64,000 nucleotides of DNA from Promethearchaeota archaeon (lineage in GTDB: Archaea; Asgardarchaeota; Lokiarchaeia; Sigyniarchaeales; SOKP01), in the NCBI GenBank assembly GCA_048939015.1, contig JBHLPW010000002.1, positions 1 to 64,000 of the forward strand, written 5' to 3'. The notes beneath the pieces are model-generated. The model was not told the origin of the DNA. It worked only from the letters and a program-made list of their open reading frames with translations, and did no database searches. Shown piece after piece: positions 1 to 64,000 of the stretch (within the stretch, counting starts at the first letter, position 1; each line of letters begins with the position of its first letter). The position numbers were made by a program, and so were the translations under genes.

Positions 1-235
1 GAAAAGTGTGGTGTTTTAAATACTTTTGTATGGTTGAATTTATTACCAAAGATGAACTGTATTTTGCTAATATATTGACTTTTAAATTACTTTTTATTTA
101 TCGTGTGATTCTGCATTTTTTAGCTCGAATTTAATGGTGGGTCATCATTCCCTCCACAGAATTGATAATCTTAATAATTAGTATCAAATTACTTATGATG
201 AACAACTGAAGATTATCATTTGAAGGTTTCTTTGT

Positions 236-1576
236 ATGAGAAAAAAAGTTATTATCATTGGCGCTTTAGGAATGGATTTCCATGTTTTTAACACTGTTTT
301 TAGAGATAATGAGGAATATGATGTTATTGCATTTACTATTGCGGGAGAACAAAATGTAGGTACCACTGATGAGGCTGAAAGGAAATTTCCTGCTAAATTG
401 GCAGGTAAATTGTACCCTAATGGAATTCCGATGGTCTCAGAAGAATTACTTGAGGATTATATAAAAAAGTATGAAGTAGATGAAGTAGTATTTGCGTATT
501 CTGATGTATCCCATGAGGAAGTTATGCATAAAGCATCAAGAGTTCTTTCTGCAGGGGCTAATTATAGATTGATATCTGGAAGATTTACTCAACTTAAAGC
601 TAATAAACCTGTGGTTGCAATATGTGCCGTAAGAACAGGTTGTGGTAAAAGTCAAGTTTCTCGAGCTACATATCGATATTTAAAGAATAAAGGATATAAA
701 GTCGTAGCAATTCGAGAACCAATGCCCTATGGCGATTTGGTCCAACAAAATATCATGAGATTTGAAAATTATGAGGATCTAGATAAATATGATTGTACTA
801 TTGAAGAACGTGAAGAATATGAACCATACATTAGGCAAGGACTTGTAATTTATTCTGGAGTAGATTATGAGAAAATAATTAGGGAAGCTGAGAAGGAGGC
901 TGACGTAATTATCTTTGATGGTGGAAACAATGAAATTTCTTTCTATATTACAGATTTACTTTTTGTTGTCACTGATCCTTTAAGACCAGGACATGAGGTT
1001 AAATATCATCCTGGAGAAGTAAATGCGAAATATGCTGATGTTTTTGTGATAAACAAAATGAACAGTGCTACACCAGAAGATGTAAAAATCGTCGAGAAAA
1101 ACCTAAATGAACTAAACCCAAAAGCTATTAAAGTTTATACAAATTCCGTAGTTAAAGCAGAAGATCCATTAAAACTTAAAGGTAAGAAGGTTGTCGTAGT
1201 AGAGGATGGTCCTACCTTAACTCATGGAGGTATGGCAATTGGTGCGGCGTATGTTGCTGCTAAAAACGCAGAAGCAAAAATTGTGGATCCTAGAAAATAT
1301 TTAGTAGGTTCTATGAAAGATGTTTTCGAAGATTTCCCTCAAATTACACAAATTGTACCTGCTATGGGCTACACTGATCAACAAATAGAGGATCTAGAAA
1401 AAACCATTAATAGTGTGAAGGCGGACATTATTTTGAATGGAAGTCCAATAGACCTGACCAAATTAATCAAAACAAATAAACCAATTGTGAAAGTTTCATA
1501 TGATATCGAATCAATTGGAAGTCCTACAATTGAAGACGTTCTAGATGATTTTATTGAGAAATTTCTAAAAAAATAG
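236..1576 (+). CDS. arcE: COG2403 P-loop NTPase (cyclic 2,3-diphosphoglycerate synthetase-like); probable arginine synthetase ArcE
   Basis: N-terminus VIIIGALGMDFHVFNTVFRDNEEYDVIAFT, P-loop AVRTGCGKS, TIEEREEYEP, DGGNN and EDGPTLTHGGM motifs typical of this family; OTCase and carbamate kinase occur in the same window. Confidence 0.72.
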   Translation: MRKKVIIIGALGMDFHVFNTVFRDNEEYDVIAFTIAGEQNVGTTDEAERKFPAKLAGKLYPNGIPMVSEELLEDYIKKYEVDEVVFAYSDVSHEEVMHKASRVLSAGANYRLISGRFTQLKANKPVVAICAVRTGCGKSQVSRATYRYLKNKGYKVVAIREPMPYGDLVQQNIMRFENYEDLDKYDCTIEEREEYEPYIRQGLVIYSGVDYEKIIREAEKEADVIIFDGGNNEISFYITDLLFVVTDPLRPGHEVKYHPGEVNAKYADVFVINKMNSATPEDVKIVEKNLNELNPKAIKVYTNSVVKAEDPLKLKGKKVVVVEDGPTLTHGGMAIGAAYVAAKNAEAKIVDPRKYLVGSMKDVFEDFPQITQIVPAMGYTDQQIEDLEKTINSVKADIILNGSPIDLTKLIKTNKPIVKVSYDIESIGSPTIEDVLDDFIEKFLKK

Positions 1577-1660
1577 TTACTTTTTTTGATTTAATTTTTA
1601 TTCATCTTTCTCGAGTAATGAAGGTAGAGCCAGAAATATTTGAGGATCACTCCCACAATT

Positions 1661-2932
1661 TCATCGAGTTTCTGGAAATAGAAGTACAAAATTACTTCCT
1701 TTTGTGTAATCTTCTGGAATTGTGTTTTCTACCCAGATTTTTGCCTTATATATGTCTAAAATGGTTTTAACAAGGGATAAACCTAAACCAGATCCACTGA
1801 TGCTTTTATTTTCATCGATTTCTCTTGTGAAAATATTTTTTTTAATCGAATCCGGAATTCCTATCCCATTATCAATAAATTCAGCTTTTAAAAATCCTTT
1901 TTCATTATCTTGAATGTTAGATATTCTAATAACAATTCTAACAGATATATTATCATTGTATACAATAGAGTTAAAAAGAATATTTTTAATGATATCAACT
2001 AAAAATTTATTAGCAATTACAGAAGTATTTTGTGTTAATGATTGAACTTGAATATTTAAGTCTTTTTTTCCGATTCTTAATTTAATATCTCGAATTGCTT
2101 CTTCTAAATCATTTTTAAAATCTCTTCTATTCAATAAATTTTTAGATTCTGATAAGCTATCAAAAATCCTAATATTTTTAATTAAATTTGCTAATCTCCC
2201 AATTTGGGTTTTGATCAAATATAAAAATTTATTATCAGTTAATTCTTCATAAGTTTTTAAGTCAATCTCAAATAATTCTACTGCCATTAACATATTTTGT
2301 AGAATGTTATTAGTATCATGGACAAATAGATCTTTATAAAAATTTTCTCGCTTATATGCATTTTGATACTTTTTAAGAGATTCTTCTAAATTCACTCCAG
2401 AAAACCAAGTAAAGAATGCTACTAAGACATATACAAATAAACTAATAAAATTAGGAGTGAATCCCTCAATAATCCAAATAAGAAGAATTTCCAAAATAAC
2501 TATGAATGAGACAATAAAACTTGCAAAAGGTTTTATTAAAAAACCTGCTATGACAATAGGTAATATGAATAAAAGAAGAGATCTACCTTGAACAAGTTCA
2601 TAAGGCGAGTCAGCAACCAATATTATTATGGAAATAAATATTAAAAAAATGTAAGCAGCCAATTTTTTAGATACGTAATTATTAATCATAAAGATAATTA
2701 TACATCCAATAAAGGCAATGAACAAGAGACTCACTAACAAATAGAAATCAATTGTTTCAACTATAGGAGTCCAATGAAAGAATAAAATAGAATATAGCAA
2801 TATTGCCATAATAGCTAGAAATGCAATTCCTAAAGATAAAATATTTAGAACTTTTTTTTTTCTCAACTCTTCAGGATCATTTTTATGTATCAAAAAAAAA
2901 TAATTTAATACTCTTTTTATAAATAAACGCAC
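1661..2932 (-). CDS. Membrane-bound sensor histidine kinase (about 6 TM + HisKA + HATPase_c)
   Basis: Hydrophobic N-terminal helices; H-box FVHDTNNILQ; DNGIGIP, GSGLGLSLVK and GSNF boxes. Confidence 0.88.
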   Translation of the reverse strand: MRLFIKRVLNYFFLIHKNDPEELRKKKVLNILSLGIAFLAIMAILLYSILFFHWTPIVETIDFYLLVSLLFIAFIGCIIIFMINNYVSKKLAAYIFLIFISIIILVADSPYELVQGRSLLLFILPIVIAGFLIKPFASFIVSFIVILEILLIWIIEGFTPNFISLFVYVLVAFFTWFSGVNLEESLKKYQNAYKRENFYKDLFVHDTNNILQNMLMAVELFEIDLKTYEELTDNKFLYLIKTQIGRLANLIKNIRIFDSLSESKNLLNRRDFKNDLEEAIRDIKLRIGKKDLNIQVQSLTQNTSVIANKFLVDIIKNILFNSIVYNDNISVRIVIRISNIQDNEKGFLKAEFIDNGIGIPDSIKKNIFTREIDENKSISGSGLGLSLVKTILDIYKAKIWVENTIPEDYTKGSNFVLLFPETR

Positions 2933-3302
2933 CTTTTACACACCATTTAGTAAATAAAGATCAAATAAAGAATAATACAATTCTTATATAAATTTAATTA
3001 GACTATTAAAAGATGGAACTTCAATAATGAATAAATTCATTCCCTAATTTTGGTGAAGTCATTTTAATTTTTTCTCTTTTTTATGCTTGCCTTGGAGATA
3101 AATTTGACAGAATTACAAAATTTCCTTTGATTTTATATTTAATAAGAATATAATAACTATTATCTCCTTATACTTGACTTAAAAAGGAATTTTAATGAGG
3201 AAAACAAAATTATACTAATAAAAACTTGAGGATTTTAGTAACAAGTAAATGTAAGTGCAACTCTTTCTTATACTTATTTTTGAAAATTTTCATTAACAAA
3301 TT

Positions 3303-3809
3303 TTATTTTTTAATCTTTTTCATATAATGGATATAAATTCCGAGTCCTATGAAGAAAACTCCTAAATCCATTGATAAAGCTCCAATCCAAGTACGATAAA
3401 CCCCAAGTCCTATATTTACAGCATCATCAAAAAGTAGGGGTACTCCAGTTGCATTAGGATTTATTGCACTCATTGGCCATCCAATCAAATCTAAAACCCA
3501 GTGGCTAAAAACTACTAATCCTATAATCAATGTGGTATTTAAGTTAATTATACTCCAACTTATTGATTTATTTATGTTATTTTTTTCATTCTTTATATTA
3601 TTGCGCATGGTAATGAATGCTGTTAATATCATAGCAACCACTGTCCAAATAACAGACATAAAAAGCCCATGAGAAATCCATAATGCAGATATAAATATAA
3701 AAGATAAGAGATCAATTAACATAGCACTAATTAATAAAGCCCAGAGGGGTATTTGGGGTGTAAATCGCTTTGTTGCTAAACCTATTCCAAAATGAGCTAA
3801 AGCAGGCAT
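3303..3809 (-). CDS. Membrane-bound metal-dependent hydrolase-like protein (YdjM/DUF457-like)
   Basis: AHFGIG, ISHGL and FSHWVLD His/Asp motifs within TM helices. Confidence 0.65.
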   Translation of the reverse strand: MPALAHFGIGLATKRFTPQIPLWALLISAMLIDLLSFIFISALWISHGLFMSVIWTVVAMILTAFITMRNNIKNEKNNINKSISWSIINLNTTLIIGLVVFSHWVLDLIGWPMSAINPNATGVPLLFDDAVNIGLGVYRTWIGALSMDLGVFFIGLGIYIHYMKKIKK

Positions 3810-3933
3810 ATTATTTGAATAGTTAAAATTAATAATAAAAATTGATTAGACCAATTTTTAAAAAATTCAACTTTGATTTCTACTTAATTTACGAATAATA
3901 TGAAATTTAGGCTCCCAATCCCCCTTTTGTATA

Positions 3934-4004
3934 CCAAAGATTTATAAATAGTAACTTACTTATAGTAATTGTATTACCATGGGTAAGTTAGTTACTATAA
4001 GTAA
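3934..4004 (+). promoter_or_regulatory. Archaeal promoter (TATA box tttataaa 3941-3948) followed by three palindromic TTAC-N5-GTAA operator boxes
   Basis: TTACttataGTAA 3956-3968, TTACcatggGTAA 3974-3986 and TTACtataaGTAA 3992-4004, with exact 18-bp period; boxes 1 and 3 are perfect reverse complements. Confidence 0.75.
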
Positions 4005-4040
4005 AGGTCAAATAAAATCGATAAAAAAAGGGATTTATTA

Positions 4041-4988
4041 GTGAATACCGCTATATATTATTTTTCAGGAACAGGAAATTCTCTTTTTGTAGCAAGAGAA
4101 TTACAGAAGCATATTCCAGATTCAAAACTTATACCTATTGCCGCAATTTTAAATGGGTTGTCAGATGAAATAAATGATAATATAGAAACTGTTACAGATA
4201 TTATTGGGTTTGTATTTCCTTGTCATGGATTAACAATCCCAATTCCAATAAAACAATTTTTGAAGCATCTTGATCCAAGTTCTTCTAAATATATATTTGC
4301 AGTAGTTACTCGTGGTGGAAGTGTGTTTCATGGATTTTCAGCTATAAACAAAATTCTCAATAAAAAACAACGACAATTAGATGCAAGTTTCATCATTGAT
4401 ATGTGGATGAATGATCCAAAATTGAAATTTTTTTCAATTCCCTCTAATGAAGAACTAAAAGTTATAGAATTGAATACAATAGAGAAAGTTAATTTTATTA
4501 AAGATATCATAGTAAATCAAGAGGAATATCATGATGATATAAGTGGAGATACTTTTTCACATTCTAATACACTTAACTATATTTTAGAAAAGCTTATCGC
4601 ATTTACAGTACACCACATAGCCCCAAAAGTTAAAAATTATTTCTATGTAGATTCAAAATGTATTGAATGTGGAATTTGTGAGAAAGTATGCCTTTCTCAG
4701 AAAATTCATATAGTAAATGACAGACCCATATGGCAGAATCACATCGATTGTTATTATTGTTATACATGTTTGAATTACTGTCCTACAGAGTCAATTCAAA
4801 TATACTCCAAATTCTATATGAAATCCTATACTGAAGAGAAAGGACGATATCCACATCCGTATGCGAAAGTAAAAGATATGATTAACCAGAAGAAAATTCC
4901 TTCCACGACCTTGAATCACTATAGTAAGTACTCTACTTTTGGTAATAACGAAAAACCCAATATAACAAATCAAGAAGTGGTGAATTAA
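4041..4988 (+). CDS. EFR1-family flavodoxin-ferredoxin fusion
   Basis: YYFSGTGNS flavodoxin motif; CIECGICEKVC and CYYCYTCLNYCP 4Fe-4S motifs. Confidence 0.9.
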   Translation: MNTAIYYFSGTGNSLFVARELQKHIPDSKLIPIAAILNGLSDEINDNIETVTDIIGFVFPCHGLTIPIPIKQFLKHLDPSSSKYIFAVVTRGGSVFHGFSAINKILNKKQRQLDASFIIDMWMNDPKLKFFSIPSNEELKVIELNTIEKVNFIKDIIVNQEEYHDDISGDTFSHSNTLNYILEKLIAFTVHHIAPKVKNYFYVDSKCIECGICEKVCLSQKIHIVNDRPIWQNHIDCYYCYTCLNYCPTESIQIYSKFYMKSYTEEKGRYPHPYAKVKDMINQKKIPSTTLNHYSKYSTFGNNEKPNITNQEVVN

Positions 4989-4989
4989 A

Positions 4990-5652
4990 ATTTCTAAATT
5001 AACAAGAAGAGAACGTGAGAAACTACAGCGCCGCAATGATATACTTGAAGCTGCCGAAAACAGGTTTTTTAAAAATAGTTATGATGAGGTTTCTATGGAT
5101 AAAATTGCTGAAGATTTAGAGCTATCTAAAACAACACTTTATCTGTATTTTAAGAATAAACCTTCGTTGTATTTTGCTGTTGTGACTAAGGGTGTTGTTA
5201 TTCTTAGAGATACATTTAAAGACGCTGTGAAAAACGAGACGACGGGATTAGGAAAAATAAAGAGCATAATTTTGGCTTTCTATGATTATATACAAACACA
5301 TCCAGATTATTATCGTCTTAATCTCTCAGTTAGAGTCCCTCGCTTTATGGGAATGCTTCAAAATGTTGATAATGATGGTCCTGAAATTGAAAACGCAGAG
5401 GAATATGCTCAACTAAAAAAAGAACTACTTGATATAATAGTTGAAGCTATTAAATTAGGAATTAAGGATAGTACTTTAAGAAATGATTTGGATCCCATAC
5501 AGACAGTAATGTTTATAAGTTCTGCCATTGAAGATATGGTATATCTATCTCCTGTAAATCAATTACTTTTGGAGATGAGTGGTGTTACAGCGGAAGATTA
5601 TCTTAAACACTCAATTGATTTGTTATTGCAAGGGATAGCTGCAAAAAAGTAA
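4990..5652 (+). CDS. TetR/AcrR family transcriptional regulator (N-terminus extends upstream of ATG 5095)
   Basis: HTH SMDKIAEDLELSKTTLYLYFKNK; upstream in-frame codons give SKLTRREREKLQRRNDILEAAENRF (TetR helix 1); frame is closed by TGA at 4981. Confidence 0.85.
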   Translation: MSKLTRREREKLQRRNDILEAAENRFFKNSYDEVSMDKIAEDLELSKTTLYLYFKNKPSLYFAVVTKGVVILRDTFKDAVKNETTGLGKIKSIILAFYDYIQTHPDYYRLNLSVRVPRFMGMLQNVDNDGPEIENAEEYAQLKKELLDIIVEAIKLGIKDSTLRNDLDPIQTVMFISSAIEDMVYLSPVNQLLLEMSGVTAEDYLKHSIDLLLQGIAAKK

Positions 5653-5671
5653 AGAAAAAGAGGAAAAAAAA

Positions 5672-6235
5672 ATGGAAAAAAAGAAAGTATTAATTGCATA
5701 TGGAACTCGTTATGGAGCGACAGCTAGTACAGCAGAAGAAATTGCTAAAGTTCTTCAAGATGAAGGACATGAGGTAAAGATTGTAAATCTCAAAAATGAG
5801 AAGGTCAAAGATATTTCTGAATTTGAACTGGTAATAATTGGGAGTGGAATGAAAATGGATATGTGGACAAGTAAAGCTAAAGACTTTTTAAAGAAATTTA
5901 GCAAAGACCTTAAAGAAAAAAAAGTGGCATTATTTGTGTCTTCAGGTGGGCGAGCTCTTATGGAGTACAAAGGTGAACATGAAGAAATTAGTAGAATTAC
6001 CAAAAAATATCTTGAAGATAAAGCTACTAAATATTATTTAAATCCAATCGCAATGACCATGTTTGGTGGTATCTGGGATTATAATCAGATGGGTAAAATT
6101 TATAGCAAAATCATAGATTCCGAAAAAGAAAATTTTGAACCAGCAGGTTTTAAGGAAACAGAGCCCGGAGTTTTCGATTCAAGGAATTGGGACGATATTC
6201 GTAAATGGGCTAAAGATTTAGCGAGTAAGATTTAA
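5672..6235 (+). CDS. Flavodoxin-domain protein (HemG/Flavodoxin_5-like)
   Basis: LIAYGTRYGATASTAEEIA FMN-binding loop; C-terminal DSRNWDDIRKWA. Confidence 0.85.
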   Translation: MEKKKVLIAYGTRYGATASTAEEIAKVLQDEGHEVKIVNLKNEKVKDISEFELVIIGSGMKMDMWTSKAKDFLKKFSKDLKEKKVALFVSSGGRALMEYKGEHEEISRITKKYLEDKATKYYLNPIAMTMFGGIWDYNQMGKIYSKIIDSEKENFEPAGFKETEPGVFDSRNWDDIRKWAKDLASKI

Positions 6236-6401
6236 ATTAAAACCGTTCAGATTATGTGAACTAAAAAATTTTTTTTATATCTTTTTTTAATTTCTTTTTC
6301 GATTGAGTTAAATAATATTTAATTCAGAAGTCTCATTAAATCATCCATTGTTTAAAGTGAATTTTTTATTTAAATAAGATAACCTAATAGTGTGAAAATC
6401 A

Positions 6402-8588
6402 ATGATTTTACAAGAAATAAAATATGAAATTCAAGAAGTCGAAAAAGGGTATGCAAATCGAACTTTATATATCAATCTTACAACGAATGAGATATCTATA
6501 AAACCTGTTTCTGAAGAAATGAAAGAGAAATTTATTGGAGGAAAGGGTTTTGATTTATGGCTTATGTGGAATTCAATTCCAAAAGACCGAGTAGTTGGAT
6601 GGGATGATCCTGAAAATGAAATATGTATATCATCAGGCCCGTTGGGTGGAAGTATATTTTACCCAGGTTCAGGTAAATCAATAGTAACTTCTATTTCTCC
6701 CTTGACAGGTATAATTATAGATAGCAACGTGGGTGGATATTTTGGGCCATATCTTAAATTTTCTGGATTCGATGCTATTGAGATTCAAGGAAAAGCTGAA
6801 CATCACGTGATAATAATTATAGATGGGATAGAAGGGCTAATCCATATAAAAAAAGTAGAATATTCGGATGGATTTTCAGAATACTCACATGAATTCACTC
6901 AACAATTGACAGAAAAATATGCGAAAGATGAAACAGAAAAAAGACAGATTTCGGTAGTTAGCTCTGGTCCTGCTGCTAAACACTCCAAATGGGGGATGTT
7001 GAATTTTTCTTGGTATACAACATCCCGGAAACATGCTTCCGTTAAGCAAGCTGGAAGAGGAGGTATTGGAACTGTATTTGCTAATAAAAATATCAAAGCT
7101 TTAGTTTGTCGAGCTCCCAGAGTTACAGTTAAATCTAACAATCCCGCGGATTTAGAAACTGCTCGAGAGTTGGGTCGAATTCATAGTAAAGAAATTATAG
7201 ACATTGATTCTTCACAAAATGAAATGAGAAGAGTTGGGACCGGTTATTTACCGGAGATTATGAATGTTGTGGATCTACTTCCGGTAGAAAACTTTCGGTT
7301 TGGATCTCATAAGGAAATTAAAGATAAAAATATCCCATATAATCGTGAAGAGATGCGTAAAGTATATCATGTTAAAGAAGGTACCGATGGTTGTTGGATT
7401 GGATGTACAATGAGCTGTTCACATTATACTCTTGGGCATAAAATTTTAACTGGTCCATTTAAAGGTCAAGAAGTAATTGTAGAGGGTCCTGAATATGAAA
7501 CTATTGCGGGATGTGGTTCAAATTGGGGTGTTTGGGATGTTAAATGGGTTCTTGAAGTAAATTTCTATTGCGATACTTATGGCATAGATACAATTTCGTT
7601 TGGTACGGGAATTGGGTTTGTGATGGAATGCTATGAAAAAGGAATTCTTAATAGAGAAATTACAGGAGGTCTTGAGCTAAATTTTGGAAATGCAGAAGCT
7701 GCCTTAGAACTACTTCATCAAATGGCACGAGGAGAAGGATTTGGTGTAATAGTTGGTAAAGGAATAAGAGAGATGAAGAAATATTTCGTTGAAAATTATG
7801 GTGGAGACCCTCAATTTCTTCAAGATATTGGAATGGAACATAAAGGTTTAGAATTCTCAGAATATATAACAAAAGAATCTCTTGCTCAACAAGGAGGATA
7901 TGGATTAGCCCTTAAAGGTCCTCAACATGACGAAGCTTGGTTAATTTTTGAGGATATGGTTAGAAACACTATTCCCACCTTTGAGGATAAAGCAAAAGCT
8001 TTACGCTTCTTTCCTTTTTGGAGGACCTGGTTCTCTTTAAATGGTTTGTGTAAGCTCCCCTGGAACGATGCCATTGGTCCTCAAAATAAAGAGCTTCCAG
8101 TAAAGGATCCAGATACAGGGGAACTTCTTCAAGCTAAAATACCTTATCATATTGAATGGTATGCTAAATATTTCTCAGCAGTCACAGGTAGACAATCTAC
8201 ACCAGATGATCTCATTAAAATGTCTGAGAGAGTTTATAATTTTCAGAGAATTTTTAATATAAGACTGGGACAAGGTCTTAGAGAACAAGATTCTAATTTG
8301 CCTTATAGGGCAATGGGACCAGTTACCAAGATTGAGTACGAAAGTAGAAAAGATAGATACGATGAGCAATTAAGATCAAAATTAAATGTTGATCCTAATA
8401 ATAAATCAACCGAAGAGAAAATAAAAATCCTAAGAAAGTTTAGAGAAGAACAATATTCAAAACTTCAAGATGCTGTATATCAGGAAAGAGGTTGGACAAG
8501 TGGAGGTTGTCCAACTATTGAACTTGTTAGAGAATTAGGTATTGATTATGAAGAAGTATTGAAAATTATTGAACCCTATCAAGAATAA
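6402..8588 (+). CDS. aor: Tungsten-dependent aldehyde:ferredoxin oxidoreductase family protein
   Basis: FIGGKG, DSNVGGYFG, QAGRGGIG, CxxGCxxxC, GPEYETI and CDTYGIDTIS motifs. Confidence 0.9.
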   Translation: MILQEIKYEIQEVEKGYANRTLYINLTTNEISIKPVSEEMKEKFIGGKGFDLWLMWNSIPKDRVVGWDDPENEICISSGPLGGSIFYPGSGKSIVTSISPLTGIIIDSNVGGYFGPYLKFSGFDAIEIQGKAEHHVIIIIDGIEGLIHIKKVEYSDGFSEYSHEFTQQLTEKYAKDETEKRQISVVSSGPAAKHSKWGMLNFSWYTTSRKHASVKQAGRGGIGTVFANKNIKALVCRAPRVTVKSNNPADLETARELGRIHSKEIIDIDSSQNEMRRVGTGYLPEIMNVVDLLPVENFRFGSHKEIKDKNIPYNREEMRKVYHVKEGTDGCWIGCTMSCSHYTLGHKILTGPFKGQEVIVEGPEYETIAGCGSNWGVWDVKWVLEVNFYCDTYGIDTISFGTGIGFVMECYEKGILNREITGGLELNFGNAEAALELLHQMARGEGFGVIVGKGIREMKKYFVENYGGDPQFLQDIGMEHKGLEFSEYITKESLAQQGGYGLALKGPQHDEAWLIFEDMVRNTIPTFEDKAKALRFFPFWRTWFSLNGLCKLPWNDAIGPQNKELPVKDPDTGELLQAKIPYHIEWYAKYFSAVTGRQSTPDDLIKMSERVYNFQRIFNIRLGQGLREQDSNLPYRAMGPVTKIEYESRKDRYDEQLRSKLNVDPNNKSTEEKIKILRKFREEQYSKLQDAVYQERGWTSGGCPTIELVRELGIDYEEVLKIIEPYQE

Positions 8589-8619
8589 TAAAGTAATGTA
8601 CTTACTCAAGATTTATTCC

Positions 8620-10017
8620 TTATTTATCTTTTTTTTTCCTAACCTCTACCTCTTCAAGTGATCTTACATTGAATAACCTATTTAATTCTCTATACAAAGT
8701 TTTTATCCCAAATTTGCATTTTTTGCATAATTCTCTTCTAGTAATACCATTCCTGATATCTTCTTTAAATTCTTGTTCTTTATTTAGTGGAACAATTTTT
8801 TTCAATTCTTCTGAACTGTAAACCTTTCCCCCTACAAATTTTTTTACAGCCTCCATAGAATTTAGGTTTTCATTCTCTATCACTCTTCTTATTTCTCGAA
8901 GTAGTCTATTTCTATGAGTTATACCATATTTTTTTTCTAATTGATTTCCAGATAATGTTTTAAGATCATTAATGAATTCTTGTTCCCTTTCATTTGAAAT
9001 ATATTCTTTTATTGGAGGAGAATAGAATTCTGTTTCCCTGATTTCTGCTAAAGAGTTGACTCCAAGTAATCTTTTAAGCTCTCTATAAAAAGCGGATGTC
9101 CCCAAACCGTATTTTTGTAATAATTCACGCTTTTTTAATCCTTCTATAATATCATTTTTGAATTCCTGTTCTTTTTCTAAGGGAATTCTCTTTGTTGAAT
9201 CGGAGTATAGTTTACCTCCCAAAAGTCTTTTCACATCTTCAAGAGAAGTAGCACTTTCTAATAATGGAGTATCATACTTCTTATAGATTTCTTTAATATT
9301 TCTTACCAATATTCGCCTACTCATGTGGTATTTATTCTCTAAGTTCACTCCTGATAGTAACTTGAAGTCTGTAATAAATTCTTCTTCTTGATCGGGTAAT
9401 ATCATCTTTTTAGGATTATAGACCTGGCCACCGATTGCCTTTTTTGCTTGACTAATGGTCTCAATACTATTATCCTTTAAAATTCTCCGTATTTCTCTTA
9501 ATAGAGCTCTTCGATTTTTATAAAATCCATACTTTTTTTCTAATTGTACACCAGATAATTTAATCATATCTTGTTTGAATTCCTCTTCGTTCTTAAATTG
9601 AATTTTCTTCTTTATTAGACTTTCATGCCATTTTGCTTTCTTTTGGATTTGTGATTCAGATTCATTTTTTATTTTCCAAATCGATTCAGAGTCGTCCGAA
9701 TAGATTATCTCTCCCATTGTTCCAATATTATATCCCTTATCGGGATTTGTTGCACCATAGAACTTAATCCAATATGCTTCAGCTCTAAATAAATCTTCTC
9801 TATTGAAGGCTTTATCTAATTCATCAATTTCAAAACTATTTTCTCCATATTTTGCTATTGCCATATCAATAACTAAAGGATTTTCTACTTTATTTAAGTG
9901 ATTTGCTCTCCATTTATGAGTATACCATCTTTCATTTATTGTTGATTCTGATTTTCCAATATACACTTTTCTATTAATCAAATTTGTAATGAGATAGATA
10001 TATCCAAATGGTTTCAT
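8620..10017 (-). CDS. GIY-YIG endonuclease with about five C-terminal helical (HTH-like) repeats
   Basis: GYIYLITNLINRKVYIG...ERW..H...E..WI...GYN catalytic domain; repeats of EQEFxxD...ELxKKYG...LxRExxRLL. Confidence 0.82.
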   Translation of the reverse strand: MKPFGYIYLITNLINRKVYIGKSESTINERWYTHKWRANHLNKVENPLVIDMAIAKYGENSFEIDELDKAFNREDLFRAEAYWIKFYGATNPDKGYNIGTMGEIIYSDDSESIWKIKNESESQIQKKAKWHESLIKKKIQFKNEEEFKQDMIKLSGVQLEKKYGFYKNRRALLREIRRILKDNSIETISQAKKAIGGQVYNPKKMILPDQEEEFITDFKLLSGVNLENKYHMSRRILVRNIKEIYKKYDTPLLESATSLEDVKRLLGGKLYSDSTKRIPLEKEQEFKNDIIEGLKKRELLQKYGLGTSAFYRELKRLLGVNSLAEIRETEFYSPPIKEYISNEREQEFINDLKTLSGNQLEKKYGITHRNRLLREIRRVIENENLNSMEAVKKFVGGKVYSSEELKKIVPLNKEQEFKEDIRNGITRRELCKKCKFGIKTLYRELNRLFNVRSLEEVEVRKKKDK

Positions 10018-10245
10018 ATGGAACTTTTCCTCATTTAGAAATTAAAATTTTTTTTAAACAAATTTTTTTTGAAAGATTTATTATCTATTAAAAAGTCTAT
10101 AAGTATAATTATTAATAATGAAGAGAGAATAATATTTCTAATATTAAATTTCAAGATAGAAGAATTTAGATTGGAAAATAAATAATATTCATAATACCTC
10201 ATCAATGAATATTCTTATTCTTAAAAATTTTATATGAGATTCTAG

Positions 10246-10332
10246 ATGGAAGATATTACAAAACATCCTATTTTAGACATACCAGAAAGAAAAAAGGTTA
10301 CCTTTGATTTTGATGGCAGAAGTTTACTGTGA
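10246..10332 (+). pseudogene. 28-codon remnant duplicating the 5' end of the dehydrogenase alpha-subunit gene at 12999
   Basis: MEDITKHPILDIPERKKVTFDFDGRSLL* versus MEFITKHPILDIPERKKVTFSFDGKNLI; DNA core acaaaacatcctattttagacataccagaaagaaaaaaggt is identical. Confidence 0.85.
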
Positions 10333-10423
10333 GAGAGTCACAGGTATAATATTGATAGCTATGATTAGAATTCTCATATTTCTATCATTCTAATAGAAAA
10401 TTCTTAATTTTTTACTCATTAAA

Positions 10424-10903
10424 TTAATTATTTTTTTTATTATTAATTAAAAATTCAATAAAATGATTAGAGTAATTCTTTATTAATTCAAGCGTTTCAT
10501 CTTCTATTTTCAATTCTACTTTATTTAAATTTAAGCGCAGTACTGGTGGATAAACTATTTTAGCTTTTACATTGTCTTGAAGAAATTCACTCCAGAAAGG
10601 TTCAACCCCAAAATCGGTTAATGTAACATAAAAACCTGATACAGCCTTAACAATGAGATTATCTCCTTTTGAAATTTCTCTATACTTTTGCAACCAATTC
10701 TGAATTTCCAAACTTGGGGCGGTTTTACTTATAACATCTCCAATAATCAAATATTCTAATTCTCCTTCAACCAAGAAAGCAGGATCAATCTGTTTAGCAT
10801 TTCCTACTGACACATCAATGCAATCTTTCAAATGATCCTGAAGTATCTCAGCAATAAATCTTGAGAATCCAATTCTTTCCTTATATATTATCCATAATTT
10901 CAC
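10424..10903 (-). CDS. Hypothetical protein, degenerate flavodoxin-like fold
   Basis: LWIIY...GFSRFIAEILQ...YLIIG pattern resembles the flavodoxin beta-alpha units. Confidence 0.5.
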   Translation of the reverse strand: MKLWIIYKERIGFSRFIAEILQDHLKDCIDVSVGNAKQIDPAFLVEGELEYLIIGDVISKTAPSLEIQNWLQKYREISKGDNLIVKAVSGFYVTLTDFGVEPFWSEFLQDNVKAKIVYPPVLRLNLNKVELKIEDETLELIKNYSNHFIEFLINNKKNN

Positions 10904-10964
10904 TTTTATTTACCTGATTATTTAAAAAAAAATTATAATAAAAAATAATAAAAAAAAATTTGAA

Positions 10965-11606
10965 TTATTCCTTAATTAATAGAACAGCAAGGATTAGTAT
11001 CCATGTTTGATAGGCATATATAGTAATCCGTTCAAACAATCCAAGCATTTCAATGTTATTTGCAGTCAATACTCCCGTTAAAACACCACATATAACCATA
11101 GTAATTACTGTAATTATTGAATAAATTATAAATAATTTCCACTGTTTCTCCTTGTAAAGACCTATCCCAATCATAGGAATAGCTAATACAATCAGTGCGA
11201 TATTCACATATGTTAGATACTGATGCATATTACCGGCAAAGGTCGCATCTTCGCCAAAAGGATCCATTGGGAAAATGGTTCCTGTCAAGGCTGAGAGAAT
11301 TCCCAAAGAAATGATGAAGATTCCCCCTAAAAATATTGCTTTACTAGTTTTAAAGTTGTAATGTGCAACTAATCCAATTCCAAATATTATTAGTCCAATT
11401 GCGGCAATCAAGAACAATGAACTTAATAAAACAGCGTTCTCAGCACCAGCTTGAGTCAATTCACTAACAGCATGTATTACTTGACTATAGCCCGGTGTTA
11501 TTATTGTTCCTATAATATCGTTCAGCAAAAATACAATAGGTCCAATGATGCCTCCTAAATATAATTTTTTCATAGTTTTTTCTTTCAATACTTTCACCTT
11601 TTTCAT
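10965..11606 (-). CDS. DUF998-family membrane protein
   Basis: PGYSQVIHAVSEL, FPMDP, ..MH.. and GLFERI motifs with about 6 TM helices. Confidence 0.78.
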   Translation of the reverse strand: MKKVKVLKEKTMKKLYLGGIIGPIVFLLNDIIGTIITPGYSQVIHAVSELTQAGAENAVLLSSLFLIAAIGLIIFGIGLVAHYNFKTSKAIFLGGIFIISLGILSALTGTIFPMDPFGEDATFAGNMHQYLTYVNIALIVLAIPMIGIGLYKEKQWKLFIIYSIITVITMVICGVLTGVLTANNIEMLGLFERITIYAYQTWILILAVLLIKE

Positions 11607-11874
11607 TTTTTTTAATTGTTAAATTTACTTATGTTTGGTGCTCTAATAAGAGCATGTTCACTAATAGGGAAAAAATTTAACAACATTTCTTAATATAGAA
11701 CAAATTTAAGGAATGTAATTATAAGATAATTAGAATAAGATTCTATAATGATAAAAAAATCAAAAAAAAAGAATATCATAAAATTTTCAACTCGAAAGGT
11801 TAAAGTTAGTGACTGAAAATATCAAAATTTATTCCATTTGGTTGAATTTTGAAAATAGAATTTATCTTATTATT

Positions 11875-12759
11875 TCATTTAGTTCTAAGTAATTGATCCA
11901 CCCAACAATCATAATAATTTCCATATAATACAATCCGTGGAGTTATATTCTTAAATCCTTCGGTTTGCAGTTCTTCCTGAATTTTTTGTGCATCTCTTGA
12001 AGTTTTAGCCCATGTATGCATTGTAAAAAAATTTGGAATATTACTATAACTTATACAATAAGCAACATTATGAGAATATTTTTGGTAAATGTATTGAATT
12101 GTAGAATTTATATCAGTTTCTTCATGTAAAGATAGATGAAAAACTGTGATAAAACTGTTTTCTGCTTTAGGAGTCCATTCAATAGTAAATGAAACTAAAT
12201 TATTCTCAATCATTCTATCTAATCGTTTTCGAACTGTTTGTGCAGAAATCCCAACATCATCAGCAATATCTGTTATTGGTTTCCTTGAATCTCTATTTAG
12301 AGACTTTAATATTTTAAAATCAATAGTAGTTAGTTGTTCTGGTAAAGTTAAATAGGGAGTATTTATGATTCCTATAGTTGGTTCACTAATTTGGCTCGTT
12401 CTTGAGACATAGCTAGTAAAATCTTGAAGTTCTGAAATATTTCTTAAATAAGCAACAATATAGAGAAATTTACCCCCTGCAATAGCAATAAAATAAATGT
12501 TCTCATGTTGTCCTAGTTCTTTGCTCACATCATCTATTGATTTTCCATTAGATGTACCATAAACCACAACCCATAGACTTTTTAATGCTAAAATACTTGG
12601 TCTTGCAATAAAAGCATTGATCGTCCCATCCTCTACAAGATTTTTTATTCGTTTATGTATAGCGCTGACTGACATATCGAATATATCAGCTAATTCTCTA
12701 TATGTCAAGCGAGAGTTTTCCATTAGTTTTCTAATGATTATTAAGTCAATTTCATCCAT
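11875..12759 (-). CDS. Tandem-domain Lrp/AsnC transcriptional regulator
   Basis: Two HTH units: MDEIDLIIIRKLMENSRLTYRELA and IDFKILKSLNRDSRKPITDIA. Confidence 0.9.
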   Translation of the reverse strand: MDEIDLIIIRKLMENSRLTYRELADIFDMSVSAIHKRIKNLVEDGTINAFIARPSILALKSLWVVVYGTSNGKSIDDVSKELGQHENIYFIAIAGGKFLYIVAYLRNISELQDFTSYVSRTSQISEPTIGIINTPYLTLPEQLTTIDFKILKSLNRDSRKPITDIADDVGISAQTVRKRLDRMIENNLVSFTIEWTPKAENSFITVFHLSLHEETDINSTIQYIYQKYSHNVAYCISYSNIPNFFTMHTWAKTSRDAQKIQEELQTEGFKNITPRIVLYGNYYDCWVDQLLRTK

Positions 12760-12998
12760 TTCTCTTCCTAGAAACTTAATTAATTTTCTTAAATAAAATT
12801 TTTCTCATTAATCTAACTTTTTTAAAGCTTAAAAGGTGTTTCCAGAATAAAATAGTTTTATTAGGAAAATATTGTGCTTTATTAATTTCACAGAAGCTTA
12901 TAATTATGAACCATCAACAAAATTTTAATATCTTCCAAATCTTTAATTTAAAACTATTGCTATAAAACTTAAATTTATAATCTTAAAATAGAACCTTG

Positions 12999-15083
12999 AT
13001 GGAATTTATAACAAAACATCCTATTTTAGACATACCAGAAAGAAAAAAGGTAACTTTTAGTTTTGATGGCAAAAATTTAATAGGGTTTGAAGGAATGGTT
13101 ATATCTTCTGCACTTTTTTTGAATAAAATAAAAGTATTTGGTCATCATGTAAAAGATAATAGCCCCCAAGGTATTTTTTGTGCTAATGGACAATGTGCTC
13201 AATGCAATGTTATTGTTAATAATATTCCAGTAAAAGCATGCATGACACCTCTTAAAGAGGGCATGATAATAGAAAGATGTAATGGATTGCCAGAATTACC
13301 TCCTGAAGATAATGCTGTGAACGTTGAAGATTCTGAAATTATCGATACAGAGGTCCTCATAATTGGGGCAGGTCCCGCAGGTTTATCAGCAGCAAAAATC
13401 TTAGGAGAAAGAAAAATAAATATTATTTTAATTGATGATAAAGCTGAGCTTGGAGGTAAACTTGTGCTTCAAACACATAAATTTTTTGGATCCCAAAAAG
13501 ATGTTTATGCAGGTAAGCGGGGTATAGATATTGCGAAAATTTTGGGGAGTTCTGTAAGATCTTTTATGAATGTAAGTATCTGGTTAAATTCGGTTTGTTT
13601 AGCAGTATTCAGTGATGGGTTAGTTGGCATTTTAAAGGAAAATAAAGAATATGCATTAATTAAACCTAAATATTTATTAATTGCAACTGGTGCCAGAGAA
13701 AAAATGTTAGTTTTCCCAGGAAATACTCTACCTGGCGTTTATGGTGCTGGAGCTTTTCAAACTTTGGTTAATCGCGACTTGATAAAAGCATCTGAAAAAG
13801 TATTCATCGTAGGTGGAGGTAATGTGGGTTTGATAGCGGGATATCATGCAATTCAAGCAGGGATAGAAGTTATAGGTTTAATAGAAGCATTACCTCAATG
13901 CGGTGGATACAAAGTCCATGAAGATAAACTTAGAAGACTAGGAGTTCCAATTCTTACTAATCATACTATTGTTTCCGCTAATGGTGAAAAAAGTGTAGAA
14001 TCGATAACAATTGCTGAAATAGATAAAGATTTTAATACAGTTTCTGGAACTGAAAAGACTTACGCTTGTGATACAATTTTGATCGCAGTAGGTCTAAATC
14101 CTGTAGATGAATTTTATCAAAAAGCAAAAGAATTTGGTTTTAAGGTCTGGATAGCCGGTGATGCTCAGGAAATTGCAGAAGCTTCTGCTGCCATATTTAC
14201 AGGAAAGATCGAAGCCTTAAAGATTCTTAAGGAAATGGGGATTAATATTTCAGAAGATATTAGCAAATTAGAAGATTTTGCTGAAGTAATGAAGGCAAAA
14301 CCACCCCATCCTGTTGATATAGATATTAAATTCAAGGAAGAAGGAGTTTATCCTGTATTTTATTGTACTCAAGAGATTCCCTGTAATCCATGCACTACTG
14401 TATGTGACCAAGAACAAATTGAGACATTTGATGATTTAATTACCCAATTACCATATTTTAAAGGTGAAAAAGATTGTATTGGGTGTGGAAAGTGTGTTGC
14501 TGTCTGTCCCGGCTTAGCAGTTGTTTTAATTGATTATCGAAAAGATAAAAATAATCCACTAGTTACTTTTCCTTTTGAACTTTCTAATGAGAAATTAGAG
14601 AAAGGGCAAAAAGTTGAAGTTGTAAGTAATGTTAAGGAATTGGGTACCTATGAAATACATAGGGCTCGAATATTAAAAGATTTCCCAAAAACTCAGTTAA
14701 TAACTATTAAAATGCCTTCTGAAATTGCACAACACGCTACAGCAATTAAACTTTTTGAAACTAAATATAGTGAACCAATAGATTACTACCAAAAACCAAT
14801 TACAGATGACGAGACTATAGTATGTAGATGTGAACGTGTCTCTGTAGGGGAAATTCGAAGGTGGATACGTTCTGGGGTTAAAGATTTCAACGAATTAAAA
14901 GCTCTAACTAAAGTAGGGATGGGAGCTTGTGGAGGTAAAACTTGTACTCCTTTAATTGAAAGAATATTCCGAGAGGAAGGTGTTGCAATAGAAGAAATAA
15001 CAGCGGGAACAAAACGACCATTATTTATAGAAGTTCCTATGGGAATATTTGCTAATGCCAAAAATAAAAAGGAGGGACTGTAG
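12999..15083 (+). CDS. Proline dehydrogenase/sarcosine oxidase alpha-like FAD/NAD(P) oxidoreductase with 2Fe-2S, 4Fe-4S and BFD-like domains
   Basis: FCANGQCAQC (2Fe-2S), IIGAGPAGL, ATGARE, CNPCTTVC and CIGCGKCVAVCPG (4Fe-4S), VCRCE...GMGACGGKTC (BFD-like). Confidence 0.85.
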   Translation: MEFITKHPILDIPERKKVTFSFDGKNLIGFEGMVISSALFLNKIKVFGHHVKDNSPQGIFCANGQCAQCNVIVNNIPVKACMTPLKEGMIIERCNGLPELPPEDNAVNVEDSEIIDTEVLIIGAGPAGLSAAKILGERKINIILIDDKAELGGKLVLQTHKFFGSQKDVYAGKRGIDIAKILGSSVRSFMNVSIWLNSVCLAVFSDGLVGILKENKEYALIKPKYLLIATGAREKMLVFPGNTLPGVYGAGAFQTLVNRDLIKASEKVFIVGGGNVGLIAGYHAIQAGIEVIGLIEALPQCGGYKVHEDKLRRLGVPILTNHTIVSANGEKSVESITIAEIDKDFNTVSGTEKTYACDTILIAVGLNPVDEFYQKAKEFGFKVWIAGDAQEIAEASAAIFTGKIEALKILKEMGINISEDISKLEDFAEVMKAKPPHPVDIDIKFKEEGVYPVFYCTQEIPCNPCTTVCDQEQIETFDDLITQLPYFKGEKDCIGCGKCVAVCPGLAVVLIDYRKDKNNPLVTFPFELSNEKLEKGQKVEVVSNVKELGTYEIHRARILKDFPKTQLITIKMPSEIAQHATAIKLFETKYSEPIDYYQKPITDDETIVCRCERVSVGEIRRWIRSGVKDFNELKALTKVGMGACGGKTCTPLIERIFREEGVAIEEITAGTKRPLFIEVPMGIFANAKNKKEGL

Positions 15084-16250
15084 ATGGTTGAATATGATGT
15101 AGTAATTATTGGAGCGGGTAGTGTGGGCGTACCTACAGCATTAGCTGCGGCAAATGAAGGACTTAAAACCGTAGTGATTGACTTTTTACCATCAGTAGCA
15201 CAAGCTGATAACAAACATGCTATAGGTGGTATAAGAGCGACTCATTCTCATAAAGGTAAAATTTGGCTTTGTCAAAGATCATTAGAAATTTTCTCTAGTT
15301 GGGAAGAAACATACGGTGATGACATTTGGTGGTCTCAAGGAGGTTATACATTCTTAGCATATACAAAAGAACATGAAGAATTATTAAGGGATACTGTAAA
15401 ACTTCAAAAAAGTTATGGTTTAAATATTAATTATGTTGATGCTGAGAAAATACAAGAATTAATCCCAGGAATTAGTAATGATGGATTATTGGGAGGTACA
15501 TATAGCCCTGAAGATGGTAATGCTTCACCGTTATTATCATTACACGCTTTTTTTAGACGGTCAAAAGATTTAGGAGTAATTTACCAATTCAATGAAAAAG
15601 TTATAGATATATTATTGGAAGACAATAAAATTGTTGGTGTCAAAACCACTAAAGATAATTATAAAACCCAATCAATTATTAACGCCGCAGGAGCTCATGC
15701 TAAAAGTATTGGAGATATGGTTGGAATAAATACACCTGTAAAACCAGAATCACATGAAGCTGGGATAACAGAACCAGTAAAAAAATTCTTTTCACCTATG
15801 ATTGTGGATATCAGACCATGTTCTGATCCAAAATTTGGGAATTCTAAAAATTATTACTTTTATCAAAATAAAGAAGGTAAAATTTTATTTTGCTTAACTC
15901 CTGAACCGAATATCCCTGGAAAAGATCGTAGAGAAAATAGTTCTTTTTTACCTCAAATATCAAAAAGAATGATACAACTTTTACCACGCTTGAGGAATAT
16001 TAAAGTTAGACGAACCTGGCGTGGTTTATATCCTATGACTCCGGATGGAAATCCAATTGTAGGAAAAGTAAATGAAATTAAGGGATATATCAACGCTGTC
16101 GGAATGTGTGGTCAAGGCTTCATGTTAGGACCGGGTTTAGGAGAACTTCTAAGTAGGCTTCTAGCAGAAAAAACTAATTCAAAAGATAAGGAAATTTTAG
16201 ATACTCTTTCATATACTCGCAATTTTGGTGTTGAAGAAGAATTAAAATAA
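15084..16250 (+). CDS. DAO-family FAD oxidoreductase, proline dehydrogenase/sarcosine oxidase beta-like subunit
   Basis: VVIIGAGSVG, INAAGAHA, RTWRGLYPMTPDGNPIVG and GQGFMLGPG motifs. Confidence 0.88.
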   Translation: MVEYDVVIIGAGSVGVPTALAAANEGLKTVVIDFLPSVAQADNKHAIGGIRATHSHKGKIWLCQRSLEIFSSWEETYGDDIWWSQGGYTFLAYTKEHEELLRDTVKLQKSYGLNINYVDAEKIQELIPGISNDGLLGGTYSPEDGNASPLLSLHAFFRRSKDLGVIYQFNEKVIDILLEDNKIVGVKTTKDNYKTQSIINAAGAHAKSIGDMVGINTPVKPESHEAGITEPVKKFFSPMIVDIRPCSDPKFGNSKNYYFYQNKEGKILFCLTPEPNIPGKDRRENSSFLPQISKRMIQLLPRLRNIKVRRTWRGLYPMTPDGNPIVGKVNEIKGYINAVGMCGQGFMLGPGLGELLSRLLAEKTNSKDKEILDTLSYTRNFGVEEELK

Positions 16251-16273
16251 AAATGTAAATTAATGTGTTCTTT

Positions 16274-17896
16274 ATGGATTTTGATATAATAATTAGAAAT
16301 GGGAAAATTATTAATGGAAAAGGAGATCCATTATATCAAGGGGAAATTGGCATAAAAGATGGGAAAATAGTAAAAATTAATAAAAAAGTAGAAGGTAATG
16401 CAGAAAGAGAGATTAATGCTTCAGGGATGATAATCTGTCCAGGTTTCATCGATATGCATTCTCATACCGATTTTATCTTGCCAATTTTGAATAAGGTAGA
16501 GTCGTTCATTCGCCAAGGGATAACAACAAACGTTATCGGAATGTGTGGAAATAGTTTTGCTCCAATTCATCCGGATCGAGAGGAAGAATTTCGAAAGTTC
16601 TATGCAAGAACAATACCACTTTATGAAGATTATGTTTTTACATGGAATACTTTTAGGGAATATCTTGATAAAATGGAAAAAGACCGGTGCACGATTAATA
16701 TAGTACCTGTTGTTGGATTTGAAAATATTAGAATTGCTGGTGGTCCGGGATATGAGAATCGTCCGCCAACTCAGAAAGAACTTATAAGTATGAAGGAATA
16801 TGTTACAGAAGCAATGGAAGCAGGAGCTTTTGGAATGAGCACAGGACTTATTTATGCACCTCAAGTTTATGCAAAAACTGAAGAAATAATAGAAGTAGCA
16901 AAAGTTCTTTCTCAATATAATGGACTCTATTTTTCTCATATACGTGGTGAAGGAGAGTATATTATTGATGCCATTAATGAAGTAATTGAAATTGTAGAAA
17001 AATCAAAATGTAGGGGAGGTCATATAGCACACCATAAGATATCAGGAAAAGCCTATTGGGGGAAAAGTAAAGATACACTAAAACTTATTGAAGATGCTAA
17101 TAAGCGAGGGATTAGTATTACATATGATCAATATCCATATAATAGAGGATTCACTTCTCTGACAGCATTACTCCCTCCATGGGTTCATGAAGGTGGTCCC
17201 GATGACTTACTTGAGCGAATAAAGCAAAAATCCTATCAAGAGAGAATAAAGGAAGATACAAATAAAGGGATTCAAGGATGGGAAAATTTTATCGGAAAAA
17301 ATGGGTTTGAAAGTATATATATCTCATCTGTAGTATCAGAAAAATGGAAAGATATTGAAGGTAAAAATCTAACTGAAATTTCAACAATAAAAGGATTGAA
17401 AGATGAATGGGAAACATTATTTTCAATTATTATTGATGATGAGGGAGGTTCCACAATAACAGTTGAATCGATGAGTGAAGAGGATATCCAAAGAATCATG
17501 ACAGGAAGATATCACATGGTTGGTACTGATGGATTAGGGATTCCTTATAACCCAAATCTTGGAAAATATCATCCACGATTTTATGGAACATATCCTAGAA
17601 TTTTAGGGAAGTACGTTCGAGAAGAAAAAATTTTAGCTTTAGAAGATGCAATTCGAAGAATGACTTCTTTCCCTGCGACAAGATTGGGAATTCCAGATCG
17701 TGGTATAATAAAAGAAAATTTTTGGGCTGACATTGTTATTTTTAATCAAGAGACTATAATAGATAAAGCCACATTTGAAAATCCTCATCAATTTCCTGAA
17801 GGAATTCCATATGTTATTGTAAATGGTGTTATTGTTGTTGATAATAATAAACAAAAGAGAAAATTTCCAGGAAAAATATTACGACGAACTTTATGA
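16274..17896 (+). CDS. N-acyl-D-amino-acid deacylase (D-aminoacylase, amidohydrolase family)
   Basis: PGFIDMHSHTD, GMCG, STGLIYAP, SHIRGE and HPRFYGTYPRILG motifs. Confidence 0.9.
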   Translation: MDFDIIIRNGKIINGKGDPLYQGEIGIKDGKIVKINKKVEGNAEREINASGMIICPGFIDMHSHTDFILPILNKVESFIRQGITTNVIGMCGNSFAPIHPDREEEFRKFYARTIPLYEDYVFTWNTFREYLDKMEKDRCTINIVPVVGFENIRIAGGPGYENRPPTQKELISMKEYVTEAMEAGAFGMSTGLIYAPQVYAKTEEIIEVAKVLSQYNGLYFSHIRGEGEYIIDAINEVIEIVEKSKCRGGHIAHHKISGKAYWGKSKDTLKLIEDANKRGISITYDQYPYNRGFTSLTALLPPWVHEGGPDDLLERIKQKSYQERIKEDTNKGIQGWENFIGKNGFESIYISSVVSEKWKDIEGKNLTEISTIKGLKDEWETLFSIIIDDEGGSTITVESMSEEDIQRIMTGRYHMVGTDGLGIPYNPNLGKYHPRFYGTYPRILGKYVREEKILALEDAIRRMTSFPATRLGIPDRGIIKENFWADIVIFNQETIIDKATFENPHQFPEGIPYVIVNGVIVVDNNKQKRKFPGKILRRTL

Positions 17897-18002
17897 ACCA
17901 CTTAATTGAATTTTATAATCTTCAATAAAATAGCTCATCTGATTTATATCTAATCTTTCTTTTTAATAATTAATTAATATTAAAAATTCTAAGGGAATTA
18001 AA

Positions 18003-18935
18003 ATGGTTCGACATTTACTAAAAATCTCTGATTTTTCTAAAGAAGAGTGTGAGACAGTTATTAATAAAGCAATTGAGATTAAAAAAAATCCCAAAAAATT
18101 TAGTTCCATATTAGAAGGAGAGACATTATTAATGTTATTTGAGAAACCTTCTTTAAGAACTCGCATTTCTTTCGAAACTGGCATGCAACAATTAGGTGGT
18201 CATGCGATCTTTTACTCCATAAAAGATTCACCATTAGGTAAAAAGGAAAATATTTCTGATACTGCAAAGGTGGCTTCTAGATTTGTAAACATAATTGCTG
18301 CGCGTGTTTTTAAACGACAAGATATCTGGGATTTAGCTAAATATGCCGATGTGCCAGTTATTAATATGCTTGATGATTTTGCTCACCCATGTCAAATCCT
18401 TGGAGATTTTCAGACAATTAAAGAGAAAAAGGGAACGTTAGAAAATATGAAACTCTCATATTATGGTGATGCCTATAATAATGTTACCTATGATTTAATG
18501 CGGATGTGTGCGATGTTAGGGTGGAGAATGGATGTAGCGTGTCCTAATTCAAAAGTCTATTCACCAGAGCAAGTTGTTTTAGATGAAGTTTTAGAGATAT
18601 CTAAGAATACTGGTGCAAATGTAAGAGTAATTAATGATGCTATGCAAGCAGCTAAGGAAGCTGATGTAATATACACTGATTCATGGATGAGTTATGGAAT
18701 ACCACAAGACCAAGAAGAAGAACGGAAAAAAGCTTTTATGCCATTTCAAGTTACATCATCAATCTTAGAAACCGCAAAATCAGATGTAGTTTTTATGAAT
18801 TGTTTGCCAGCTATGAGAGAATATGAACAAACTGCTGAAGTAATTGATGGTCCTCATTCAATTGTATTCGATCAAGCAGAAAATAGATTACATATCCAAA
18901 AAGCAATAATGCTCTTTTTAAGAGATAAGTTTTAG
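18003..18935 (+). CDS. arcB: Ornithine carbamoyltransferase, probably catabolic
   Basis: FEKPSLRTR, HPCQ, YTDSWMSY, FMNCLPA and FDQAENRLH motifs. Confidence 0.9.
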   Translation: MVRHLLKISDFSKEECETVINKAIEIKKNPKKFSSILEGETLLMLFEKPSLRTRISFETGMQQLGGHAIFYSIKDSPLGKKENISDTAKVASRFVNIIAARVFKRQDIWDLAKYADVPVINMLDDFAHPCQILGDFQTIKEKKGTLENMKLSYYGDAYNNVTYDLMRMCAMLGWRMDVACPNSKVYSPEQVVLDEVLEISKNTGANVRVINDAMQAAKEADVIYTDSWMSYGIPQDQEEERKKAFMPFQVTSSILETAKSDVVFMNCLPAMREYEQTAEVIDGPHSIVFDQAENRLHIQKAIMLFLRDKF

Positions 18936-18990
18936 ATACCTATTTAGAGATCTATAGATTTTGATTTAAAATTATTAAATATAATTAATC

Positions 18991-19368
18991 TTAAGAAATT
19001 AAAAATTGAATTAATACGATTAATAATATACATCCTGCAATTCCAAGAGGGATACCCGAGGGTAATCCATATCCTAAAGTCTTTTTATCTTGATTCTTAA
19101 TAAACATAATTAAATGAGCTAAAGCATTACCGATACTCATAAAAACAGTATAAAACGCAGCATAATAACCAATAGTGTTTTTAAAATAGAGAAGAAGAAT
19201 AACGAAATAATTTAGTAAAACTAATATTGAAGCCGCAAGAAAATATTTTTTCTTGGAAACTTTACCTTTCATAATATTATAGGCTTCGAGATGTATCTCC
19301 TCAAAGATATGTATTATTTGCAGAAATGAGGTTATTAAAACCATAATGAAAACAAAAAGTTCAACCAT
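18991..19368 (-). CDS. HXXEE-domain small membrane protein
   Basis: HIFEE motif, NALAH, 4 TM helices. Confidence 0.65.
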   Translation of the reverse strand: MVELFVFIMVLITSFLQIIHIFEEIHLEAYNIMKGKVSKKKYFLAASILVLLNYFVILLLYFKNTIGYYAAFYTVFMSIGNALAHLIMFIKNQDKKTLGYGLPSGIPLGIAGCILLIVLIQFLIS

Positions 19369-19739
19369 AGTAATATACAGCTTTCATAATTTATAAAATG
19401 GAGTGAAATTAACTTCTTTTCTTATTAGTATTTAAGCTTTCCATATTATTCGAACTTCTCGATAAGTTATGTAGCAAGAACTATATATTGAAGTATATCT
19501 ATATTAAAATTAACTAAAAAACCTTAAAAAAACAAACAAGAGGTAAAATAAAATGAATATAAAAAAATTGGAAAAAGCCAAACTTAAGAATAGTTCACAA
19601 ATCTCCTCGATTTCTCGATATGTAATTTTTTAAATTTTTTTTTTTTTTTCTTTATTTTAGTATTCACTTTTATTCTATTAGATTTTTATAGAAAGTGAGA
19701 ATAATATCCATAATATTGAACTATATAGAAATTTTGAAA

Positions 19740-21698
19740 ATGAATGATCAAAGTATAATGGGAGAAGATAAACCAGAAGAGTTAAGGATTGCTGAGGACC
19801 TTTTTAATGAAAGTAAATACACAGAAGCTTTGAATGTTCTCAAAGAGTTTGAAGTAAAAGATAATATTCCAATTTACTACAGAGTCCATGGTTTACTACT
19901 TCAAGGCAGACTATTAATGTTTGTAGGAAAACACGAAGAATGTATCAAGATCTCTGAAAAAGCATATAATGAGAGTTTGGCGTTAGGTAATAATCTAATA
20001 ACAGTTGAAGCACTTAACCTAAGAGCGCTTGTATATAACTGGCAAGGAATATTAGATAAATCTGGTGAAATAATTAAAAAATCAGAAGAACTTTTTAATA
20101 CATTTACAAAAGAATCATCTGATAATTATATTCGAACAGAAGCTCAGCTAAATATGATTAAAGGATTTATATTATCTTTTAAGGATGCTGATAAAGGTTT
20201 AGAATTATTAAATTATAGCATATCTCAATGGGATAAATTAGATCTTCATCTAGGAAAAGCTATGACAATGATGTGCATTGGACTAATTTATAATCGTTCT
20301 AAAGGAGAAATTGACAAAGCTATAAGTTACTATGAACAAGGTTTAAGAATAGCGAAGAATCTTAACCAAAAATATGGCATTGCATTCCTATTAAATCATT
20401 TAGGGGGCTGTTATTTTAATAAAGGAGAAATTAATCGTTCTCTTTCCTTTTATCAAGAATCATTGAAATTGTATGAAGAAATTAATAATCAAACCTTTAG
20501 AGCAAACATATATTCTCAAATTGGCAATATATTTGGACAAAAAGGAAAATACGATGAAGCTTTTAAATATATAAAAAAAAGTATAAAAATTTACAGAGAT
20601 ATTGAAGAATTCTATGGATTACTCAATCCGCTTTCGATTGCTATCGAACTATCAGTATATAAAGGTAATATATCGCTAGCAAATGAATATTTAGACAAAT
20701 TAAAACTAATTAATGAACGTGTTAAAAACTGGTATATAGACTCAGTGGTAATTTATTCTGAGGCTTTTATACTCAAACAAAGCCCCCGAACGCGAGATAA
20801 AGCTAAAGCAGAAGAATTGTTATTAACGCTCTTAGAAAAGGTAAAGACATTTGGTTTTAAAATAGATATTTTAATTCAACTATGTGATCTTTATTTAGCT
20901 GAACTACAGAGCACTAATGATTTGGGAGTATTTAACGATATTAATCCTTTAATTAAAACACTTCTAGAAACAGCAAAGAAGTCCCATTCACATTTTATCC
21001 TTTGCGAAGCTTATTTACTACAAGCAAAACTCGCTCTAATAACTCTTAATGTGAAAGAAGCAAGGAAATTTTTGACCAAAGCTCAACAAATTGCAAATAA
21101 ATATGGACTGCAACAATTAGCTATTGAAATCTCAAATGAACATGATGAATTATTAAGACAATTACAAACATGGGAAAATTTGCGAAATTCTAATGCGCCT
21201 ATAGCTGAACGAATTAAAATCACACGTTTGGGAGATCAAATGAAAAGTATGATTCACAAGCATGTCGATGAATCACTGGAGGCGTTAGAGGAAAATCCGG
21301 TCATAATTTTAATAGCTTCAAAAGGAGGGACACCAATCTTCTCTAAATCGTTTGAAGAAGATTTTTCTTTTGAAGATCATCTTTGGAGTGGATTTTTAAC
21401 TGCATTCAATACTTTTAGTCATGAAATGCTTTCAGAGGGATTAGATCGCGCGAAATTTGGCGAATATACGCTTATAATGAAATCTGTAGCTCCTTTTTTA
21501 GTATTTTATTTATTTAAAGGACAGTCATATTTAGCTCAAAATAAAATGCAGAACTTTATTGATAAAATAAAAGATAATGAAGAGATTTGGATAACTTTTC
21601 AAAATTATTATAAGAGAAATCAAGAAGTTCAAATACACGATATTCCTCCTCTTGATGATCTACTTACTCAAACCTTTCTCCCTACATCACAACAGTAG
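19740..21698 (+). CDS. TPR-repeat protein with C-terminal longin-like domain (start may be GTG 19695)
   Basis: Multiple TPR units (e.g. LNHLGGCYFNKGEINRSLSFYQESL); C-terminal IILIASKGGTPIFSKSF...LWSGFLTAFNTFS. Confidence 0.8.
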   Translation: MNDQSIMGEDKPEELRIAEDLFNESKYTEALNVLKEFEVKDNIPIYYRVHGLLLQGRLLMFVGKHEECIKISEKAYNESLALGNNLITVEALNLRALVYNWQGILDKSGEIIKKSEELFNTFTKESSDNYIRTEAQLNMIKGFILSFKDADKGLELLNYSISQWDKLDLHLGKAMTMMCIGLIYNRSKGEIDKAISYYEQGLRIAKNLNQKYGIAFLLNHLGGCYFNKGEINRSLSFYQESLKLYEEINNQTFRANIYSQIGNIFGQKGKYDEAFKYIKKSIKIYRDIEEFYGLLNPLSIAIELSVYKGNISLANEYLDKLKLINERVKNWYIDSVVIYSEAFILKQSPRTRDKAKAEELLLTLLEKVKTFGFKIDILIQLCDLYLAELQSTNDLGVFNDINPLIKTLLETAKKSHSHFILCEAYLLQAKLALITLNVKEARKFLTKAQQIANKYGLQQLAIEISNEHDELLRQLQTWENLRNSNAPIAERIKITRLGDQMKSMIHKHVDESLEALEENPVIILIASKGGTPIFSKSFEEDFSFEDHLWSGFLTAFNTFSHEMLSEGLDRAKFGEYTLIMKSVAPFLVFYLFKGQSYLAQNKMQNFIDKIKDNEEIWITFQNYYKRNQEVQIHDIPPLDDLLTQTFLPTSQQ

Positions 21699-21786
21699 AA
21701 ATTATTTGAGACAAATTTTAAATACTACGTTAAATATTAATATTTTTTCCATTAGTGTTAATTATAGTAATATTTGAGGTTTTTCT

Positions 21787-22704
21787 TTGAAAACATTAAT
21801 AGTTGCTCTTGGTGGGAACGCTTTAATAAAGTTTGGAGAAGAAGGTACAACAGAAGAGCAATTCCGGAATTTAAGGGTTCCAATTAGTCAAATTGCTGAA
21901 TTAGCGAAAGACTATAACATCATTATAACTCATGGTAATGGCCCCCAAGTGGGAAATCTCCTATTACAACAAGAAGCAACCGAATTTGTATCAAAAAGAC
22001 CTTTACAGATACTTGTAGCAGAGACACAGGGGCAAATTGGTTTTATGATTGAAAGTACTTTAGATGAAGAGCTCATGAAGATAGGTATGGATGAAGAAAA
22101 ACTTTTTCTAACAGTTCTAACTTATGTAAAAGTGGACCCAGAAGATCCTGCTTTTAAAAATCCCACGAAACCGATTGGACCAGCATATCCTGTCCGTACA
22201 AGGCAAGGTCAAGTAAAAACAGCTAAAGGTTGGCGGCAAGTTGTTCCATCTCCTAAACCAAAAAAAATTTATCAATGGCGTGAAATAAAGAAGTTAATGG
22301 AATTAGGAAGTTGGATTGTTATTGCTTGTGGTGGAGGAGGCATTCCAGTGATAAAAGAAGAAAAAAGATTATATGGTGTAGAGGCAGTAATAGATAAAGA
22401 TCTTGCTAGTTCTAAATTAGCTGAACAAGTTGACGCGGATATTCTTCTTATTGCTACTGATGTTGAGAAAGTTGCTATAAATTACGGGAAATCTGATCAG
22501 AAAGATTTAGATAAATTATCGGTATCTAAGGCAAAAAAATACTTAAATGAAGGACAGTTTCCTTCTGGGAGTATGGGGCCTAAAATTCAAGCGGTTATAA
22601 ATTTCTTGGAAACAGGGGGAGAAAAAGCAATAATTACATCCATAGAAAAAATAAAAAAAGCATTAGAAGGAAAAGCTGGGACTCAAATAATTTTAGATAA
22701 TTAA
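21787..22704 (+). CDS. arcC: Carbamate kinase
   Basis: VALGGNAL, ITHGNGPQVG, PTKPIGP, GGGGIPV, VEAVIDKD and GSMGPK motifs. Confidence 0.95.
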   Translation: MKTLIVALGGNALIKFGEEGTTEEQFRNLRVPISQIAELAKDYNIIITHGNGPQVGNLLLQQEATEFVSKRPLQILVAETQGQIGFMIESTLDEELMKIGMDEEKLFLTVLTYVKVDPEDPAFKNPTKPIGPAYPVRTRQGQVKTAKGWRQVVPSPKPKKIYQWREIKKLMELGSWIVIACGGGGIPVIKEEKRLYGVEAVIDKDLASSKLAEQVDADILLIATDVEKVAINYGKSDQKDLDKLSVSKAKKYLNEGQFPSGSMGPKIQAVINFLETGGEKAIITSIEKIKKALEGKAGTQIILDN

Positions 22705-22706
22705 TT

Positions 22707-23969
22707 TTATTGTTTTACAAATACTTTATCAATAACTTCAATAGCCCAATCAATTTCTTCTCGTGTTATTACTAATGGAGGAGCAAATCGAATAATTGTA
22801 GAATGAGTGTCTTTTACTAAAATTCCATTATCTTTTAATTCTTCTACTATTTGTCTTGCATCTTCTGTAAATTCAACAGCAATTAATAATCCCTTTCCTC
22901 TTATCTCCTTAATTGGAATTTTAGTTCTTTTTTCACCAATCTCCCTTAATCTTTTTATGAAGTAAGCCCCCATTTCTTTTGCTCGTTCAGCAAGATTCTC
23001 TCTCAAGTGAATATCAATTGATTTCATTCCAACAGCCGCAGCGAGTGGATTACCACCAAATGTACTTCCATGAGTACCTGGAATAATTACATCTGGTCCG
23101 ATGATTTCCTTTGTGGTTACACACGCAGAAACTGGATACACACCACCTCCTAAAGCTTTACCAAGTAATATCATATCTGGTTTCACATTCTCATGATCAC
23201 ATGCGAAAAATTCTCCAGTTCTTCCAAACCCTGTTTGAATTTCATCTGAGATCATTAAAACATTATATTTTGTACAAATATCTCTTACTTTTTTTAAATA
23301 GCCTTCTGGAGGGACTTTAACACCAGCTTCTCCTTGTACAGGTTCAACCAAAAAAGCAGCTACTTTTTCAGGTCCAATTTCTAGTATAGTTTTTTCTAAT
23401 TCTTCAGCATCTCCATATGGGATAGTAATAAATCCTGGAGTAAACGGACCAAAATTGCCATAGTATCGACCCCCTGAAATATCAGAACTAAATCCTATAA
23501 TCGTAATAGTTCTTCCATGAAAATTTTCCCTACATACTATTATTTTAGCTTCATTCTTAGGTATCTTCTTCTTAATATATCCCCAAGCTCTTACTACTTT
23601 TATACCCGTAGAAACTGCTTCTGTCCCTGAATTCATTGGAAGCGACATTATTCCAGAGTTGTTCGGATCATTAATATGTGGTCCTACTACGTCAGCTATC
23701 ATTTTTAAAAATGGACCCATCATATCGTTATGAAAAGCACGAGAAGTCAATGTTACAATACTCGCTTGTTCTTTAAGAGTTGCTACGATTTCTGGATGAC
23801 AATGCCCTGCATTATGACATGAGTACGCTGACAAACAATCTAAATATTTATTTCCTTCTGGATCATAAACCCAAACTCTTTCAGCCCGAGAAATTACAAC
23901 GTCAATTGGATGATAATTATGAGCACCATATTTCTCAGCCATCTCAATTAATTCTTTCGAAGTTGGCAT
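22707..23969 (-). CDS. rocD: Ornithine aminotransferase (class III PLP enzyme)
   Basis: YGAHNYHP, LTSRAFHND, ENFHGRT, EPVQGEAG, DEIQTGFGRTG, LGKALGGG and HGSTFGGNPL motifs. Confidence 0.9.
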   Translation of the reverse strand: MPTSKELIEMAEKYGAHNYHPIDVVISRAERVWVYDPEGNKYLDCLSAYSCHNAGHCHPEIVATLKEQASIVTLTSRAFHNDMMGPFLKMIADVVGPHINDPNNSGIMSLPMNSGTEAVSTGIKVVRAWGYIKKKIPKNEAKIIVCRENFHGRTITIIGFSSDISGGRYYGNFGPFTPGFITIPYGDAEELEKTILEIGPEKVAAFLVEPVQGEAGVKVPPEGYLKKVRDICTKYNVLMISDEIQTGFGRTGEFFACDHENVKPDMILLGKALGGGVYPVSACVTTKEIIGPDVIIPGTHGSTFGGNPLAAAVGMKSIDIHLRENLAERAKEMGAYFIKRLREIGEKRTKIPIKEIRGKGLLIAVEFTEDARQIVEELKDNGILVKDTHSTIIRFAPPLVITREEIDWAIEVIDKVFVKQ

Positions 23970-24175
23970 TTTTTTTATATCTCTATTTTTATCTGGGAAA
24001 TTATAATATTAAATGAAAAGATTTATTAAAAGTTTAGATATTATTCTAATCCCATTGGGAAGATAGTGGGATTTTGCATGAATTGATTAATCAATTTTAT
24101 TTTAAAATAAAGGTGTATATATATACTATTATTAAAGATTACCAATTCAAATATTAAATTTTAAAAGATGGTTAA

Positions 24176-25597
24176 ATGTTTGATAAATTACAAACAATAA
24201 TCTCTAAATTGGAATTAAAAGGTGCCGATTTTGTTGATGCACGCTATGATGAGCTTTTAATCAGGACCATTATTAAAGATAATGAGCGAATTGAAGAATG
24301 TAAAGCAACCAAGAGGGCTGGAGTTGGATTTAATGTATATTATAAAGGTGCCACTGGTTATGCTTTTTCAGCAGATTTATCTAACCCAGCTATGGAAAAA
24401 GCTTCAGAAGATGCGTTAGGAATAGCAAAAGCTTGTTCTCATAATGTTAAGATCAAATCAGAAATTGATCCGCTAAACCCTATAGTTGATGTAAATTTAA
24501 AACCTAATATAAAAGAACCTGCTTGGTTAGTTGATTTAGATGAGAAAATTGACATACTTCAACGAATTGAAGATTCAGCAAAAGAAAATGGTGAAGCTAT
24601 AGTTTCATTTAAAGCTGCATATGGAGAATTATCTGGAGAAAAATTATTTACAAATTCAGAAGGAACAAAAATTAAATGGAATCCCTTTATTCTTGATTTG
24701 GTTTGTGTAATTACTAGTAAGACTCCTGAAGGAGCCTTGGTTAGTGCTATGGAGAGCAAAAATGGTTCAGTTGGCTTAGAATCCTATAAAAATAAAGGAT
24801 CCACACCTGAAGATATAGGTAAAAATGCTGCTTTGTGGACTAAAGAAAAAATGAAAGCAAAATCTGCACCAGCAGGAAAATTTAATGCCCTTTGTGAAAA
24901 TCTTTTGGTTGGTGTACTAGCTCATGAAAGTTTTGGACATTTAACTGAAGCAGATTTTATTGTTGCAAAATTGAGCCCTATTCACAACAAATTGGGAGAA
25001 ACTTTAGGGTCTGAGTATTGTACCATAATCGATGAAGGTGTACTTCCTCAGGATAAAAATTTGGGAAGTCTTTGGTTACCTTATGATGACGAAGGAGTTA
25101 AGACAAAACGTTCCGTTCTAATTGAAAAAGGAAAGCTAAAGGAATTTTTACATTCACGCTCAACTGCAAAACTATTGAATTGCAAACCAACTGGCAATGC
25201 AAGAGCAGTAAATTACACATTCGCTCCTATACCTAGAATGAAAAATACTTATTTTGCTCCAGGAGATTTATCTGAAGAAGAAGCATTGGAATTATTAGGA
25301 ACTGGAATTTATGCGATTAAAACTCATGGAGGAAGTGTTGAGGCAGATGGTTCATTTGTCTTTCAAGCAATTAGAGGATATTGGATTGAAAATGGTGAAA
25401 AAAAGTATCCCCTAAAAGATGTCGCATTATCCGGTAATATATTAAATCTATTAAAAAATGTTCGAGGAGCTACTAAAGATTTAGAAATATTTAGCGGATA
25501 TTTTGGAGGATGTGGAAAAGATGGACAATTTCCGTTACCTACTGGCATTGGTGGACCAAAATTAGTAATAGATAATATACGTTTTGGAGGTGAATAA
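24176..25597 (+). CDS. tldD: TldD metalloprotease
   Basis: HESFGH zinc motif, YDDEGV, TGNARA, PIPRMKNT, GCGKDGQ. Confidence 0.9.
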   Translation: MFDKLQTIISKLELKGADFVDARYDELLIRTIIKDNERIEECKATKRAGVGFNVYYKGATGYAFSADLSNPAMEKASEDALGIAKACSHNVKIKSEIDPLNPIVDVNLKPNIKEPAWLVDLDEKIDILQRIEDSAKENGEAIVSFKAAYGELSGEKLFTNSEGTKIKWNPFILDLVCVITSKTPEGALVSAMESKNGSVGLESYKNKGSTPEDIGKNAALWTKEKMKAKSAPAGKFNALCENLLVGVLAHESFGHLTEADFIVAKLSPIHNKLGETLGSEYCTIIDEGVLPQDKNLGSLWLPYDDEGVKTKRSVLIEKGKLKEFLHSRSTAKLLNCKPTGNARAVNYTFAPIPRMKNTYFAPGDLSEEEALELLGTGIYAIKTHGGSVEADGSFVFQAIRGYWIENGEKKYPLKDVALSGNILNLLKNVRGATKDLEIFSGYFGGCGKDGQFPLPTGIGGPKLVIDNIRFGGE

Positions 25598-25602
25598 ACA
25601 CT

Positions 25603-26976
25603 ATGTCTTTAGATTTTGATGATTGGGAATCTGATCTTCTTTCTCGAATTGACCGAGGTTTAAAGTTCGGAAGATCTCTTGGTACTGACGCTATTGAGCT
25701 TTATCTAACCAAATCACGCACACTCGATATTAAGTTGAAAGGTGGCATGATTGATGCTACTCAAGGAGGAAATATAGGAATAGGATGTCGTTGTTTGACA
25801 GGAAAGAGAGTTGGTTTTGCTACAGTCTCAGGAATTACAGATTCCGCTGTAAATTTCGCAATAGAATCTGCATTAAAAATATCTAAGGTACTTCCAAAAG
25901 AAGATGATCGATGGAAAAGTTTTGTTCAAACTTCAGATAAAGGGAAAAACGGAAAAATTGAAACTTCAGTACTTGAAATAGATAGTGAAGATATTGTTAA
26001 GGGAGCAAATTTAATTTTTGATGAAGCTAAAAATTATGATTCACGTATTTCTTCAATTGAAGGTATGATCTCAGTTGGTTATGGTGTCTTCGCTGTTGGA
26101 AATACAGAAGGATTATTAAAGTCAAGTAGAACAACTAAAGGTGAGATAGAAATCTATGTTATCGCAGCAGAAAATTCAAAAAACAAGACAGGAACAAGTT
26201 TTGTGTTAGGAAGAGGTGTCCCAAAATTTGAAGATATTGGAAAACAGGGAGCAGAAAAGGCAGTTAAATTATTAAATTCAAAACCTTTTGATAAAACTGC
26301 TCAAATGAATGTTATTTTAAACAATTTAGCAGCAGCGGAGTTTATAAATAGAGCTTTAATTAATAGTGTAAATGGTCAAAGTGTCATTGAAGGAAGGAGT
26401 ATTTTTGCGGAAAAGATTGGTGAAAAAGTTGGAACTTCTTCTTTAACAATTATTGATGATGGTCAAATGCCAGATGATCCAAATATGGTAGCTATTGATG
26501 ATGAGGGATACCCACGTAAATCAACTCAAATTTTAGATAAAGGAATCTTAAAAAGTTTCATTTTTGACCAATATTACAGTAATATTTATTCAACTAAGAG
26601 TACGGGAAATGCTAAAAGAAGAGGACCACAAACTTATGAATCATTACCTAAAATTGCTCCAAATACTATATATGTGATTCCAGGGAATCGAAATAAAACT
26701 GAATTAGCATCCGATATAAATAACGGTATACTCATAGAGGATGCTTTATTAGGTTTTCATACTGCTGATGTTGTTTCAGGAGATTTTTCTATTTTGGCAC
26801 CATATTGCTATAAAATTGAAAATGGAGAAATAACAAATCCATTGGAACCGGTTTCAGTAGCAGGTAATTTATATAAATCATTCGATCAAATAGTTGGTTT
26901 AGGAAATGAAAAAGAATTGACATCTTTTGGAAAAGTTCCTTCTATTGCGTTTAAAGGATTCACAATTACTGGCTAA
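25603..26976 (+). CDS. pmbA: TldE/PmbA partner subunit
   Basis: IDDEG, STGNA and SGDFS motifs, no HExxH; directly downstream of tldD. Confidence 0.87.
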   Translation: MSLDFDDWESDLLSRIDRGLKFGRSLGTDAIELYLTKSRTLDIKLKGGMIDATQGGNIGIGCRCLTGKRVGFATVSGITDSAVNFAIESALKISKVLPKEDDRWKSFVQTSDKGKNGKIETSVLEIDSEDIVKGANLIFDEAKNYDSRISSIEGMISVGYGVFAVGNTEGLLKSSRTTKGEIEIYVIAAENSKNKTGTSFVLGRGVPKFEDIGKQGAEKAVKLLNSKPFDKTAQMNVILNNLAAAEFINRALINSVNGQSVIEGRSIFAEKIGEKVGTSSLTIIDDGQMPDDPNMVAIDDEGYPRKSTQILDKGILKSFIFDQYYSNIYSTKSTGNAKRRGPQTYESLPKIAPNTIYVIPGNRNKTELASDINNGILIEDALLGFHTADVVSGDFSILAPYCYKIENGEITNPLEPVSVAGNLYKSFDQIVGLGNEKELTSFGKVPSIAFKGFTITG

Positions 26977-26980
26977 AATC

Positions 26981-28300
26981 ATGCAAAACAAATATATTAT
27001 AAATTTAATATTAGCAAATTTATTATGGGGTTTTATTCCCGTTATCGTGCAAAACTTATTTTTGGAAGTATCAATAATAATGGTTATTTTTTTAAGGTTT
27101 TTGATTTCTGGAGTTTTATTATTAATTCTAGCTATAATCCTAGTTCTTATTAATAATAAGTTCACACAAAATGAATCTATTTCACTTAAGTTTCTATTTA
27201 ATAATTTATTTCATAAAAATCGAAGGTTTTTTGATATAAGGAACATCTCCTATTATATTTACTTAGGATTCTTTGGGATAATTCTCAATATAATCTTTTT
27301 CTTTTTAACGCTCAAAACTACATCTATAACGTTCACAATGATTGGATTTCTATTAAGTGTGATTTTTATCGCGTTCTATGAAAAAGGGGTTAACTTTGAA
27401 AAGTTCGACATTTTTAAAGTACTCTATATTATACTCTTGTTTTTTACAATTATAATTTTTATATTTGTAGGAAGTATTGGAGCTGCATTAAAAGGTAGAC
27501 CTGTAATGTTAAATGGAATAATTTATTTGTTAACTTTTAGCGTTGCAATATCATTTCTTTATATTGTAATCAATAGGGATGCATATTCAGGAGAAGAGAC
27601 CAAAATTATAGAACAAAATCGAAATTATAAAATACCTCGATTTCTCTTAAAAATGTCCTTTTCATTTTTATTTGGAGTACTCTGTATGATTCCACTTGTT
27701 TTACTTATCTATATTATCCCGATAGAAACTGATTTAACTTATGAGATCTCAACATTTTTCATTCAATTTGGGAATATCTTTCAAATTTTAATTAGAGGGG
27801 ATATGATTTTTTTAATAATTTTTTCAACAATTATTCCATATCTATTAATTTTTATTGCGAATGTTAATTGGAAATCGGAGAATTTAACTTATAGTCAATG
27901 GAATAGTATATTAAATTTGATAGATCCTTTAGCTTCAATTTTATTTTCAGTATTATTTGTAAATGAGTACTTTCCTCCCGAATTATTAATTATTGTAATA
28001 TTTTTACTTGCGTTTACATTCGTAATAAGATATTCTCATGAAGTAAAAAATTTAGTTCAAGCAGTTCTATTATTATCATTGAAGAAAGGATCAATCAATA
28101 GAACGGCATTACGAGTTTTTAAATATTATGGAGTAAGTTCTACTTATGCTTTAGTAGGAGCTCACGATTTATTGTTAAACGTAAAAGTAAGTTCCATTAA
28201 AGATTTTTATAATTTAATTAATTTAAGATTAAAACCTTTAAGTGAAATTAAAGAAATTGAAATATTATTTATCAATAAAATTATCAAAATGCCAAGCTAA
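26981..28300 (+). CDS. EamA/DMT-like 10-TM transporter fused to a C-terminal Lrp/AsnC ligand-binding (RAM) domain
   Basis: ANLLWGFIP and IFLRFLISG DMT signature; C-terminal GVSSTYALVGAHDLLLNV RAM motif; ATG 26981 follows the pmbA stop. Confidence 0.7.
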   Translation: MQNKYIINLILANLLWGFIPVIVQNLFLEVSIIMVIFLRFLISGVLLLILAIILVLINNKFTQNESISLKFLFNNLFHKNRRFFDIRNISYYIYLGFFGIILNIIFFFLTLKTTSITFTMIGFLLSVIFIAFYEKGVNFEKFDIFKVLYIILLFFTIIIFIFVGSIGAALKGRPVMLNGIIYLLTFSVAISFLYIVINRDAYSGEETKIIEQNRNYKIPRFLLKMSFSFLFGVLCMIPLVLLIYIIPIETDLTYEISTFFIQFGNIFQILIRGDMIFLIIFSTIIPYLLIFIANVNWKSENLTYSQWNSILNLIDPLASILFSVLFVNEYFPPELLIIVIFLLAFTFVIRYSHEVKNLVQAVLLLSLKKGSINRTALRVFKYYGVSSTYALVGAHDLLLNVKVSSIKDFYNLINLRLKPLSEIKEIEILFINKIIKMPS

Positions 28301-28321
28301 TAAAGGAGGGATATATAAAAT

Positions 28322-28567
28322 ATGCCAATAAAAGCAATTATTCTGGGTAAGTTAGGAATTAGTGTAATAAAACCTGTAATTGAGGAACTTAAAAGTATTC
28401 CTCAAATAACAAAAGTAATGTCCTTAACGGGCGATTATGATGTGTTAGCAGAGATTGTTGTAGATACACCTGATGAGTTATATGAGATATTCGCAAATAA
28501 AATCGATATGATTGAAGGAATGACTGCTTCTAATACTCATATGGTTATGAAAGAATTCACAAAATAG
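28322..28567 (+). CDS. Stand-alone Lrp/AsnC ligand-binding (RAM) domain protein
   Basis: VMSLTGDYDVLAEI...IEGMTASNTHMV; no HTH; GGAGGG ribosome-binding site upstream. Confidence 0.85.
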   Translation: MPIKAIILGKLGISVIKPVIEELKSIPQITKVMSLTGDYDVLAEIVVDTPDELYEIFANKIDMIEGMTASNTHMVMKEFTK

Positions 28568-28579
28568 TTGTATTATGTG

Positions 28580-29863
28580 TTATAAATTATAATATTCCTT
28601 GAGTTCATCGCGAAAATTTGGATGTGCAATATTGATCAATAAATTAGCTCGTTCGCGAGTTGTCTTTCCACGTAAATTAGCAATTCCATATTCAGTTACG
28701 ACGTAATGAACATCATTACGTGAAGTGGTTATGCATGCTCCTTCATTTAATATTGGCACGATCCTACTAATTGTCATTTTTTTGTTTGTTGAGGGTAAAG
28801 CAATAATAGATTTGCCTCCTAGGGATAAACTTGAAGCACGAACAAAATCAACTTGTCCTCCTACACCAGAATATTGCTGATAACCGAGAGTATCTGCACA
28901 CACTTGACCAAATAGATCAACTTGTAGAGCAGAATTAATTGAAATCAGCTTATTAACTTTTCCGGCAATCATAACATTATTGGTATAGTCAACTGTATGC
29001 ATTTCCACTGATGGATTATCATCAACAAATCCATATAGCTTTTTTGTTCCCATTAGGAAGGTCGCAATAAATTTACCTGGATGTAAATTATTAAATTTAT
29101 TGGTAATAATTCCTTTCTCATAGAGATCGACGACACCATCAGAAAACATTTCAGTATGAATCCCTAAATCTCGTTTTTCTTTTAGAAACTTTAAAGCAGC
29201 ATCTGGGATCCCACCAATACCTAGCTGGAGATTTGCTTGGTCGGGAATTAATGAAGCAATATTATGGCCAATCTTTTCTTCAATTTCTGTAATTTTAGGA
29301 GGGGATAACTCAATTAAAGGTCTATCCGTTTCAACTATATAATCTATATCCGAGACGGAGATAGATTCACCGTGTGTCCTCGGCATTTGTTCATTTACTT
29401 CAGCAATTACAACTTTTGCGGATAAAGCTGCTTGTACAGTATAATCTACAGATACTCCAAAACTCATATAACCATTTTCATCTGGTGGAGCAAGTTGAAT
29501 TAATGCGACATCGACAGGCAATATATTATCTCTAAAAAGGCGTGGAATTTCCGAAAAATATACCGGACTATAATCGGCTCTTTTTTCCCTAATAGCTTGT
29601 CGAGTTCCTGCTCCTGCAAATAAAGAATTATGATGGAAATTTTTTCTCATTTCAGGTAAACAATATTGACATTCTCTCAACGGTACCATATGAACAATTT
29701 CTACTTTTTGAAGACGATCTTTTTGTCTTACTAATTCATCCACTAAAATATTCGGTTCTCCTGCAGCATGACCGAAAACCACCCTATTTCTTGAAGTTAT
29801 AGTTGAGATAGCTTTCTCTTTTGAAGTGACTTTATGTGAATATTCTTTTTTCCAATTTTTCAT
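28580..29863 (-). CDS. Acetyl-CoA hydrolase/4-hydroxybutyrate CoA-transferase family protein
   Basis: LQLGIGGIP, GIHTEMFSDG, SGVGGQVDF, VVTEYG and IAHPNFR motifs. Confidence 0.92.
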   Translation of the reverse strand: MKNWKKEYSHKVTSKEKAISTITSRNRVVFGHAAGEPNILVDELVRQKDRLQKVEIVHMVPLRECQYCLPEMRKNFHHNSLFAGAGTRQAIREKRADYSPVYFSEIPRLFRDNILPVDVALIQLAPPDENGYMSFGVSVDYTVQAALSAKVVIAEVNEQMPRTHGESISVSDIDYIVETDRPLIELSPPKITEIEEKIGHNIASLIPDQANLQLGIGGIPDAALKFLKEKRDLGIHTEMFSDGVVDLYEKGIITNKFNNLHPGKFIATFLMGTKKLYGFVDDNPSVEMHTVDYTNNVMIAGKVNKLISINSALQVDLFGQVCADTLGYQQYSGVGGQVDFVRASSLSLGGKSIIALPSTNKKMTISRIVPILNEGACITTSRNDVHYVVTEYGIANLRGKTTRERANLLINIAHPNFRDELKEYYNL

Positions 29864-29903
29864 ATTAAGTTCAATCTTATATTTTTATAGATATATCCAA
29901 AAC

Positions 29904-30713
29904 CTATTTTCTTTTTAAAAATTCAATAACTTTTTGAGTCCAACGTTTATTTTCTTGTATATTCATTCCATGTCCTGTGTTTTCAAATAATATTAATTCT
30001 GCTGAAGGTATATTTTCAGCTAAAATCTTAGCATTCTCCACAGGAAGTATCACATCTTCTGTTCCATGTAAAATTAAAGTAGGTATCGTTATTTCTGATA
30101 AACGTTCATAAGTATCGAAACTTTCAACATAAGCGGATTGACCTTCAAAACCTTTAGGTGAGGGAGGGTTGTTCATATAATTATCAATCACTTTCTTGAT
30201 TATATTTGGATTATTTTTTTTATAATTTTCAGGAAATAATGCTTCAGTTAGGTTTCTAGCCACTTTTTCGTAGTTTTTTTCTTTCAATAAAGTCAACATA
30301 TCCGTAAATGGATTTTTTCCAGGAATAGGTGGAATACCGTGGGAAGGACCGCACCAAGAAGATGTAAGTACTAATTTTTTTACTTTTTTAGGATAGTTTA
30401 ACACCAGTTCTTGAGCGATACATCCTCCCATTGAGAAACCTAATAAATATAAATTTTTAATGTCTAGATTATCAATTAAGCCAATAGTATCATCAGCCAT
30501 CATTTTCGCAGAATATTCTCCATCAGGAGTATCTGATTTTCCGGCTCCTCTATTGTCAAAAACGATGGTTTTAAAGATTTTGGAGAATTGGGCAATACTA
30601 TAAGGAGGCCAACTTTCTAAAGAACTACTAAGACCTCGAATCAAAAGAAAAGGATAACCTTCTCCATGAATTTCAAAATAAATATTGATATTTTTAACTT
30701 TGGCTTTTGGCAA
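29904..30713 (-). CDS. Alpha/beta hydrolase
   Basis: FDNRGAGKS, GFSMGG nucleophile elbow, HGTED, GHG. Confidence 0.92.
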   Translation of the reverse strand: MPKAKVKNINIYFEIHGEGYPFLLIRGLSSSLESWPPYSIAQFSKIFKTIVFDNRGAGKSDTPDGEYSAKMMADDTIGLIDNLDIKNLYLLGFSMGGCIAQELVLNYPKKVKKLVLTSSWCGPSHGIPPIPGKNPFTDMLTLLKEKNYEKVARNLTEALFPENYKKNNPNIIKKVIDNYMNNPPSPKGFEGQSAYVESFDTYERLSEITIPTLILHGTEDVILPVENAKILAENIPSAELILFENTGHGMNIQENKRWTQKVIEFLKRK

Positions 30714-30897
30714 ATTTATTACACCAAAAAAGTTTCATGCATTTTAATAATTTTAAGGCTTTAAAATAGTTTCTTTATAAAAGTTTAAATCTTGAAATCT
30801 ATTTAAACAAACTATTAGAGAGATAAAACTATAAATTTCAACAATTTTTAAATTATATCCTTTAAACCTTTATATAAATATAATAATAATTATTATT

Positions 30898-31905
30898 ATG
30901 AAAGTTCTGATAAAACCAAGACCAGAATTAGTGAATCTTTTCTCAAAAGAATCAGTTAAAAACAATCTTAGAAATGTGATCGAGCCAAACACAGATTTAG
31001 TTTTTTATGATGATTTTAAAAATAGCGAGAAAGAACAGATTCTCAATGAAATTGACATACTTATTGGCCCTAAAATCGAAGATAATGAAAAAAAGTTATA
31101 TGGGAACTTAAAATTGCACCAAACCTTTGCAACGGGATTAGAGGGATACGATTTTAATTTTTACAAGTCTAATAATACGGTTCTCTGTAATTCACATACT
31201 CATTCTAAAATTATAGCAGAATATGCTTTTGCCCTTTTGCTTTCAATAGCAAGACAAATATCTAACAATGATCAATTATTAAGAGAAGGGAATTGGGATT
31301 ATACTAAATATCGAGCCACTACTCTGTATGAGAAAACTATTTTATTTCTTGGATATGGAACTATTGCTAAATATTTTAAGGAAATGTGTGAACCATTCAA
31401 AATGAAATATGTTGCAGTAAAAAGAACCAAAGAATGTGATGACAAGAATATAGAGATTTATATTCCTGAAGAGAAACATTCAGCTATTAAACAAGTAGAT
31501 ATTATTATTAACACTTTACCTTTAACGAAAAGGACAGTAAACTTTCTTGATAAAGATGAATTTGAAATTATGAAACCAACAACGATTATTGTGAATGTGG
31601 GGCGAGGAGCAACAATTAATGAAGAGGCTTTATATACTGCTTTAAAGGATAAGAAAATTAGTAGCGCTGCAATTGATGTATGGTACAACTATCCAGAGCG
31701 TAGATCGCCAGAAACACAGGAACCATTTCCATGTTATCCTTCTAAATTTCCATTTCATGAATTGAAAAATGTGATAATGACGGCCCATAGGGCTTGGCAA
31801 TCAGATAGGTTAATGGGGGATTTTAGACCATTTCTAGAAAATGTTAATAGATTTATTCGTGGTGAGACTCCTCATAATTTGGTAAATTTGGAGGAGGAAT
31901 ATTAG
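30898..31905 (+). CDS. D-isomer-specific 2-hydroxyacid dehydrogenase
   Basis: GYGTIA, LPLT, VNVGRG, AAIDVW and TAHRA motifs. Confidence 0.9.
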   Translation: MKVLIKPRPELVNLFSKESVKNNLRNVIEPNTDLVFYDDFKNSEKEQILNEIDILIGPKIEDNEKKLYGNLKLHQTFATGLEGYDFNFYKSNNTVLCNSHTHSKIIAEYAFALLLSIARQISNNDQLLREGNWDYTKYRATTLYEKTILFLGYGTIAKYFKEMCEPFKMKYVAVKRTKECDDKNIEIYIPEEKHSAIKQVDIIINTLPLTKRTVNFLDKDEFEIMKPTTIIVNVGRGATINEEALYTALKDKKISSAAIDVWYNYPERRSPETQEPFPCYPSKFPFHELKNVIMTAHRAWQSDRLMGDFRPFLENVNRFIRGETPHNLVNLEEEY

Positions 31906-31932
31906 TTATTAATTAAAAAGATTTTATCACCA

Positions 31933-32640
31933 TTATGTTTTTATCCCTATGTAAAGGCCTCTATCTTTCATTAAACCATCCTTTAAAAAATCAGCTTTTA
32001 TTCCTGCTTTAGTCATAATATCTAAGAATTTTTCAATTTCAAAGAGTCCTAATTCATGACGATCTACAAAATATTTAACATCTTCATTTCTTTCAGCAAT
32101 TAAATAATGCATTTCCATAACTGATAACTCATCTTCCAATTTTGCTGTATTCAATCTAGCAATCTTTATATCTTCTCCATCATAAGTAGTCATTCCAGGA
32201 TGTCCAACCGAATAAGTCGATTTTGTAAACCAGGGCTCGATAATTACTACGCCTCCTTTTTCCAAATGATTTGAAAAGTTTATGATCGTCTTTGTCAGAT
32301 TAGCGTATGTTTTTACATATCCTATTGAACTAAATAAACATATAATTATGCCGTATTTATCTTTAAGCTTCATATTTATCATATCTGCTTGTTTAAAAAT
32401 TACTCCATGGATCTTTTTTCTGGCAACTTCCAGCATTTCTTCATTAATATCTGTACCAGTACAAGAAAATTTATCTTTAAAATATTCTAAATGTTTTCCA
32501 GTACCGCAACCAACATCCAATAATTTATTACCATCAGATACCTTATATTTATCAATTAATTCCTTAACTCTTTCCACTTCTTTTTTATAATCCTTCCATG
32601 AATAGATTAAATCATAATACTTTGCTAATTCTTTATACAT
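31933..32640 (-). CDS. Class I SAM-dependent methyltransferase
   Basis: LLDVGCGTGKH, CLFSSIGY and GGVVIIEPW motifs. Confidence 0.92.
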   Translation of the reverse strand: MYKELAKYYDLIYSWKDYKKEVERVKELIDKYKVSDGNKLLDVGCGTGKHLEYFKDKFSCTGTDINEEMLEVARKKIHGVIFKQADMINMKLKDKYGIIICLFSSIGYVKTYANLTKTIINFSNHLEKGGVVIIEPWFTKSTYSVGHPGMTTYDGEDIKIARLNTAKLEDELSVMEMHYLIAERNEDVKYFVDRHELGLFEIEKFLDIMTKAGIKADFLKDGLMKDRGLYIGIKT

Positions 32641-32705
32641 AATTTCAACTCCATTTATACAATAAATAATTTAATTATAATTAAAAAGAAAAAAATAAGA
32701 ATGTT

Positions 32706-35276
32706 TTAGTCACATTCTTCTGGTATAACTAAAGGCTGGGTTCCAGTTTGGTTGCCAATTAGTTTTAATATCTCAGGACCAAAAACATTAGATAATATTT
32801 CATTCATCTGTTTTCCGCCTAAATAGCTTTGACAGCCTAAATGAAGTTTATGAAAGGTATCACCTAGGTTTTCTTCAACTTCCTTAATGAATTCGATTAT
32901 TTTATCTTCTAATGTTGGTGATGGAGTCTCGTTCAGTAAAAAGACTACTTTAAATTCTTTATTGGTAAAAAATCCACCTGAAAGATGGCCAAGGCTAAAC
33001 TTTATTGATAAAATTTCGCCTACTTTCAATGCATGGCTCGCTATATGATCCAATGCTGTGAGAAAACCAGAAAAAATTGTATTATCAACATCTTCAGTAG
33101 TAAAATTTAATTCATATTGATTAGCACCACTTTCTCGATGTTGTACCAGTAATTTCTGAATATTTTCTATATCTGGATCGACTATAAAGGGTTTTGTTAA
33201 GAAATTATAGATATCCTCAGACGAGTTTTTTAGCACTTTGAACAATTTTTTGTTTATATAACCATACTCAGGGCCAGTTGGTTCTTCCCAACTTGGATCA
33301 TTTATCAATTCTGTTGCTGCTCGTCCGCTATTTTTCATTATACCTACTTGCGCTCCAAAAACGATTGCTAAATGAAATTCAAAGGCAGAAATATCTCCAC
33401 CGTTTATTCCAATAAGTTTAACTTTACTTGGTTCAATACCAGATTTCATTATATCATACCAATATTGAATCGGTTCTCTAATACTGAAATCTTTTCCTTC
33501 TGTAAAATGAACTGTACTATATCTTTTATCTAATTCAACGTGAGCAGGCATATGACTTGGAACATAACCAATTGTTTTTATTTGATCTGGGTAGTTATCT
33601 TGGATTTCTCCTACTGTACCGCTAATTCCTGCTTTGGTACCACCTGAAATTATTGTTCCTTCAAAATTCCTAAAAGCTTCAATTATATTAGTGTTAAATA
33701 TTTCTAAATTTCGTTCAATACGTTTATCTGTCCCCCCAGCAATAATTACAATAGGCTCATCAAGATTTCTTTCCATTTGTTTTATTTCGGAATCTAATGC
33801 CAAAGTGGACTCATTAATCATTTTATCAGTTTTCTCAACTATATTTGGATGAAATAAAATCCCCAATCGAAGAACTTGTCTGATAAAATCGATGCCTTTT
33901 AATTTATCTTTTATTAGTTTAAGGTTATTCAGAGTATTTAGAGTAGTTTCAATCATCCAAATATCAGAGCTGAATCTTATTCCTTTTAAATAATAATCTA
34001 AAGCTTCATTTACATTTCTAAGAAATAAGTTAAATAAACCTACGTCAAAAAAAGCCCATGGAGTATCGACCATTACTTCTATTTGTCTTAACCGTATTTT
34101 AATTGCTTTCTGAATCATATCATAATTTCTTTCAATATGAACTAAATCTCCTGTTTGCTGAATAACTAGGATTAAATAATTACCTAAAGGATATGGATCT
34201 CCTGGATTCACTTTTAATGCTTGTTTATAGCATTCCAAAGCTTTAGTATAATTATTTTGACTTTTATATGTACCTCCTAATGATGACCATCCATTTGAAT
34301 CAAAAGGATTTCTTTGAGCTGCCTCTATTAAAAATTTCTGACCCTGAATAAATGCTGGGCTTGAGGGATTTTTTTTGTATTTTTGATGATGAGATACACC
34401 CAAATCTCTTAAAACTTCTGCTACTTCTAATTCTGATACTTGTTTAAAGGCTTCAGTTTTCATCAATTCATTTAAAATTTCAATACTTTTATCCATATCG
34501 TTAATTGCCATCGCCAATCTCGCAATTCTATAACCAATTTTTAAATTCTCTTTGTCAGCTTCATAGACCATTTCTAATCTCTCTATTTCAGACTTTATTT
34601 TTTCATTAGACATATAAGTGATTATGGTTGATTCATAATCCCGCATTTTTTTCATGATTTTATCTAATGATTCATCTTCAATAGTCAATAATGATTTTAC
34701 TCGGGTGAGTTCTTGTTCATATGGTTTAGGGACTTTAAAGTCGTGTTGGTTAAAGACTTTGTATTGATTCGCAGCCCATCCATAACTCAAATATGTACAA
34801 ATTTGAATTTCTGCTTTTAAATTGAACATTTTCTCAGGGATATTAAGTTCAAGTCTATCATATATCTTTAAATCAGGCATCAACTGAACAGTGTAGGTCT
34901 GAAAATGTCCAAGAGAAGTACTTATCTCACTTAGTTCGGAGATTTCCAAACCATCTACAGTATCAAATAAAAAATTATCTCGAATTGCTTCACTAACAGC
35001 ATTTAATTCGTTGATATTTGGTAAAAGTATCCTAAATCCGATTAAATCAGTAATTTCTAGAAAAGGATTGGTAATTTTCTTTTCTGATTTAAAGAGTTTG
35101 TTTGCAAAACTAGAAATCTTCTTTACTCGCCCTTGTATGATGAATTCAGATGAATGACCTCTTACTATATTCTTGAGGATCTTCTTCATAATTTTATGAA
35201 ATTCTTTGTAAAATGGACGAATTTCTTTATATTTATTAATTTGCTCTTCGTATGGTTTGCGTTGTTCTAATTCCAT
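32706..35276 (-). CDS. Multidomain protein: RelA/SpoT-like nucleotidyltransferase + TPR + SLOG/LOG-like Rossmannoid + longin-like C-terminus
   Basis: QGRVKKISSF..K, ITDLIGFRI and AEIQICT...WA (RelA_SpoT); TPR WSSLGGTYKSQNNYTKALECYKQAL; IIAGG, ISGGTKAGI and GINGG...E (SLOG-like); IFSGFLTAL (longin-like). Confidence 0.7.
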   Translation of the reverse strand: MELEQRKPYEEQINKYKEIRPFYKEFHKIMKKILKNIVRGHSSEFIIQGRVKKISSFANKLFKSEKKITNPFLEITDLIGFRILLPNINELNAVSEAIRDNFLFDTVDGLEISELSEISTSLGHFQTYTVQLMPDLKIYDRLELNIPEKMFNLKAEIQICTYLSYGWAANQYKVFNQHDFKVPKPYEQELTRVKSLLTIEDESLDKIMKKMRDYESTIITYMSNEKIKSEIERLEMVYEADKENLKIGYRIARLAMAINDMDKSIEILNELMKTEAFKQVSELEVAEVLRDLGVSHHQKYKKNPSSPAFIQGQKFLIEAAQRNPFDSNGWSSLGGTYKSQNNYTKALECYKQALKVNPGDPYPLGNYLILVIQQTGDLVHIERNYDMIQKAIKIRLRQIEVMVDTPWAFFDVGLFNLFLRNVNEALDYYLKGIRFSSDIWMIETTLNTLNNLKLIKDKLKGIDFIRQVLRLGILFHPNIVEKTDKMINESTLALDSEIKQMERNLDEPIVIIAGGTDKRIERNLEIFNTNIIEAFRNFEGTIISGGTKAGISGTVGEIQDNYPDQIKTIGYVPSHMPAHVELDKRYSTVHFTEGKDFSIREPIQYWYDIMKSGIEPSKVKLIGINGGDISAFEFHLAIVFGAQVGIMKNSGRAATELINDPSWEEPTGPEYGYINKKLFKVLKNSSEDIYNFLTKPFIVDPDIENIQKLLVQHRESGANQYELNFTTEDVDNTIFSGFLTALDHIASHALKVGEILSIKFSLGHLSGGFFTNKEFKVVFLLNETPSPTLEDKIIEFIKEVEENLGDTFHKLHLGCQSYLGGKQMNEILSNVFGPEILKLIGNQTGTQPLVIPEECD

Positions 35277-35610
35277 AATACCATTATCACTCCTTATTTC
35301 TATTTGATTAAATTTTTCTTGAATTTCTTCTCTTACTAGAATTTTTACTGATTATTATTTAAAATTTTCTCAATAAATACAATTTAAAGAATAATGATCG
35401 ATAGAATTTAGATTCTCTATCAAGTTTAAAATAATGCCTAGACAAGATAAAATCGGATTTAATTTGAAAAAGTCATTCTATAGTAGTATTTTGAAACTAA
35501 ATTTTCATTTTCACTTAATTTGATAAAATGATTGTATAGAGATTATTATATTATATTAGAGAAGCTTTTTTGACTGTTATTTTCCTTATTTAAGATGGAA
35601 TTTTAAAATA

Positions 35611-35796
35611 GTGGAGATGATTAAAATACCAGAGTTAGTTTGTGATATTTGTGGTTCAAGAAAGGAAGTTCCTACATGTTGTGATACATCAATGATAGTT
35701 AAGGATGAATATTTATTATGTTGTTGCTCTGATGAGTGTGGATATCAACCAATTCCCGAATGTTGTGGTCAATTAATGAAATATATAGAACATTAA
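35611..35796 (+). CDS. Small Cys-rich protein with two desulforedoxin-like metal-binding motifs
   Basis: CDICG...PTCCDTSM and CSDECG...PECCGQLM. Confidence 0.65.
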   Translation: MEMIKIPELVCDICGSRKEVPTCCDTSMIVKDEYLLCCCSDECGYQPIPECCGQLMKYIEH

Positions 35797-35839
35797 AAAT
35801 ATAATTTAAAATTATAACAATTTGAAAAAAAATTTGATT

Positions 35840-37900
35840 TTAAGCTGTAGGAGAAACCTTTTTTTGTAAACCTCTTAAAATTTCTTCATATAATTTCTCT
35901 ATAAAACCCTCAAAATCATTCTCAGTATACTTCACATTTAACATCTGCCATAATAAAACAGGTATGTCATCCTCATTATCATATACTGGAATAATTTTTA
36001 ACATTCCCTTTTTTCTCATCTGGAATGCAGCTTGCCATTCATCTTTAACAGCATTAGATTTTACTGAATTTTTCGAGCAGAAAAGTACGAATATATCCGT
36101 ATTTTTTAGAGTATCTTCCATGAATTCTACGATGTTTTGTTTACTGTCAGCTTGCCAATACGAAACCTTTTTTATTTCTGGATATACTTCTAATTCTTTC
36201 ACTATATCTGATATTCGAAAATGCTCAGCATCCAAAGTAGAATAACTGAGAAATACTCTCTGGTTTTTAATGTCCTCAAGTGGTGATACTGGTGCTATTT
36301 CTTTTGCTTTTTGATTAAAGGCGATTGATTTTGATGCTGAAAAATATTCCGCGTCAATTTCCCGATTTTTAATCATTTCAAGAATTATTTGTTCGATTTG
36401 ACTTTCATCTTTAACATCACTCTTTTCAACAATATCCATGAGTTCAAGGCGGGCAAATTTAGTTCCATAGTTCAAGATAGTCTTTTTGATCTTTTTCTTG
36501 ATATTAAACTGGAAGTCCTTACAATAATCAATTTTTTCTTCAATTTTCTCTAGTAATTCAGAAAGTTCATATTCTCTTGCTAATTCTTTTATTTCAACTA
36601 GTTTTAAAATTGCGTCATAAAATTTACTATTTTCAATTAGATTTTCAATTTTAGATAATTTCTTTTGTATCTTTTTATCCATTTTAGCTTGTTCTTTATC
36701 TCTCTTAATTTCTTCTTCCAGTGTTTTACACTGTTCTATTTTTTCTTCTGCTTCTTTCAAAATTTCTGATAATTCATATTCTTGTGCTATTTGTTTAACT
36801 TTTTCTAATTCTCGAAATGCATTTCTTAGCTTATTATCTTCAATTAAATCTTCAATTTCAGATAACTGAGTTTGAAGTTCGTCTTTAACTCTCTGTTCTT
36901 CTAATTCTTCTCTTTTTTCTATTTTAAGTGTATTAACTTCCTTTAATTTTACCTGCGCCTTTTTCATTAATTCTATCAATCCAAAATTTCTTGCAGATGC
37001 TATTATATTATTTAGATTTGCAATAGCTTCATCATATCTATTTCCTCTAATTAATTCATCAATTTCTGACATTTTTTGCTGAAGACCAGTTTTAATTTTT
37101 CGTAGTCCCTCTTCTCTTTCCTCTTTGGAAATTTCTTTAAAGATAATAACAAAATCCCTTACTCGAGCATTTATCTCATGATTAGTGATCATATCGTCAA
37201 CAATGGTTTCAAGAGTTTCACGTTTTATTCCTGTTTTTGATATAATTTCGAAAAAAGGCAGTTCCTTTGATTGAAATTGCATGGTTTTGATAAAATCAAT
37301 AGTTTTTCCTTCAACTAATTGTTTATCCTCCCAATCAGTACCAACTACTACTTCCTGTTTAATTTCGATAGGTTCAACTTCTAATACCTTCCGTTTCATA
37401 GGTTTAGCCTTTACTTCTTTTACTTTCGTCGATTTAACACGTCGAAATATTAATTCTCCTTCCTTACTTACAACAGCAACAACATTTGTTCCAATTAAAC
37501 CAATCCCAAAAATCAAACATAAATAGAATCCAGCTGTAAAGGTTATAGGATTTACAATTACTTGATTTAATGAGATTATAGAAGGATAGATCATTAAGCT
37601 AATTAAAATTAAAAGAAAACCAATTCCACCGAATAGGAGTGCCTTTTTTTTTCTTTCTGGGGTCAATAGTATAATTGAGATAATGGCAAGTGCAACACCT
37701 ACCCACCCCCCAAAAATTAAAGCAATATAACCCTCATATTCTGTCGTATAACCTTCCCATACAGGAGTTTCGGGTGGTGGTGGATATGGAGGGTGATGTT
37801 CTAAATAATATGGAAGAAATGCTGAAACCAATACAATTATAATTAAGATTCCATAAATTAATCTTATAAAATTGAATTTCTGTATTCTAATTTCTGTCAT
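35840..37900 (-). CDS. 4-TM membrane protein with winged-helix/PCI-like segments, three helical repeats and a C-terminal TIR domain
   Basis: N-terminal TM helices; repeats LSEIEDLIEDNKL.NA..EL..VK..A.EYEL.E.L..AEEKI..CK; TIR VFLSYS...FVLFCSKNSVKSNAVKDEW...IIPV. Confidence 0.82.
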   Translation of the reverse strand: MTEIRIQKFNFIRLIYGILIIIVLVSAFLPYYLEHHPPYPPPPETPVWEGYTTEYEGYIALIFGGWVGVALAIISIILLTPERKKKALLFGGIGFLLILISLMIYPSIISLNQVIVNPITFTAGFYLCLIFGIGLIGTNVVAVVSKEGELIFRRVKSTKVKEVKAKPMKRKVLEVEPIEIKQEVVVGTDWEDKQLVEGKTIDFIKTMQFQSKELPFFEIISKTGIKRETLETIVDDMITNHEINARVRDFVIIFKEISKEEREEGLRKIKTGLQQKMSEIDELIRGNRYDEAIANLNNIIASARNFGLIELMKKAQVKLKEVNTLKIEKREELEEQRVKDELQTQLSEIEDLIEDNKLRNAFRELEKVKQIAQEYELSEILKEAEEKIEQCKTLEEEIKRDKEQAKMDKKIQKKLSKIENLIENSKFYDAILKLVEIKELAREYELSELLEKIEEKIDYCKDFQFNIKKKIKKTILNYGTKFARLELMDIVEKSDVKDESQIEQIILEMIKNREIDAEYFSASKSIAFNQKAKEIAPVSPLEDIKNQRVFLSYSTLDAEHFRISDIVKELEVYPEIKKVSYWQADSKQNIVEFMEDTLKNTDIFVLFCSKNSVKSNAVKDEWQAAFQMRKKGMLKIIPVYDNEDDIPVLLWQMLNVKYTENDFEGFIEKLYEEILRGLQKKVSPTA

Positions 37901-38137
37901 TTAAATCTACTCTTCAATTATTTTATTTATTCGATTTTTAATAAAGATCTTTAATTTGTTTCTCGTTTAGTTCTATTAAGACGAGTTTAGATTTTATTTT
38001 TGGATTATACTACTTATATTAATTATATGATGACTTCATATTTATATCACTCTTGTGTATAAATTAAATTTCAATCAGAGTTAATATAAAGATACATAAA
38101 AAAAAAATAAAAGTAGTAAAAAGGCTAATATTAGAAT

Positions 38138-41100
38138 TTACTTTATTTTTTTCTTAAGTTGCCATGAAATTGATATTAAACTGAAAATCATTATTAAATA
38201 AAGCATATTAATATTATAAGTTGGTATAGCGGGAGATTCTGATTTCTTAATAGAAACCTCAGCATATCCTTCATGACCCAATGTATCAGTAGCATAAAAT
38301 CGTAGAGTGTATTCTCCAGGAGGTAATGCATTCCAATATTCTTGGATAATATCTCCAGTAAGGGTACAAGTTTCATTTATTTCTCCACCATCTAATGTAT
38401 ACCATATCTCATCTAAATTACCTTCATTTATAGTTAATTCAAAACTTGGAGCTCTATCTGTAAATGCTTGATTGTCTTCTGGAGAATTAATCGTGATCTC
38501 TGGTGAAAGTACATCTTTCCTCACAGTTACTTCTTCCCAATCAGAATTCCCTACCGAATCATTCGCATAAAATCTTATAGTAACAGTCCCATTGCCAAAA
38601 TTATCCCATTCCGTTTGGTCAATGTTTCCCATAGGTTCAGTAATAAGTAAGATTGTTACTCCTCCGTCCAAAGTATACCACATAATGTTCAAGTTTGGTT
38701 CTACAATAATTAAAGAAAATGAAGGAGTAGTGCTTCCGAAGAGATAATTTGAGATCGGTGTGGTGATTGTAATCTCTGGTGGAAGCACATCTTTTCTTAC
38801 TAACACATCTTCCCATCCAACATTACCAGCTGTATCATTCGCATAAAATCTAATAGTAACCGTTCCGTTTCCAAATTTACCCCATTCTATTTGGTCAATA
38901 TTACCCGTAGGTTCAGTAATAAGTACAATTGTTAACCCACCATCCAGGGTATACCACATAGTATCTAAATTAGGTTCAATAACTGTTATGTTAAAGTATG
39001 GTTCAGAACTTCCGAAAAGGTCATATAGAAGTGGTGAATTGATTGTAATGTTAGGATTGATAATATCAGCTATACAAGAAATTGTAAAATACCGAATTAA
39101 TGAAGATCTCATATATCCAACTGTATCATTTCCAAACACTTGAATGGTATGTAATCCATCTGAAGGCAATGGAATTGTAGTATTTCCTAAGATAGTCTTT
39201 ATTGTTTGAGAATCTAGTGAATATCCTTGCCAATCAAGAGCAATTTCACTCTCATAACTAAGTAATAGCCCTTCATTTAAATTATCTCCAATTTTATAAT
39301 TTGGATCCCAGGAATACCCTATCGCATCTACATATCTATTATGGCTATATGGCATTGACCAGCTTAACATATAGGTGGGTGCTATATTATTAATAAAGCT
39401 CAATGGTCCAATTTTAGTCCCATTAATATATAAATTCCATTGATATTGAGACAAACCCATATAACCTCCATTTGTAGCTTCAAAATCCATTCTAATATGA
39501 TACCACTTATTATTTATAACAGGAAGACCAGTATCATGCCAACCGGTATTATCTAGATATAAGAATTTATCTCCTACTCCGATTGCTACACAACAAATGT
39601 CTACAGTACCATTATGAAGTCTGATTTGAAATGAATGAGAAGAAGTGTAAGTAGTAATTTCATTTGCAGCCCAACATTCAAAAGTTCCATTACTCTGTGG
39701 TCCTGTAGTGAATTGCTGGAAAAAAATCGCCCCTCCTTCATAGCAATTGTATACCTTCTTATGACCATTAAATTCATCTATGACCTTCCAATTATCTTCA
39801 GAATCCAAAAAATTGAGAGGATCATTATTATTATGAGTATCTTCAAATCCATAGGTAGCTGGATAATAGCCACTCATCGGATCAGTATAGGTTTTGTTTT
39901 CAGGAGTGATTATATCTATAGGGAAATATTGAACGGTGAAATACCTAATCTGTGAATAATATTCTAATCCTAGTGAATCATTTCCAAATACTTGAACTGA
40001 ATGTACTCCATTCTCTGGTATCGGAATTGTTGTGTTTCCATAAATAGTTTTAGAGATGTGATCATCCAAAGAATACCCTTGCCAATCAAGAACGATTCTA
40101 TTTTTATAACTTAGCAATAAACCTTCATCCATATTAGCTCCAATTTGATAATTAGAATCCCATGAATACCCAATAGCATCAAAATACATATAATAATTCA
40201 TTTCTGTACTCGCAGTTGATATCCAAAATAGTGTTGCTTGAGGTTCATTATTTTCAAATTTAAAGGGTCCATATTTAGAGCCATTAATATGTATAAAACA
40301 GGAGTATTGATTCAATCCTTTATAATTCCCTGTTGAACATTCAAAATCAACACTTAAATGATACCAATTATTTGAAGAGGCAGGACACAATGAGTAATCC
40401 GTTCCATTAGTATATCGAAATTCATTATTCCTAATCTCAACAGCGAAAAGCGAATCAGTTACTACATCCAAATTCGCCAATCGAAAGGCTCCCGCCTGGG
40501 AAGCATCTGATATCCTCCACCAAAATTCTACTGTTCCATAAACTTGTACTGAGGAAAAGTTATTCCAAAGTTTTACAAGTCCAGCCCCAGCATTATTATT
40601 ATCATAGAGTTCTAAAACCTTTTGATGTCCATCAATTCCAGAAATGACTTGAACAGATGTATCTGAAGCTTCTAAAATTGTCCATCCTTCTGGATAAGTG
40701 CCATCCTCATCATTTTCAAATCCATGAGTTGCTAGGTAATATCCATCCATTGGTTGAGTATATGTTTGATTAACTGGAGTGACTAATTTAATCGAGGAAA
40801 CCTCAAAATGTTGTAGTCGTGATTGATATAACTCTCCTAATGAATCATTTCCAAATACCCGAATAAGATGTTCCCCATCTACTGGCATTTTTATAGTTGA
40901 ATTTCCTAGTATAGTTTTTATAGGCTGTAAATCAAGTGAAAATCCTTGCCAATCAAAGACAGTAGAGTTTGTAAAACTAAGTAATAACCCTTCGTTTAAA
41001 TTATCTCCAACATTATAGCCGGGATCCCATGAATAACCTATAGCGTCGACGTAATATGTAAGATTATTACTCGCACTAGAATAAATCTGAAAATTATGTA

Positions 41101-44100
41101 CATCAACTAGATCACCATCCCTAAAACCATAATCATCAGCTATCAAGGTATTATCGATATAGATATCGAATGTATCAGTCGAACAATTAAATTCAACACT
41201 AAAATGATACCATTTATCATTAATACAGGGAATAAGATCAGACCAAGATGTAGAATCATAACATTGAAACATATTTCCATCTGTTCTAATGACTACTGCT
41301 AGCTCACTGATAGATCCTCTTATTCTAATATATATATTCTCAGCTGAATCATTTGTACATATCCAAAATTCAACTACTCCATTTGATTTAGCGGAGGCAA
41401 AACTATCTAAAATATTAGCCGAAGGTGAAGAATTAGTGTCAATAAATTCCACAACTTTTTTATGATTTATGTATTCTTCAATTACTTGTACTGAAATGCC
41501 CTTCGCTACATCTGATACTAATCTTGAAGGTCTTGATCCAATTGAATCTTCTTCAAACCCAAAAGTTGCTGGATAATATCCACTCATAGGTTCATTGTAT
41601 ACTTTATCTTCAGGTGTTTTAATCTCTATTCCATAATCAACTTTAAAATATCTTAATTCAGATTCGTATAATATCCCTCGTGAATCCTCACCAAACAATT
41701 GAATTTGATGCACTCCTTCATCCAAATATGGAATGGTAGTATTTCCAAATATTGTTTTATTTATTTGTCCCTCTAATGAATAACCTAACCAAGTTAATTC
41801 GGTATTCTGAATAGTACTAATCAGTAATCCATCATTTGCATTATCGCCAATATTATAGTTTGAATCCCATGAATACCCAATAGCATCGGCATAGCATATA
41901 TCTCCATTAAAATGATAGAAATTTTGACCACTTGGAGTATTATTATATCGGAAACTAAAGGGTCCAAATTGTTCGTTATCTATAGCTACTTGCCAATACC
42001 ATTGTGATAAGCCCATATATCCTCCACTAGAGGTTTCAAAATCAATTCTCATATGATACCATGTGTTATCCAAAGTAGATTTTCCTAAATTATACATACC
42101 ACCAGTATGATTATTATAAACAAATTTTTCGTTATCTATTCCAATAGAAAAAGCTTGTCCTTGCCCAATTTGATATATCTGTGATGATATGGCATAAGAT
42201 GCATCTTCAATTGCCCACCAAAATTCAATAGTACCATGTTCTTCTGGTGTTTCAAATATATGATTTATCGAAATATCTCCAGGCCCAGGATCCTCCATTT
42301 TTAAAACCTTATTATGACCTTGAAATTCATCGATTATTTCACAAACACCATAAGTGTCGACCCACCCAAAAGGATCACTTGCATCTTGGTCATTCTCGAA
42401 TCCAAAAGTGGCAGGATAATATCCGTATGTTGGTGCAAAATAAGTTTTGTTTTCAGGTGTGCTAATATTAAAGAATGAACCTGTATCTACTGAAAAGTAC
42501 CTTAATTCAGAATTATAGATACTTCCTAACGTATCATTACCAATTACCTGAATATGGTGACTTCCATCTTTAGGAAAGGGGATTGAAGTATTTCCTAATA
42601 TTGGTATTATTGATTGACTGTCCAGAGAATATCCTTGCCAATCTAGATTAGTGCTATTCTCATAACTTAGTAGTAATCCTTCATTGAAATTATCACCAAC
42701 ATTATATCCTATATCCCATGAGTAACTTATTGCATCAGCCCAGAATTCAATAGCTTGAGTATTACCGGTATATAACTCTACTTCATAAGCATCTCCAGTG
42801 AAAGAATAATTAGCTATAGGTGATTCAAAATAGAGAGATCCGTCAGCTTGATAAATCCTAAATTTATATTTATTTGCATCTAAATCTTTATAGGTTCCAT
42901 CTCCAGAAAAATCTATACTCACTCGAAACCATTCATTTATAGAATTTAAACCTGTATTAATTTCGGTAGTACCATTTTTATAATACCACACATTATCATA
43001 GCTATATACATCAACTATATACTGATCGAGCGAATTTTTTATAAAAAAATGAGTGTGGTAATTATGACTATTATAGTATATCCAATATTCAACTGTTCCA
43101 CTAGTAATATTTTCATAGAATATTTGTGCAGGATATAGGTGAATACCACCTCCGGGATCGTTCAGATACAGAACATTATTGTGCCCATCTTTAGAATCAA
43201 CTACGTATACTCTTCCTTGATAAGAACCATATCCTTCTTCTGACCATGCATTTGGAAAATCCCCACTTTTATCATTCTCAAATCCATAGGTGGCAGGATA
43301 ATAGCCACTCATTGGACAAGTATAGATCTTATCTTCAGGTGTGATTAAATTTAAATGATGAACTGAAAAGCAACGAATATTAGATTGAAAATTAGTCCCT
43401 AATGAATTATTTCCATATACCCGAATTGAATGTGGTCCATCCTCTGGCAATGGAATCGTAGCATTCCCTAAAATTGTTCTATTAATCTGTCCATCTAAAG
43501 AATAGCCCATCCAATCAAGATTGGTATTATTTTCATAACTTAGTAATAATCCTTCATTGAAATTATCACCAACATTATATCCTATATCCCATGAGTAACT
43601 TATTGCATCAGCCCAGAATTCAATAGCTTGAGTATTACCGGTATATAACTCTACTTCATAAGCATCTCCAGTGAAAGAATAATTAGCTATAGGTGATTCA
43701 AAATAGAGAGATCCGTCAGCTTGATAAATCCTAAATTTATATTTATTTGCATCTAAATCTTTATAGGTTCCATCTCCAGAAAAATCTATACTCACTCGAA
43801 ACCATTCATTTATAGAATTTAAACCTGTATTAATTTCGGTAGTACCATTTTTATAATACCACACATTATCATAGCTATATACATCAACTATATACTGATC
43901 GAGCGAATTTTTTATAAAAAAATGAGTGTGGTAATTATGACTATTATAGTATATCCAATATTCAACTGTTCCACTAGTAATATTTTCATAGAATATTTGT
44001 GCAGGATATAGGTGAATACCACCTCCGGGATCGTTCAGATACAGAACATTATTGTGCCCATCTTTAGAATCAACTACGTATACTCTTCCTTGATAAGAAC

Positions 44101-45250
44101 CATATCCTTCTTCTGACCATGCATTTGGAAAATCCCCACTTTTATCATTCTCAAACCCATAAGTTCCGAAATAATACCCATTCATTGGTTTTGAATAAGT
44201 TTTCGCTTCTGGTGTTATTATATCTATTGGAAAATCTACTGTGAAATATCTAATTTCAGATTGGTGATTTATTCCTAATTGATCCATCCCAAAGATATGA
44301 ATTGTATGAAGCCCATCTTCTGGCATTCTAATTGTCGTGTTACCAAGAATAGGTCTTTTATTTTGACTATCTAAAGAATAACTTTTTCTATCAAGTGTGC
44401 TATTAGAATCAAAACTAATTAATAAGCCTTCATATAGATTATCTCCCACTTGATAGTTAGGATCCCAAGAATATCCTACGGCATCATAAAAAGTCGAATA
44501 CCCAGATTCAGTAGTCCTTGTATAAATTTGAAAACTACCAAGGGATTGGTGGTCGTGAGTACCTATCATTGGATAAGGACCATATTTTTCCCCATCGATA
44601 TATACTTGCCATTTCTCCTCCGGTAACCCACTATAGTTTCCCTCAGTACATTCAAAATCAATATGAATGTGATACCACGTATTATCTGAAGCAATTTTTC
44701 CCACATCATACCATAGAAAGCCAGGGCTATAATATCTTCTAAATTTATCCTCCCGTATTGAGATACAAACCGCATAGCTACCTCCAGGAGGCTCATATAT
44801 TACTGCATCGGCTGGGTCAGTTGCATCTGTAACTCTCCACCAAAATTCAATAGATCCATATGATTGAGTTTTTCCAAATGTTTGTATAGCTCGAGTTTCA
44901 TAACTAGTATCTGTATCTTGTAATTCTACTACTTTCTTATGACCATCTAGATCACCTATTATATCTGCTGCGCCGCCTTTTCTATCTATTTTCCAACCAT
45001 TCGGGTCAGTATTTTCTCTATCATTTTCAAATCCAAAAGTTGCAGGATAATATCCTTCCATAGCATCTGTATATGTTTTATTTTGCGGAGTTACAATTGT
45101 TATACTATTGCTACTTAATTTTAAATCTACTTTTTCATCAGAAACTTTATTTAATCTATTGATTCCAAAATTATTCATAAAAGCATAACTACATAACCCA
45201 ACTAAAAGGATTAAACTTAAGGAGATTAATCTTATTCTTATCTTTTTCAA
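38138..45250 (-). CDS. Giant cell-surface glycoprotein (2370 aa): 7 Ig-like/LamG-like modules, 3 Ig-like stalk units, Loki-CTERM-type anchor
   Basis: Signal peptide; seven GYYPATxGFE...WYHxxIDF...YSWDPNYxxGDN units of about 290 aa; C-terminal PAIPTY-TM-KKKIK. Confidence 0.82.
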   Translation of the reverse strand: MKKIRIRLISLSLILLVGLCSYAFMNNFGINRLNKVSDEKVDLKLSSNSITIVTPQNKTYTDAMEGYYPATFGFENDRENTDPNGWKIDRKGGAADIIGDLDGHKKVVELQDTDTSYETRAIQTFGKTQSYGSIEFWWRVTDATDPADAVIYEPPGGSYAVCISIREDKFRRYYSPGFLWYDVGKIASDNTWYHIHIDFECTEGNYSGLPEEKWQVYIDGEKYGPYPMIGTHDHQSLGSFQIYTRTTESGYSTFYDAVGYSWDPNYQVGDNLYEGLLISFDSNSTLDRKSYSLDSQNKRPILGNTTIRMPEDGLHTIHIFGMDQLGINHQSEIRYFTVDFPIDIITPEAKTYSKPMNGYYFGTYGFENDKSGDFPNAWSEEGYGSYQGRVYVVDSKDGHNNVLYLNDPGGGIHLYPAQIFYENITSGTVEYWIYYNSHNYHTHFFIKNSLDQYIVDVYSYDNVWYYKNGTTEINTGLNSINEWFRVSIDFSGDGTYKDLDANKYKFRIYQADGSLYFESPIANYSFTGDAYEVELYTGNTQAIEFWADAISYSWDIGYNVGDNFNEGLLLSYENNTNLDWMGYSLDGQINRTILGNATIPLPEDGPHSIRVYGNNSLGTNFQSNIRCFSVHHLNLITPEDKIYTCPMSGYYPATYGFENDKSGDFPNAWSEEGYGSYQGRVYVVDSKDGHNNVLYLNDPGGGIHLYPAQIFYENITSGTVEYWIYYNSHNYHTHFFIKNSLDQYIVDVYSYDNVWYYKNGTTEINTGLNSINEWFRVSIDFSGDGTYKDLDANKYKFRIYQADGSLYFESPIANYSFTGDAYEVELYTGNTQAIEFWADAISYSWDIGYNVGDNFNEGLLLSYENSTNLDWQGYSLDSQSIIPILGNTSIPFPKDGSHHIQVIGNDTLGSIYNSELRYFSVDTGSFFNISTPENKTYFAPTYGYYPATFGFENDQDASDPFGWVDTYGVCEIIDEFQGHNKVLKMEDPGPGDISINHIFETPEEHGTIEFWWAIEDASYAISSQIYQIGQGQAFSIGIDNEKFVYNNHTGGMYNLGKSTLDNTWYHMRIDFETSSGGYMGLSQWYWQVAIDNEQFGPFSFRYNNTPSGQNFYHFNGDICYADAIGYSWDSNYNIGDNANDGLLISTIQNTELTWLGYSLEGQINKTIFGNTTIPYLDEGVHQIQLFGEDSRGILYESELRYFKVDYGIEIKTPEDKVYNEPMSGYYPATFGFEEDSIGSRPSRLVSDVAKGISVQVIEEYINHKKVVEFIDTNSSPSANILDSFASAKSNGVVEFWICTNDSAENIYIRIRGSISELAVVIRTDGNMFQCYDSTSWSDLIPCINDKWYHFSVEFNCSTDTFDIYIDNTLIADDYGFRDGDLVDVHNFQIYSSASNNLTYYVDAIGYSWDPGYNVGDNLNEGLLLSFTNSTVFDWQGFSLDLQPIKTILGNSTIKMPVDGEHLIRVFGNDSLGELYQSRLQHFEVSSIKLVTPVNQTYTQPMDGYYLATHGFENDEDGTYPEGWTILEASDTSVQVISGIDGHQKVLELYDNNNAGAGLVKLWNNFSSVQVYGTVEFWWRISDASQAGAFRLANLDVVTDSLFAVEIRNNEFRYTNGTDYSLCPASSNNWYHLSVDFECSTGNYKGLNQYSCFIHINGSKYGPFKFENNEPQATLFWISTASTEMNYYMYFDAIGYSWDSNYQIGANMDEGLLLSYKNRIVLDWQGYSLDDHISKTIYGNTTIPIPENGVHSVQVFGNDSLGLEYYSQIRYFTVQYFPIDIITPENKTYTDPMSGYYPATYGFEDTHNNNDPLNFLDSEDNWKVIDEFNGHKKVYNCYEGGAIFFQQFTTGPQSNGTFECWAANEITTYTSSHSFQIRLHNGTVDICCVAIGVGDKFLYLDNTGWHDTGLPVINNKWYHIRMDFEATNGGYMGLSQYQWNLYINGTKIGPLSFINNIAPTYMLSWSMPYSHNRYVDAIGYSWDPNYKIGDNLNEGLLLSYESEIALDWQGYSLDSQTIKTILGNTTIPLPSDGLHTIQVFGNDTVGYMRSSLIRYFTISCIADIINPNITINSPLLYDLFGSSEPYFNITVIEPNLDTMWYTLDGGLTIVLITEPTGNIDQIEWGKFGNGTVTIRFYANDTAGNVGWEDVLVRKDVLPPEITITTPISNYLFGSTTPSFSLIIVEPNLNIMWYTLDGGVTILLITEPMGNIDQTEWDNFGNGTVTIRFYANDSVGNSDWEEVTVRKDVLSPEITINSPEDNQAFTDRAPSFELTINEGNLDEIWYTLDGGEINETCTLTGDIIQEYWNALPPGEYTLRFYATDTLGHEGYAEVSIKKSESPAIPTYNINMLYLIMIFSLISISWQLKKKIK
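42674..44155. repeat. Identical intragenic direct repeat of about 609 bp (42674-43282 and 43547-44155, offset 873 bp)
   Basis: Both copies read identically between the flanking mismatches at 42673/43546 and 43283/44156; the peptide FENDKSGDFPNAWSEEG...GDNFNEGL occurs twice. Confidence 0.9.
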
Positions 45251-45403
45251 ACAAATTTCACCAAAATTTATTTTGACTATTTAATATAATCTGAGATACA
45301 AAAATGTCAAGTTAGTATTTAAAAATTTGTCAAAAATTTAATAAATCAAATCTAAGATAACAATTTGACCAGACGTAATCAAAGAAAAAGAAAAAAGAGA
45401 ATT

Positions 45404-48400
45404 TTATTTTATTTTTTTCTTAAGTTGCCAAATCAAAGATATTGTTCCGATCATCATTATCAGAAAAAGTATAATATTATGATAACTAGATATAGCGGGA
45501 GATTCTGTCTTCTTAATAATAACCTCAGCATATCCTTCATGACCCAATGTATCAGTAGCATAAAATCTTAGAGTGTATTCTCCAGGAGGTAATGCATTCC
45601 AATATGATTGGTCAATTTGTCCAGAAAATGTACAAGTTTCATTGATTAATCCACCATCTAATGTGTACCATATAGTATCTAAATTACCTTCAATTATATC
45701 TAAATCAAAGTTTGGAGCTCTATCTGTGAATATTTGATTGTCTCCTGGGAGATTAATCGTGATCTCTGGTGAAAGTACATCTTTCCTCACAGTTACTTCC
45801 TCCCAATTAGAATTCCCTACTGTATCATTTGCATAAAACCTAATAGTAACCGTTCCGTTTCCAAACTTATCCCATTCCGTTTGGTCAATGTTTCCTATAA
45901 GTCCTATCATAGGTATAATTGTTACTCCTCCATCTAAAGTATACCACATAGTGTTCAAATTTGGTTCTAGAATAGTTGCATCAAATGAAGGAGCAGTACT
46001 TTCGAAGAGATAATTTGAGATCGGTGTAGTGATTGTAATCTCTGGTGGAAGCACATCTTTTCTCAATAATACTTCTTCCCATCCAACATTACCAGCCGTA
46101 TCATTTGCATAAAATCTAATTGTTACCGTTCCGTTTCCAAATTTACCCCATTCTATTTGGTCAATGTTTCCCGTGGGTTCAGTAATAAGAATAATTGTTA
46201 ACCCACCATCCAGGGTATACCACATAGTATCCAAATTAGGTTCAATAACTGTTATATTAAAGTATGGTTCAGTACTTCCGAAAAGGTCATATAGAAGTGG
46301 TGAATTGATGGTAATGTTAGGATCAACAATATCACCTGCGGTTGAAATTGTAAAATACCGAATTAATGAAGACCTCATATATCCCCAGGTATCATTTCCA
46401 AATACTTGAATAGTGTGTACTCCATCAGATGGCATAGGAATTGTTGTATTTCCCAGAATAGTTATAATTGGTTGAGAGTCGAGTGAATATCCTTGCCAAT
46501 CAAGAGCATAATTGCTTTGATAACTAAGAAGTAAGCTCTCATTTATATTATCTCCAACATTGTAATTTGGATCCCATGAAAATCCAACAGCGTCAATATA
46601 AAAACTATAATCTACATGATATATACTACTTGCTATACTAAAGTATTTCATCATTGTATTTGGATTCCGATAATCATAACCAGAAGAACCACCGTAGGTT
46701 GTTCCATTCACAGTAATCCAAAATTTATCTATAGTTGAATTGAATGTAATTGAGATATGATACCATATATTACTTAGAATTGGAGAGATGTTATAATAAG
46801 CGTCCGTTCTATAAGTAAGATATCCACTGTCAACACGTAGATATATTCCATCAGATGAATCTGTTTCAAAGAGGTTAATACTAGTTCGCATGCTTGAATT
46901 TTCAATTAAATAATAAAATTCGATTGTCCCATTATCTCTATTTGTCAAGTTAATTTTCATTTGAGTTTGTTCTGAATATACTGTGTCTGTTAGGTTGACT
47001 ACTTTTCTGTGATTATAATAACTATCTATTACCTCACACATACCTCCAAAAGCAACATCTTGATACCATCCATTTGGGAATGCTTTTTCTTCATCATTTT
47101 CAAATCCATACGTAGCATGGTAATATCCGCTCATAGGGTTAGTATATGTAATATTATAAGGCGTTATTATATTTATTGGGAAATATTGAACAGTAAAATG
47201 CCTAAGAGAGGAATAATAATTATTTCCAATAGAATCATTTCCAAATACTTGAATTTTATGTACTCCATTTGAAGGCATAACAAATGTAGTATTACCGAAA
47301 ATTGTTCTGTTAATTTGTCCATCTAAGGAATACCATTGCGAATCAATATTAGTACTATTTTCATAACCTAGTAACAACCCTTCATTAAGGTTATCTCCAA
47401 TATTATAATTAGGATCCCAGGAATAACCAACTGCATCAAAATAAGAATTGTATCCAAGTCCATAACTATAAGTATGCAAGTGAAATTCATCTAATTGTTC
47501 ATCAGCACCAAAAAGATATGGTCCATAACCAACTCCATTTATATATACGTAGAATTCATTTTCATTAAGGCCATGATATCCTCCTGTAGTATGTTCAAAA
47601 TCAATCCTAATATGATACCATGTATTTATCAATGGAGTTGCGGCTCCAATAATCGGAGTGTCACTACCATTATGATGTACATGCCATTCAGCAGGACTTC
47701 CACCAAACATCCTTACTCCAAACAAGATATTACCATTTCCCATCCCCGTGATCTGGCTTCTATCACCATCACTTCCTAAATCATCTTGTTGTACCCAAAC
47801 CTCAATTGTACCGTTATCTTTATTATTTATAAGATTATATATTCTTGTTGGATTTCCACTTCCACCTTGATTATCAAATAATCGAAGGACTTTTTTATGT
47901 CCATCTAGTTCTGAAATTACTTCCGCTTCGGGATTTTCAATTTGAATTACCCAATCTTTTGGATCAGCATTGTTTTCATCATTCTCAAATCCATAGGTAG
48001 CTGGAAAGTAACCACTCATCGGATTAGTATAGGTTTTATTTTCAGGAGTGAATATTATAAAAGGTGAGACTGTGAAATATCTAATCTCAGATTTATATAA
48101 AATCTCTCTGAAATCCATACCAAAGAGTTGAATTTTATTACGTTGTTTGCTATAATTACTAAAAGGGATTACTTTATTTCCGAATATTGTTCTATTAGAC
48201 TGTCCATTTAATGAATAACTAGTCCATTTTAGATCAGTGGTTTTAGTAAAATCCAATAATATACCTTCATCCTCGTTATCACCAATATTATAATTAGGAT
48301 CCCATGAATACCCGATTGCATCTATATAAGAGTAAAAATTCGAATCAGTACCAGTTGTGCCAAAATAAATTGTGTCCATGGCGCTTGGTGCTCCATAAAA

Positions 48401-51400
48401 GGCATATCCTGCGCCATTTGTTTTATTGCCATCTATCCATAAATGCCATTCTCCTGCTGTACAGTTCCATTCAATTCTAAGATGATACCATTGATCCATA
48501 TTGTAAGTCATTATATCTTGAGGCGCAGTAGTGTAATAACGAATCCAACCATTATCATCGAAGTATAAGTAAACTGCTTTCGTTTCCACACCATCATAAA
48601 TGAAAACTTTTGTTCTTGTTGTATTATCCCCACACCGAACATATAATTCAATAGTTCCTGTATTCTGATCAGCGAAATTGTGGTAAACTTCCACCATATC
48701 AGTTGAAGAAGTATCATGTAATTCCAAAACTTCATTATGACCATCAATATCAGATAAAATATTGACTGTTCCTCCCTTTTCACCTATTTTCCACCCAACT
48801 GGAACTGAACTATCTGAAAATTGCACAAGATCGTCTCTTTCAAATCCAAAGGTTGCTGGATAATATCCATGCATTACACTCTCATATGTTTTGTTTTCTG
48901 GAGTGATAATATTAAAGAAATTACCAGTATTTACAGAAAAGTATCGATTATCTGAATTATAGATATTCCCTAAAGTATCGTTACTAAATACTTGAATATG
49001 ATGAGATCCATCAGAAGGCATCGGAATTGTTGTATTTCCCAGAATAGTTATAATTGGTTGAGAGTCGAATGAATATCCTTGCCAATCAAGATTGGTAGTA
49101 TTTTCATAACTTAGTAACAATCCTTCATTTAAATTGTCTCCGATGTTATAATTGGGATCCCAAGAAAAACTCAACGCATCTAAATAGATATGATAATTGT
49201 AATTAGATATGCTTGTCCAATATAGAATTGTATCTAGATGTGTGCAATTAGTTAAAAAGGGTAAAGATGCTGATAATGTATTGTCTACCGTATATCTTAA
49301 TGTATATTGAGATAGACCGGTATAATTTCCACCTGTACATTCAAAATCTATTCTTATATGATGCCAATTATTGACCAACGGAGTCCCTAATGCCGGTATT
49401 ATTGTCCATGACGGATTTAACCCTTTCCAAGCCGAATCCATAAGTTGAAAACCTGCAAAAACACTTAAGGAGCTATCTTGAAATTCAAATTGAAAAGGTC
49501 TGTTAATATCAGTACTTCTAACCCAATATTCCATTGTACCATAGGTTTGGGGTATTGATAAGTTATTCCTCATAGACACATGACCATAAGTGATAGGATC
49601 ATCTAAATCTAAGATTTTTTTATGTCCATCCAACTCAGAAATAACTTTTAAATTACAACCCGACGCAGTAAGATTAATAAAATCTCTTGGAAGCGTCCCA
49701 TCTTTTTCACTCTCAAAACCATAAGTAGCAGGATAATATCCACTCATTGGAGTCGTATACGCTTTATCTTCAGGAGTAACAATACTTATATGATGAGTTG
49801 AAAAATATCGTGTAGTAGATTGGTATTGATTGTTCAAAGAGTCGTTTCCATATACCCGAATGAAATGGTTTCCATCTTCTGGAAGAGATAATGTAGTATT
49901 TCCGAAAATCCTTTTGAATGGTTGATTATCTAAAGAATACCATGTCTTATTTAAGCTAGTACTATTTTTATAATAAAGAAGTAATCCTTCTTTCATATTT
50001 TCTCCCACGTTATAATTAGGATCCCATGAATATCCTACAGCATCAAAGTAAGCATAATAATTTGGATCAGCCGCTGAGTTACCGGTTGTTATTCTGATTT
50101 TATTTGCGTAAGTAGATGGATTCTGCATTATAAAGTCGGAATTGCTTTGGTTTCCATTCAGATATACCCTAAATGTATTGGCTGCTAATCCCATATACCC
50201 TCCAGATCCACATTCAAAATCGATTCTAAGGTGATACCATTGATTTCCATTAATTGCACCAAATTCTGTCAAATCGATAGAGTCTGTATTGTTTACCGCA
50301 ACTAGATATCCTGCTGTATTAAATCTCACTGTTAAAATTGGTACAGCATCATAATAAGGTTGAACCCAAAGTGGATAGCCTGATATTTTCACGAGAACCC
50401 AAAGTTCAACAGTGCCATTAGATTGATTTGCATATGAATTATAGGTATCGGGATTTCCCCCTCCATTATTATCAAATAGTTCATACACTCTCTCATGTCC
50501 GTTGTATGAATCGACTAGATAAGAGTGGGTGGTTGATACCACATCATGCGTCCAATTTTTAGCATCAGCTCCAGGAAGATCACTCTCAAATCCATATGTA
50601 GCTGGATAATATCCACTCATAGGTTCGCCATAGACTTTAGCTTCTGGAGTTATTATTTCAATCGGAAAATCAACAGTAAAATATGTAATATTTGATTGAT
50701 ACTCTTGTTCATACTGATCAACTCCAAAAATTTGCATGCTATGAAGTCCATTTTCTGGCATTGTAATTATAGTATCTCCTTTTATAGCCCTCTTCAGTTG
50801 ATTATCTAAAGAGTAGCTCATTGTATGAAGAAGAACTTCTGTATCAAAACTAATAACTAAACCTTCTTCTGAATTATCCCCAATTTCATAATTTGGATCC
50901 CATGAATAGCCAATCGCATCAGCATAAGCGATATCTCCAGTATTAGAATAAAAAGCAATAGTATCAGGAACCTTATTATTCGCGAAAGTATATGGTCCAT
51001 AGGACTCACCATCAATATACAATTGCCATCTCCATTCTGACAAACCCATATATTTGCCTTCAGTAGTCTCAAAATCTATTCTTATATGATACCAAGTGTT
51101 ATCTAAAGCCGTCTTTCCAACATCATACCATGTACTATTGTAATATTCGAATTTATCACTTGTAATTCTAATACAAAAACAATTTCCAACTGCAAGATTA
51201 TTTATCTGATTTTGAATTGAAAGAGAAGCATCTCTTTCTGCCAGCCAATATTCAATAGTACCAAAATCTGGTGGTGATTCCAAAGTATCGCCTATTCCAA
51301 TTTGTCCCGCTCCAGGATCAACCATTTCTAAGACTTTTTTATGTCCTTGAAATTCTTGAATAATTTGTGAACTATCACCTCCATCATACCAATCCTCTGG

Positions 51401-52234
51401 ATCTCCACCATTTTTATCAGTTTCGAATCCATATGTGCCAGGATAATAACCATCCATAGGTTTTGTATATGTCTTATTAACTGGAGAAAGTAAATTTATT
51501 AATTTGTCACTTTCATAATAAAATGCGATGTCGTCAACGCGGAAATCACCGTTTCCTCCACCTGATACAAAAGATGTTATCCAGATATCTTGCGCATTTG
51601 CTGTAAAAATTCCGTGATTATAAAAAGGAAGACTATAATCTGCTCCATATCTCACACCATCAAGATCAAACATCCAACCTATACTTAGGTTAAAATAAAT
51701 CACAACATCATACCATTGGTTATAAGTATAAGTAGTAAGAGTATCTCCATATGTATCGTTCCTTATTTCACCATTCCACCAGACCATAGCTAAGATAGTT
51801 TCACCATTTGCAGAACGCAAGTTTGTACCAAATCCAGATGCATCATGATACACCTTTAAGTGGTATTCACCCACTATATAAGTTTCACCGAAATATGAAA
51901 AATTATCCCTTATGGAAACTCGTCCGTCGGCTGTTTTATCGAATAATAAATGCTTTTGCTGTTCATCTCCCAAATCTGCTATAATTAAATCTCCACCTGC
52001 TTCATTCATATTAGCAAATGTTGGAGCAGTAGGATCTTGACCTATGGTTTCATCCTCGAAATCGTATGTATGTGAAAGTATCTTATGTGATGCTGCACTG
52101 AGAGATGGATTATTTTCTTCCTCAAGATTAAAATTAGTTTCAGATTTATTTGGCAAGTTTCTAGGCATAAAACCCATAAAATTGATCAATAGCAAAATTA
52201 CTGTTATAATTAATATTTTTTTATTTTTTTTCAA
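45404..52234 (-). CDS. Giant cell-surface glycoprotein (2276 aa), tandem paralog of 38138-45250
   Basis: Signal peptide; one divergent plus six GYYPATYGFE modules; near-identical C-terminal stalk; PAISSY-TM-KKKIK anchor. Confidence 0.82.
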   Translation of the reverse strand: MKKNKKILIITVILLLINFMGFMPRNLPNKSETNFNLEEENNPSLSAASHKILSHTYDFEDETIGQDPTAPTFANMNEAGGDLIIADLGDEQQKHLLFDKTADGRVSIRDNFSYFGETYIVGEYHLKVYHDASGFGTNLRSANGETILAMVWWNGEIRNDTYGDTLTTYTYNQWYDVVIYFNLSIGWMFDLDGVRYGADYSLPFYNHGIFTANAQDIWITSFVSGGGNGDFRVDDIAFYYESDKLINLLSPVNKTYTKPMDGYYPGTYGFETDKNGGDPEDWYDGGDSSQIIQEFQGHKKVLEMVDPGAGQIGIGDTLESPPDFGTIEYWLAERDASLSIQNQINNLAVGNCFCIRITSDKFEYYNSTWYDVGKTALDNTWYHIRIDFETTEGKYMGLSEWRWQLYIDGESYGPYTFANNKVPDTIAFYSNTGDIAYADAIGYSWDPNYEIGDNSEEGLVISFDTEVLLHTMSYSLDNQLKRAIKGDTIITMPENGLHSMQIFGVDQYEQEYQSNITYFTVDFPIEIITPEAKVYGEPMSGYYPATYGFESDLPGADAKNWTHDVVSTTHSYLVDSYNGHERVYELFDNNGGGNPDTYNSYANQSNGTVELWVLVKISGYPLWVQPYYDAVPILTVRFNTAGYLVAVNNTDSIDLTEFGAINGNQWYHLRIDFECGSGGYMGLAANTFRVYLNGNQSNSDFIMQNPSTYANKIRITTGNSAADPNYYAYFDAVGYSWDPNYNVGENMKEGLLLYYKNSTSLNKTWYSLDNQPFKRIFGNTTLSLPEDGNHFIRVYGNDSLNNQYQSTTRYFSTHHISIVTPEDKAYTTPMSGYYPATYGFESEKDGTLPRDFINLTASGCNLKVISELDGHKKILDLDDPITYGHVSMRNNLSIPQTYGTMEYWVRSTDINRPFQFEFQDSSLSVFAGFQLMDSAWKGLNPSWTIIPALGTPLVNNWHHIRIDFECTGGNYTGLSQYTLRYTVDNTLSASLPFLTNCTHLDTILYWTSISNYNYHIYLDALSFSWDPNYNIGDNLNEGLLLSYENTTNLDWQGYSFDSQPIITILGNTTIPMPSDGSHHIQVFSNDTLGNIYNSDNRYFSVNTGNFFNIITPENKTYESVMHGYYPATFGFERDDLVQFSDSSVPVGWKIGEKGGTVNILSDIDGHNEVLELHDTSSTDMVEVYHNFADQNTGTIELYVRCGDNTTRTKVFIYDGVETKAVYLYFDDNGWIRYYTTAPQDIMTYNMDQWYHLRIEWNCTAGEWHLWIDGNKTNGAGYAFYGAPSAMDTIYFGTTGTDSNFYSYIDAIGYSWDPNYNIGDNEDEGILLDFTKTTDLKWTSYSLNGQSNRTIFGNKVIPFSNYSKQRNKIQLFGMDFREILYKSEIRYFTVSPFIIFTPENKTYTNPMSGYFPATYGFENDENNADPKDWVIQIENPEAEVISELDGHKKVLRLFDNQGGSGNPTRIYNLINNKDNGTIEVWVQQDDLGSDGDRSQITGMGNGNILFGVRMFGGSPAEWHVHHNGSDTPIIGAATPLINTWYHIRIDFEHTTGGYHGLNENEFYVYINGVGYGPYLFGADEQLDEFHLHTYSYGLGYNSYFDAVGYSWDPNYNIGDNLNEGLLLGYENSTNIDSQWYSLDGQINRTIFGNTTFVMPSNGVHKIQVFGNDSIGNNYYSSLRHFTVQYFPINIITPYNITYTNPMSGYYHATYGFENDEEKAFPNGWYQDVAFGGMCEVIDSYYNHRKVVNLTDTVYSEQTQMKINLTNRDNGTIEFYYLIENSSMRTSINLFETDSSDGIYLRVDSGYLTYRTDAYYNISPILSNIWYHISITFNSTIDKFWITVNGTTYGGSSGYDYRNPNTMMKYFSIASSIYHVDYSFYIDAVGFSWDPNYNVGDNINESLLLSYQSNYALDWQGYSLDSQPIITILGNTTIPMPSDGVHTIQVFGNDTWGYMRSSLIRYFTISTAGDIVDPNITINSPLLYDLFGSTEPYFNITVIEPNLDTMWYTLDGGLTIILITEPTGNIDQIEWGKFGNGTVTIRFYANDTAGNVGWEEVLLRKDVLPPEITITTPISNYLFESTAPSFDATILEPNLNTMWYTLDGGVTIIPMIGLIGNIDQTEWDKFGNGTVTIRFYANDTVGNSNWEEVTVRKDVLSPEITINLPGDNQIFTDRAPNFDLDIIEGNLDTIWYTLDGGLINETCTFSGQIDQSYWNALPPGEYTLRFYATDTLGHEGYAEVIIKKTESPAISSYHNIILFLIMMIGTISLIWQLKKKIK

Positions 52235-52410
52235 ATAGTTTCACCCTAATCTATCTAAATTTATAATTTAGAAGTCTGTGAATTACAAATATGAAGAATT
52301 CGTATTTAAAAGTTTTGTTAGGATTACGGTAGTATTACAAACAAAAAGAGAGATTTCAATAGCTTTAAAATAAAAAGATTTGAAAAAGAAGGGAATTAAA
52401 AAATTATGGT

Positions 52411-53991
52411 TTACCAAATTAGATTAGCAATTATATCTTTAGTTGTTTCTGCTTGTTTTTTATTCAGTATTTTTCGAATACGCAGATCATTGATAGCATC
52501 ATCTAGGCGTGTGTCTAGGTTTTTCATTTCCATTAAATTATTTTTATCTCCTTGAGTCTCTACAAGTTCGATCATTGAATTTTCTTTATTCATTAAATCT
52601 CTTAATTTCTGTCTAAAACTAGCTTTCACTTTAGTTCTTACTACTTTCCCTCCATCAATTAAAATGGGTAATACGGGAGCTCTTTCAGTCGTTCGATTTG
52701 TATTGGGGTCCGTGAAGAAAAAGATATAGATTGGGATACCTACTATGACATTTTGTGACTTTAATTCAAGAGTATAGTTATTGAAGAAAGCCTGTACATT
52801 TGTCATTTCACTATCTTTAATCGATTCAATGTTATCCAAACAAGCTTGTTTTTCTGTTTTAATTTGTGCTAATACATCCTCAGCAGATGTTAAATCTTTA
52901 CTTAAGTCACTATGTTTTGCCTCAATTTGTTTTTCGACTTCAGATTTCTTACGTTCTAACTCACGTAGTTTTTGCTGTTTAGTTTTCTCTAGATCTGAGA
53001 TTTCACGTTGTACATTTCTCCGTAATTGTGCTATCTCATTTTTATACCTTGCTATAGAGTCTCCTAATTCACGATATTTAACATCGATATCTTTTAATCC
53101 CTCTTCTACTAAAAAGAGATCTCGTTGGTTAATAGCGTTTTTCAAACCATCCACGCTTTGTTTGAGTGTACTTAGATGATTATTAAGTTCTCCGGTTTTG
53201 TCATTGATTTTGTATTTTCCAAGCTTTACGAGTTCTTCTGGAGATTTTTCTATTTCTCGTTCTTTTTCTGCTTGTATTTCTTTATTCAATATTGCAAGTT
53301 GTTTCTCTTCTTCTCCTGTATCTACTTTTGTATCTCTAATTTTATCAGCTTCTTTGCTTCCTTTTTCGATCCATCTCTCGCATAATTTTATTATAATATC
53401 GCTATAAGAATCTAACGTTTTAACATCTGTTTGTGAAACGAATTCATTAATTTCTGGTACTATTTTAATCTGATTTACACTTTTTGAAATAGATCCTCCT
53501 TCCAACATAAAATAGGGAGTAGAGTGAGCCCCTAGATTATATTGATTAAGAAAAAAGTTTTGAAAATATCCTACTTCATTTGTATTAAACAAAGCTTCTT
53601 GAATAACTATACCACGCTTGAAGTTTTTGGCTCTCTTTAGATAGGAATTATTATAAGATTGTAAAGAATTCAAAAAAGACACAGGATCTGCGCCCTTCAC
53701 AACATTTTCAGGTCGAGGGGGCATCTGAGCGAATTGTCCAACACTTAATTTTTCTTGTTTATTTAAAAGATAACTACAGACACAAGCTCTTGTATCGCTT
53801 AAGGGAATTAAGCGAACAGGCCAAAATGCTGTAGTTATTTTTGAGATTTTCCCTAGCTTTTTTAATGATTTGCCATAAATACCTACACATTCAATCAAAC
53901 CCATGGCAAGTTCGTTAAGTAGGCTTGCTTGACTTCGAGCGGGAGTTATTTCACCCATATTAATTAAAAAAGGTGTTACTTTATCAACCAT
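52411..53991 (-). CDS. Hypothetical coiled-coil protein with globular N- and C-terminal regions
   Basis: Long E/K/Q-rich heptad region at about aa 200-400, flanked by beta-rich FWPVRLIP and IPIYIFFF segments. Confidence 0.7.
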   Translation of the reverse strand: MVDKVTPFLINMGEITPARSQASLLNELAMGLIECVGIYGKSLKKLGKISKITTAFWPVRLIPLSDTRACVCSYLLNKQEKLSVGQFAQMPPRPENVVKGADPVSFLNSLQSYNNSYLKRAKNFKRGIVIQEALFNTNEVGYFQNFFLNQYNLGAHSTPYFMLEGGSISKSVNQIKIVPEINEFVSQTDVKTLDSYSDIIIKLCERWIEKGSKEADKIRDTKVDTGEEEKQLAILNKEIQAEKEREIEKSPEELVKLGKYKINDKTGELNNHLSTLKQSVDGLKNAINQRDLFLVEEGLKDIDVKYRELGDSIARYKNEIAQLRRNVQREISDLEKTKQQKLRELERKKSEVEKQIEAKHSDLSKDLTSAEDVLAQIKTEKQACLDNIESIKDSEMTNVQAFFNNYTLELKSQNVIVGIPIYIFFFTDPNTNRTTERAPVLPILIDGGKVVRTKVKASFRQKLRDLMNKENSMIELVETQGDKNNLMEMKNLDTRLDDAINDLRIRKILNKKQAETTKDIIANLIW

Positions 53992-54097
53992 ATTTGATTC
54001 ACTTGATATTTCTATATTAATTTTTAATACCGATATAATAATTAAAGTTTTTGTATTGAAAATGTCCTAATCTAAGTAAGAAAATAAGAAAAAAAAA

Positions 54098-57000
54098 TTA
54101 TCTCAATATTTCCTCATAGAGTTTCTGGATAAATTCATCAAAGTTATCTTTTGTAAATTTAACATTCAATAAAGGCATTAATAAGAATGGAATTAAGTCC
54201 TCTTGTTCATATACGGGAACTATTTTCATCAAACCTTTTTTCCTCATTTGAAAAGCTGCCTGCCACTCATCTTCCACGGCTTTAGATTTTATAGAATTTT
54301 CTGAACAAAAGAATACAAATACTTTACTTAGTCTTAAAGTTCTTTCCATATAAGTTACTATACTCTCACCGCTATCTGCTTCCCAAAAGAATACTTTATC
54401 TATTTTTGGAAATGCTTCTAGTCGTTTGGCAATTTCATCAATATTGAAATGCTCCGAATCTAGAGTGGAGTAGCTTAAAAATACATTTAAGCCTCGAGTA
54501 AAGTATGTTCTTATAGCATTTATATATAGTGGATAGTGAGCGAAATCTTCTGTAGTTACATTTCCTTCATAAAGGTCTCTTTTGAATTGTCTTATTCTTT
54601 CGAAATTTTCTACAATAACATTTTTATCGGGAAAGGTTTCTGAAAAAACCTGCTCCCAATTGTTCTTATCAGTAATTATCGAATTTAATTGAATGAAATC
54701 AAGAGACTCCATTTCATCGGTAGTTGAGGGAAGCTTCTTAGGTGTTAATAATTTAGTTTTACTTTCAATTGTAGTCCTTATATATTCAGGGATTCCTTCT
54801 TGCCACCAAAGAGATTTATAGACACCTTTAAGTTTTGCTTTAGCAAAACTACGGATATTCGTTTCAAAAATTTCAACATCATTTTTGGCAGTCTCAATTT
54901 GTTTTTTGAGCGCTGCTCGTCTTTTCATTCTGGGTCTTATAACTAGGAAAGTGGAAATGGCACCTACAACACCAACAGAAATAACAATAATTGCGATTAT
55001 CACTCCGGGATCTATCCCCGCCGGTAATTCCCCTGAAATATACAAAATAGTTTCATCTGTATTATCGACTTCATTATCATCTCGAAAGCCTCCCGATTTT
55101 GAGCTATATGTTTCATTAATTTCATTATTAGGATCCAATATAATTTCCACTAACACGTTTCCACCTTGGTATAGTTCAGCTCCCTGTATGAGATCATTAT
55201 ATACTTCATCCACATCCAAGTCTATGGGGTTATCAGTGTTGTTAAATAAAATTACATTCAAATGTTCGATCCATATTATAATTATAACATTTTTGGCATC
55301 CCATATTCCATTATTTGTGATTGTGATATTTACTACAAAGGGTTTACCTATATCTGCTTCTATCGGATCAAACTTTAAGACTGCTAGATTAGGCATAGGA
55401 TACCAATAACCTAGCAATGGTTTTGTACCTAAGCCTGTTTCAATACCGTCTAAAAAGGTGTCTCCATCCGTATCATTATTATGAGGATCTGTCCCATTAG
55501 TAAATTCATGATAATTTATGAGGAAATCAGTATCAACATCAGTGATATTATCAGCATCGTTCAATGGATTTAAAATATTAAATACTTCCCATCCGTCAGG
55601 CATTCTATCTGAATCTGTATCAGAATTAAGAGGATTTGTAGAGTTTTTCCACTCCCAAAAATCAAATAACTCATCAGAATCAGAGTCAGGGTTTGTTACA
55701 TTTGTACGATATCCGTCTAACCCTAAAAGATATTCCTCAAGATTAATAAATTTATCTCCATCGGTATCTACGTCAAATCGATAAAATAATGGAAACTTAT
55801 CTTGGTTATAAGCCGTTCCAAAAATTGTCTGAGGATTATCTCCAATTGCATTATAATCTAAATCTAAACCACTATAATCATCCCAAAAATTCCCCACTGA
55901 TCCATCATCCCATATGTTTTTCTTCCCATTATCTTGAGCTTGTAAATTATTCCCTATAAAATTGTTATAGTAGATGCTATTATTCTCACAATATTCATTC
56001 TGGATAAATAAACCAAGTTCACTATTCCTTATTGTATTTCTAAGAAATGAGCTATTAGAACAGCTACTTAATATTATCCCATATTGACTATTTCCATCTA
56101 GATTATTATCTGTAAAGTTATTTAGCGAACACAACTGAGCTAATATTCCGTTAACATTATTAGATATTTGATTATTTATAAATCGGGAATAAGTACTGTA
56201 AACAATTTGGAATCCAGCTCCAAAAAATCCACTCTCCATTAATATTTTGGTACTCTCTGTTAACGTATTTCCTTCATATGTATTATTAAAGCCGAAAACA
56301 TCTTCTATACCAATTAAATTTTGTGAAGCAGAACAATTCATAATTTTACAGTTATTACTAAAGCCAAGATTAATGCCATAAGCGGTATTCATTGATGCAT
56401 TAATATTGTAGAGTGAAATATTATCGCAATATAGGATATTAAGAGCTAAAGTACACTTAGTAAGATTCAAATTTGAAATTATTGAATCAGTACACCCAGA
56501 TAAAATTATTTGCCCGGCATTCGCAAAATTAATCGGTTTCAGATTATTTATATGATAATAATAATAAATAGGCTTCCCATTTACTAAATTTGATGTATCA
56601 ATAAAGAGGATAGGTTCAAAAAACGTTGGATGAATATTTATCCCACAATTAGTCATTAAATTTCTTGATAGGTTATTGTTATCACATGATCCTGGTGATG
56701 CTGAAAGGATGTATACTCCTCCGAGAAAGTTATCATATAAATAGTTATTAATTATGTTGTTTTCATAACTATCTTCGATTTCTATTCCCATTCCATTCTG
56801 ACTAATATTATTATTAGATATAGTTATATTGAAGCAATCGACTAAGCTTAAAGCTACTCCAAGTCCGAAACTAATTGCAGGATCGATGAACTTATTATAA
56901 TTTTTAGTAATATTATTATTTTCGATTGAAGAGTTACTGTTTTGAATTGATATAATACCCAAATATGTGTTTTGTGTGAAAGTATTATCCCTTATTGTAT

Positions 57001-57793
57001 CGTTCATGCAATAAAACAAGGATAAAGCAGTCGTAGTATAAGATATTTCTAGGTCAAAAATTTGGGTTCCACTGCAGTTAATAAGGATTAATTGTCCTGG
57101 TTGAGGAAAATTACCTGGTACCAAATTTTTCTCATTAAATTTATAATAAAGAACCTTTCCATTAATTAAATTGGTTTCATCAATTGAGTGGGAGATTAAA
57201 TCCTCAACTAATGGAAGTCCACCATTAAATGGAAAATTTAATCCACAATTTGTGAAATTATTTTCAGTTAGAGTGATATATCTGCAATCTTGGATTGTTA
57301 TACCAGCGTGACTGTTATTATCAAAAATATTTCTAAAAATCGTATTATTATTAGACGATTGAAGTCCAACTCCTTTCCCTGCTTCATGATAATAATGGTT
57401 AATATTATTATTAAATGAATTATTGAATATAAAATTAAAGTTACTTCCCAATAATGTTATTCCAGCACCACCATTTCTGCAAACGAAATTTTGTGTAATA
57501 TTATTATACTCACACACATCTAAGACTATTCCTGTATTTTCATTGTATGACAAATTATTACGATGTATTAAAGTGAAGAAACTACTTAATGAATAAATTC
57601 CTGCATCATTGTACATCATGTTATTATTTTTAATTGTTGCATTGTTTACTTCGATTAGTTCGATTCCAAAATCATTAAAGTTTGCTGTACTCTTTTCAAT
57701 AGTGATATTTGTACAATATGATAAGGAAAGCCCATTTTTGGTACAATTATTGGTAATTATATTCGAAATAATATAATTTCTACCACCAAGCAC
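54098..57793 (-). CDS. C-terminal part of a single-pass receptor: beta-helix (NosD-like) repeats, DxDxD Ca-binding repeats, CARDB-like Ig, TM, Swt1-like HEPN, TIR
   Basis: N..N..GI repeats; DTDGD/DSDSD units; PNLAV...NNG...LDPNNEINE; TM VIIAIIVISVGVVGAISTFLVI; WWQEGIP...LDFIQL..II...NWEQVF; TIR VFLSYS...AVEDEW. Confidence 0.8.
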   Translation of the reverse strand: MLGGRNYIISNIITNNCTKNGLSLSYCTNITIEKSTANFNDFGIELIEVNNATIKNNNMMYNDAGIYSLSSFFTLIHRNNLSYNENTGIVLDVCEYNNITQNFVCRNGGAGITLLGSNFNFIFNNSFNNNINHYYHEAGKGVGLQSSNNNTIFRNIFDNNSHAGITIQDCRYITLTENNFTNCGLNFPFNGGLPLVEDLISHSIDETNLINGKVLYYKFNEKNLVPGNFPQPGQLILINCSGTQIFDLEISYTTTALSLFYCMNDTIRDNTFTQNTYLGIISIQNSNSSIENNNITKNYNKFIDPAISFGLGVALSLVDCFNITISNNNISQNGMGIEIEDSYENNIINNYLYDNFLGGVYILSASPGSCDNNNLSRNLMTNCGINIHPTFFEPILFIDTSNLVNGKPIYYYYHINNLKPINFANAGQIILSGCTDSIISNLNLTKCTLALNILYCDNISLYNINASMNTAYGINLGFSNNCKIMNCSASQNLIGIEDVFGFNNTYEGNTLTESTKILMESGFFGAGFQIVYSTYSRFINNQISNNVNGILAQLCSLNNFTDNNLDGNSQYGIILSSCSNSSFLRNTIRNSELGLFIQNEYCENNSIYYNNFIGNNLQAQDNGKKNIWDDGSVGNFWDDYSGLDLDYNAIGDNPQTIFGTAYNQDKFPLFYRFDVDTDGDKFINLEEYLLGLDGYRTNVTNPDSDSDELFDFWEWKNSTNPLNSDTDSDRMPDGWEVFNILNPLNDADNITDVDTDFLINYHEFTNGTDPHNNDTDGDTFLDGIETGLGTKPLLGYWYPMPNLAVLKFDPIEADIGKPFVVNITITNNGIWDAKNVIIIIWIEHLNVILFNNTDNPIDLDVDEVYNDLIQGAELYQGGNVLVEIILDPNNEINETYSSKSGGFRDDNEVDNTDETILYISGELPAGIDPGVIIAIIVISVGVVGAISTFLVIRPRMKRRAALKKQIETAKNDVEIFETNIRSFAKAKLKGVYKSLWWQEGIPEYIRTTIESKTKLLTPKKLPSTTDEMESLDFIQLNSIITDKNNWEQVFSETFPDKNVIVENFERIRQFKRDLYEGNVTTEDFAHYPLYINAIRTYFTRGLNVFLSYSTLDSEHFNIDEIAKRLEAFPKIDKVFFWEADSGESIVTYMERTLRLSKVFVFFCSENSIKSKAVEDEWQAAFQMRKKGLMKIVPVYEQEDLIPFLLMPLLNVKFTKDNFDEFIQKLYEEILR

Positions 57794-57850
57794 GGAGAGA
57801 CCAGTTGAAGTATGGGACAGATTAAAGTTGGTAATTACTGAATTATTACA

Positions 57851-58825
57851 CTAAATTAAAATAATCTGACCTGGAGATCCATAACTTACAAAATCAGGTG
57901 TAGCTAAACTCGTTTTATTAAAGTAAAAATAAACCGCTCTGTTGTTAACTTGATTACTTTCATCAATTTTGTTTGAGGACATTTCTGTGATTGAGCCATC
58001 AAGACCAATACCACATCTTTTCATTTCATTACCATTGATTGTATTATTAATTGTATATCTAATCAGTACTCCATATTGATCATTACGATAAGCTAGATTA
58101 TTGGAGATCGTATTATTTTGACCTCCTTCTACAGAAATCCCACTTCCTCCATTATCATGAACATTATTTAGTAAAATTTTATTAAAATCACAATTAGATA
58201 CAATCCTTATTCCATCATTATTGTTATCACTAGCTTCATTTCCTATAATTGTATTATTTATACATAAACTTTCGAGAAATACTCCCGTAAAAATATTATC
58301 ATTTACAGTATTTGCCGATAAAGTGTTATTTTCACTGTTGCTTAAATAGATCCCATAAGCATCATTCATCGAACAATCATTATTGATTATTGTACCATTA
58401 CATGTAGAAACTAATTTTATTCCTGCTTCTTTAGAATATCTGTCTCCATCTCCAGAATTAAATAATGTACAGTTTTCAATGATAAAAGGCACAATCGAAT
58501 TATTAATCAGAATACAACTCTCTGTTTCCTGTCCATCAATTACAACATTTTTAATAACAAATGGATCACTCCAAGTTCCTGATCCATTACACCATTCATT
58601 AGTTGCAGCGGTAATCGACCAATTTAAAGAGGGATTACTCTCATCAATGTGTATTTTATTTGAAAGAACCCAGTATCGAGCGAGTTTTAATTTGGAATCA
58701 TACTTTTCGGTTATAATTTTATTTGTACTAAATGATTTCATCCAGAGATCGCTACATAAAAAGGATGAGATTAAAAGGGTACTTAATAATAAGGATGAAA
58801 TTAAATCTCTACATTTTATTTTCAC
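57851..58825 (-). CDS. N-terminal part of the same receptor (signal peptide + beta-helix), ending at an in-frame TAG
   Basis: Signal peptide, WCNGSGTWSDPFVI cap and beta-helix repeats; same reading frame as 54098-57793 with only one stop between them. Confidence 0.8.
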   Translation of the reverse strand: MKIKCRDLISSLLLSTLLISSFLCSDLWMKSFSTNKIITEKYDSKLKLARYWVLSNKIHIDESNPSLNWSITAATNEWCNGSGTWSDPFVIKNVVIDGQETESCILINNSIVPFIIENCTLFNSGDGDRYSKEAGIKLVSTCNGTIINNDCSMNDAYGIYLSNSENNTLSANTVNDNIFTGVFLESLCINNTIIGNEASDNNNDGIRIVSNCDFNKILLNNVHDNGGSGISVEGGQNNTISNNLAYRNDQYGVLIRYTINNTINGNEMKRCGIGLDGSITEMSSNKIDESNQVNNRAVYFYFNKTSLATPDFVSYGSPGQIILI

Positions 58826-59022
58826 AGAAAATCAAACTCCTTAAAATTATTTGGATTAAATAATAATTTACTTTTATGTATAATAATATTTTTACTCAAT
58901 GTTTTAAACTTTATTCTGAGATCGGAGATTTAGAAAGTCTACAAATTAATGTTCTACTCTTATCAGAATGTAATGGGAGTTATAAAAGAAAACAGAAGAT
59001 GATTTTATTTCATGTAATAAAT

Positions 59023-62000
59023 TCAACGTAAAATCTCTTCATAGAGCCTTTGGATAAATCCATCTAAATCATCTTCAGTATATCTTACATTTAAAAATGG
59101 CATTAAAAGAATGGGAACATCTTCTTCATTTTCATATACAGGAATAATTTTAACAGCTCCCTTCTTATTTAATTGATAAGCTGCTTGCCATTCTCCTTCA
59201 ACAGATTTCGAATCTTTTGAGTGTTTAGTACAAAATAAGACGAAAGTGTTGGAAATACTTAAAGTCTTTTCCATAAATTCAACAATATTTTGACCACTAT
59301 CTTTAATATAATAATAGACTTTGTCAATTTCCGGATATTTCTCAAGGCCTTCTACGATTTTATTGATGTGGAAATGATCCAAATCCAATGAGGAATAACT
59401 TATAAAAATGTTGAATTTCCTTGGTTTTACAACAGTGGGAACAACTTTTGGTCCTTCTTCAACTTTTGATGCAGTTTTAGAGGCTTGTTCCATTTCTTTT
59501 TCTATTGTAGGAGTTGGTTTCTTTTCTTCCTTTAACTTCTCTTTCACTGCAGGTTTAGCAACAGGTTCTCTTTTAATTTCTCTGAGAATTCCTGACTCAA
59601 TATCCTTACATTGTTCAATTTTTTCATTCGCATTGTTAAAAATATCAAAAAACTCATACGTTTCTGCTGTATCTTGAATTTTTCCTAAATTTTTATATGC
59701 TAATTTAATATTTCTTTCTTTTATGAGATAATCAACAAAATCTAATTTTCCTTCTAGTTTTGTTCTCATCTTTTCTTTCTTTTTTTCACTTATCTCTTTT
59801 TTCTTCAATCCTGATACTGTCATTCTCTTCTTTATCAATATCGCAGCACCAGTCACTCCCACAGCAACTATCGCAATAACCAATACAATTATAAAAATTT
59901 CAGTGGGAAAACCAGAAGGACTAGGGATATTATTTCCTGTATTACCCACACTATTATGAATAATGATATCAGTTCCATTATCCGATAAATTATTCCCATT
60001 AATATTATTATAATTAGATTGATCGAGATATATGCCTACACCATTATTCGAAATTACATTATCAGTGATTTTATTATTATGACTGTTTATCAGATAAATA
60101 CCATTCTCAACATTCAAATTTATTGTATCTGAATTATTGAATATATTTATATGGTTACTATTTATCAATTTAATACCATTTAAATCATTAGAATTAATAG
60201 TGCTACTTGTAATATTTACATATTGGCAGGAATCTAAGAGAATTCCATTTCCATTGTTAAAAGAACAATTAAGATATATTAATACTCCATATGATAGATT
60301 AATTAATTTAACTCCTGCGTCGTTTTGATCATTACCAGAACTATAAAAGGAGCAATTATTTATTGTAAAGGAAATATTAGAATTACTAATTGTTATGCAA
60401 CTACCTGTACTTTGACCATCAATTTCTAATGATTCAATAATGAATGGATCAGTCTTGGTTCCAGAGCCAGAACACCATCCCTGTTTAACTGCTTCCATCC
60501 ATGTATAATCTCCACTACCACTATCGTCAATTATAAGCGGATTTAATGGCCAATAGTTATAATACTTTTCAATCGAAACTGATTGATATCCTATATTTCC
60601 AGCTGTGTCATTAGCATAAAAAATGATAGTTATTGTCTCACGTCCTTTTTTATTCCATTCTTCTTCATCTATGATCCCTGTACTAGTAGTCGTTTTATTT
60701 GTTATACCATCATCAATCGTATACCATATATAATCGGGGTTTAATTCTGTAATTGTTATGTTGAATGAAGGTGAAATTGTATCAAATCTATCTCCTGGAT
60801 GTGGCGAATTAATACTAATCATTGGAACATGAGTATCTTTTAATATATTCACTTCTGCAAATCCCATATTAGCAAATGTGTCATTTGCATAAAAAGTAAT
60901 ATTTACTGAACCATCTGGAAAAATATCCCATATAGTTTGATTTATAGTGCCACTCCAGATCGTAATATTCATATTAGCTGAAGAATATGATTTGTTGCTT
61001 ACAACGTACCAAGCATTGTGAAAATTACTATCAATAATTGATATATTATAATTAGGGGCTTTATAGCTAAAAGCTTGGTTATAAATTGGATTATGGATTG
61101 TAATTAGAGGTCCTAAGGTATCTTTTCTAACATTAATTTCGTGCGCTGTTTCCACTCCCCGCGAGTCATTTACATAAAAACGGATCAAAACAGTTCCATT
61201 TGCCATACTATCCCAAGCTGAAAAGTTAATAGTACCATTAGTTGTAAAGGTGTAGATAGACGTATCGTTGCCTAAAGTATACCACATTGTGTGACTGATG
61301 CCTTCCTCAATAATAATAGTATAATTTGGAGGAGTCTGTTGAAATATTTCATTCTCAGTAGGAGAAATTACGGAAAAAACAATAGGATCCCACCAAATTG
61401 GAAGTTTATCTTGACTTGGGGCTGTGCCTCCAATATTTAAATAAGGTACGTCTCCAATTCCATCATCATCCACATCCTTGCCCGAATAATCAGACCAATA
61501 ATTCCCTATTGTACTCGTATTCCATTTATTCTTGTAGCCATCATCATATGCGTTTAAAGCATTAGTATAAAAATAATTTTGAGATATTAAATTATATGAA
61601 GCATCACTTTGTAGATATAGTCCACGCTGTGTATTATTTATTAATACATTATTAGTCAAGTTGTTAGAGTTCCCATATTCGAGTTCGATTCCCCTAAAAT
61701 TTTCAATAAGTACATTACTTTTAATAGTATTGTTATTAATCAAAGTTCCCTGAAAAAATATACCCTGATTCGTATTATTCTTTATAATATTCTCAAAAAT
61801 ACAATTAAAACGAATGTCATTTCCCGAACAGTAAATTCCCTGATAGTTATTACTTATTTTATTATTTGAAATGTTATTATTATAGCAATTATACAACAGT
61901 ATGATTCCATAATTATTACTATTACTAATTGTATTATTTGAAATATTATTATTATTACAGCTCTCCAAAAAACCATTCAATTCAATGCAACTTCCTTTAT

Positions 62001-63999
62001 GAAATTGGACATAATTTAGCGAGACTACAGAATTATTGGATCTATGTATAGAAATTCCATCATAATTGTATTTAATTGTATTATTATAAATAAAACTTAA
62101 ATCACAATCTCCTAAATATAAACCAGTATTGGTATTATTATATATCATCTGTTCATAGATGTAGCTATACTGACAGTAATAAAATTCGACTCCACTAGGA
62201 TTATTACTCACTGTATTATTAGAAAAGGTAGTATTGATGCAAAACCTAATAGTAATTGAACCAAAAGGATTAAATACAATAGTGTTCTTCTGAATCGAAG
62301 TATGATTAGAATTCTCAATAAAAACTCCATAATATTGGTTGTTTGTAATCATATTTTCAATTAGACTAATATTAAGACCACTATCAATCGAAATACCTAG
62401 ATAATTATTGTCACTTATGGTACTATTTTCTAAAACACCATAAGTGACGTTATTAAAAATAATTCCAGAACCAGAATCGCTGGCATTCAAAAATTTACAA
62501 TCTTGAATGAGAAATTGAACTATAGAATTACTTATTTTAATACAATTTGAAATATTATTACCATTTATGATTAAATTCTTCAAGAGATAAGGATCTGTTA
62601 ATGTACCAGAACCAGAACACCATAATAAATCTGAACTTGCTTTAGACCATGTAAAATTCCCACTTCCTGTTTCATCAATAATAATAGGTGAAATAGTATA
62701 ATTGCAAACATTCCATGTAAAATTATTATTTAATCCATTATTATCTTCAAAACACTTTATACTATTTTCATTTATGATATTTCCATAGATTTCAGTATTA
62801 TTACTCGATTCCAGATAAATCCCATATTCGAAATTATTATTTATAAAAGTAGTTTTTATAGTATTATTTTCACAATTTTCTAACAATATTCCAATTCCAT
62901 TGTTAAACGAACAATTACTATTAATAATCGCTACGTTGCTAACATTCACCAATTTAATTCCAGCGGATCCAGCAATAGAACTGCTATTATAAATTTTGCA
63001 ATTATTAAAAATGATATATTTATTTGAATTTTTAATTTCAATACAACTGTTTAAATCTTGGCCATTAAAAATTAAACCATTAAAAATATATGGATCATTA
63101 GAAGTACCAGAGCCTTCTATAAGAGTTCTCCACCATGGTTGATTTCTTGCCCAAGTCCAATTATGCGCTCCAACACCAGATGCCACTCCATCGATTTCAA
63201 TAGGTTCACGATAAATTGAATGGATATCATTAAACCAAATTTTACCCATAAAATTCGGCTTATATCTGAAGTCATTACGAATGGCATAGTACATATGAGG
63301 TGTGTATATATATACGTATGGATAAAGATCCTCCACAATATATTTTTGCATATTATTGTATAACGACTTTCTTATAGAAAAATCAGTTTCATTTAGAGCT
63401 TGTTCCATTAAACCCTCGAGAACTGTATCGTTAACTTGACCGCGATTATATATTGAAGAATTTGAATAAAGATATTCTAGTAATACACTTGGATCATTGT
63501 AAGTTATACCTTCATAATAATAACCAAACAATTCAAGCGTTCCTACGTTATAGTACAATCTCATATAAAAATCAAACCATGAGAGAGGGTCATCGATAAC
63601 TTCAATACCAATTAAATTCAACGAATAGCTCCACGAGTTATAAATATTGGCAAATATTGGAGAACTATCTAAATAAGAATAATCTAAACTTGCAAAAATC
63701 GTAGAAGTCCAAAGACCTTCATCAGTTCCAGGATAATCGGTATCCCATCCAACACCAAAACCCATACTTTGCATAGTTTCTCTAGCTTTTGTAATATTGC
63801 AAGTAGCTATCTGATTAGAATAATTCGAATATAGCATTCCATAAGGTATTGGAGATCTTAATCTATTCGCATGCCCTTCGGCAATTTCATTAATTATATA
63901 AGAATAATTTGTTGCGTAAGAAATAGCTTTTCTCCATGTTTTATCTAGAAGTGTGTTGTTCATTCCTAAATAAATGAAATCTGAAGAGTTCTCTGGACC
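59023..63999 (-). CDS. Single-pass receptor, 5' end outside window: family-5 ABC solute(peptide)-binding domain, beta-helix blocks, Ig-like stalk, TM, helical module, TIR
   Basis: Frame is open to the window edge (GPENSSDFIYLGMNN); WRKAISYA..., SPIP, RKSLYNNMQKYIVEDLYP (SBP_bac_5); three GSGTxxDPY/F-capped beta-helices; TM IFIIVLVIAIVAVGVTGAAILI; TIR IFISYS...SVEGEW. Confidence 0.83.
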   Translation of the reverse strand, partial: GPENSSDFIYLGMNNTLLDKTWRKAISYATNYSYIINEIAEGHANRLRSPIPYGMLYSNYSNQIATCNITKARETMQSMGFGVGWDTDYPGTDEGLWTSTIFASLDYSYLDSSPIFANIYNSWSYSLNLIGIEVIDDPLSWFDFYMRLYYNVGTLELFGYYYEGITYNDPSVLLEYLYSNSSIYNRGQVNDTVLEGLMEQALNETDFSIRKSLYNNMQKYIVEDLYPYVYIYTPHMYYAIRNDFRYKPNFMGKIWFNDIHSIYREPIEIDGVASGVGAHNWTWARNQPWWRTLIEGSGTSNDPYIFNGLIFNGQDLNSCIEIKNSNKYIIFNNCKIYNSSSIAGSAGIKLVNVSNVAIINSNCSFNNGIGILLENCENNTIKTTFINNNFEYGIYLESSNNTEIYGNIINENSIKCFEDNNGLNNNFTWNVCNYTISPIIIDETGSGNFTWSKASSDLLWCSGSGTLTDPYLLKNLIINGNNISNCIKISNSIVQFLIQDCKFLNASDSGSGIIFNNVTYGVLENSTISDNNYLGISIDSGLNISLIENMITNNQYYGVFIENSNHTSIQKNTIVFNPFGSITIRFCINTTFSNNTVSNNPSGVEFYYCQYSYIYEQMIYNNTNTGLYLGDCDLSFIYNNTIKYNYDGISIHRSNNSVVSLNYVQFHKGSCIELNGFLESCNNNNISNNTISNSNNYGIILLYNCYNNNISNNKISNNYQGIYCSGNDIRFNCIFENIIKNNTNQGIFFQGTLINNNTIKSNVLIENFRGIELEYGNSNNLTNNVLINNTQRGLYLQSDASYNLISQNYFYTNALNAYDDGYKNKWNTSTIGNYWSDYSGKDVDDDGIGDVPYLNIGGTAPSQDKLPIWWDPIVFSVISPTENEIFQQTPPNYTIIIEEGISHTMWYTLGNDTSIYTFTTNGTINFSAWDSMANGTVLIRFYVNDSRGVETAHEINVRKDTLGPLITIHNPIYNQAFSYKAPNYNISIIDSNFHNAWYVVSNKSYSSANMNITIWSGTINQTIWDIFPDGSVNITFYANDTFANMGFAEVNILKDTHVPMISINSPHPGDRFDTISPSFNITITELNPDYIWYTIDDGITNKTTTSTGIIDEEEWNKKGRETITIIFYANDTAGNIGYQSVSIEKYYNYWPLNPLIIDDSGSGDYTWMEAVKQGWCSGSGTKTDPFIIESLEIDGQSTGSCITISNSNISFTINNCSFYSSGNDQNDAGVKLINLSYGVLIYLNCSFNNGNGILLDSCQYVNITSSTINSNDLNGIKLINSNHINIFNNSDTINLNVENGIYLINSHNNKITDNVISNNGVGIYLDQSNYNNINGNNLSDNGTDIIIHNSVGNTGNNIPSPSGFPTEIFIIVLVIAIVAVGVTGAAILIKKRMTVSGLKKKEISEKKKEKMRTKLEGKLDFVDYLIKERNIKLAYKNLGKIQDTAETYEFFDIFNNANEKIEQCKDIESGILREIKREPVAKPAVKEKLKEEKKPTPTIEKEMEQASKTASKVEEGPKVVPTVVKPRKFNIFISYSSLDLDHFHINKIVEGLEKYPEIDKVYYYIKDSGQNIVEFMEKTLSISNTFVLFCTKHSKDSKSVEGEWQAAYQLNKKGAVKIIPVYENEEDVPILLMPFLNVRYTEDDLDGFIQRLYEEILR

Positions 64000-64000
64000 A

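What the first reader, a model, noticed from the sequence alone, without database searches (positions are those of the whole stretch)
32706..35276. RelA/SpoT-like + TPR + SLOG-like + longin-like protein: candidate archaeal nucleotide-signalling hub
Seen: the N-terminal alarmone-synthetase-type domain keeps RVK, DLIGFR and EIQ, but the usual GYxSxH and RT...WA...H positions read GHFQTY and CT...WAANQY. It is followed by TPRs, a Rossmannoid domain with SGGTxxG and NGG...E SLOG-like motifs, and a longin-like tail. Established: RelA/SpoT domains make (p)ppGpp or (p)ppApp, or modify tRNA; SLOG domains bind or process nucleotides, including NAD-derived ones, and frequently co-occur with TIR domains in conflict systems. 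Inference: lying just downstream of the TIR genes on the same strand, it could sense a TIR-made nucleotide or make its own messenger.
Basis: partly seen in the sequence, partly recalled or inferred. Interest (0 to 1): 0.72.

Follow-up and report, generated by a model that had tools for sequence, protein, structure and literature searches.

The report
TIR-linked SLOG sensor with RelA-like domain
This Lokiarchaeial gene does fuse an alarmone-synthetase-like domain, TPR repeats, a TRPM-type nucleotide-binding SLOG domain and a longin-fold tail; because it and its relatives sit beside NAD-cleaving TIR-type genes, it is most likely the cytosolic receiver of an undescribed Thoeris-like nucleotide signalling pathway.

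Summary
It has a RelA_SpoT domain, TPRs and an LSDAT-type SLOG domain, all above Pfam cut-offs. Its tail folds as a longin domain (sedlin Z 11.7).

The ATP-donor residues of the synthetase are all present. The acceptor loop and the H..YK motif are lost in the whole ~855-aa Lokiarchaeial clade. More distant relatives (RyR or NUDIX types, mostly bacterial) keep the canonical motifs.

The link to TIR genes is supported by gene neighbourhoods:
- A gene of one tight TIR subfamily, with an invariant Glu at the catalytic position, lies next to the gene in every closer relative (47% identity or more) with enough flank except two.
- The arrangement varies: upstream on the same strand, convergent or divergent.
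- Three distant relatives have DUF4062 genes nearby instead. DUF4062 is a TIR-like NADase.
- NUDIX genes directly precede the RyR-type relatives in 5 of 5 loci.

The gene is patchy (5 of 40 sampled genomes of its family), is the only RelA_SpoT hit in its genome, and is not in an operon with the TIR gene.

Best reading (about 0.55): the SLOG domain senses an ADP-ribose-type product of membrane TIR receptors. The output step is uncertain. All biochemistry is inferred. This scan flagged the same family earlier in at least six other genomes.

The parts
32706..35276 (-). Whole gene, 856 aa (P0001): RelA/SpoT-like domain, TPR region, LSDAT-type SLOG domain and longin-fold tail. No predicted membrane segment.
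34770..35132 (-). RelA_SpoT domain (residues 49-169). Donor-site residues R50, K52, S56, K60, D77, G80, R82, E156 and Q158 are present. The acceptor G-loop reads GHFQTY (123-128). C160 replaces the Arg of EIQxRT.
33792..34601 (-). Helical/TPR region (residues about 226-495), with one strong TPR at 329-359.
33294..33755 (-). SLOG domain of the LSDAT/TRPM type (residues 508-661). Conserved motifs are IIAGGT, SGGTKAG, INGG...E and FGAQV.
32757..33164 (-). Longin-fold tail (residues about 705-840).
35840..37900 (-). Upstream neighbour, 686 aa: four N-terminal membrane segments, a coiled-coil region and a C-terminal TIR_2 domain (nt 35894-36256) with Glu621 at the catalytic position. Proposed signal generator.
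54098..57793 (-). Receptor-like protein: NosD beta-helix ectodomain, one membrane segment (931-949) and a cytoplasmic TIR_2 domain of the same TIR subfamily.
59023..63963 (-). Second receptor-like protein: solute-binding-like domain plus NosD beta-helix, one membrane segment (1358-1376) and TIR_2. The reading frame stays open to the window edge.
52411..53991 (-). 526-aa coiled-coil protein with no Pfam family. It travels with the NosD-TIR gene and the target in several loci. Whether it belongs to the system is uncertain.

Best explanation
The protein is the cytosolic receiver of a Thoeris-like pathway.

Proposed steps:
1. Membrane TIR receptors cleave NAD+ when triggered and release an ADP-ribose-type nucleotide. 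These receptors have a beta-helix or four-membrane-segment sensor outside or in the membrane, and a TIR domain with the catalytic-position Glu inside.
2. The LSDAT-type SLOG domain binds that nucleotide. This is the same fold that binds ADP-ribose in TRPM2.
3. The signal passes through the TPR scaffold to the N-terminal RelA/SpoT-like domain. That domain still has a complete ATP/Mg donor site but a remodelled acceptor site.
4. The domain then either transfers pyrophosphate from ATP to a non-canonical acceptor or acts as an ATP-dependent switch.
5. The longin tail packs against the SLOG domain and probably mediates assembly.

Shown here: the domain identities, the residue conservation and the recurrent neighbourhood with NADase-type genes. 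Inferred: the ligand, the direction of signalling, the catalysis and the cellular outcome.
For: Domains:
- Pfam hits above cut-off.
- All 43 best Foldseek matches of the SLOG-tail model are TRPM2/3/4/7/8 N-terminal domains, E about 5e-7, including ADP-ribose-bound TRPM2 entries.
- The SLOG Gly motifs are invariant across 27 homologues.

TIR link:
- A TIR gene lies directly upstream on the same strand in L002, L009, L011, L012, L013, L014, L018, L019 and L020, and as a fragment in L015.
- It lies one gene away in L003, L004 and L022, convergent in L021 (47% identity) and divergent in L007 (38%).
- All five orthologues in a 201-genome phylum sample have the TIR next to them.
- Genomes carry only 2-13 TIR_2 hits per 3.4-4.9 Mb.
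- The adjacent TIRs form one subfamily with an invariant Glu in 'EWQAA'. That Glu aligns with the Glu of the WCLDEL (plant TIR) and WCWDEL (Cat1) motifs.

Distant relatives:
- They neighbour DUF4062-STAND genes in L006 and L008, TIR plus DUF4062 genes on the P0066 contig, and two TIR_2 genes in L028.
- DUF4062 is reported to be a TIR-like NADase that makes ADP-ribose (preprints read).
- A NUDIX gene directly precedes the RyR-type relatives in 5 of 5 loci and is fused in P0044, P0045 and P0072.

Donor site: the residues match those listed for FaRel2 in PMC11782079.
Against: - No biochemistry exists for any member of the family.
- The target is separated from the TIR gene by about 500 bp and an opposite-strand gene, so co-transcription is unlikely.
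- Much of the adjacency among relatives at 63-85% identity may be inherited synteny. The small intervening gene is a widespread conserved gene, and the flanks are metabolic genes rather than a defence island.
- L005 (55% identity) has no TIR within 10 kb.
- Some genomes have the TIR subfamily without this protein.
- The acceptor loop is degenerate in the whole clade, and two members (P0031, P0032) have also lost R50, G80, R82 and E156. The enzyme may therefore be inert.
- PADLOC gives no Thoeris effector hit for the protein.
Confidence: 0.55

Rival explanations
1. Pseudoenzyme scaffold. The RelA/SpoT-like domain no longer catalyses anything. The protein senses a nucleotide through SLOG (perhaps also ATP through the old donor site) and signals only through protein contacts made by the TPR region and the longin tail.
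For: - The G-loop Tyr, the Arg of EIQxRT (in this protein) and the H..YK motif are lost.
- The N-terminal domain is the least conserved part: mean identity to P0001 is 0.51-0.53, against 0.62-0.65 for the TPR, SLOG and tail regions.
- P0031 and P0032 lost further core residues.
- A paralogue in a genome of the same genus has TPR, SLOG and longin with no RelA domain at all.
- The tail belongs to a lineage-expanded domain family found in many otherwise unannotated proteins.
Against: - D77 and T161 are invariant, and K52 and E156 are kept in at least 25 of 27 members down to 35% identity. The full donor-site set is present in P0001. This suggests selection on nucleotide/Mg binding at least.
- No partner for the longin tail was found in the neighbourhoods.
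Confidence: 0.2
2. Autonomous metabolic sensor. The protein monitors a housekeeping nucleotide (NAD+/ADP-ribose or ATP level) and makes an alarmone-like messenger on its own. The TIR neighbour is inherited synteny without a functional link.
For: - The locus lies among metabolic genes.
- The gene is not in an operon with the TIR gene.
- L005 lacks a TIR neighbour.
- It is the only RelA_SpoT hit in the genome.
Against: - TIR or DUF4062 adjacency recurs at 84, 68, 53, 47, 38 and 29% identity, in different orientations and with different TIR-protein architectures.
- Distribution is patchy even within the genus, which is unlike a core regulator.
- The acceptor site is degenerate and no HD_4 hydrolase is present.
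Confidence: 0.1
3. SLOG as an enzyme. The SLOG domain processes rather than senses the TIR product, by LOG-like cleavage or remodelling of a nucleotide. The RelA-like domain then pyrophosphorylates that product, so the protein matures a signal instead of receiving one.
For: - SLOG-superfamily members include enzymes such as LOG (established knowledge, summarised in PMC6459960).
- The donor ATP site is intact while the acceptor site is remodelled, as expected for a new acceptor.
- Gly motifs and E633 are conserved in the SLOG domain.
Against: - The nearest structural relatives are the non-enzymatic ligand-binding TRPM domains, not LOG.
- In characterised Thoeris systems the SLOG domain is the sensor (preprint read).
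Confidence: 0.08
4. Direct adaptor. The TIR domain acts as a protein-protein adaptor, as in animal Toll-like receptor signalling, and recruits this protein physically, without a small-molecule messenger.
For: - The TIR proteins have a receptor-like topology.
- The target carries TPR and longin interaction modules.
Against: - The target has no TIR domain for homotypic contact.
- The Glu at the catalytic position is invariant in the TIR subfamily.
- The SLOG nucleotide-binding motifs are strictly conserved.
- NUDIX and NADase genes accompany distant relatives.
Confidence: 0.05

Closest known systems
Type I Thoeris (ThsB TIR + ThsA SIR2-SLOG); also type III Thoeris (several TIRs + a SLOG effector)
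   Same: - A TIR gene with the catalytic-position Glu lies next to a gene whose product carries a SLOG domain fused to an enzymatic domain.
- In Thoeris, the TIR product 3'cADPR binds the SLOG domain and switches on the effector (preprint 10.64898/2025.12.03.692087).
   Different: - The fused enzyme here is RelA/SpoT-like, not SIR2.
- The SLOG domain is of the LSDAT/TRPM clade.
- The TIR proteins are membrane receptors with large ectodomains.
- The genes are not in one operon or in a defence island.
- The host is an Asgard archaeon.
- PADLOC finds only weak ThsB-like hits and no ThsA hit.
- Anti-virus function is untested.
TRPM2 channel N-terminal MHR1/2 (LSDAT SLOG) together with its NUDT9-H NUDIX domain
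   Same: - It is the best structural match of the SLOG domain.
- TRPM2 is gated by ADP-ribose.
- The pairing of an LSDAT SLOG domain with a NUDIX domain recurs in relatives of this protein, either fused or as the adjacent gene.
   Different: - This protein has no channel.
- Sequence similarity appears only at Pfam-profile level. A family profile found no PDB sequence.
- This clade has no NUDIX partner.
Small alarmone synthetases and toxSAS effectors (RelP/RelQ, FaRel2, CapRel)
   Same: - RelA_SpoT fold; best PDB sequence match is RelP 6fgk, E 7e-7.
- Complete ATP-donor residue set.
- Weak match to the PADLOC candidate PDC-S33.
- toxSAS act as growth-arrest effectors in defence.
   Different: - No G-loop Tyr and no H..YK motif; Cys replaces the Arg of EIQxRT.
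- About 680 extra residues of TPR, SLOG and longin.
- No antitoxin or hydrolase partner in the genome.
Uncharacterised NUDIX + RelA_SpoT-SLOG-RyR gene pairs (mostly bacterial), and the RelA_SpoT-TPR-SLOG paralogue in Lokiarchaeia
   Same: - Homologous over the RelA, linker and SLOG regions at 29-49% identity.
- They also neighbour TIR or DUF4062 genes.
   Different: - Those relatives keep canonical GYRSxH, EIQVRT and WA..H...YK motifs.
- They end in RyR or lack a tail.
- They have a NUDIX gene directly upstream; L029 also has an HD_4 hydrolase downstream.
- The present clade swapped the tail for a longin fold and lost the acceptor motifs.

Membership tests
RelA/SpoT homologue synthetase domain (PF04607) | Profile match above the curated cut-off | tested here: met
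   36.5 bits against a cut-off of 27, residues 49-169. RelP 6fgk matches with E 7e-7.
RelA/SpoT homologue synthetase domain (PF04607) | ATP-donor and Mg site: RxK, S...K, DxxGxR, ExQ | tested here: met
   R50, K52, S56, K60, D77, G80, R82, E156 and Q158 align with the RelP residues. They correspond to FaRel2 R64, K66, S70, K74, D90, G93, R95, E145 and Q147 (PMC11782079).
RelA/SpoT homologue synthetase domain (PF04607) | Acceptor G-loop GY(R/K)SxH with the base-stacking Tyr | tested here: not met
   The loop reads GHFQTY (123-128) and is variable across the clade. Distant relatives keep GYRSxH.
RelA/SpoT homologue synthetase domain (PF04607) | EIQxRT Arg and WAxxxHxxxYK | tested here: not met
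   C160, Y172, F175 and N176 in P0001. The clade consensus keeps the Arg (19 of 27) but not H..YK.
RelA/SpoT homologue synthetase domain (PF04607) | Pyrophosphoryl transfer from ATP | not testable with these tools
   Needs an enzyme assay.
SLOG superfamily, LSDAT clade (PF18171) | Profile match above the curated cut-off | tested here: met
   29.0 bits against a cut-off of 25.4, residues 508-661.
SLOG superfamily, LSDAT clade (PF18171) | Rossmann-like fold closest to TRPM MHR1/2 | tested here: met
   AlphaFold2 model of pLDDT 85.5. Foldseek ranks 1-43 are all TRPM channels, best E 4.6e-7.
SLOG superfamily, LSDAT clade (PF18171) | Conserved Gly-rich nucleotide-binding loops and acidic residue | tested here: met
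   G514, G546, G550, G626 and G627 are invariant; E633 is kept in at least 90% of 27 homologues.
SLOG superfamily, LSDAT clade (PF18171) | Binding of ADP-ribose-type ligand | not testable with these tools
   Needs ITC, DSF or a structure.
Longin domain | Strand-strand-helix-strand-strand-strand-helix-helix sandwich | tested here: met
   DSSP of the model. VIA-align: sedlin 2j3w Z 11.7 (126 residues aligned, rmsd 3.0), synbindin Z 10.6, VAMP7 Z 10.2, Sec22 Z 10.0 and SRX Z 9.9. Roadblock proteins score lower, about 9.4.
Longin domain | Sequence-level membership in a known longin family | tested here: inconclusive
   No Pfam family reaches E 0.1 for any of 27 tails; one Sedlin_N match has E 0.11.
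Longin domain | Small-GTPase partner | not tested
   No GTPase gene is conserved near the gene. An Arf-like gene lies 6 kb away only in L005.
Thoeris-like TIR-to-SLOG signalling system | TIR gene with catalytic Glu next to a SLOG-effector gene, conserved across genomes | tested here: met
Thoeris-like TIR-to-SLOG signalling system | Recognised by defence-system models / located in a defence island | tested here: not met
   PADLOC gives only weak ThsB-like hits (E about 5e-4) and no ThsA hit. The neighbours are metabolic genes.
Thoeris-like TIR-to-SLOG signalling system | Protection against viruses through a TIR-made nucleotide | not testable with these tools
   Needs infection or toxicity assays.

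The most novel reading that the evidence does not exclude
Asgard archaea run an outside-in pathway of Toll-like-receptor topology. Single-pass receptors with large beta-helix ectodomains use a cytoplasmic TIR enzyme to make an NAD-derived messenger. One cytosolic SLOG-longin protein reads that messenger. Its remodelled RelA/SpoT domain then pyrophosphorylates a new acceptor, for example the ADP-ribose-type signal itself or a tRNA. This would give a second messenger or modification not yet described, and would link TIR signalling to a longin-type module before the origin of eukaryotes.
Probability: 0.15. Interest if true: 0.85.

Novelty: new variant of a known kind. Interest (0 to 1): 0.66.

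Why it matters
If the reading holds, it would matter in four ways:
- It would extend TIR-to-SLOG nucleotide signalling (Thoeris logic) to Asgard archaea.
- The output module, a RelA/SpoT-family domain, is not among the described Thoeris effectors in the papers I could read.
- The sensors would be membrane receptors built like Toll-like receptors rather than cytosolic phage sensors.
- It would tie three elements with eukaryotic counterparts (TIR, the TRPM-type ADP-ribose-binding domain and the longin fold) into one testable archaeal pathway.

The bacterial NUDIX + RelA_SpoT-SLOG-RyR relatives offer easier experimental entry points. If the RelA-like domain is active on a new acceptor, a new nucleotide messenger or RNA modification would follow.

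Tried and rejected
- **DUF4062 versus TIR:** a profile-profile comparison of the TIR alignment (A5) with two DUF4062 N-termini (A4) found nothing. The alignments are too shallow. I rely on two 2026 preprints for 'DUF4062 is a TIR-like NADase'.
- **SLOG sequence search in the PDB:** a family profile (A6) found no chain. The TRPM link rests on Pfam and on fold.
- **Pfam on the tail:** a scan of 27 tails gave no longin family.
- **Direct TIR contact:** Complex prediction with the full-length protein plus the neighbouring TIR domain returned 'no answer' (score 0.00, controls not run). This counts neither for nor against binding.
- **Literature gap:** Burroughs et al. 2015 (NAR 43:10633), the paper that defined SLOG/LSDAT, is not held. 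I cannot say whether it already lists the RelA_SpoT-LSDAT architecture.
- **Small Cys-rich gene as a system component:** rejected. It is present in 48 of 61 family genomes, far more than the target, and is not adjacent to the target in G157.
- **Downstream methyltransferase (31933-32640) as a partner:** rejected. Its adjacency is not conserved.
- **GTPase partner for the longin tail:** none was found in the neighbourhoods. Sixty other proteins with the same tail domain show no GTPase domains.
- **Canonical stringent response:** rejected. There is a single RelA_SpoT hit, no HD_4 hit, and the acceptor site is degenerate.
Full report
**The gene.** window:32706-35276 on the minus strand is an intact 856-aa ORF.
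- Pfam finds RelA_SpoT (residues 49-169, 36.5 bits, cut-off 27), a strong TPR (329-359) and LSDAT_prok, 'SLOG in TRPM, prokaryote' (508-661, 29.0 bits, cut-off 25.4).
- The protein has no predicted membrane segment.
- It is the only RelA_SpoT match in its 4.86-Mb, 95%-complete genome, and that genome has no HD_4 (SpoT-type hydrolase) match.

**The family.**
- About 45 clusters of the same length and architecture come from Lokiarchaeota/Promethearchaeota MAGs, at 85-35% identity.
- The family is patchy. In a 201-genome sample of the phylum, full orthologues occur in 5 of 40 genomes of the family, and in 3 of the 11 genomes of the genus counting the window's own; a fourth holds only a tail fragment.
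- More distant relatives at 29-49% identity carry RelA_SpoT and SLOG with a RyR tail, sometimes with a fused NUDIX domain. A 669-aa Lokiarchaeial paralogue lacks the tail.

**The RelA/SpoT domain.**
- The HMMER alignment to RelP and the residue list for FaRel2 in PMC11782079 show that the whole ATP-donor and Mg site is present: R50, K52, S56, K60, D77, G80, R82, E156 and Q158.
- Across 27 homologues D77 and T161 are invariant, and K52 and E156 are kept in at least 25.
- The acceptor G-loop is not canonical (GHFQTY, 123-128). The H..YK motif is lost, and in this protein Cys replaces the Arg of EIQxRT.
- The RyR and NUDIX-type relatives and the 669-aa paralogue keep GYRSxH or GYLSxH (GYRTxS in the paralogue), EIQVRT and WA..H...YK. 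The ancestral enzyme therefore looks like a real synthetase, and the 855-aa clade has remodelled or lost acceptor binding.
- One RyR-type locus has an HD_4 small hydrolase directly downstream. This fits alarmone synthesis in that branch.
- The N-terminal domain is the least conserved part of the protein.

**SLOG and tail.**
- An AlphaFold2 model of residues 497-845 (pLDDT 85.5, pTM 0.77) shows a Rossmann-like domain followed by a second domain.
- Its 43 best Foldseek hits are all TRPM2/3/4/7/8 N-terminal domains, including ADP-ribose-bound TRPM2.
- The Gly loops (IIAGGT, SGGTKAG, INGG) and FGAQV are invariant or nearly so.
- The tail alone (686-845, pLDDT 82) has the longin order of strands and helices. 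It matches sedlin (Z 11.7), synbindin, VAMP7, Sec22 and SRX better than roadblock proteins (about 9.4).
- No Pfam longin family is hit by sequence.
- The tail belongs to a broad, unannotated domain family. A profile finds 583 representative clusters in 1.84 billion proteins. The domain occurs several times per genome in proteins of about 440, 760 and 1000-2100 aa without known domains or GTPase modules.

**Neighbourhood in the window.**
- The gene 563 bp upstream on the same strand (35840-37900) encodes four membrane segments, coiled coils and a C-terminal TIR_2 domain.
- Two more TIR_2 proteins at 54098-57793 and 59023-63963 have NosD beta-helix ectodomains, one membrane segment and a cytoplasmic TIR.
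- A conserved 59-61-aa Cys-rich gene on the opposite strand lies between the TIR gene and the target, so the two are probably separate transcription units.
- The rest of the window is metabolic.

**Is the TIR link more than chance?**
- Scanning all fetched loci with a TIR profile, together with the gene tables, gives the arrangements below.

| Arrangement | Loci |
|---|---|
| TIR directly upstream, same strand | L002, L009, L011, L012, L013 (five TIR hits: three full-length genes, one cut at the locus edge, one fragment further upstream), L014, L018, L019, L020; fragment in L015 |
| TIR one gene away | L003, L004, L022 |
| TIR tail-to-tail (convergent) | L021 (47% identity) |
| TIR head-to-head (divergent), beside ThiF/JAB/E2-like genes | L007 (38% identity) |
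| No TIR within 10 kb | L005 (55% identity) |
| No usable upstream flank | L010, L016, L017, L023 |

- These genomes carry only 2-13 TIR_2 matches per 3.4-4.9 Mb. As a rough estimate, a random gene in the own genome has about a 1-2% chance of a TIR within 3 kb.
- All adjacent TIRs belong to one tight subfamily fused to very different N-terminal parts. They share an invariant Glu (Glu621 in the 686-aa protein) that aligns with the Glu of the WCLDEL and WCWDEL motifs of a plant TIR and of Cat1. That this Glu is the catalytic residue is established knowledge, not something tested here.
- Caveat: relatives at 63-85% identity share the small intervening gene and flanking metabolic genes, so part of the adjacency is inherited synteny. 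The independent support comes from the rearranged and distant loci.

**Distant relatives point to NAD+ chemistry.**
- L006 (53% identity) has a DUF4062-STAND-TPR gene next door, a canonical paralogue and a NUDIX gene.
- L008 (29% identity, in a bacterium) has DUF4062-STAND-WD40, NUDIX and RelA_SpoT-SLOG-RyR genes in tight series.
- The P0066 contig has TIR-WD40, NUDIX, the gene and then DUF4062.
- L028 has two TIR_2 genes, NUDIX and then the gene.
- L029 and L030 also have NUDIX directly upstream.
- Two 2026 preprints report DUF4062 as a TIR-like NADase giving ADP-ribose and nicotinamide.
- NUDIX enzymes hydrolyse ADP-ribose and also (p)ppGpp. This is established knowledge, and which substrate applies here is open.

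**Reading.**
- The best-supported model is a Thoeris-like relay: TIR or DUF4062 makes an ADP-ribose-type nucleotide, and the TRPM-type SLOG domain binds it.
- In canonical relatives this controls a RelA/SpoT synthetase, with NUDIX or HD_4 for reset.
- In the clade of this window the sensors are membrane receptors, NUDIX is absent, the tail is a longin fold and the acceptor site has changed. The output is then either transfer to a new acceptor or a non-catalytic switch.
- I put 0.55 on the sensor-of-TIR-product model and 0.2 on the pseudoenzyme-scaffold version of it. The remainder is split among an autonomous metabolic sensor, an enzymatic SLOG domain and direct adaptor binding.

**Comparison with what is known.**
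- The logic is that of type I and type III Thoeris. The fused enzyme, the SLOG clade, the receptor-type TIR proteins, the loose gene arrangement and the archaeal host all differ.
- PADLOC does not call a Thoeris system.
- I found no description of a RelA/SpoT-SLOG effector in the TIR-system and Asgard-defence papers I could search. The founding SLOG paper was not available.
- The scan's own notebook shows that the same family was flagged and read similarly in at least six other genomes. I count those notes as leads, not as evidence.

**Verdict.** This is a new variant of a known kind, of fairly high interest.

Noticed in passing
window:35611-35796 (+): A 59-61-aa gene with about 13 Cys residues (CxxC, CC, CCC and CC motifs) lies on the opposite strand between the TIR gene and the target. 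It is conserved at 63-85% identity in 13 other loci and is present in 48 of 61 genomes of the family. It has no Pfam family, and only weak rubredoxin or zinc-ribbon leads. It is not specific to the system.
   Followed up: yes
window:52411-53991 (-): A 526-aa coiled-coil protein with no Pfam family. It is conserved at 65-78% identity beside the NosD-TIR gene and the target in L003, L004, L022, L012 and L019, with partial copies cut at the locus edge in L017 and L020. Similar unannotated clusters occur in Promethearchaeota and Bathyarchaeota.
   Followed up: partly
window:57851-57853 (-), between ORFs 57851-58825 and 54098-57793: The 324-aa NosD ORF and the 1231-aa NosD-TIR ORF are in the same frame and are separated by a single TAG codon. 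This could be one receptor gene with an in-frame stop: a pseudogene, a sequencing error or read-through.
   Followed up: partly
window:38138-45250 and 45404-52234 (-): Two giant paralogous surface-type proteins (2370 and 2276 aa; Big_13, PKD and CBM hits; hydrophobic N- and C-terminal segments) sit between the NosD-TIR/526-aa genes and the 4-TM TIR gene. They are absent from the otherwise similar locus L003.
   Followed up: no
G000:C10:47093-47428, G000:C64:14131-14538; L026:2420-9545: The longin-fold tail is a lineage-expanded domain. It occurs in about 440-aa, about 760-aa (three in tandem in L026) and 1000-2100-aa proteins that have no Pfam domains. A profile finds 583 representative clusters overall.
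   Followed up: partly
L027:1565-8968 (-): A genome of the same genus has a cluster with four genes. They encode a TPR (NPHP3-like) protein cut at the locus edge, a 669-aa canonical RelA_SpoT-TPR-S-SLOG protein, a 700-aa TPR-SLOG-longin paralogue, and an LRR protein with a weak TIR-like C-terminus. The 700-aa paralogue has no RelA domain and a degenerate SGGT loop.
   Followed up: partly
L029:7531-14356: In a RyR-type relative, the genes for NUDIX, RelA_SpoT-SLOG-RyR, an HD_4 small hydrolase and a TPR-S-cyclase-like protein lie in series. A prokaryotic STING gene follows on the opposite strand.
   Followed up: no
L007:3217-7931 (-): The TIR_2 gene divergent from the 38%-identity relative heads a run of ThiF (E1-like), Prok-JAB and UFC1-like (E2-like) genes. 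This links TIR with a ubiquitin-like conjugation set.
   Followed up: no

Follow-up and report, generated by a model that had tools for sequence, protein, structure and literature searches.

Predicted surface receptors with cytoplasmic TIR domains and a candidate SLOG-containing reader encoded in a gene array of Lokiarchaeia

In the prokaryotic TIR systems characterised so far, signalling begins inside the cell. A recent account of Thoeris defence describes signalling from a TIR to a SLOG domain as established for type I, and its text mentions neither a RelA/SpoT effector nor a TIR sensor in the membrane among 29 putative types (bioRxiv 10.64898/2025.12.03.692087). According to a survey of TIR systems in E. 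coli, some features of Toll-like receptors (TLRs), membrane anchoring among them, seem to be partly missing from bacteria (PMC11350192). Bacteria are known to combine variable extracellular sensors with other cytoplasmic domains in receptor-like systems, and in animals some TLR TIRs, including that of TLR4, are reported to make cADPR (bioRxiv 10.64898/2026.04.20.719644). TIR domains joined to extracellular sensors would in contrast signal from outside to inside. Here, we describe a gene array of a Lokiarchaeia archaeon that encodes such predicted receptors next to a protein that is the best candidate for reading their signal.

The DNA analysed is a window of 64,000 nucleotides, bases 1–64000 of a 152.7-kb contig in a metagenome-assembled genome of 4.86 Mb (95% complete, 6.5% contamination), whose relatives carry Promethearchaeota/Lokiarchaeia labels. 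Seven co-oriented genes on the minus strand, on which all features given below lie, form an array from contig position 65586 to 32706 with intergenic gaps of 106–563 bp: TIR gene C (59023..64000 in the window, with its start at contig position 65586; 2187 aa), TIR gene B (54098..58825; 1575 codons), a 526-aa coiled-coil protein (52411..53991), giant surface protein 2 (45404..52234; 2276 aa), giant surface protein 1 (38138..45250; 2370 aa), TIR gene A (35840..37900; 686 aa) and the candidate reader or effector (32706..35276; 856 aa). An earlier note on this DNA had described three co-oriented genes that end in paralogous TIR domains, interleaved with two giant surface proteins; both are indeed in the array, but the coiled-coil gene went unmentioned. 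The latter is a genus core gene, found in 23 of 24 genomes regardless of their TIR content, and serves as a landmark of the locus; we rejected it as a component of the system. Giant protein 1 has 6–7 repeats of ~290 aa, an Ig-like stalk and a C-terminal anchor without cytoplasmic domain, and giant protein 2 is its paralog, with one repeat that matches Sialidase-like_CBM; a structure search found no solved relative of the ~290-aa repeat. Both stop five residues past the anchor and have no signalling tail, and only some of the relatives have them at this locus; they are associated with the array, but a part for them in the system is not supported. DNA of the window is present in sediment metagenomes according to a dataset containment search, in which no RNA datasets were listed.

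The three C-terminal domains match Pfam TIR_2 (PF13676) with E-values of 1e-14, 8e-16 and 3e-12 (48–59 bits against a cut-off of 28) and share 56–64% pairwise identity, in support of the paralogy already noted. They span 35873..36262 in gene A, 54101..54490 in gene B and 59026..59418 in gene C. The consensus proposed earlier, with a Glu at the NADase position, is borne out: in each domain this residue lies within a [DG]EWQ motif (codons 36038-36040, 54266-54268 and 59191-59193, respectively). Located in helix C, the catalytic Glu aligns to that of the NADase Cat1, is invariant in 26 of 26 aligned domains and is kept in 161 of 167; together with an FxSYS motif it is near-invariant across more than 150 diverged domains. 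Modelling shows the TIR fold for domain B, and the TIR domain model (pLDDT 91.6) has 78 fold matches at E ≤ 0.001, the top ones all TIR domains of the five-strand/five-helix fold. Nearest are the SPARTA TIR (TM 0.79) and AbTir (TM 0.78), followed by the animal-type TIRs of Hydra TRR-2, MyD88 and TLR2 (TM 0.70–0.74), in both cases at 13–20% identity, and the sequence match to TLR2 has an E-value of 0.07. Box 2 (RDxxPG) is absent from this TIR clade, in which the BB loop reads WExDSKxNIVEFM, and box 3 (FW) is absent from the last TIR helix; both are motifs of TLR/IL-1R TIRs (PMC7075850). These features point to TIRs of the enzymatic type and hence to putative NADases, with the reservation that a conserved Glu alone is no proof of TIR activity or of the identity of a product (PMC7075850).

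How are these domains placed relative to the membrane? Hydropathy indicates four N-terminal membrane helices in gene A and one each in genes B (~54943-55003) and C (~59832-59892), with clusters of Lys and Arg behind them; such residues also follow the last membrane helix in 68 of 74 close relatives that have one. N-x-S/T sequons are enriched outside the membrane (44 versus 29 ± 5 and 71 versus 42 ± 6 in shuffles), with 0–1 in the tails. The TIR domains are therefore predicted to be cytoplasmic and genes B and C to encode type-I single-pass proteins, which agrees with the receptor-like topology that had been suggested; the prediction is based on hydropathy, the positive-inside rule and sequon composition. 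The gene C product consists of a signal peptide, a beta-helix, an SBP_bac_5 domain, further beta-helices, Ig-like modules, the membrane helix, a helical linker and the TIR. In gene B, a signal-like N-terminus is followed by NosD beta-helices, Ca-binding-like and Ig-like modules, the membrane helix, a Swt1-HEPN-like linker and the TIR. The earlier picture of two single-pass proteins with beta-helix ectodomains of more than 1000 aa is thus right in the single membrane helix of each, but it needs correction for gene C, given its SBP_bac_5 and Ig-like parts, and for gene B, which is interrupted by a stop codon. As for the linker of gene B, the RxxxxH motif is absent from five orthologs, so that we rejected an active RNase; it is probably inactive.

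Gene A was described as a four-helix protein with almost no ectodomain, to which we add a helical/winged-helix linker of ~400 aa, with a PCI-like winged helix, between the membrane part and the TIR. Structural look-alikes of its membrane domain are only unnamed or DUF4293/Trp_oprn_chp-like. A role as a non-catalytic version of the adaptor once proposed is not supported, given the retained Glu and a linker that is the same as in the receptors.

The open reading frame 54098-57793 covers no more than the 3' portion of gene B, in which an in-frame TAG occupies codon 325 (57851..57853). Four orthologs have a sense codon at this position and are open throughout. Read-through by pyrrolysine was considered and rejected: no PylS scored above the cut-off, a scan for tRNAs without introns identified 13 of which none is a CUA tRNA, and TAG ends 345 long open reading frames. 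As no pyrrolysine system was found and the source unitig itself carries the TAG, this strain has a copy of gene B that is broken by a nonsense codon. The unitigs also bear on the integrity of the fusions. Chimeric assembly or binning, about which the earlier note had itself been cautious, would be conceivable for repetitive ectodomains in a metagenome-assembled genome with its level of contamination. However, unitigs in the source run span ectodomain, membrane helix and TIR as single pieces with 0 differences, the part of gene B from the membrane helix to the TIR is bridged in two further runs, one of them from another study, and the same fusions and gene order recur in many independent genomes, the fusions in dozens of independent assemblies. 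The fusions are therefore real, and we regard an artefact as next to impossible.

Within the family, the TIR profile matches 68 of 135 genomes at 1e-28 and 23 of 135 at 1e-60, with 0–11 copies per genome. In a phylum-wide sample of 301 genomes, matches are confined to Lokiarchaeia except for one 5.8-kb contig in a Hodarchaeota-labelled genome, the only one of ~220 sampled Asgard genomes outside Lokiarchaeia with this clade; its two genes are ~50% identical to proteins of the source genome, and misbinning or transfer is the likely cause. A search of 1.8 billion representatives returned 268 matches at 1e-30. A membrane helix precedes the TIR in 74 of the 104 strongest, many of the remainder being fragments, and weaker matches are mostly soluble. 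In a quick tree, with 79 open branches and no animal sequences, the membrane forms make up a group of 107 rows (SH-aLRT 89) that is placed within soluble LRR-, Ras-, SLOG- and winged-helix-TIRs, with SH-aLRT 85–89 for this nesting. The three TIRs of the window fall in three different subclades, each with orthologs elsewhere, and are thus old paralogs; near-identical TIRs in this tree bear different ectodomains. The LRR-TIR relatives have no membrane helix, and no extracellular LRR was seen.

One might ask whether these proteins are true homologs, or even ancestors, of animal Toll/IL-1 receptors by way of the Asgard host of eukaryogenesis, as the topology is alike and TLR2, MyD88 and Hydra TRR-2 are among the fold matches. 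Yet animal TIRs are no closer to this clade than bacterial ones, boxes 2 and 3 and extracellular LRRs are missing, soluble TIRs of Lokiarchaeia enclose the membrane forms in the tree, and the single occurrence elsewhere in Asgard archaea is on a doubtfully binned contig; we consider such an ancestry highly improbable. From the absence of both boxes, an identity no higher than to bacterial TIRs and the narrow distribution, the resemblance to TLRs is, as far as sequence allows, convergent, and the earlier wording of an analogy rather than a homology was appropriate. By sequence comparison the repertoire is almost confined to Lokiarchaeia and joins a soluble archaeal TIR lineage to shuffled surface modules that are predicted to be glycosylated.

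The ectodomains fused to this clade comprise NosD beta-helix, SBP_bac_5, Peripla_BP_6, FN3, PKD and FG-GAP domains as well as SBBP propellers, so that the survey called for in the earlier note indeed returns many shuffled types. They also vary among orthologs: those of gene B share 14–56% identity in most ectodomain windows versus 83–92% in the TIR, with one short Ca-binding-like stretch at 55–72%, and for comparison the adjacent 526-aa core gene is 78–81% identical between relatives. This pattern would fit a variable sensor combined with a constant output. The locus is not self-contained, as one of its three TIR genes is broken and four further single-pass receptors of the same clade lie outside the array in this genome, in addition to one more distant small multi-helix TIR protein.

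The source genome encodes ~93 single-pass surface proteins. Their cytoplasmic tails are of the longin type in 7 cases, zinc ribbons or fingers in 8, MCP-like in 4 and TIR domains in 6, and further ones carry an HTH or only a few residues. Since ~40 non-TIR proteins of this genome have the same ectodomain modules as the receptors, the ectodomains alone do not imply immunity. Moreover, TIR and longin domains stand in for each other at the C-terminus of receptors, TPR proteins and the SLOG protein, which also fits a docking role. The TIR may mainly serve docking or assembly, as one among a number of swappable tails in a general-purpose surface repertoire for adhesion, nutrient or partner sensing that signals by protein contacts, with NADase activity secondary. 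The number and variety of tails, the modules common to non-TIR proteins, the TIR/longin swaps on the same protein bodies and the occurrence of receptors without the reader are all in favour of such a role. On the other hand, it leaves unexplained why the Glu and FxSYS are near-invariant in so many diverged domains and why a SLOG reader is repeatedly paired with three unrelated TIR-fold lineages, and we find it rather unlikely.

The neighbour at 32706..35276, mentioned earlier as a RelA/SLOG-like protein, is no mere bystander but our leading candidate for the reader. It matches the Pfam families RelA_SpoT, TPR and LSDAT_prok (model pLDDT 85.8) and is composed of a RelA/SpoT-like domain with the small alarmone synthetase fold (34634..35264), TPRs, a SLOG domain of the LSDAT/TRPM type (33188..33788) with conserved Gly-rich loops and a putative site for an ADPR-type ligand, and a longin-like tail that resembles the longin-type receptor tails. 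Structural matches include RelP (Z 15.8) and the N-terminal region of TRPM2 (Z 16.1, 190 residues, 2.7 Å), and LOG-family proteins match the SLOG domain at similar scores (top Z 18.2). ThsA is not among the best 50 structural matches listed, which does not exclude a match. Foldseek matches obtained with the whole protein are dominated by TPRs, and the SLOG profile gave no useful match among PDB sequences. Conservation is lowest in the synthetase domain (59% versus 72% for SLOG). Active small alarmone synthetases have intact motifs Syn1–Syn4. The domain retains D77, E156 and Q158; the Tyr/His of Syn3, kept in distant homologs, is lost across the reader clade, and this copy also has R160C and H165Y. 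Given the Syn3 loss and the low conservation, an output in the form of ppGpp is doubtful. The 563-bp gap in front of the gene suggests a promoter of its own.

Full-length orthologs of the reader occur in 15 of the 135 family genomes, in three genera, and every one of these 15 belongs to the 23 genomes in which the close TIR clade is present; among the 135, an intact ortholog is never found without it. A TIR gene lies within 3 kb of the reader in 12 of the 15, the other 3 being near contig ends; for comparison, ~2% of source-genome genes have a TIR of any kind within 6 kb. Because the 15 genomes are related and many of them have the landmark gene in common, part of this linkage is inherited synteny and no P value is given. 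Recurrence is the better evidence: which TIR paralog is adjacent varies from genome to genome, and in one of them (G045) the link persists through an inversion and new flanking genes. A 669-aa sister subfamily without longin is positioned directly behind a TPR-TIR of unrelated lineage in six genomes and behind a DUF4062-AAA-TPR gene in a seventh, and more distant homologs adjoin TIR_2 or DUF4062 genes, DUF4062 being a domain that we take to be TIR-like. The SLOG reader is thus paired repeatedly with three unrelated TIR-fold lineages, and in one metagenomic protein a SLOG domain with 44% identity to that of the reader is fused directly to this TIR clade. Reader fragments remain in two genomes that lack the close TIR clade (G073 and G076). 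The reader-family SLOG is absent from five receptor-bearing genomes (92–99% complete), and two reader homologs of 55% identity have no TIR within the 3–10 kb flanks examined.

How could such a system operate? A ligand outside the cell might bind, either a small solute, taken up by solute-binding domains, or a polymer, cell or virion, contacted by beta-helix, Ig or propeller domains; for the four-helix form the input may be membrane stress. The ligand or stress would draw the cytoplasmic TIRs together, and their assembly would lead to NAD+ cleavage at the conserved Glu, yielding, by what is known of the family, an ADP-ribose-type messenger. The messenger could then bind the TRPM2-like SLOG of the genetically linked reader, whose output may come from the altered synthetase domain or from the longin tail. 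Such a scheme would work as Thoeris does, except that a membrane receptor takes the position of ThsB. We favour it over the alternatives, although on its core, from ligand-clustered TIRs via the messenger to the neighbouring SLOG, our judgement is evenly balanced. The fuller proposal, that Lokiarchaeia independently evolved diversifying surface receptors in which ligand binding is converted via a TIR-made, NAD-derived messenger to a reader with TRPM2-type SLOG, alarmone-synthetase-like and longin parts, is more tentative.

Alternatively, the receptors could be effectors in their own right, with clustering on a virion or predator draining NAD+ and causing dormancy or death, as in SPARTA, Cat1 or TIR-STING, and the RelA-SLOG protein a modulator or inherited neighbour. 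The nearest matches in fold and sequence are effectors that deplete NAD, receptors without a reader exist, and patchiness, expansion to as many as 11 copies and broken copies are traits known from conflict systems. Solute-binding ectodomains, however, suit graded sensing better than suicide, the neighbours of the locus are metabolic with no defence island in the window, and among the 135 genomes no reader ortholog is found without the TIR clade; we judge direct depletion unlikely. PADLOC reports only weak ThsB matches (E 5e-4 to 7e-4) and candidate-system matches, and phage records and IMG/VR contigs gave no match. The function in immunity or prey recognition put forward in the earlier note is not supported, as the context is not that of defence and the solute-binding ectodomains point as much to environmental sensing; the system may serve either defence or the sensing of environment or partners.

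Membrane TIR receptors of Asgard archaea are not described in the literature searched, which did not cover subscription journals, in line with the expectation of an undescribed family. If the messenger scheme is true, a Toll-like layout arose a second time, in Asgard archaea, and prokaryotes have a class of transmembrane signalling distinct from two-component, chemoreceptor and cyclase receptors. The TLR4 report (bioRxiv 10.64898/2026.04.20.719644) has raised anew whether clustering across a membrane can drive TIR catalysis. The receptors make this testable, and their TIRs of 130 aa and the SLOG of 200 aa are easy to express. In addition, the catalogue of ectodomains hints at what the uncultured, syntrophic Lokiarchaeia monitor outside the cell.

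Finally, the locus can be placed among the known systems. The layout of Toll, TLR and IL-1R proteins and of Hydra TRR-2, a type-I single-pass protein with a repeat/solenoid or Ig ectodomain, a cytoplasmic C-terminal TIR and an expansion of paralogs, is also predicted for the Lokiarchaeia receptors, with the four-helix gene A product as an exception. TLR ectodomains are, however, LRRs, whereas here beta-helix, solute-binding, propeller or PKD domains are found, and the Ig modules are of a prokaryotic type in contrast to those of IL-1R. The TIRs are TIR_2 domains without the two boxes of TLR/IL-1R, linkers of 100–300 aa (HEPN-like, helical or winged helix) separate membrane helix and TIR, no MyD88/death-domain adaptor was seen, and the origin is within an archaeal TIR lineage. 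SPARTA TIR-APAZ, Cat1 and AbTir are the best matches in structure and sequence and have the same catalytic Glu, but they are cytosolic and triggered by nucleic acids or nucleotides, while the Lokiarchaeia input domain is outside the cell. The reader resembles the TRPM2 N-terminal region (MHR1/2) in its SLOG, without the channel, and RelP/RelQ in its synthetase, with changes in Syn3 and, for this copy, in the Arg and His of Syn4. Thoeris types I (ThsB TIR with ThsA SIR2-SLOG) and III (several TIRs with a SLOG effector) likewise place Glu-bearing TIR genes, here several, beside one SLOG protein. The Thoeris TIRs are small and cytosolic, in contrast to membrane receptors with large ectodomains; ThsA, to which no profile match was found, fuses SLOG to SIR2, whereas here an LSDAT/TRPM-type SLOG is combined with RelA/SpoT-like, TPR and longin-like parts; and instead of a tight operon there are receptors scattered through the genome and a reader that is not obligate. 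The array therefore belongs neither to the TLR family nor to canonical Thoeris, and it appears to bring a surface-receptor input and a new candidate reader to TIR-to-SLOG signalling.

The body of the TPR protein encoded at 19695–21698 on the forward strand matches that of TPR-TIR proteins from other genomes (33% over 648 aa), and its C-terminal tail is longin-like, in place of the TIR. TIR and longin thus interchange on a single scaffold.

Between TIR genes A and B, DNA comparison of the two giant surface proteins (38138–52234, reverse strand) reveals common blocks that span about 1.2 kb and are 83–87% identical; in addition, one protein of the pair contains a near-exact internal protein duplication. 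Together, these features of the sequence suggest that the repeats of the giant proteins recombined recently. The neighboring unannotated gene for a 526-aa coiled-coil protein (52411–53991, reverse strand), compared across the genomes of the genus, is present as one copy with 67–94% identity in 23 out of 24; feature look-alikes of its product occur in Bathyarchaeota and Thorarchaeota. Outside the window, about 25 kb past TIR gene C, lie three Rab/Ras-like small GTPase genes in tandem (L001; contig C21, 90486–92351).

Related architectures are found elsewhere. Three loci of the source genome (L007:7055–8731, L008:7087–9489, and L003:12288–14441) include soluble LRR proteins whose C-terminus is TIR-like but divergent, as well as an LRR-PCI gene between two TIR receptors, an arrangement that recurs in genomes G023, G024, and G020. 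Fusion partners of related Lokiarchaeia TIRs include WD40 arrays and Ras-family GTPases (L060:4498–8172, L063:2145–5189, and P0163). A virus-like protein (P0168; L177:2095–3936) on a metagenomic 4-kb contig contains a TIR of the gene A–C clade; the sole match of the gene upstream is zincin-type (ATLF), weak and below the cut-off. Possibly, this contig derives from an Asgard virus that captured the TIR from its host. The NCBI labels "Odinarchaeota" and "Hermodarchaeota" on the L012 and P0236 contigs are unreliable as a basis for range claims, since the contigs either carry genes 80% identical to the source genus or belong to a same-genus genome.

In genome G140 (L129, contig C47), both the gene for the candidate reader, the RelA/SpoT-TPR-SLOG-longin protein, and the adjoining TIR genes are frameshifted or truncated, and TIR remnants are present at the corresponding locus in G099 and G083 (L133 and L134), reflecting either co-decay or sequencing error. 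Finally, at L094:3217–11415, a distant RelA-TPR-SLOG-longin homolog lies head to head with a cluster of TIR_2, ThiF (E1), JAB, and UFC1-like (E2) genes, which connects TIR with a ubiquitin-like system.

What the first reader, a model, noticed from the sequence alone, without database searches (positions are those of the whole stretch)
59023..64000. ABC-type peptide-binding domain wired through a beta-helix/Ig stalk and one TM to a TIR
Seen: the portion at about 63250-64000 has family-5 solute-binding motifs (YLGMNN, WRKAISYA, SPIP, ARETM, RKSLYNNMQKYIVED.YP) in the same frame as three capped beta-helix blocks, three Ig-like units, a TM, the helical module and the TIR. The N-terminus is outside the window. 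Established: family-5 proteins bind oligopeptides (including muropeptides in MppA) or nickel via a Venus-flytrap closure. Inference: a transporter component repurposed as the ligand sensor of a TIR receptor, giving a concrete ligand hypothesis (peptides or cell-wall fragments from neighbouring cells).
Basis: partly seen in the sequence, partly recalled or inferred. Interest (0 to 1): 0.85.

Follow-up and report, generated by a model that had tools for sequence, protein, structure and literature searches.

The report
Asgard surface receptor with TIR tail
An Asgard archaeon encodes a 2,187-residue surface protein with a complete transporter-type solute-binding domain outside the cell and a Toll-like TIR domain inside; it belongs to a family of receptor-shaped proteins that I found in no paper, but its ligand is unknown and this copy has lost the residue that normally anchors peptides.

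Summary
The open frame continues past the window edge to contig position 65586 and gives one 2,187-aa protein. Its order is: signal/anchor, beta-helix, a complete family-5 (DppA/GsiB-like) solute-binding domain, two beta-helix blocks, three Ig-like repeats, a fourth beta-helix, one TM helix, a helical module, a disordered linker and a C-terminal TIR.

The fusion is not an assembly artefact. At least eight other Asgard proteins join SBP_bac_5 to this same TIR tail. More than 14 others join an unrelated solute-binding fold (Peripla_BP_6-like) to it.

The genome holds seven paralogous tails on different ectodomains. The family is patchy, expanded and almost confined to one taxonomic family. A RelA/SpoT-TPR-SLOG gene lies beside a membrane-TIR gene in five genomes of the genus, which suggests a Thoeris-like signal reader.

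The "peptide or muropeptide sensor" reading is only partly supported. This copy, alone among 40 related domains, lacks the Trp and Asp that match DppA W405 and D408. It also sits on a long branch, and its closest relative has no solute-binding domain at all.

Ligand, signal transmission and TIR catalysis are all untested. This scan had already noted the same architecture in at least six other genomes.

The parts
59026..59415 (-). TIR domain, residues 2058-2187, ending exactly at the C-terminus (stop codon 59023-59025). The conserved Glu E2132 is codon 59191-59193.
   Evidence: Pfam TIR_2 E 3.8e-12. In the AF2 tail model this region has pLDDT above 90. Foldseek matches the TIRs of Hydra TRR-2, MyD88, MAL, SPARTA, AbTir and SARM1. 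E2132 is invariant in 36 tails and aligns with the canonical TIR Glu of Cat1 and of a TIR-TPR protein.
59416..59571 (-). Disordered K/E/P-rich cytoplasmic linker, residues 2006-2057.
   Evidence: pLDDT is below 50 in the tail model. Its length varies among homologues.
59572..59826 (-). Cytoplasmic helical module of three helices, residues about 1934-2005. It is homologous to the helical part that precedes a PCI-like winged helix in paralogous tails. The winged helix is absent here.
   Evidence: Three helices at pLDDT about 90. Conserved in 26 tails. PCI hits in tails of the other class: P0067 at 34 bits, P0019 and P0026 at about 21 bits.
59827..59901 (-). Single transmembrane helix (residues 1899-1917), followed by KKR.
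   Evidence: Hydropathy 2.99 over 19 residues. The same position is hydrophobic in homologues. There are 71 N-x-S/T sequons before it and none after it.
59917..60558 (-). Membrane-proximal capped beta-helix block 4, residues 1677-1890.
   Evidence: NosD/Beta_helix hits. N-cap motif at residue 1704. About 75-80% identical to P0037.
60559..61401 (-). Three tandem ~95-aa Ig-like repeats, residues 1396-1676.
   Evidence: Pairwise local alignments score 106-141 with a shared pattern. No Pfam hit. Colinear with P0037.
61402..63186 (-). Beta-helix blocks 2 and 3, residues 801-1395. The C-cap motif NYWSDY...DDDGIGD is at residue 1362.
   Evidence: NosD E 1.4e-62 and Beta_helix E 6.5e-51 for the whole protein. 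Cap motifs.
63187..64000 (-). C-terminal half of the family-5 solute-binding domain (residues 530-800). The domain (residues 255-800) continues to contig position 64824 outside the window. Beyond it lie beta-helix block 1 (64825-65439) and the signal/anchor (65506-65586). The diverged pocket motif is at 63502-63519 (Y690, Y691, E692, T695) and F645 is at 63652-63654.
   Evidence: Coordinates.
54098..58825 (-). Neighbouring paralogue with beta-helix ectodomain, TM and TIR. It is one frame broken by a single in-frame TAG at 57851-57853.
35840..37900 (-). Third TIR-tail paralogue of the cluster (686 aa).
32706..35276 (-). RelA/SpoT-TPR-SLOG protein, a candidate reader and effector of a TIR-made signal.
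   Evidence: Pfam RelA_SpoT 36.5 bits and LSDAT_prok SLOG 29 bits. It lies next to a membrane-TIR gene in five genomes of the genus.

Best explanation
The gene encodes a type-I, single-pass and probably N-glycosylated surface protein of an Asgard archaeon. It belongs to a lineage-restricted, expanded family in which a conserved TM-linker-TIR tail is combined with interchangeable ectodomains. Here the ectodomain is a beta-helix/Ig stalk that carries one complete cluster-C (DppA/GsiB-like) solute-binding domain as a side module between two beta-helix blocks. I think it most likely works as an outside-in receptor in three steps. First, something engages the ectodomain. Second, this changes how the tails are clustered or oriented. 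Third, the TIR domains assemble and cleave NAD+ into a nucleotide signal, which the RelA/SpoT-TPR-SLOG protein at the end of the same gene cluster would read. Shown here: the architecture, the two folds, the topology indicators, the family and its shuffling, and the TIR-SLOG synteny. Inferred: ligand binding, signalling by clustering rather than by Venus-flytrap closure passed along the stalk, TIR catalysis, and SLOG as reader. In this copy the binding domain has lost the Trp/Asp pair that anchors a peptide N-terminus. Its ligand is therefore probably not an ordinary free peptide; specificity has changed, or binding is lost.
For: One uninterrupted 6.5-kb frame lies inside a 152-kb contig of about 30% GC, with no long internal repeats. 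The solute-binding fold is complete. The TIR fold is present with an invariant Glu at the canonical position. Topology indicators agree: an N-terminal hydrophobic segment, one TM followed by KKR, 71 sequons outside against 0 inside, and 27 Cys outside against 2 inside. Seven paralogous tails in this genome are 50-60% identical and sit on different ectodomains. SBP_bac_5 plus this TIR is also found in P0013, P0019, P0026, P0031, P0079, P0085, P0125 and P0129. A Peripla_BP_6-like domain plus this TIR is found in 14 or more proteins. In most of these the binding domain sits at the membrane-distal end, directly after the signal peptide. In a quick tree the TIR-linked family-5 domains need at least 6 gains or losses, which indicates repeated shuffling. 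The RelA/SpoT-TPR-SLOG gene lies within 0.8 kb of a membrane-TIR gene in G000, G024, G001 and G005, and within 2.6 kb in G023. Thoeris systems work by a TIR-made ADPR-type signal that binds a SLOG effector (10.64898/2025.12.03.692087). No ABC permease is on contigs C21 or C6.
Against: There is no experiment of any kind. The conserved Glu is also kept by animal scaffold TIRs, so it permits catalysis but does not show it. The Trp four residues before the Glu, typical of NADase TIRs, is absent from the whole family. The SLOG gene is adjacent to another TIR gene of the cluster and lies 24 kb from this one. The five syntenic genomes are of one genus and so are not independent. This copy's binding pocket motif is degenerate and the domain is on a branch four times the median length. 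The closest relative, P0037, has no solute-binding domain and no helical module, yet has an 81% identical TIR; the binding module is thus dispensable for whatever the chassis does. More than 1,100 residues of stalk separate the binding domain from the membrane.
Confidence: 0.5

Rival explanations
1. Antiviral or anti-competitor sentinel. The exposed, fast-changing ectodomains are contact sensors or decoys for viruses or foreign cells, and the TIR triggers NAD+ depletion or a Thoeris-like signal that leads to dormancy or death. This shares the output side of the best explanation but names a defence trigger instead of a solute.
For: Distribution is patchy, with 0-11 copies per genome within one genus, tandem arrays, and near-restriction to one taxonomic family. 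The distal ectodomain diverges and is shuffled while the TIR stays 50-80% identical. Several TIR genes plus a SLOG gene resembles type III Thoeris as described in 10.64898/2025.12.03.692087. There is a weak ThsB-type hit.
Against: PADLOC gives only a 21-bit ThsB TIR hit and no system-level match. Known Thoeris TIR proteins are cytosolic. No mobile-element or defence-island markers were looked for. Two kinds of solute-binding domain are hard to explain as virus sensors.
Confidence: 0.2
2. Structural surface protein or adhesin. The beta-helix/Ig/solute-binding ectodomain mediates attachment or nutrient capture at the cell surface or on protrusions. The TIR tail is a non-enzymatic assembly or anchoring module that ties the protein to cytoplasmic partners, for example through PCI-like domains.
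For: Beta-helix and Ig repeats with dense sequons are typical of archaeal envelope proteins and adhesins. Neighbouring genes encode 2,276- and 2,370-aa Big_13/CBM surface proteins without TIR. Many Asgard proteins carry 2-4 tandem family-5 domains and no TIR. Many tails carry a PCI-like winged helix, and soluble LRR-PCI-TIR proteins exist. Top fold matches include scaffold TIRs such as MyD88, MAL and TLR2.
Against: The canonical Glu is invariant across the family. The SLOG neighbour is conserved. The recurrent placement of solute-binding folds at the membrane-distal tip of a TM-TIR chassis looks like receptor logic.
Confidence: 0.2
3. Tethered substrate-binding protein that feeds an ABC importer, with the TIR incidental.
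For: Archaeal binding proteins are normally membrane-tethered. The genome has canonical family-5 binding-protein genes next to permease genes on C61 and C59.
Against: No permease gene is on C21. The neighbours are surface proteins, PAP2, SDRs, NAD kinase and AFOR. The domain sits beyond a stalk of about 1,100 residues. The peptide-anchoring Asp is lost.
Confidence: 0.05
4. Assembly chimera or decaying gene.
For: This exact protein is seen on one contig only. The genome bin has 6.5% contamination. The neighbouring paralogue carries an in-frame TAG. Reads could not be inspected.
Against: The frame stays open for 6,561 nt in AT-rich DNA. GC is even across it. The longest internal repeats are 33-49 nt at about 80% identity and lie away from the domain junctions. 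The same domain order occurs in independent assemblies. Both flanks are colinear with P0037. The AF2 confidence for the binding domain is high.
Confidence: 0.03

Closest known systems
Cluster C / Pfam SBP_bac_5 substrate-binding proteins of Opp/Dpp/Nik/Gsi ABC importers (E. coli DppA 1DPP/1DPE, YliB/GsiB 1UQW, Haemophilus GbpA 3M8U)
   Same: Full-length profile match and the same fold. The family profile hits 3M8U at E 2e-70 and DppA at E 2e-63. Foldseek gives TM up to 0.90, best to open, unliganded forms.
   Different: The domain is embedded in a 2,187-aa single-pass protein between beta-helix blocks, with no permease or ATPase genes nearby. The equivalents of DppA W405 and D408 are replaced by Y691 and T695, and the conserved Arg by F645. 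The Asgard group as a whole has Tyr where DppA has R355.
Thoeris anti-phage systems (ThsB TIR signal generator plus SLOG-containing effector), especially type III with several TIR genes and a SLOG effector
   Same: TIR domains with the canonical Glu. Several TIR genes lie in one cluster with a conserved adjacent SLOG-domain protein. There is a weak ThsB profile hit. Background from 10.64898/2025.12.03.692087.
   Different: The TIRs here are cytoplasmic tails of giant glycosylated surface proteins, not soluble sensors. The SLOG protein carries RelA/SpoT and TPR domains, not SIR2. The host is an archaeon. No defence function has been shown.
Animal Toll-like / IL-1 receptors and Hydra Toll-related receptor TRR-2
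   Same: The topology is ectodomain, one TM helix, cytoplasmic TIR. The best structural match of the TIR model is Hydra TRR-2 TIR (4W8G; E 3e-5, TM 0.78), followed by MyD88, MAL and TLR2.
   Different: The ectodomain is a beta-helix solenoid, Ig-like repeats and a solute-binding domain, not LRR. TIR sequence identity is only about 17-19%. Nothing here supports common descent of the whole receptor. A helical or PCI-like module lies between TM and TIR.
Receptors that use periplasmic-binding-protein folds as sensors (BvgS-type sensor kinases; ANF/natriuretic-peptide receptors, iGluR and class C GPCR)
   Same: A Venus-flytrap solute-binding fold is placed extracellularly on a membrane-spanning signalling protein. 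The sister architecture in this family uses a Peripla_BP_6/ANF_receptor-like fold.
   Different: The output is a TIR, not a kinase, cyclase or channel. The fold used here is cluster C (family 5). A very long rigid stalk separates the sensor from the membrane.

Membership tests
SBP_bac_5 (cluster C substrate-binding proteins) | Pfam PF00496 match above the gathering score over the whole model | tested here: met
   163.1 bits against a cut-off of 32.4; residues 312-712 on profile positions 2-366 of 368.
SBP_bac_5 (cluster C substrate-binding proteins) | Bilobed Venus-flytrap fold with the extra domain of cluster C | tested here: met
   AF2 pLDDT 89.9 and pTM 0.88. Foldseek E 1e-34 to 1e-39 to GbpA, DppA, YliB, NikA and MppA, with TM 0.78-0.90 to open forms.
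SBP_bac_5 (cluster C substrate-binding proteins) | Peptide-binding subgroup: conserved Asp that binds the ligand alpha-amino group (DppA D408) and the preceding Trp (W405) | tested here: not met
   The profile-to-DppA alignment places D408 and W405 on the GW..D column. Of 40 Asgard domains, 39 have the Trp, 36 have Asp and one has Glu at the D408 column. This copy has Y691 and T695 with a one-residue insertion. Whether E692 substitutes for the Asp could not be checked without model coordinates.
SBP_bac_5 (cluster C substrate-binding proteins) | Genomic association with ABC permease and ATPase genes | tested here: not met
   There are 18 BPD_transp_1 hits in the genome and none on C21. The neighbours within 10 kb are unrelated.
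SBP_bac_5 (cluster C substrate-binding proteins) | Binds a solute with domain closure | not testable with these tools
   Needs thermal shift, ITC or crystallography.
TIR domain (TIR_2, enzymatic type) | Pfam match and flavodoxin-like TIR fold | tested here: met
   PF13676 at 47-53 bits against a cut-off of 28. The model's TIR part has pLDDT above 90. There are 53 PDB TIR matches at E below 1e-3.
TIR domain (TIR_2, enzymatic type) | Catalytic Glu at the start of helix alpha-C | tested here: met
   E2132 is invariant in 36 of 36 and 29 of 29 tails. It aligns with the Glu of the W...E motif in Cat1 (9MUD) and a TIR-TPR protein (9M0N). This is necessary for catalysis but not sufficient.
TIR domain (TIR_2, enzymatic type) | Trp four residues before the Glu (WxxxE) | tested here: not met
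   The family has S/A/K at position -4 and Trp at +1, giving the motif VEGEW.
TIR domain (TIR_2, enzymatic type) | NAD+ cleavage or cyclisation activity | not testable with these tools
   A biochemical assay is needed.
Thoeris-like TIR-SLOG signalling | TIR gene adjacent to an effector with a SLOG (or other signal-binding) domain | tested here: inconclusive
   Met for the 686-aa TIR gene of this cluster and its counterparts in 4 other genomes of the genus. The gene under study lies 24 kb away in the same co-oriented cluster.
Thoeris-like TIR-SLOG signalling | Match to curated ThsB or defence-system models | tested here: inconclusive
   PADLOC ThsB1 at 21 bits, E 4.7e-5, on the domain only, with no system call.
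Animal TLR / IL-1R family | LRR (TLR) or Ig (IL-1R) ectodomain, one TM, and a TIR that recruits adaptor TIRs | tested here: not met
   The topology is met. The ectodomain is beta-helix plus solute-binding domain, with no LRR. The TIR is only 17-19% identical. Adaptor recruitment was not tested. This is a resemblance in design, not membership.
NosD / right-handed beta-helix repeat proteins | Pfam NosD and Beta_helix matches | tested here: met
   NosD at 211 bits and Beta_helix at 172 bits, six stretches each.

The most novel reading that the evidence does not exclude
Asgard archaea possess an outside-in TIR signalling pathway. Modular single-pass surface receptors have tips that include two kinds of recruited transporter binding proteins. 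When engaged by a solute, polymer, neighbouring cell or virus, they activate cytoplasmic TIR domains, whose nucleotide product is read by a conserved SLOG-RelA/SpoT protein. This would be a prokaryotic counterpart of Toll/IL-1-type receptor logic joined to Thoeris-type chemistry, in the lineage closest to eukaryotes.
Probability: 0.3. Interest if true: 0.85.

Novelty: new variant of a known kind. Interest (0 to 1): 0.62.

Why it matters
TIR signalling in prokaryotes is known only from cytosolic defence sensors, while TIR receptors that span the membrane are known only from animals. A family of archaeal surface proteins that joins ligand-binding ectodomains to enzyme-type TIR tails, beside a candidate signal reader, would show that this receptor design can arise in prokaryotes. 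It would also give a testable handle on how Asgard archaea sense partners, viruses or nutrients. That question bears on syntrophy and on the origin of eukaryotic immune and signalling modules. For this gene the practical message is narrower. The architecture is real, but this copy is a poor choice for a peptide-ligand screen. The paralogue on contig C6 (P0019), which keeps the Trp/Asp motif, is a better one.

Tried and rejected
- Complex prediction on two copies of the cytoplasmic helical module gave no verdict (score 0.00). This is not evidence either way.
- Single-sequence PDB searches were weak. The binding domain alone matched only its first 360 residues, and the TIR alone gave E above 0.1. 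Family profiles were needed.
- Pfam gave nothing for the Ig-like region 1380-1720, for the 526-aa neighbour at 52411-53991, or for the 325-330-aa genes paired with the orphan binding proteins on C32.
- PADLOC gave no system-level match.
- The careful phylogeny did not finish in the time allowed. Only the quick tree (SH-aLRT support, midpoint root) was used. Some 'non-TIR' rows come from short contigs and may simply be truncated.
- Literature: searches for Asgard plus TIR domain, TIR plus solute-binding plus transmembrane, Asgard plus Toll-like plus beta-helix, and Loki/Promethearchaeota plus TIR domain found no description of these proteins. Leao et al. 2024 (PMC11291487) list only defence-finder categories such as 'Rst 2TM 1TM TIR'. 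The library misses most subscription journals, so absence is not proven.
- Considered and rejected: muropeptide sensing as in MppA. MppA is only one of many equal fold matches (ranks 43-45), and the amino-group anchor is missing.
- Considered and rejected: closure of the binding domain transmitted mechanically along the stalk.
Full report
THE GENE. The window is positions 1-64000 of contig C21 (152,742 b) of a 4.86-Mb genome bin, 94.9% complete with 6.5% contamination. It gives one 2,187-aa protein, P0002, with its stop codon at 59023-59025. GC is an even 26-33% across the gene. The longest internal DNA repeats are 33-49 nt at about 80% identity and lie away from the domain junctions.

ANATOMY. 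Pfam finds NosD and Beta_helix (six stretches each), SBP_bac_5 (residues 312-712, profile 2-366 of 368, E 1.4e-47) and TIR_2 (2060-2179, E 3.8e-12). Hydropathy finds two hydrophobic segments: 8-26, preceded by KKKSK, and 1899-1917, followed by KKR. The 1,872 residues between them hold 71 N-x-S/T sequons, 14% Asn and 27 Cys. The 270 residues after the TM hold no sequon and 2 Cys. This fits an outside ectodomain and a cytoplasmic tail.

The order of parts is:
- signal/anchor;
- beta-helix block 1, with N-cap WCSGSG at residue 75 and C-cap NYWSDY...DDDGIGD at 214;
- solute-binding domain, 255-800;
- beta-helix blocks 2 and 3 (caps at 824, 989 and 1362);
- three ~95-aa repeats, 1396-1676;
- beta-helix block 4 (cap at 1704);
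- TM helix;
- a three-helix module;
- a disordered K/E/P linker;
- TIR, running to the last residue.

THE SOLUTE-BINDING DOMAIN. A profile of 40 related domains matches solved cluster-C binding proteins over their full length: GbpA/HbpA 3M8U at E 2e-70, YliB/GsiB 1UQW at 5e-64, and DppA 1DPP at 2e-63. The AF2 model has pLDDT 89.9. It superposes best on open, unliganded forms, with TM 0.90 to 5U4O, 0.88 to 1UQW and 0.85 to 1DPE.

The pocket tells a different story. The profile-to-DppA alignment puts DppA W405 and D408 on the family's GW..D motif (I counted the numbering from the printed alignment). D408 and R355 are the two residues swapped in PDB entry 8Z1Z, there numbered D436 and R383 with the signal peptide (row 30). 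That D408 anchors the peptide's alpha-amino group is from my own knowledge of the DppA structure papers. Of the 40 Asgard domains, 39 keep the Trp, 36 keep the Asp and one has Glu. This copy reads YYEGIT, with Y691 and T695 and one inserted residue, and it is the only domain that has lost both. A conserved Arg (82% of domains) is F645 here. Overall the copy departs from 20 of 116 columns that are at least 80% conserved, against 1-12 for its nearest relatives. It also sits on a terminal branch of 1.18, against a median of 0.31. The fold is kept, but the canonical peptide anchor is gone.

THE TIR. The tail model is confident for the TIR (pLDDT above 90) and for three helices at 1934-2005. The 55 residues between them are disordered. 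Foldseek matches TIRs of every functional kind: Hydra TRR-2, MyD88, MAL, TLR2, SPARTA TIR-APAZ, AbTir, SARM1, ThsB and Cat1. The fold alone therefore does not separate an enzyme from a scaffold. E2132 is invariant in all aligned tails and aligns with the Glu of the W...E motif in Cat1 and in a TIR-TPR protein. The Trp at position -4 is missing from the whole family. The Glu is permissive evidence only, since animal scaffold TIRs keep it too (my knowledge).

THE FAMILY. The genome holds seven tails that are 50-60% identical in the TIR:
- this gene;
- its neighbour at 54098-58825;
- a 686-aa protein at 35840-37900;
- two on C6, one with SBP_bac_5 (P0019) and one with a Peripla_BP_6-like domain;
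- one each on C94 and C90.

In public data, SBP_bac_5 occurs with this TIR in P0013 (two binding domains, 3,673 aa), P0026, P0031 (named Hermodarchaeota), P0079, P0085, P0125 and P0129. A Peripla_BP_6-like domain occurs with it in at least 14 proteins. Other tails sit on beta-helix-only ectodomains, on multi-TM units, or on soluble caspase-like, LRR or PCI modules. Of 173 family members examined, 91 have one or two hydrophobic segments, 10 have more and 72 have none; many of the last are fragments. The library of 50%-identity representatives holds 120 clusters at E of 1e-30 or better. All names given by sources are Asgard: Promethearchaeota, Hermodarchaeota and Hodarchaeales. The genome encodes a eukaryote-type actin at 426 bits.

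DISTRIBUTION. Within the genus, copy number runs from 0 to 11, with tandem arrays. In a 201-genome sample of the phylum the close clade was found in 15 genomes, 14 of them in the window's own family.

SHUFFLING. The closest relative, P0037, is colinear with residues 1-250 and 968-2187, about 75-80% identical near the membrane and 81% in the TIR. It lacks the binding domain, beta-helix block 2 and the helical module. In the quick tree the TIR-linked family-5 domains are scattered among domains from proteins without a detected TIR, and well-supported branches force at least 6 changes of that label. Many Asgard surface proteins carry 2-4 tandem family-5 domains and no TIR. The binding domain is thus a mobile ectodomain module, recruited to the TIR chassis more than once.

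CONTEXT. Upstream, on the other strand, lie PAP2, three SDRs, a methyltransferase, NAD kinase, 3-hydroxyacyl-CoA dehydrogenase and AFOR. Downstream, co-oriented, lie the TAG-interrupted TIR paralogue, a 526-aa protein of no family, two surface proteins of more than 2,200 aa, the 686-aa TIR protein and a RelA/SpoT-TPR-SLOG protein. No ABC permease is on C21, C6 or C32, whereas C61 and C59 have ordinary binding-protein and permease pairs. Orthologues of the SLOG protein (65-83% identical) lie directly beside a membrane-TIR gene in G024, G001 and G005, and 2.6 kb from one in G023. In Thoeris systems a TIR-made ADPR derivative binds a SLOG domain of the effector, and type III has several TIR genes with one SLOG effector (10.64898/2025.12.03.692087). 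This synteny is the best indirect evidence that the family's TIRs make a signal. However, the genomes are kin and the SLOG gene is 24 kb from the gene studied.

MECHANISM. I consider an outside-in receptor the best reading (0.5). Because both ends of a DppA-type fold lie in the same lobe (my knowledge, not measured here), the domain hangs off the stalk, and its closure should not be passed on mechanically. Engagement that clusters or reorients several receptors, as TIR enzymes need for activity, is more plausible. The rivals are a defence sentinel (0.2), a structural or adhesive protein with a scaffold TIR (0.2), a tethered importer component (0.05) and an artefact (0.03).

LITERATURE AND EARLIER NOTES. 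None of the searches found these proteins described. Earlier notes of this scan report the same design in at least six other genomes and elsewhere in this one. I re-derived the points I use from my own calls.

Noticed in passing
window 57851-57853 (gene 54098-58825, minus strand): The neighbouring TIR paralogue is one continuous beta-helix frame broken by a single in-frame TAG (...QIILI*CNNSV...). This could be a pseudogene, a sequencing error or read-through/recoding. Stop-codon recoding has been reported for some Asgard lineages (PMC9723677, title only seen).
   Followed up: partly
window 32706-35276 (minus strand): An 856-aa RelA/SpoT-TPR-SLOG (LSDAT_prok) protein lies 0.56 kb downstream of the 686-aa TIR gene. 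Orthologues sit next to membrane-TIR genes in four other genomes of the genus. It is a candidate reader and effector of a TIR signal.
   Followed up: partly
window 54098-57793, protein residues about 973-1083: The cytoplasmic linker of the neighbouring paralogue (and of P0049, P0054 and P0055) differs from the helical or PCI-type linkers. It matches PADLOC candidate family PDC-M34B at 31.5 bits. The tails therefore come in at least three linker classes.
   Followed up: no
window 38138-52234 (minus strand): Two giant surface proteins (2,370 and 2,276 aa, with Big_13 and a sialidase-like CBM) and a 526-aa protein of no family lie between the TIR genes, all co-oriented.
   Followed up: no
G000 contig C32 58997-67909 (loci L022, L024, L025): Three orphan family-5 binding-protein genes (569-607 aa) are each followed by an opposite-strand gene of 325-330 aa with no Pfam family, and no permease is nearby. 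This is a thrice-repeated gene pair of unknown meaning.
   Followed up: partly
L009 12819-13922 (contig C21 70818-71921, plus strand): An NAD kinase gene lies about 5 kb upstream of this TIR gene. This is probably coincidence but is noted because TIRs consume NAD+.
   Followed up: no
proteins P0036, P0074, P0075, P0076 (public metagenomes): Short soluble proteins carry two to four tandem copies of this same TIR clade. They could serve as adaptors or amplifiers.
   Followed up: no
G000 contig C6 20800-32710: An SBP_bac_5-TIR gene and a Peripla_BP_6-like-TIR gene flank a 717-aa opposite-strand gene. The tails of the first class contain a PCI-like winged helix (about 21 bits, just under the Pfam cut-off).
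   Followed up: partly
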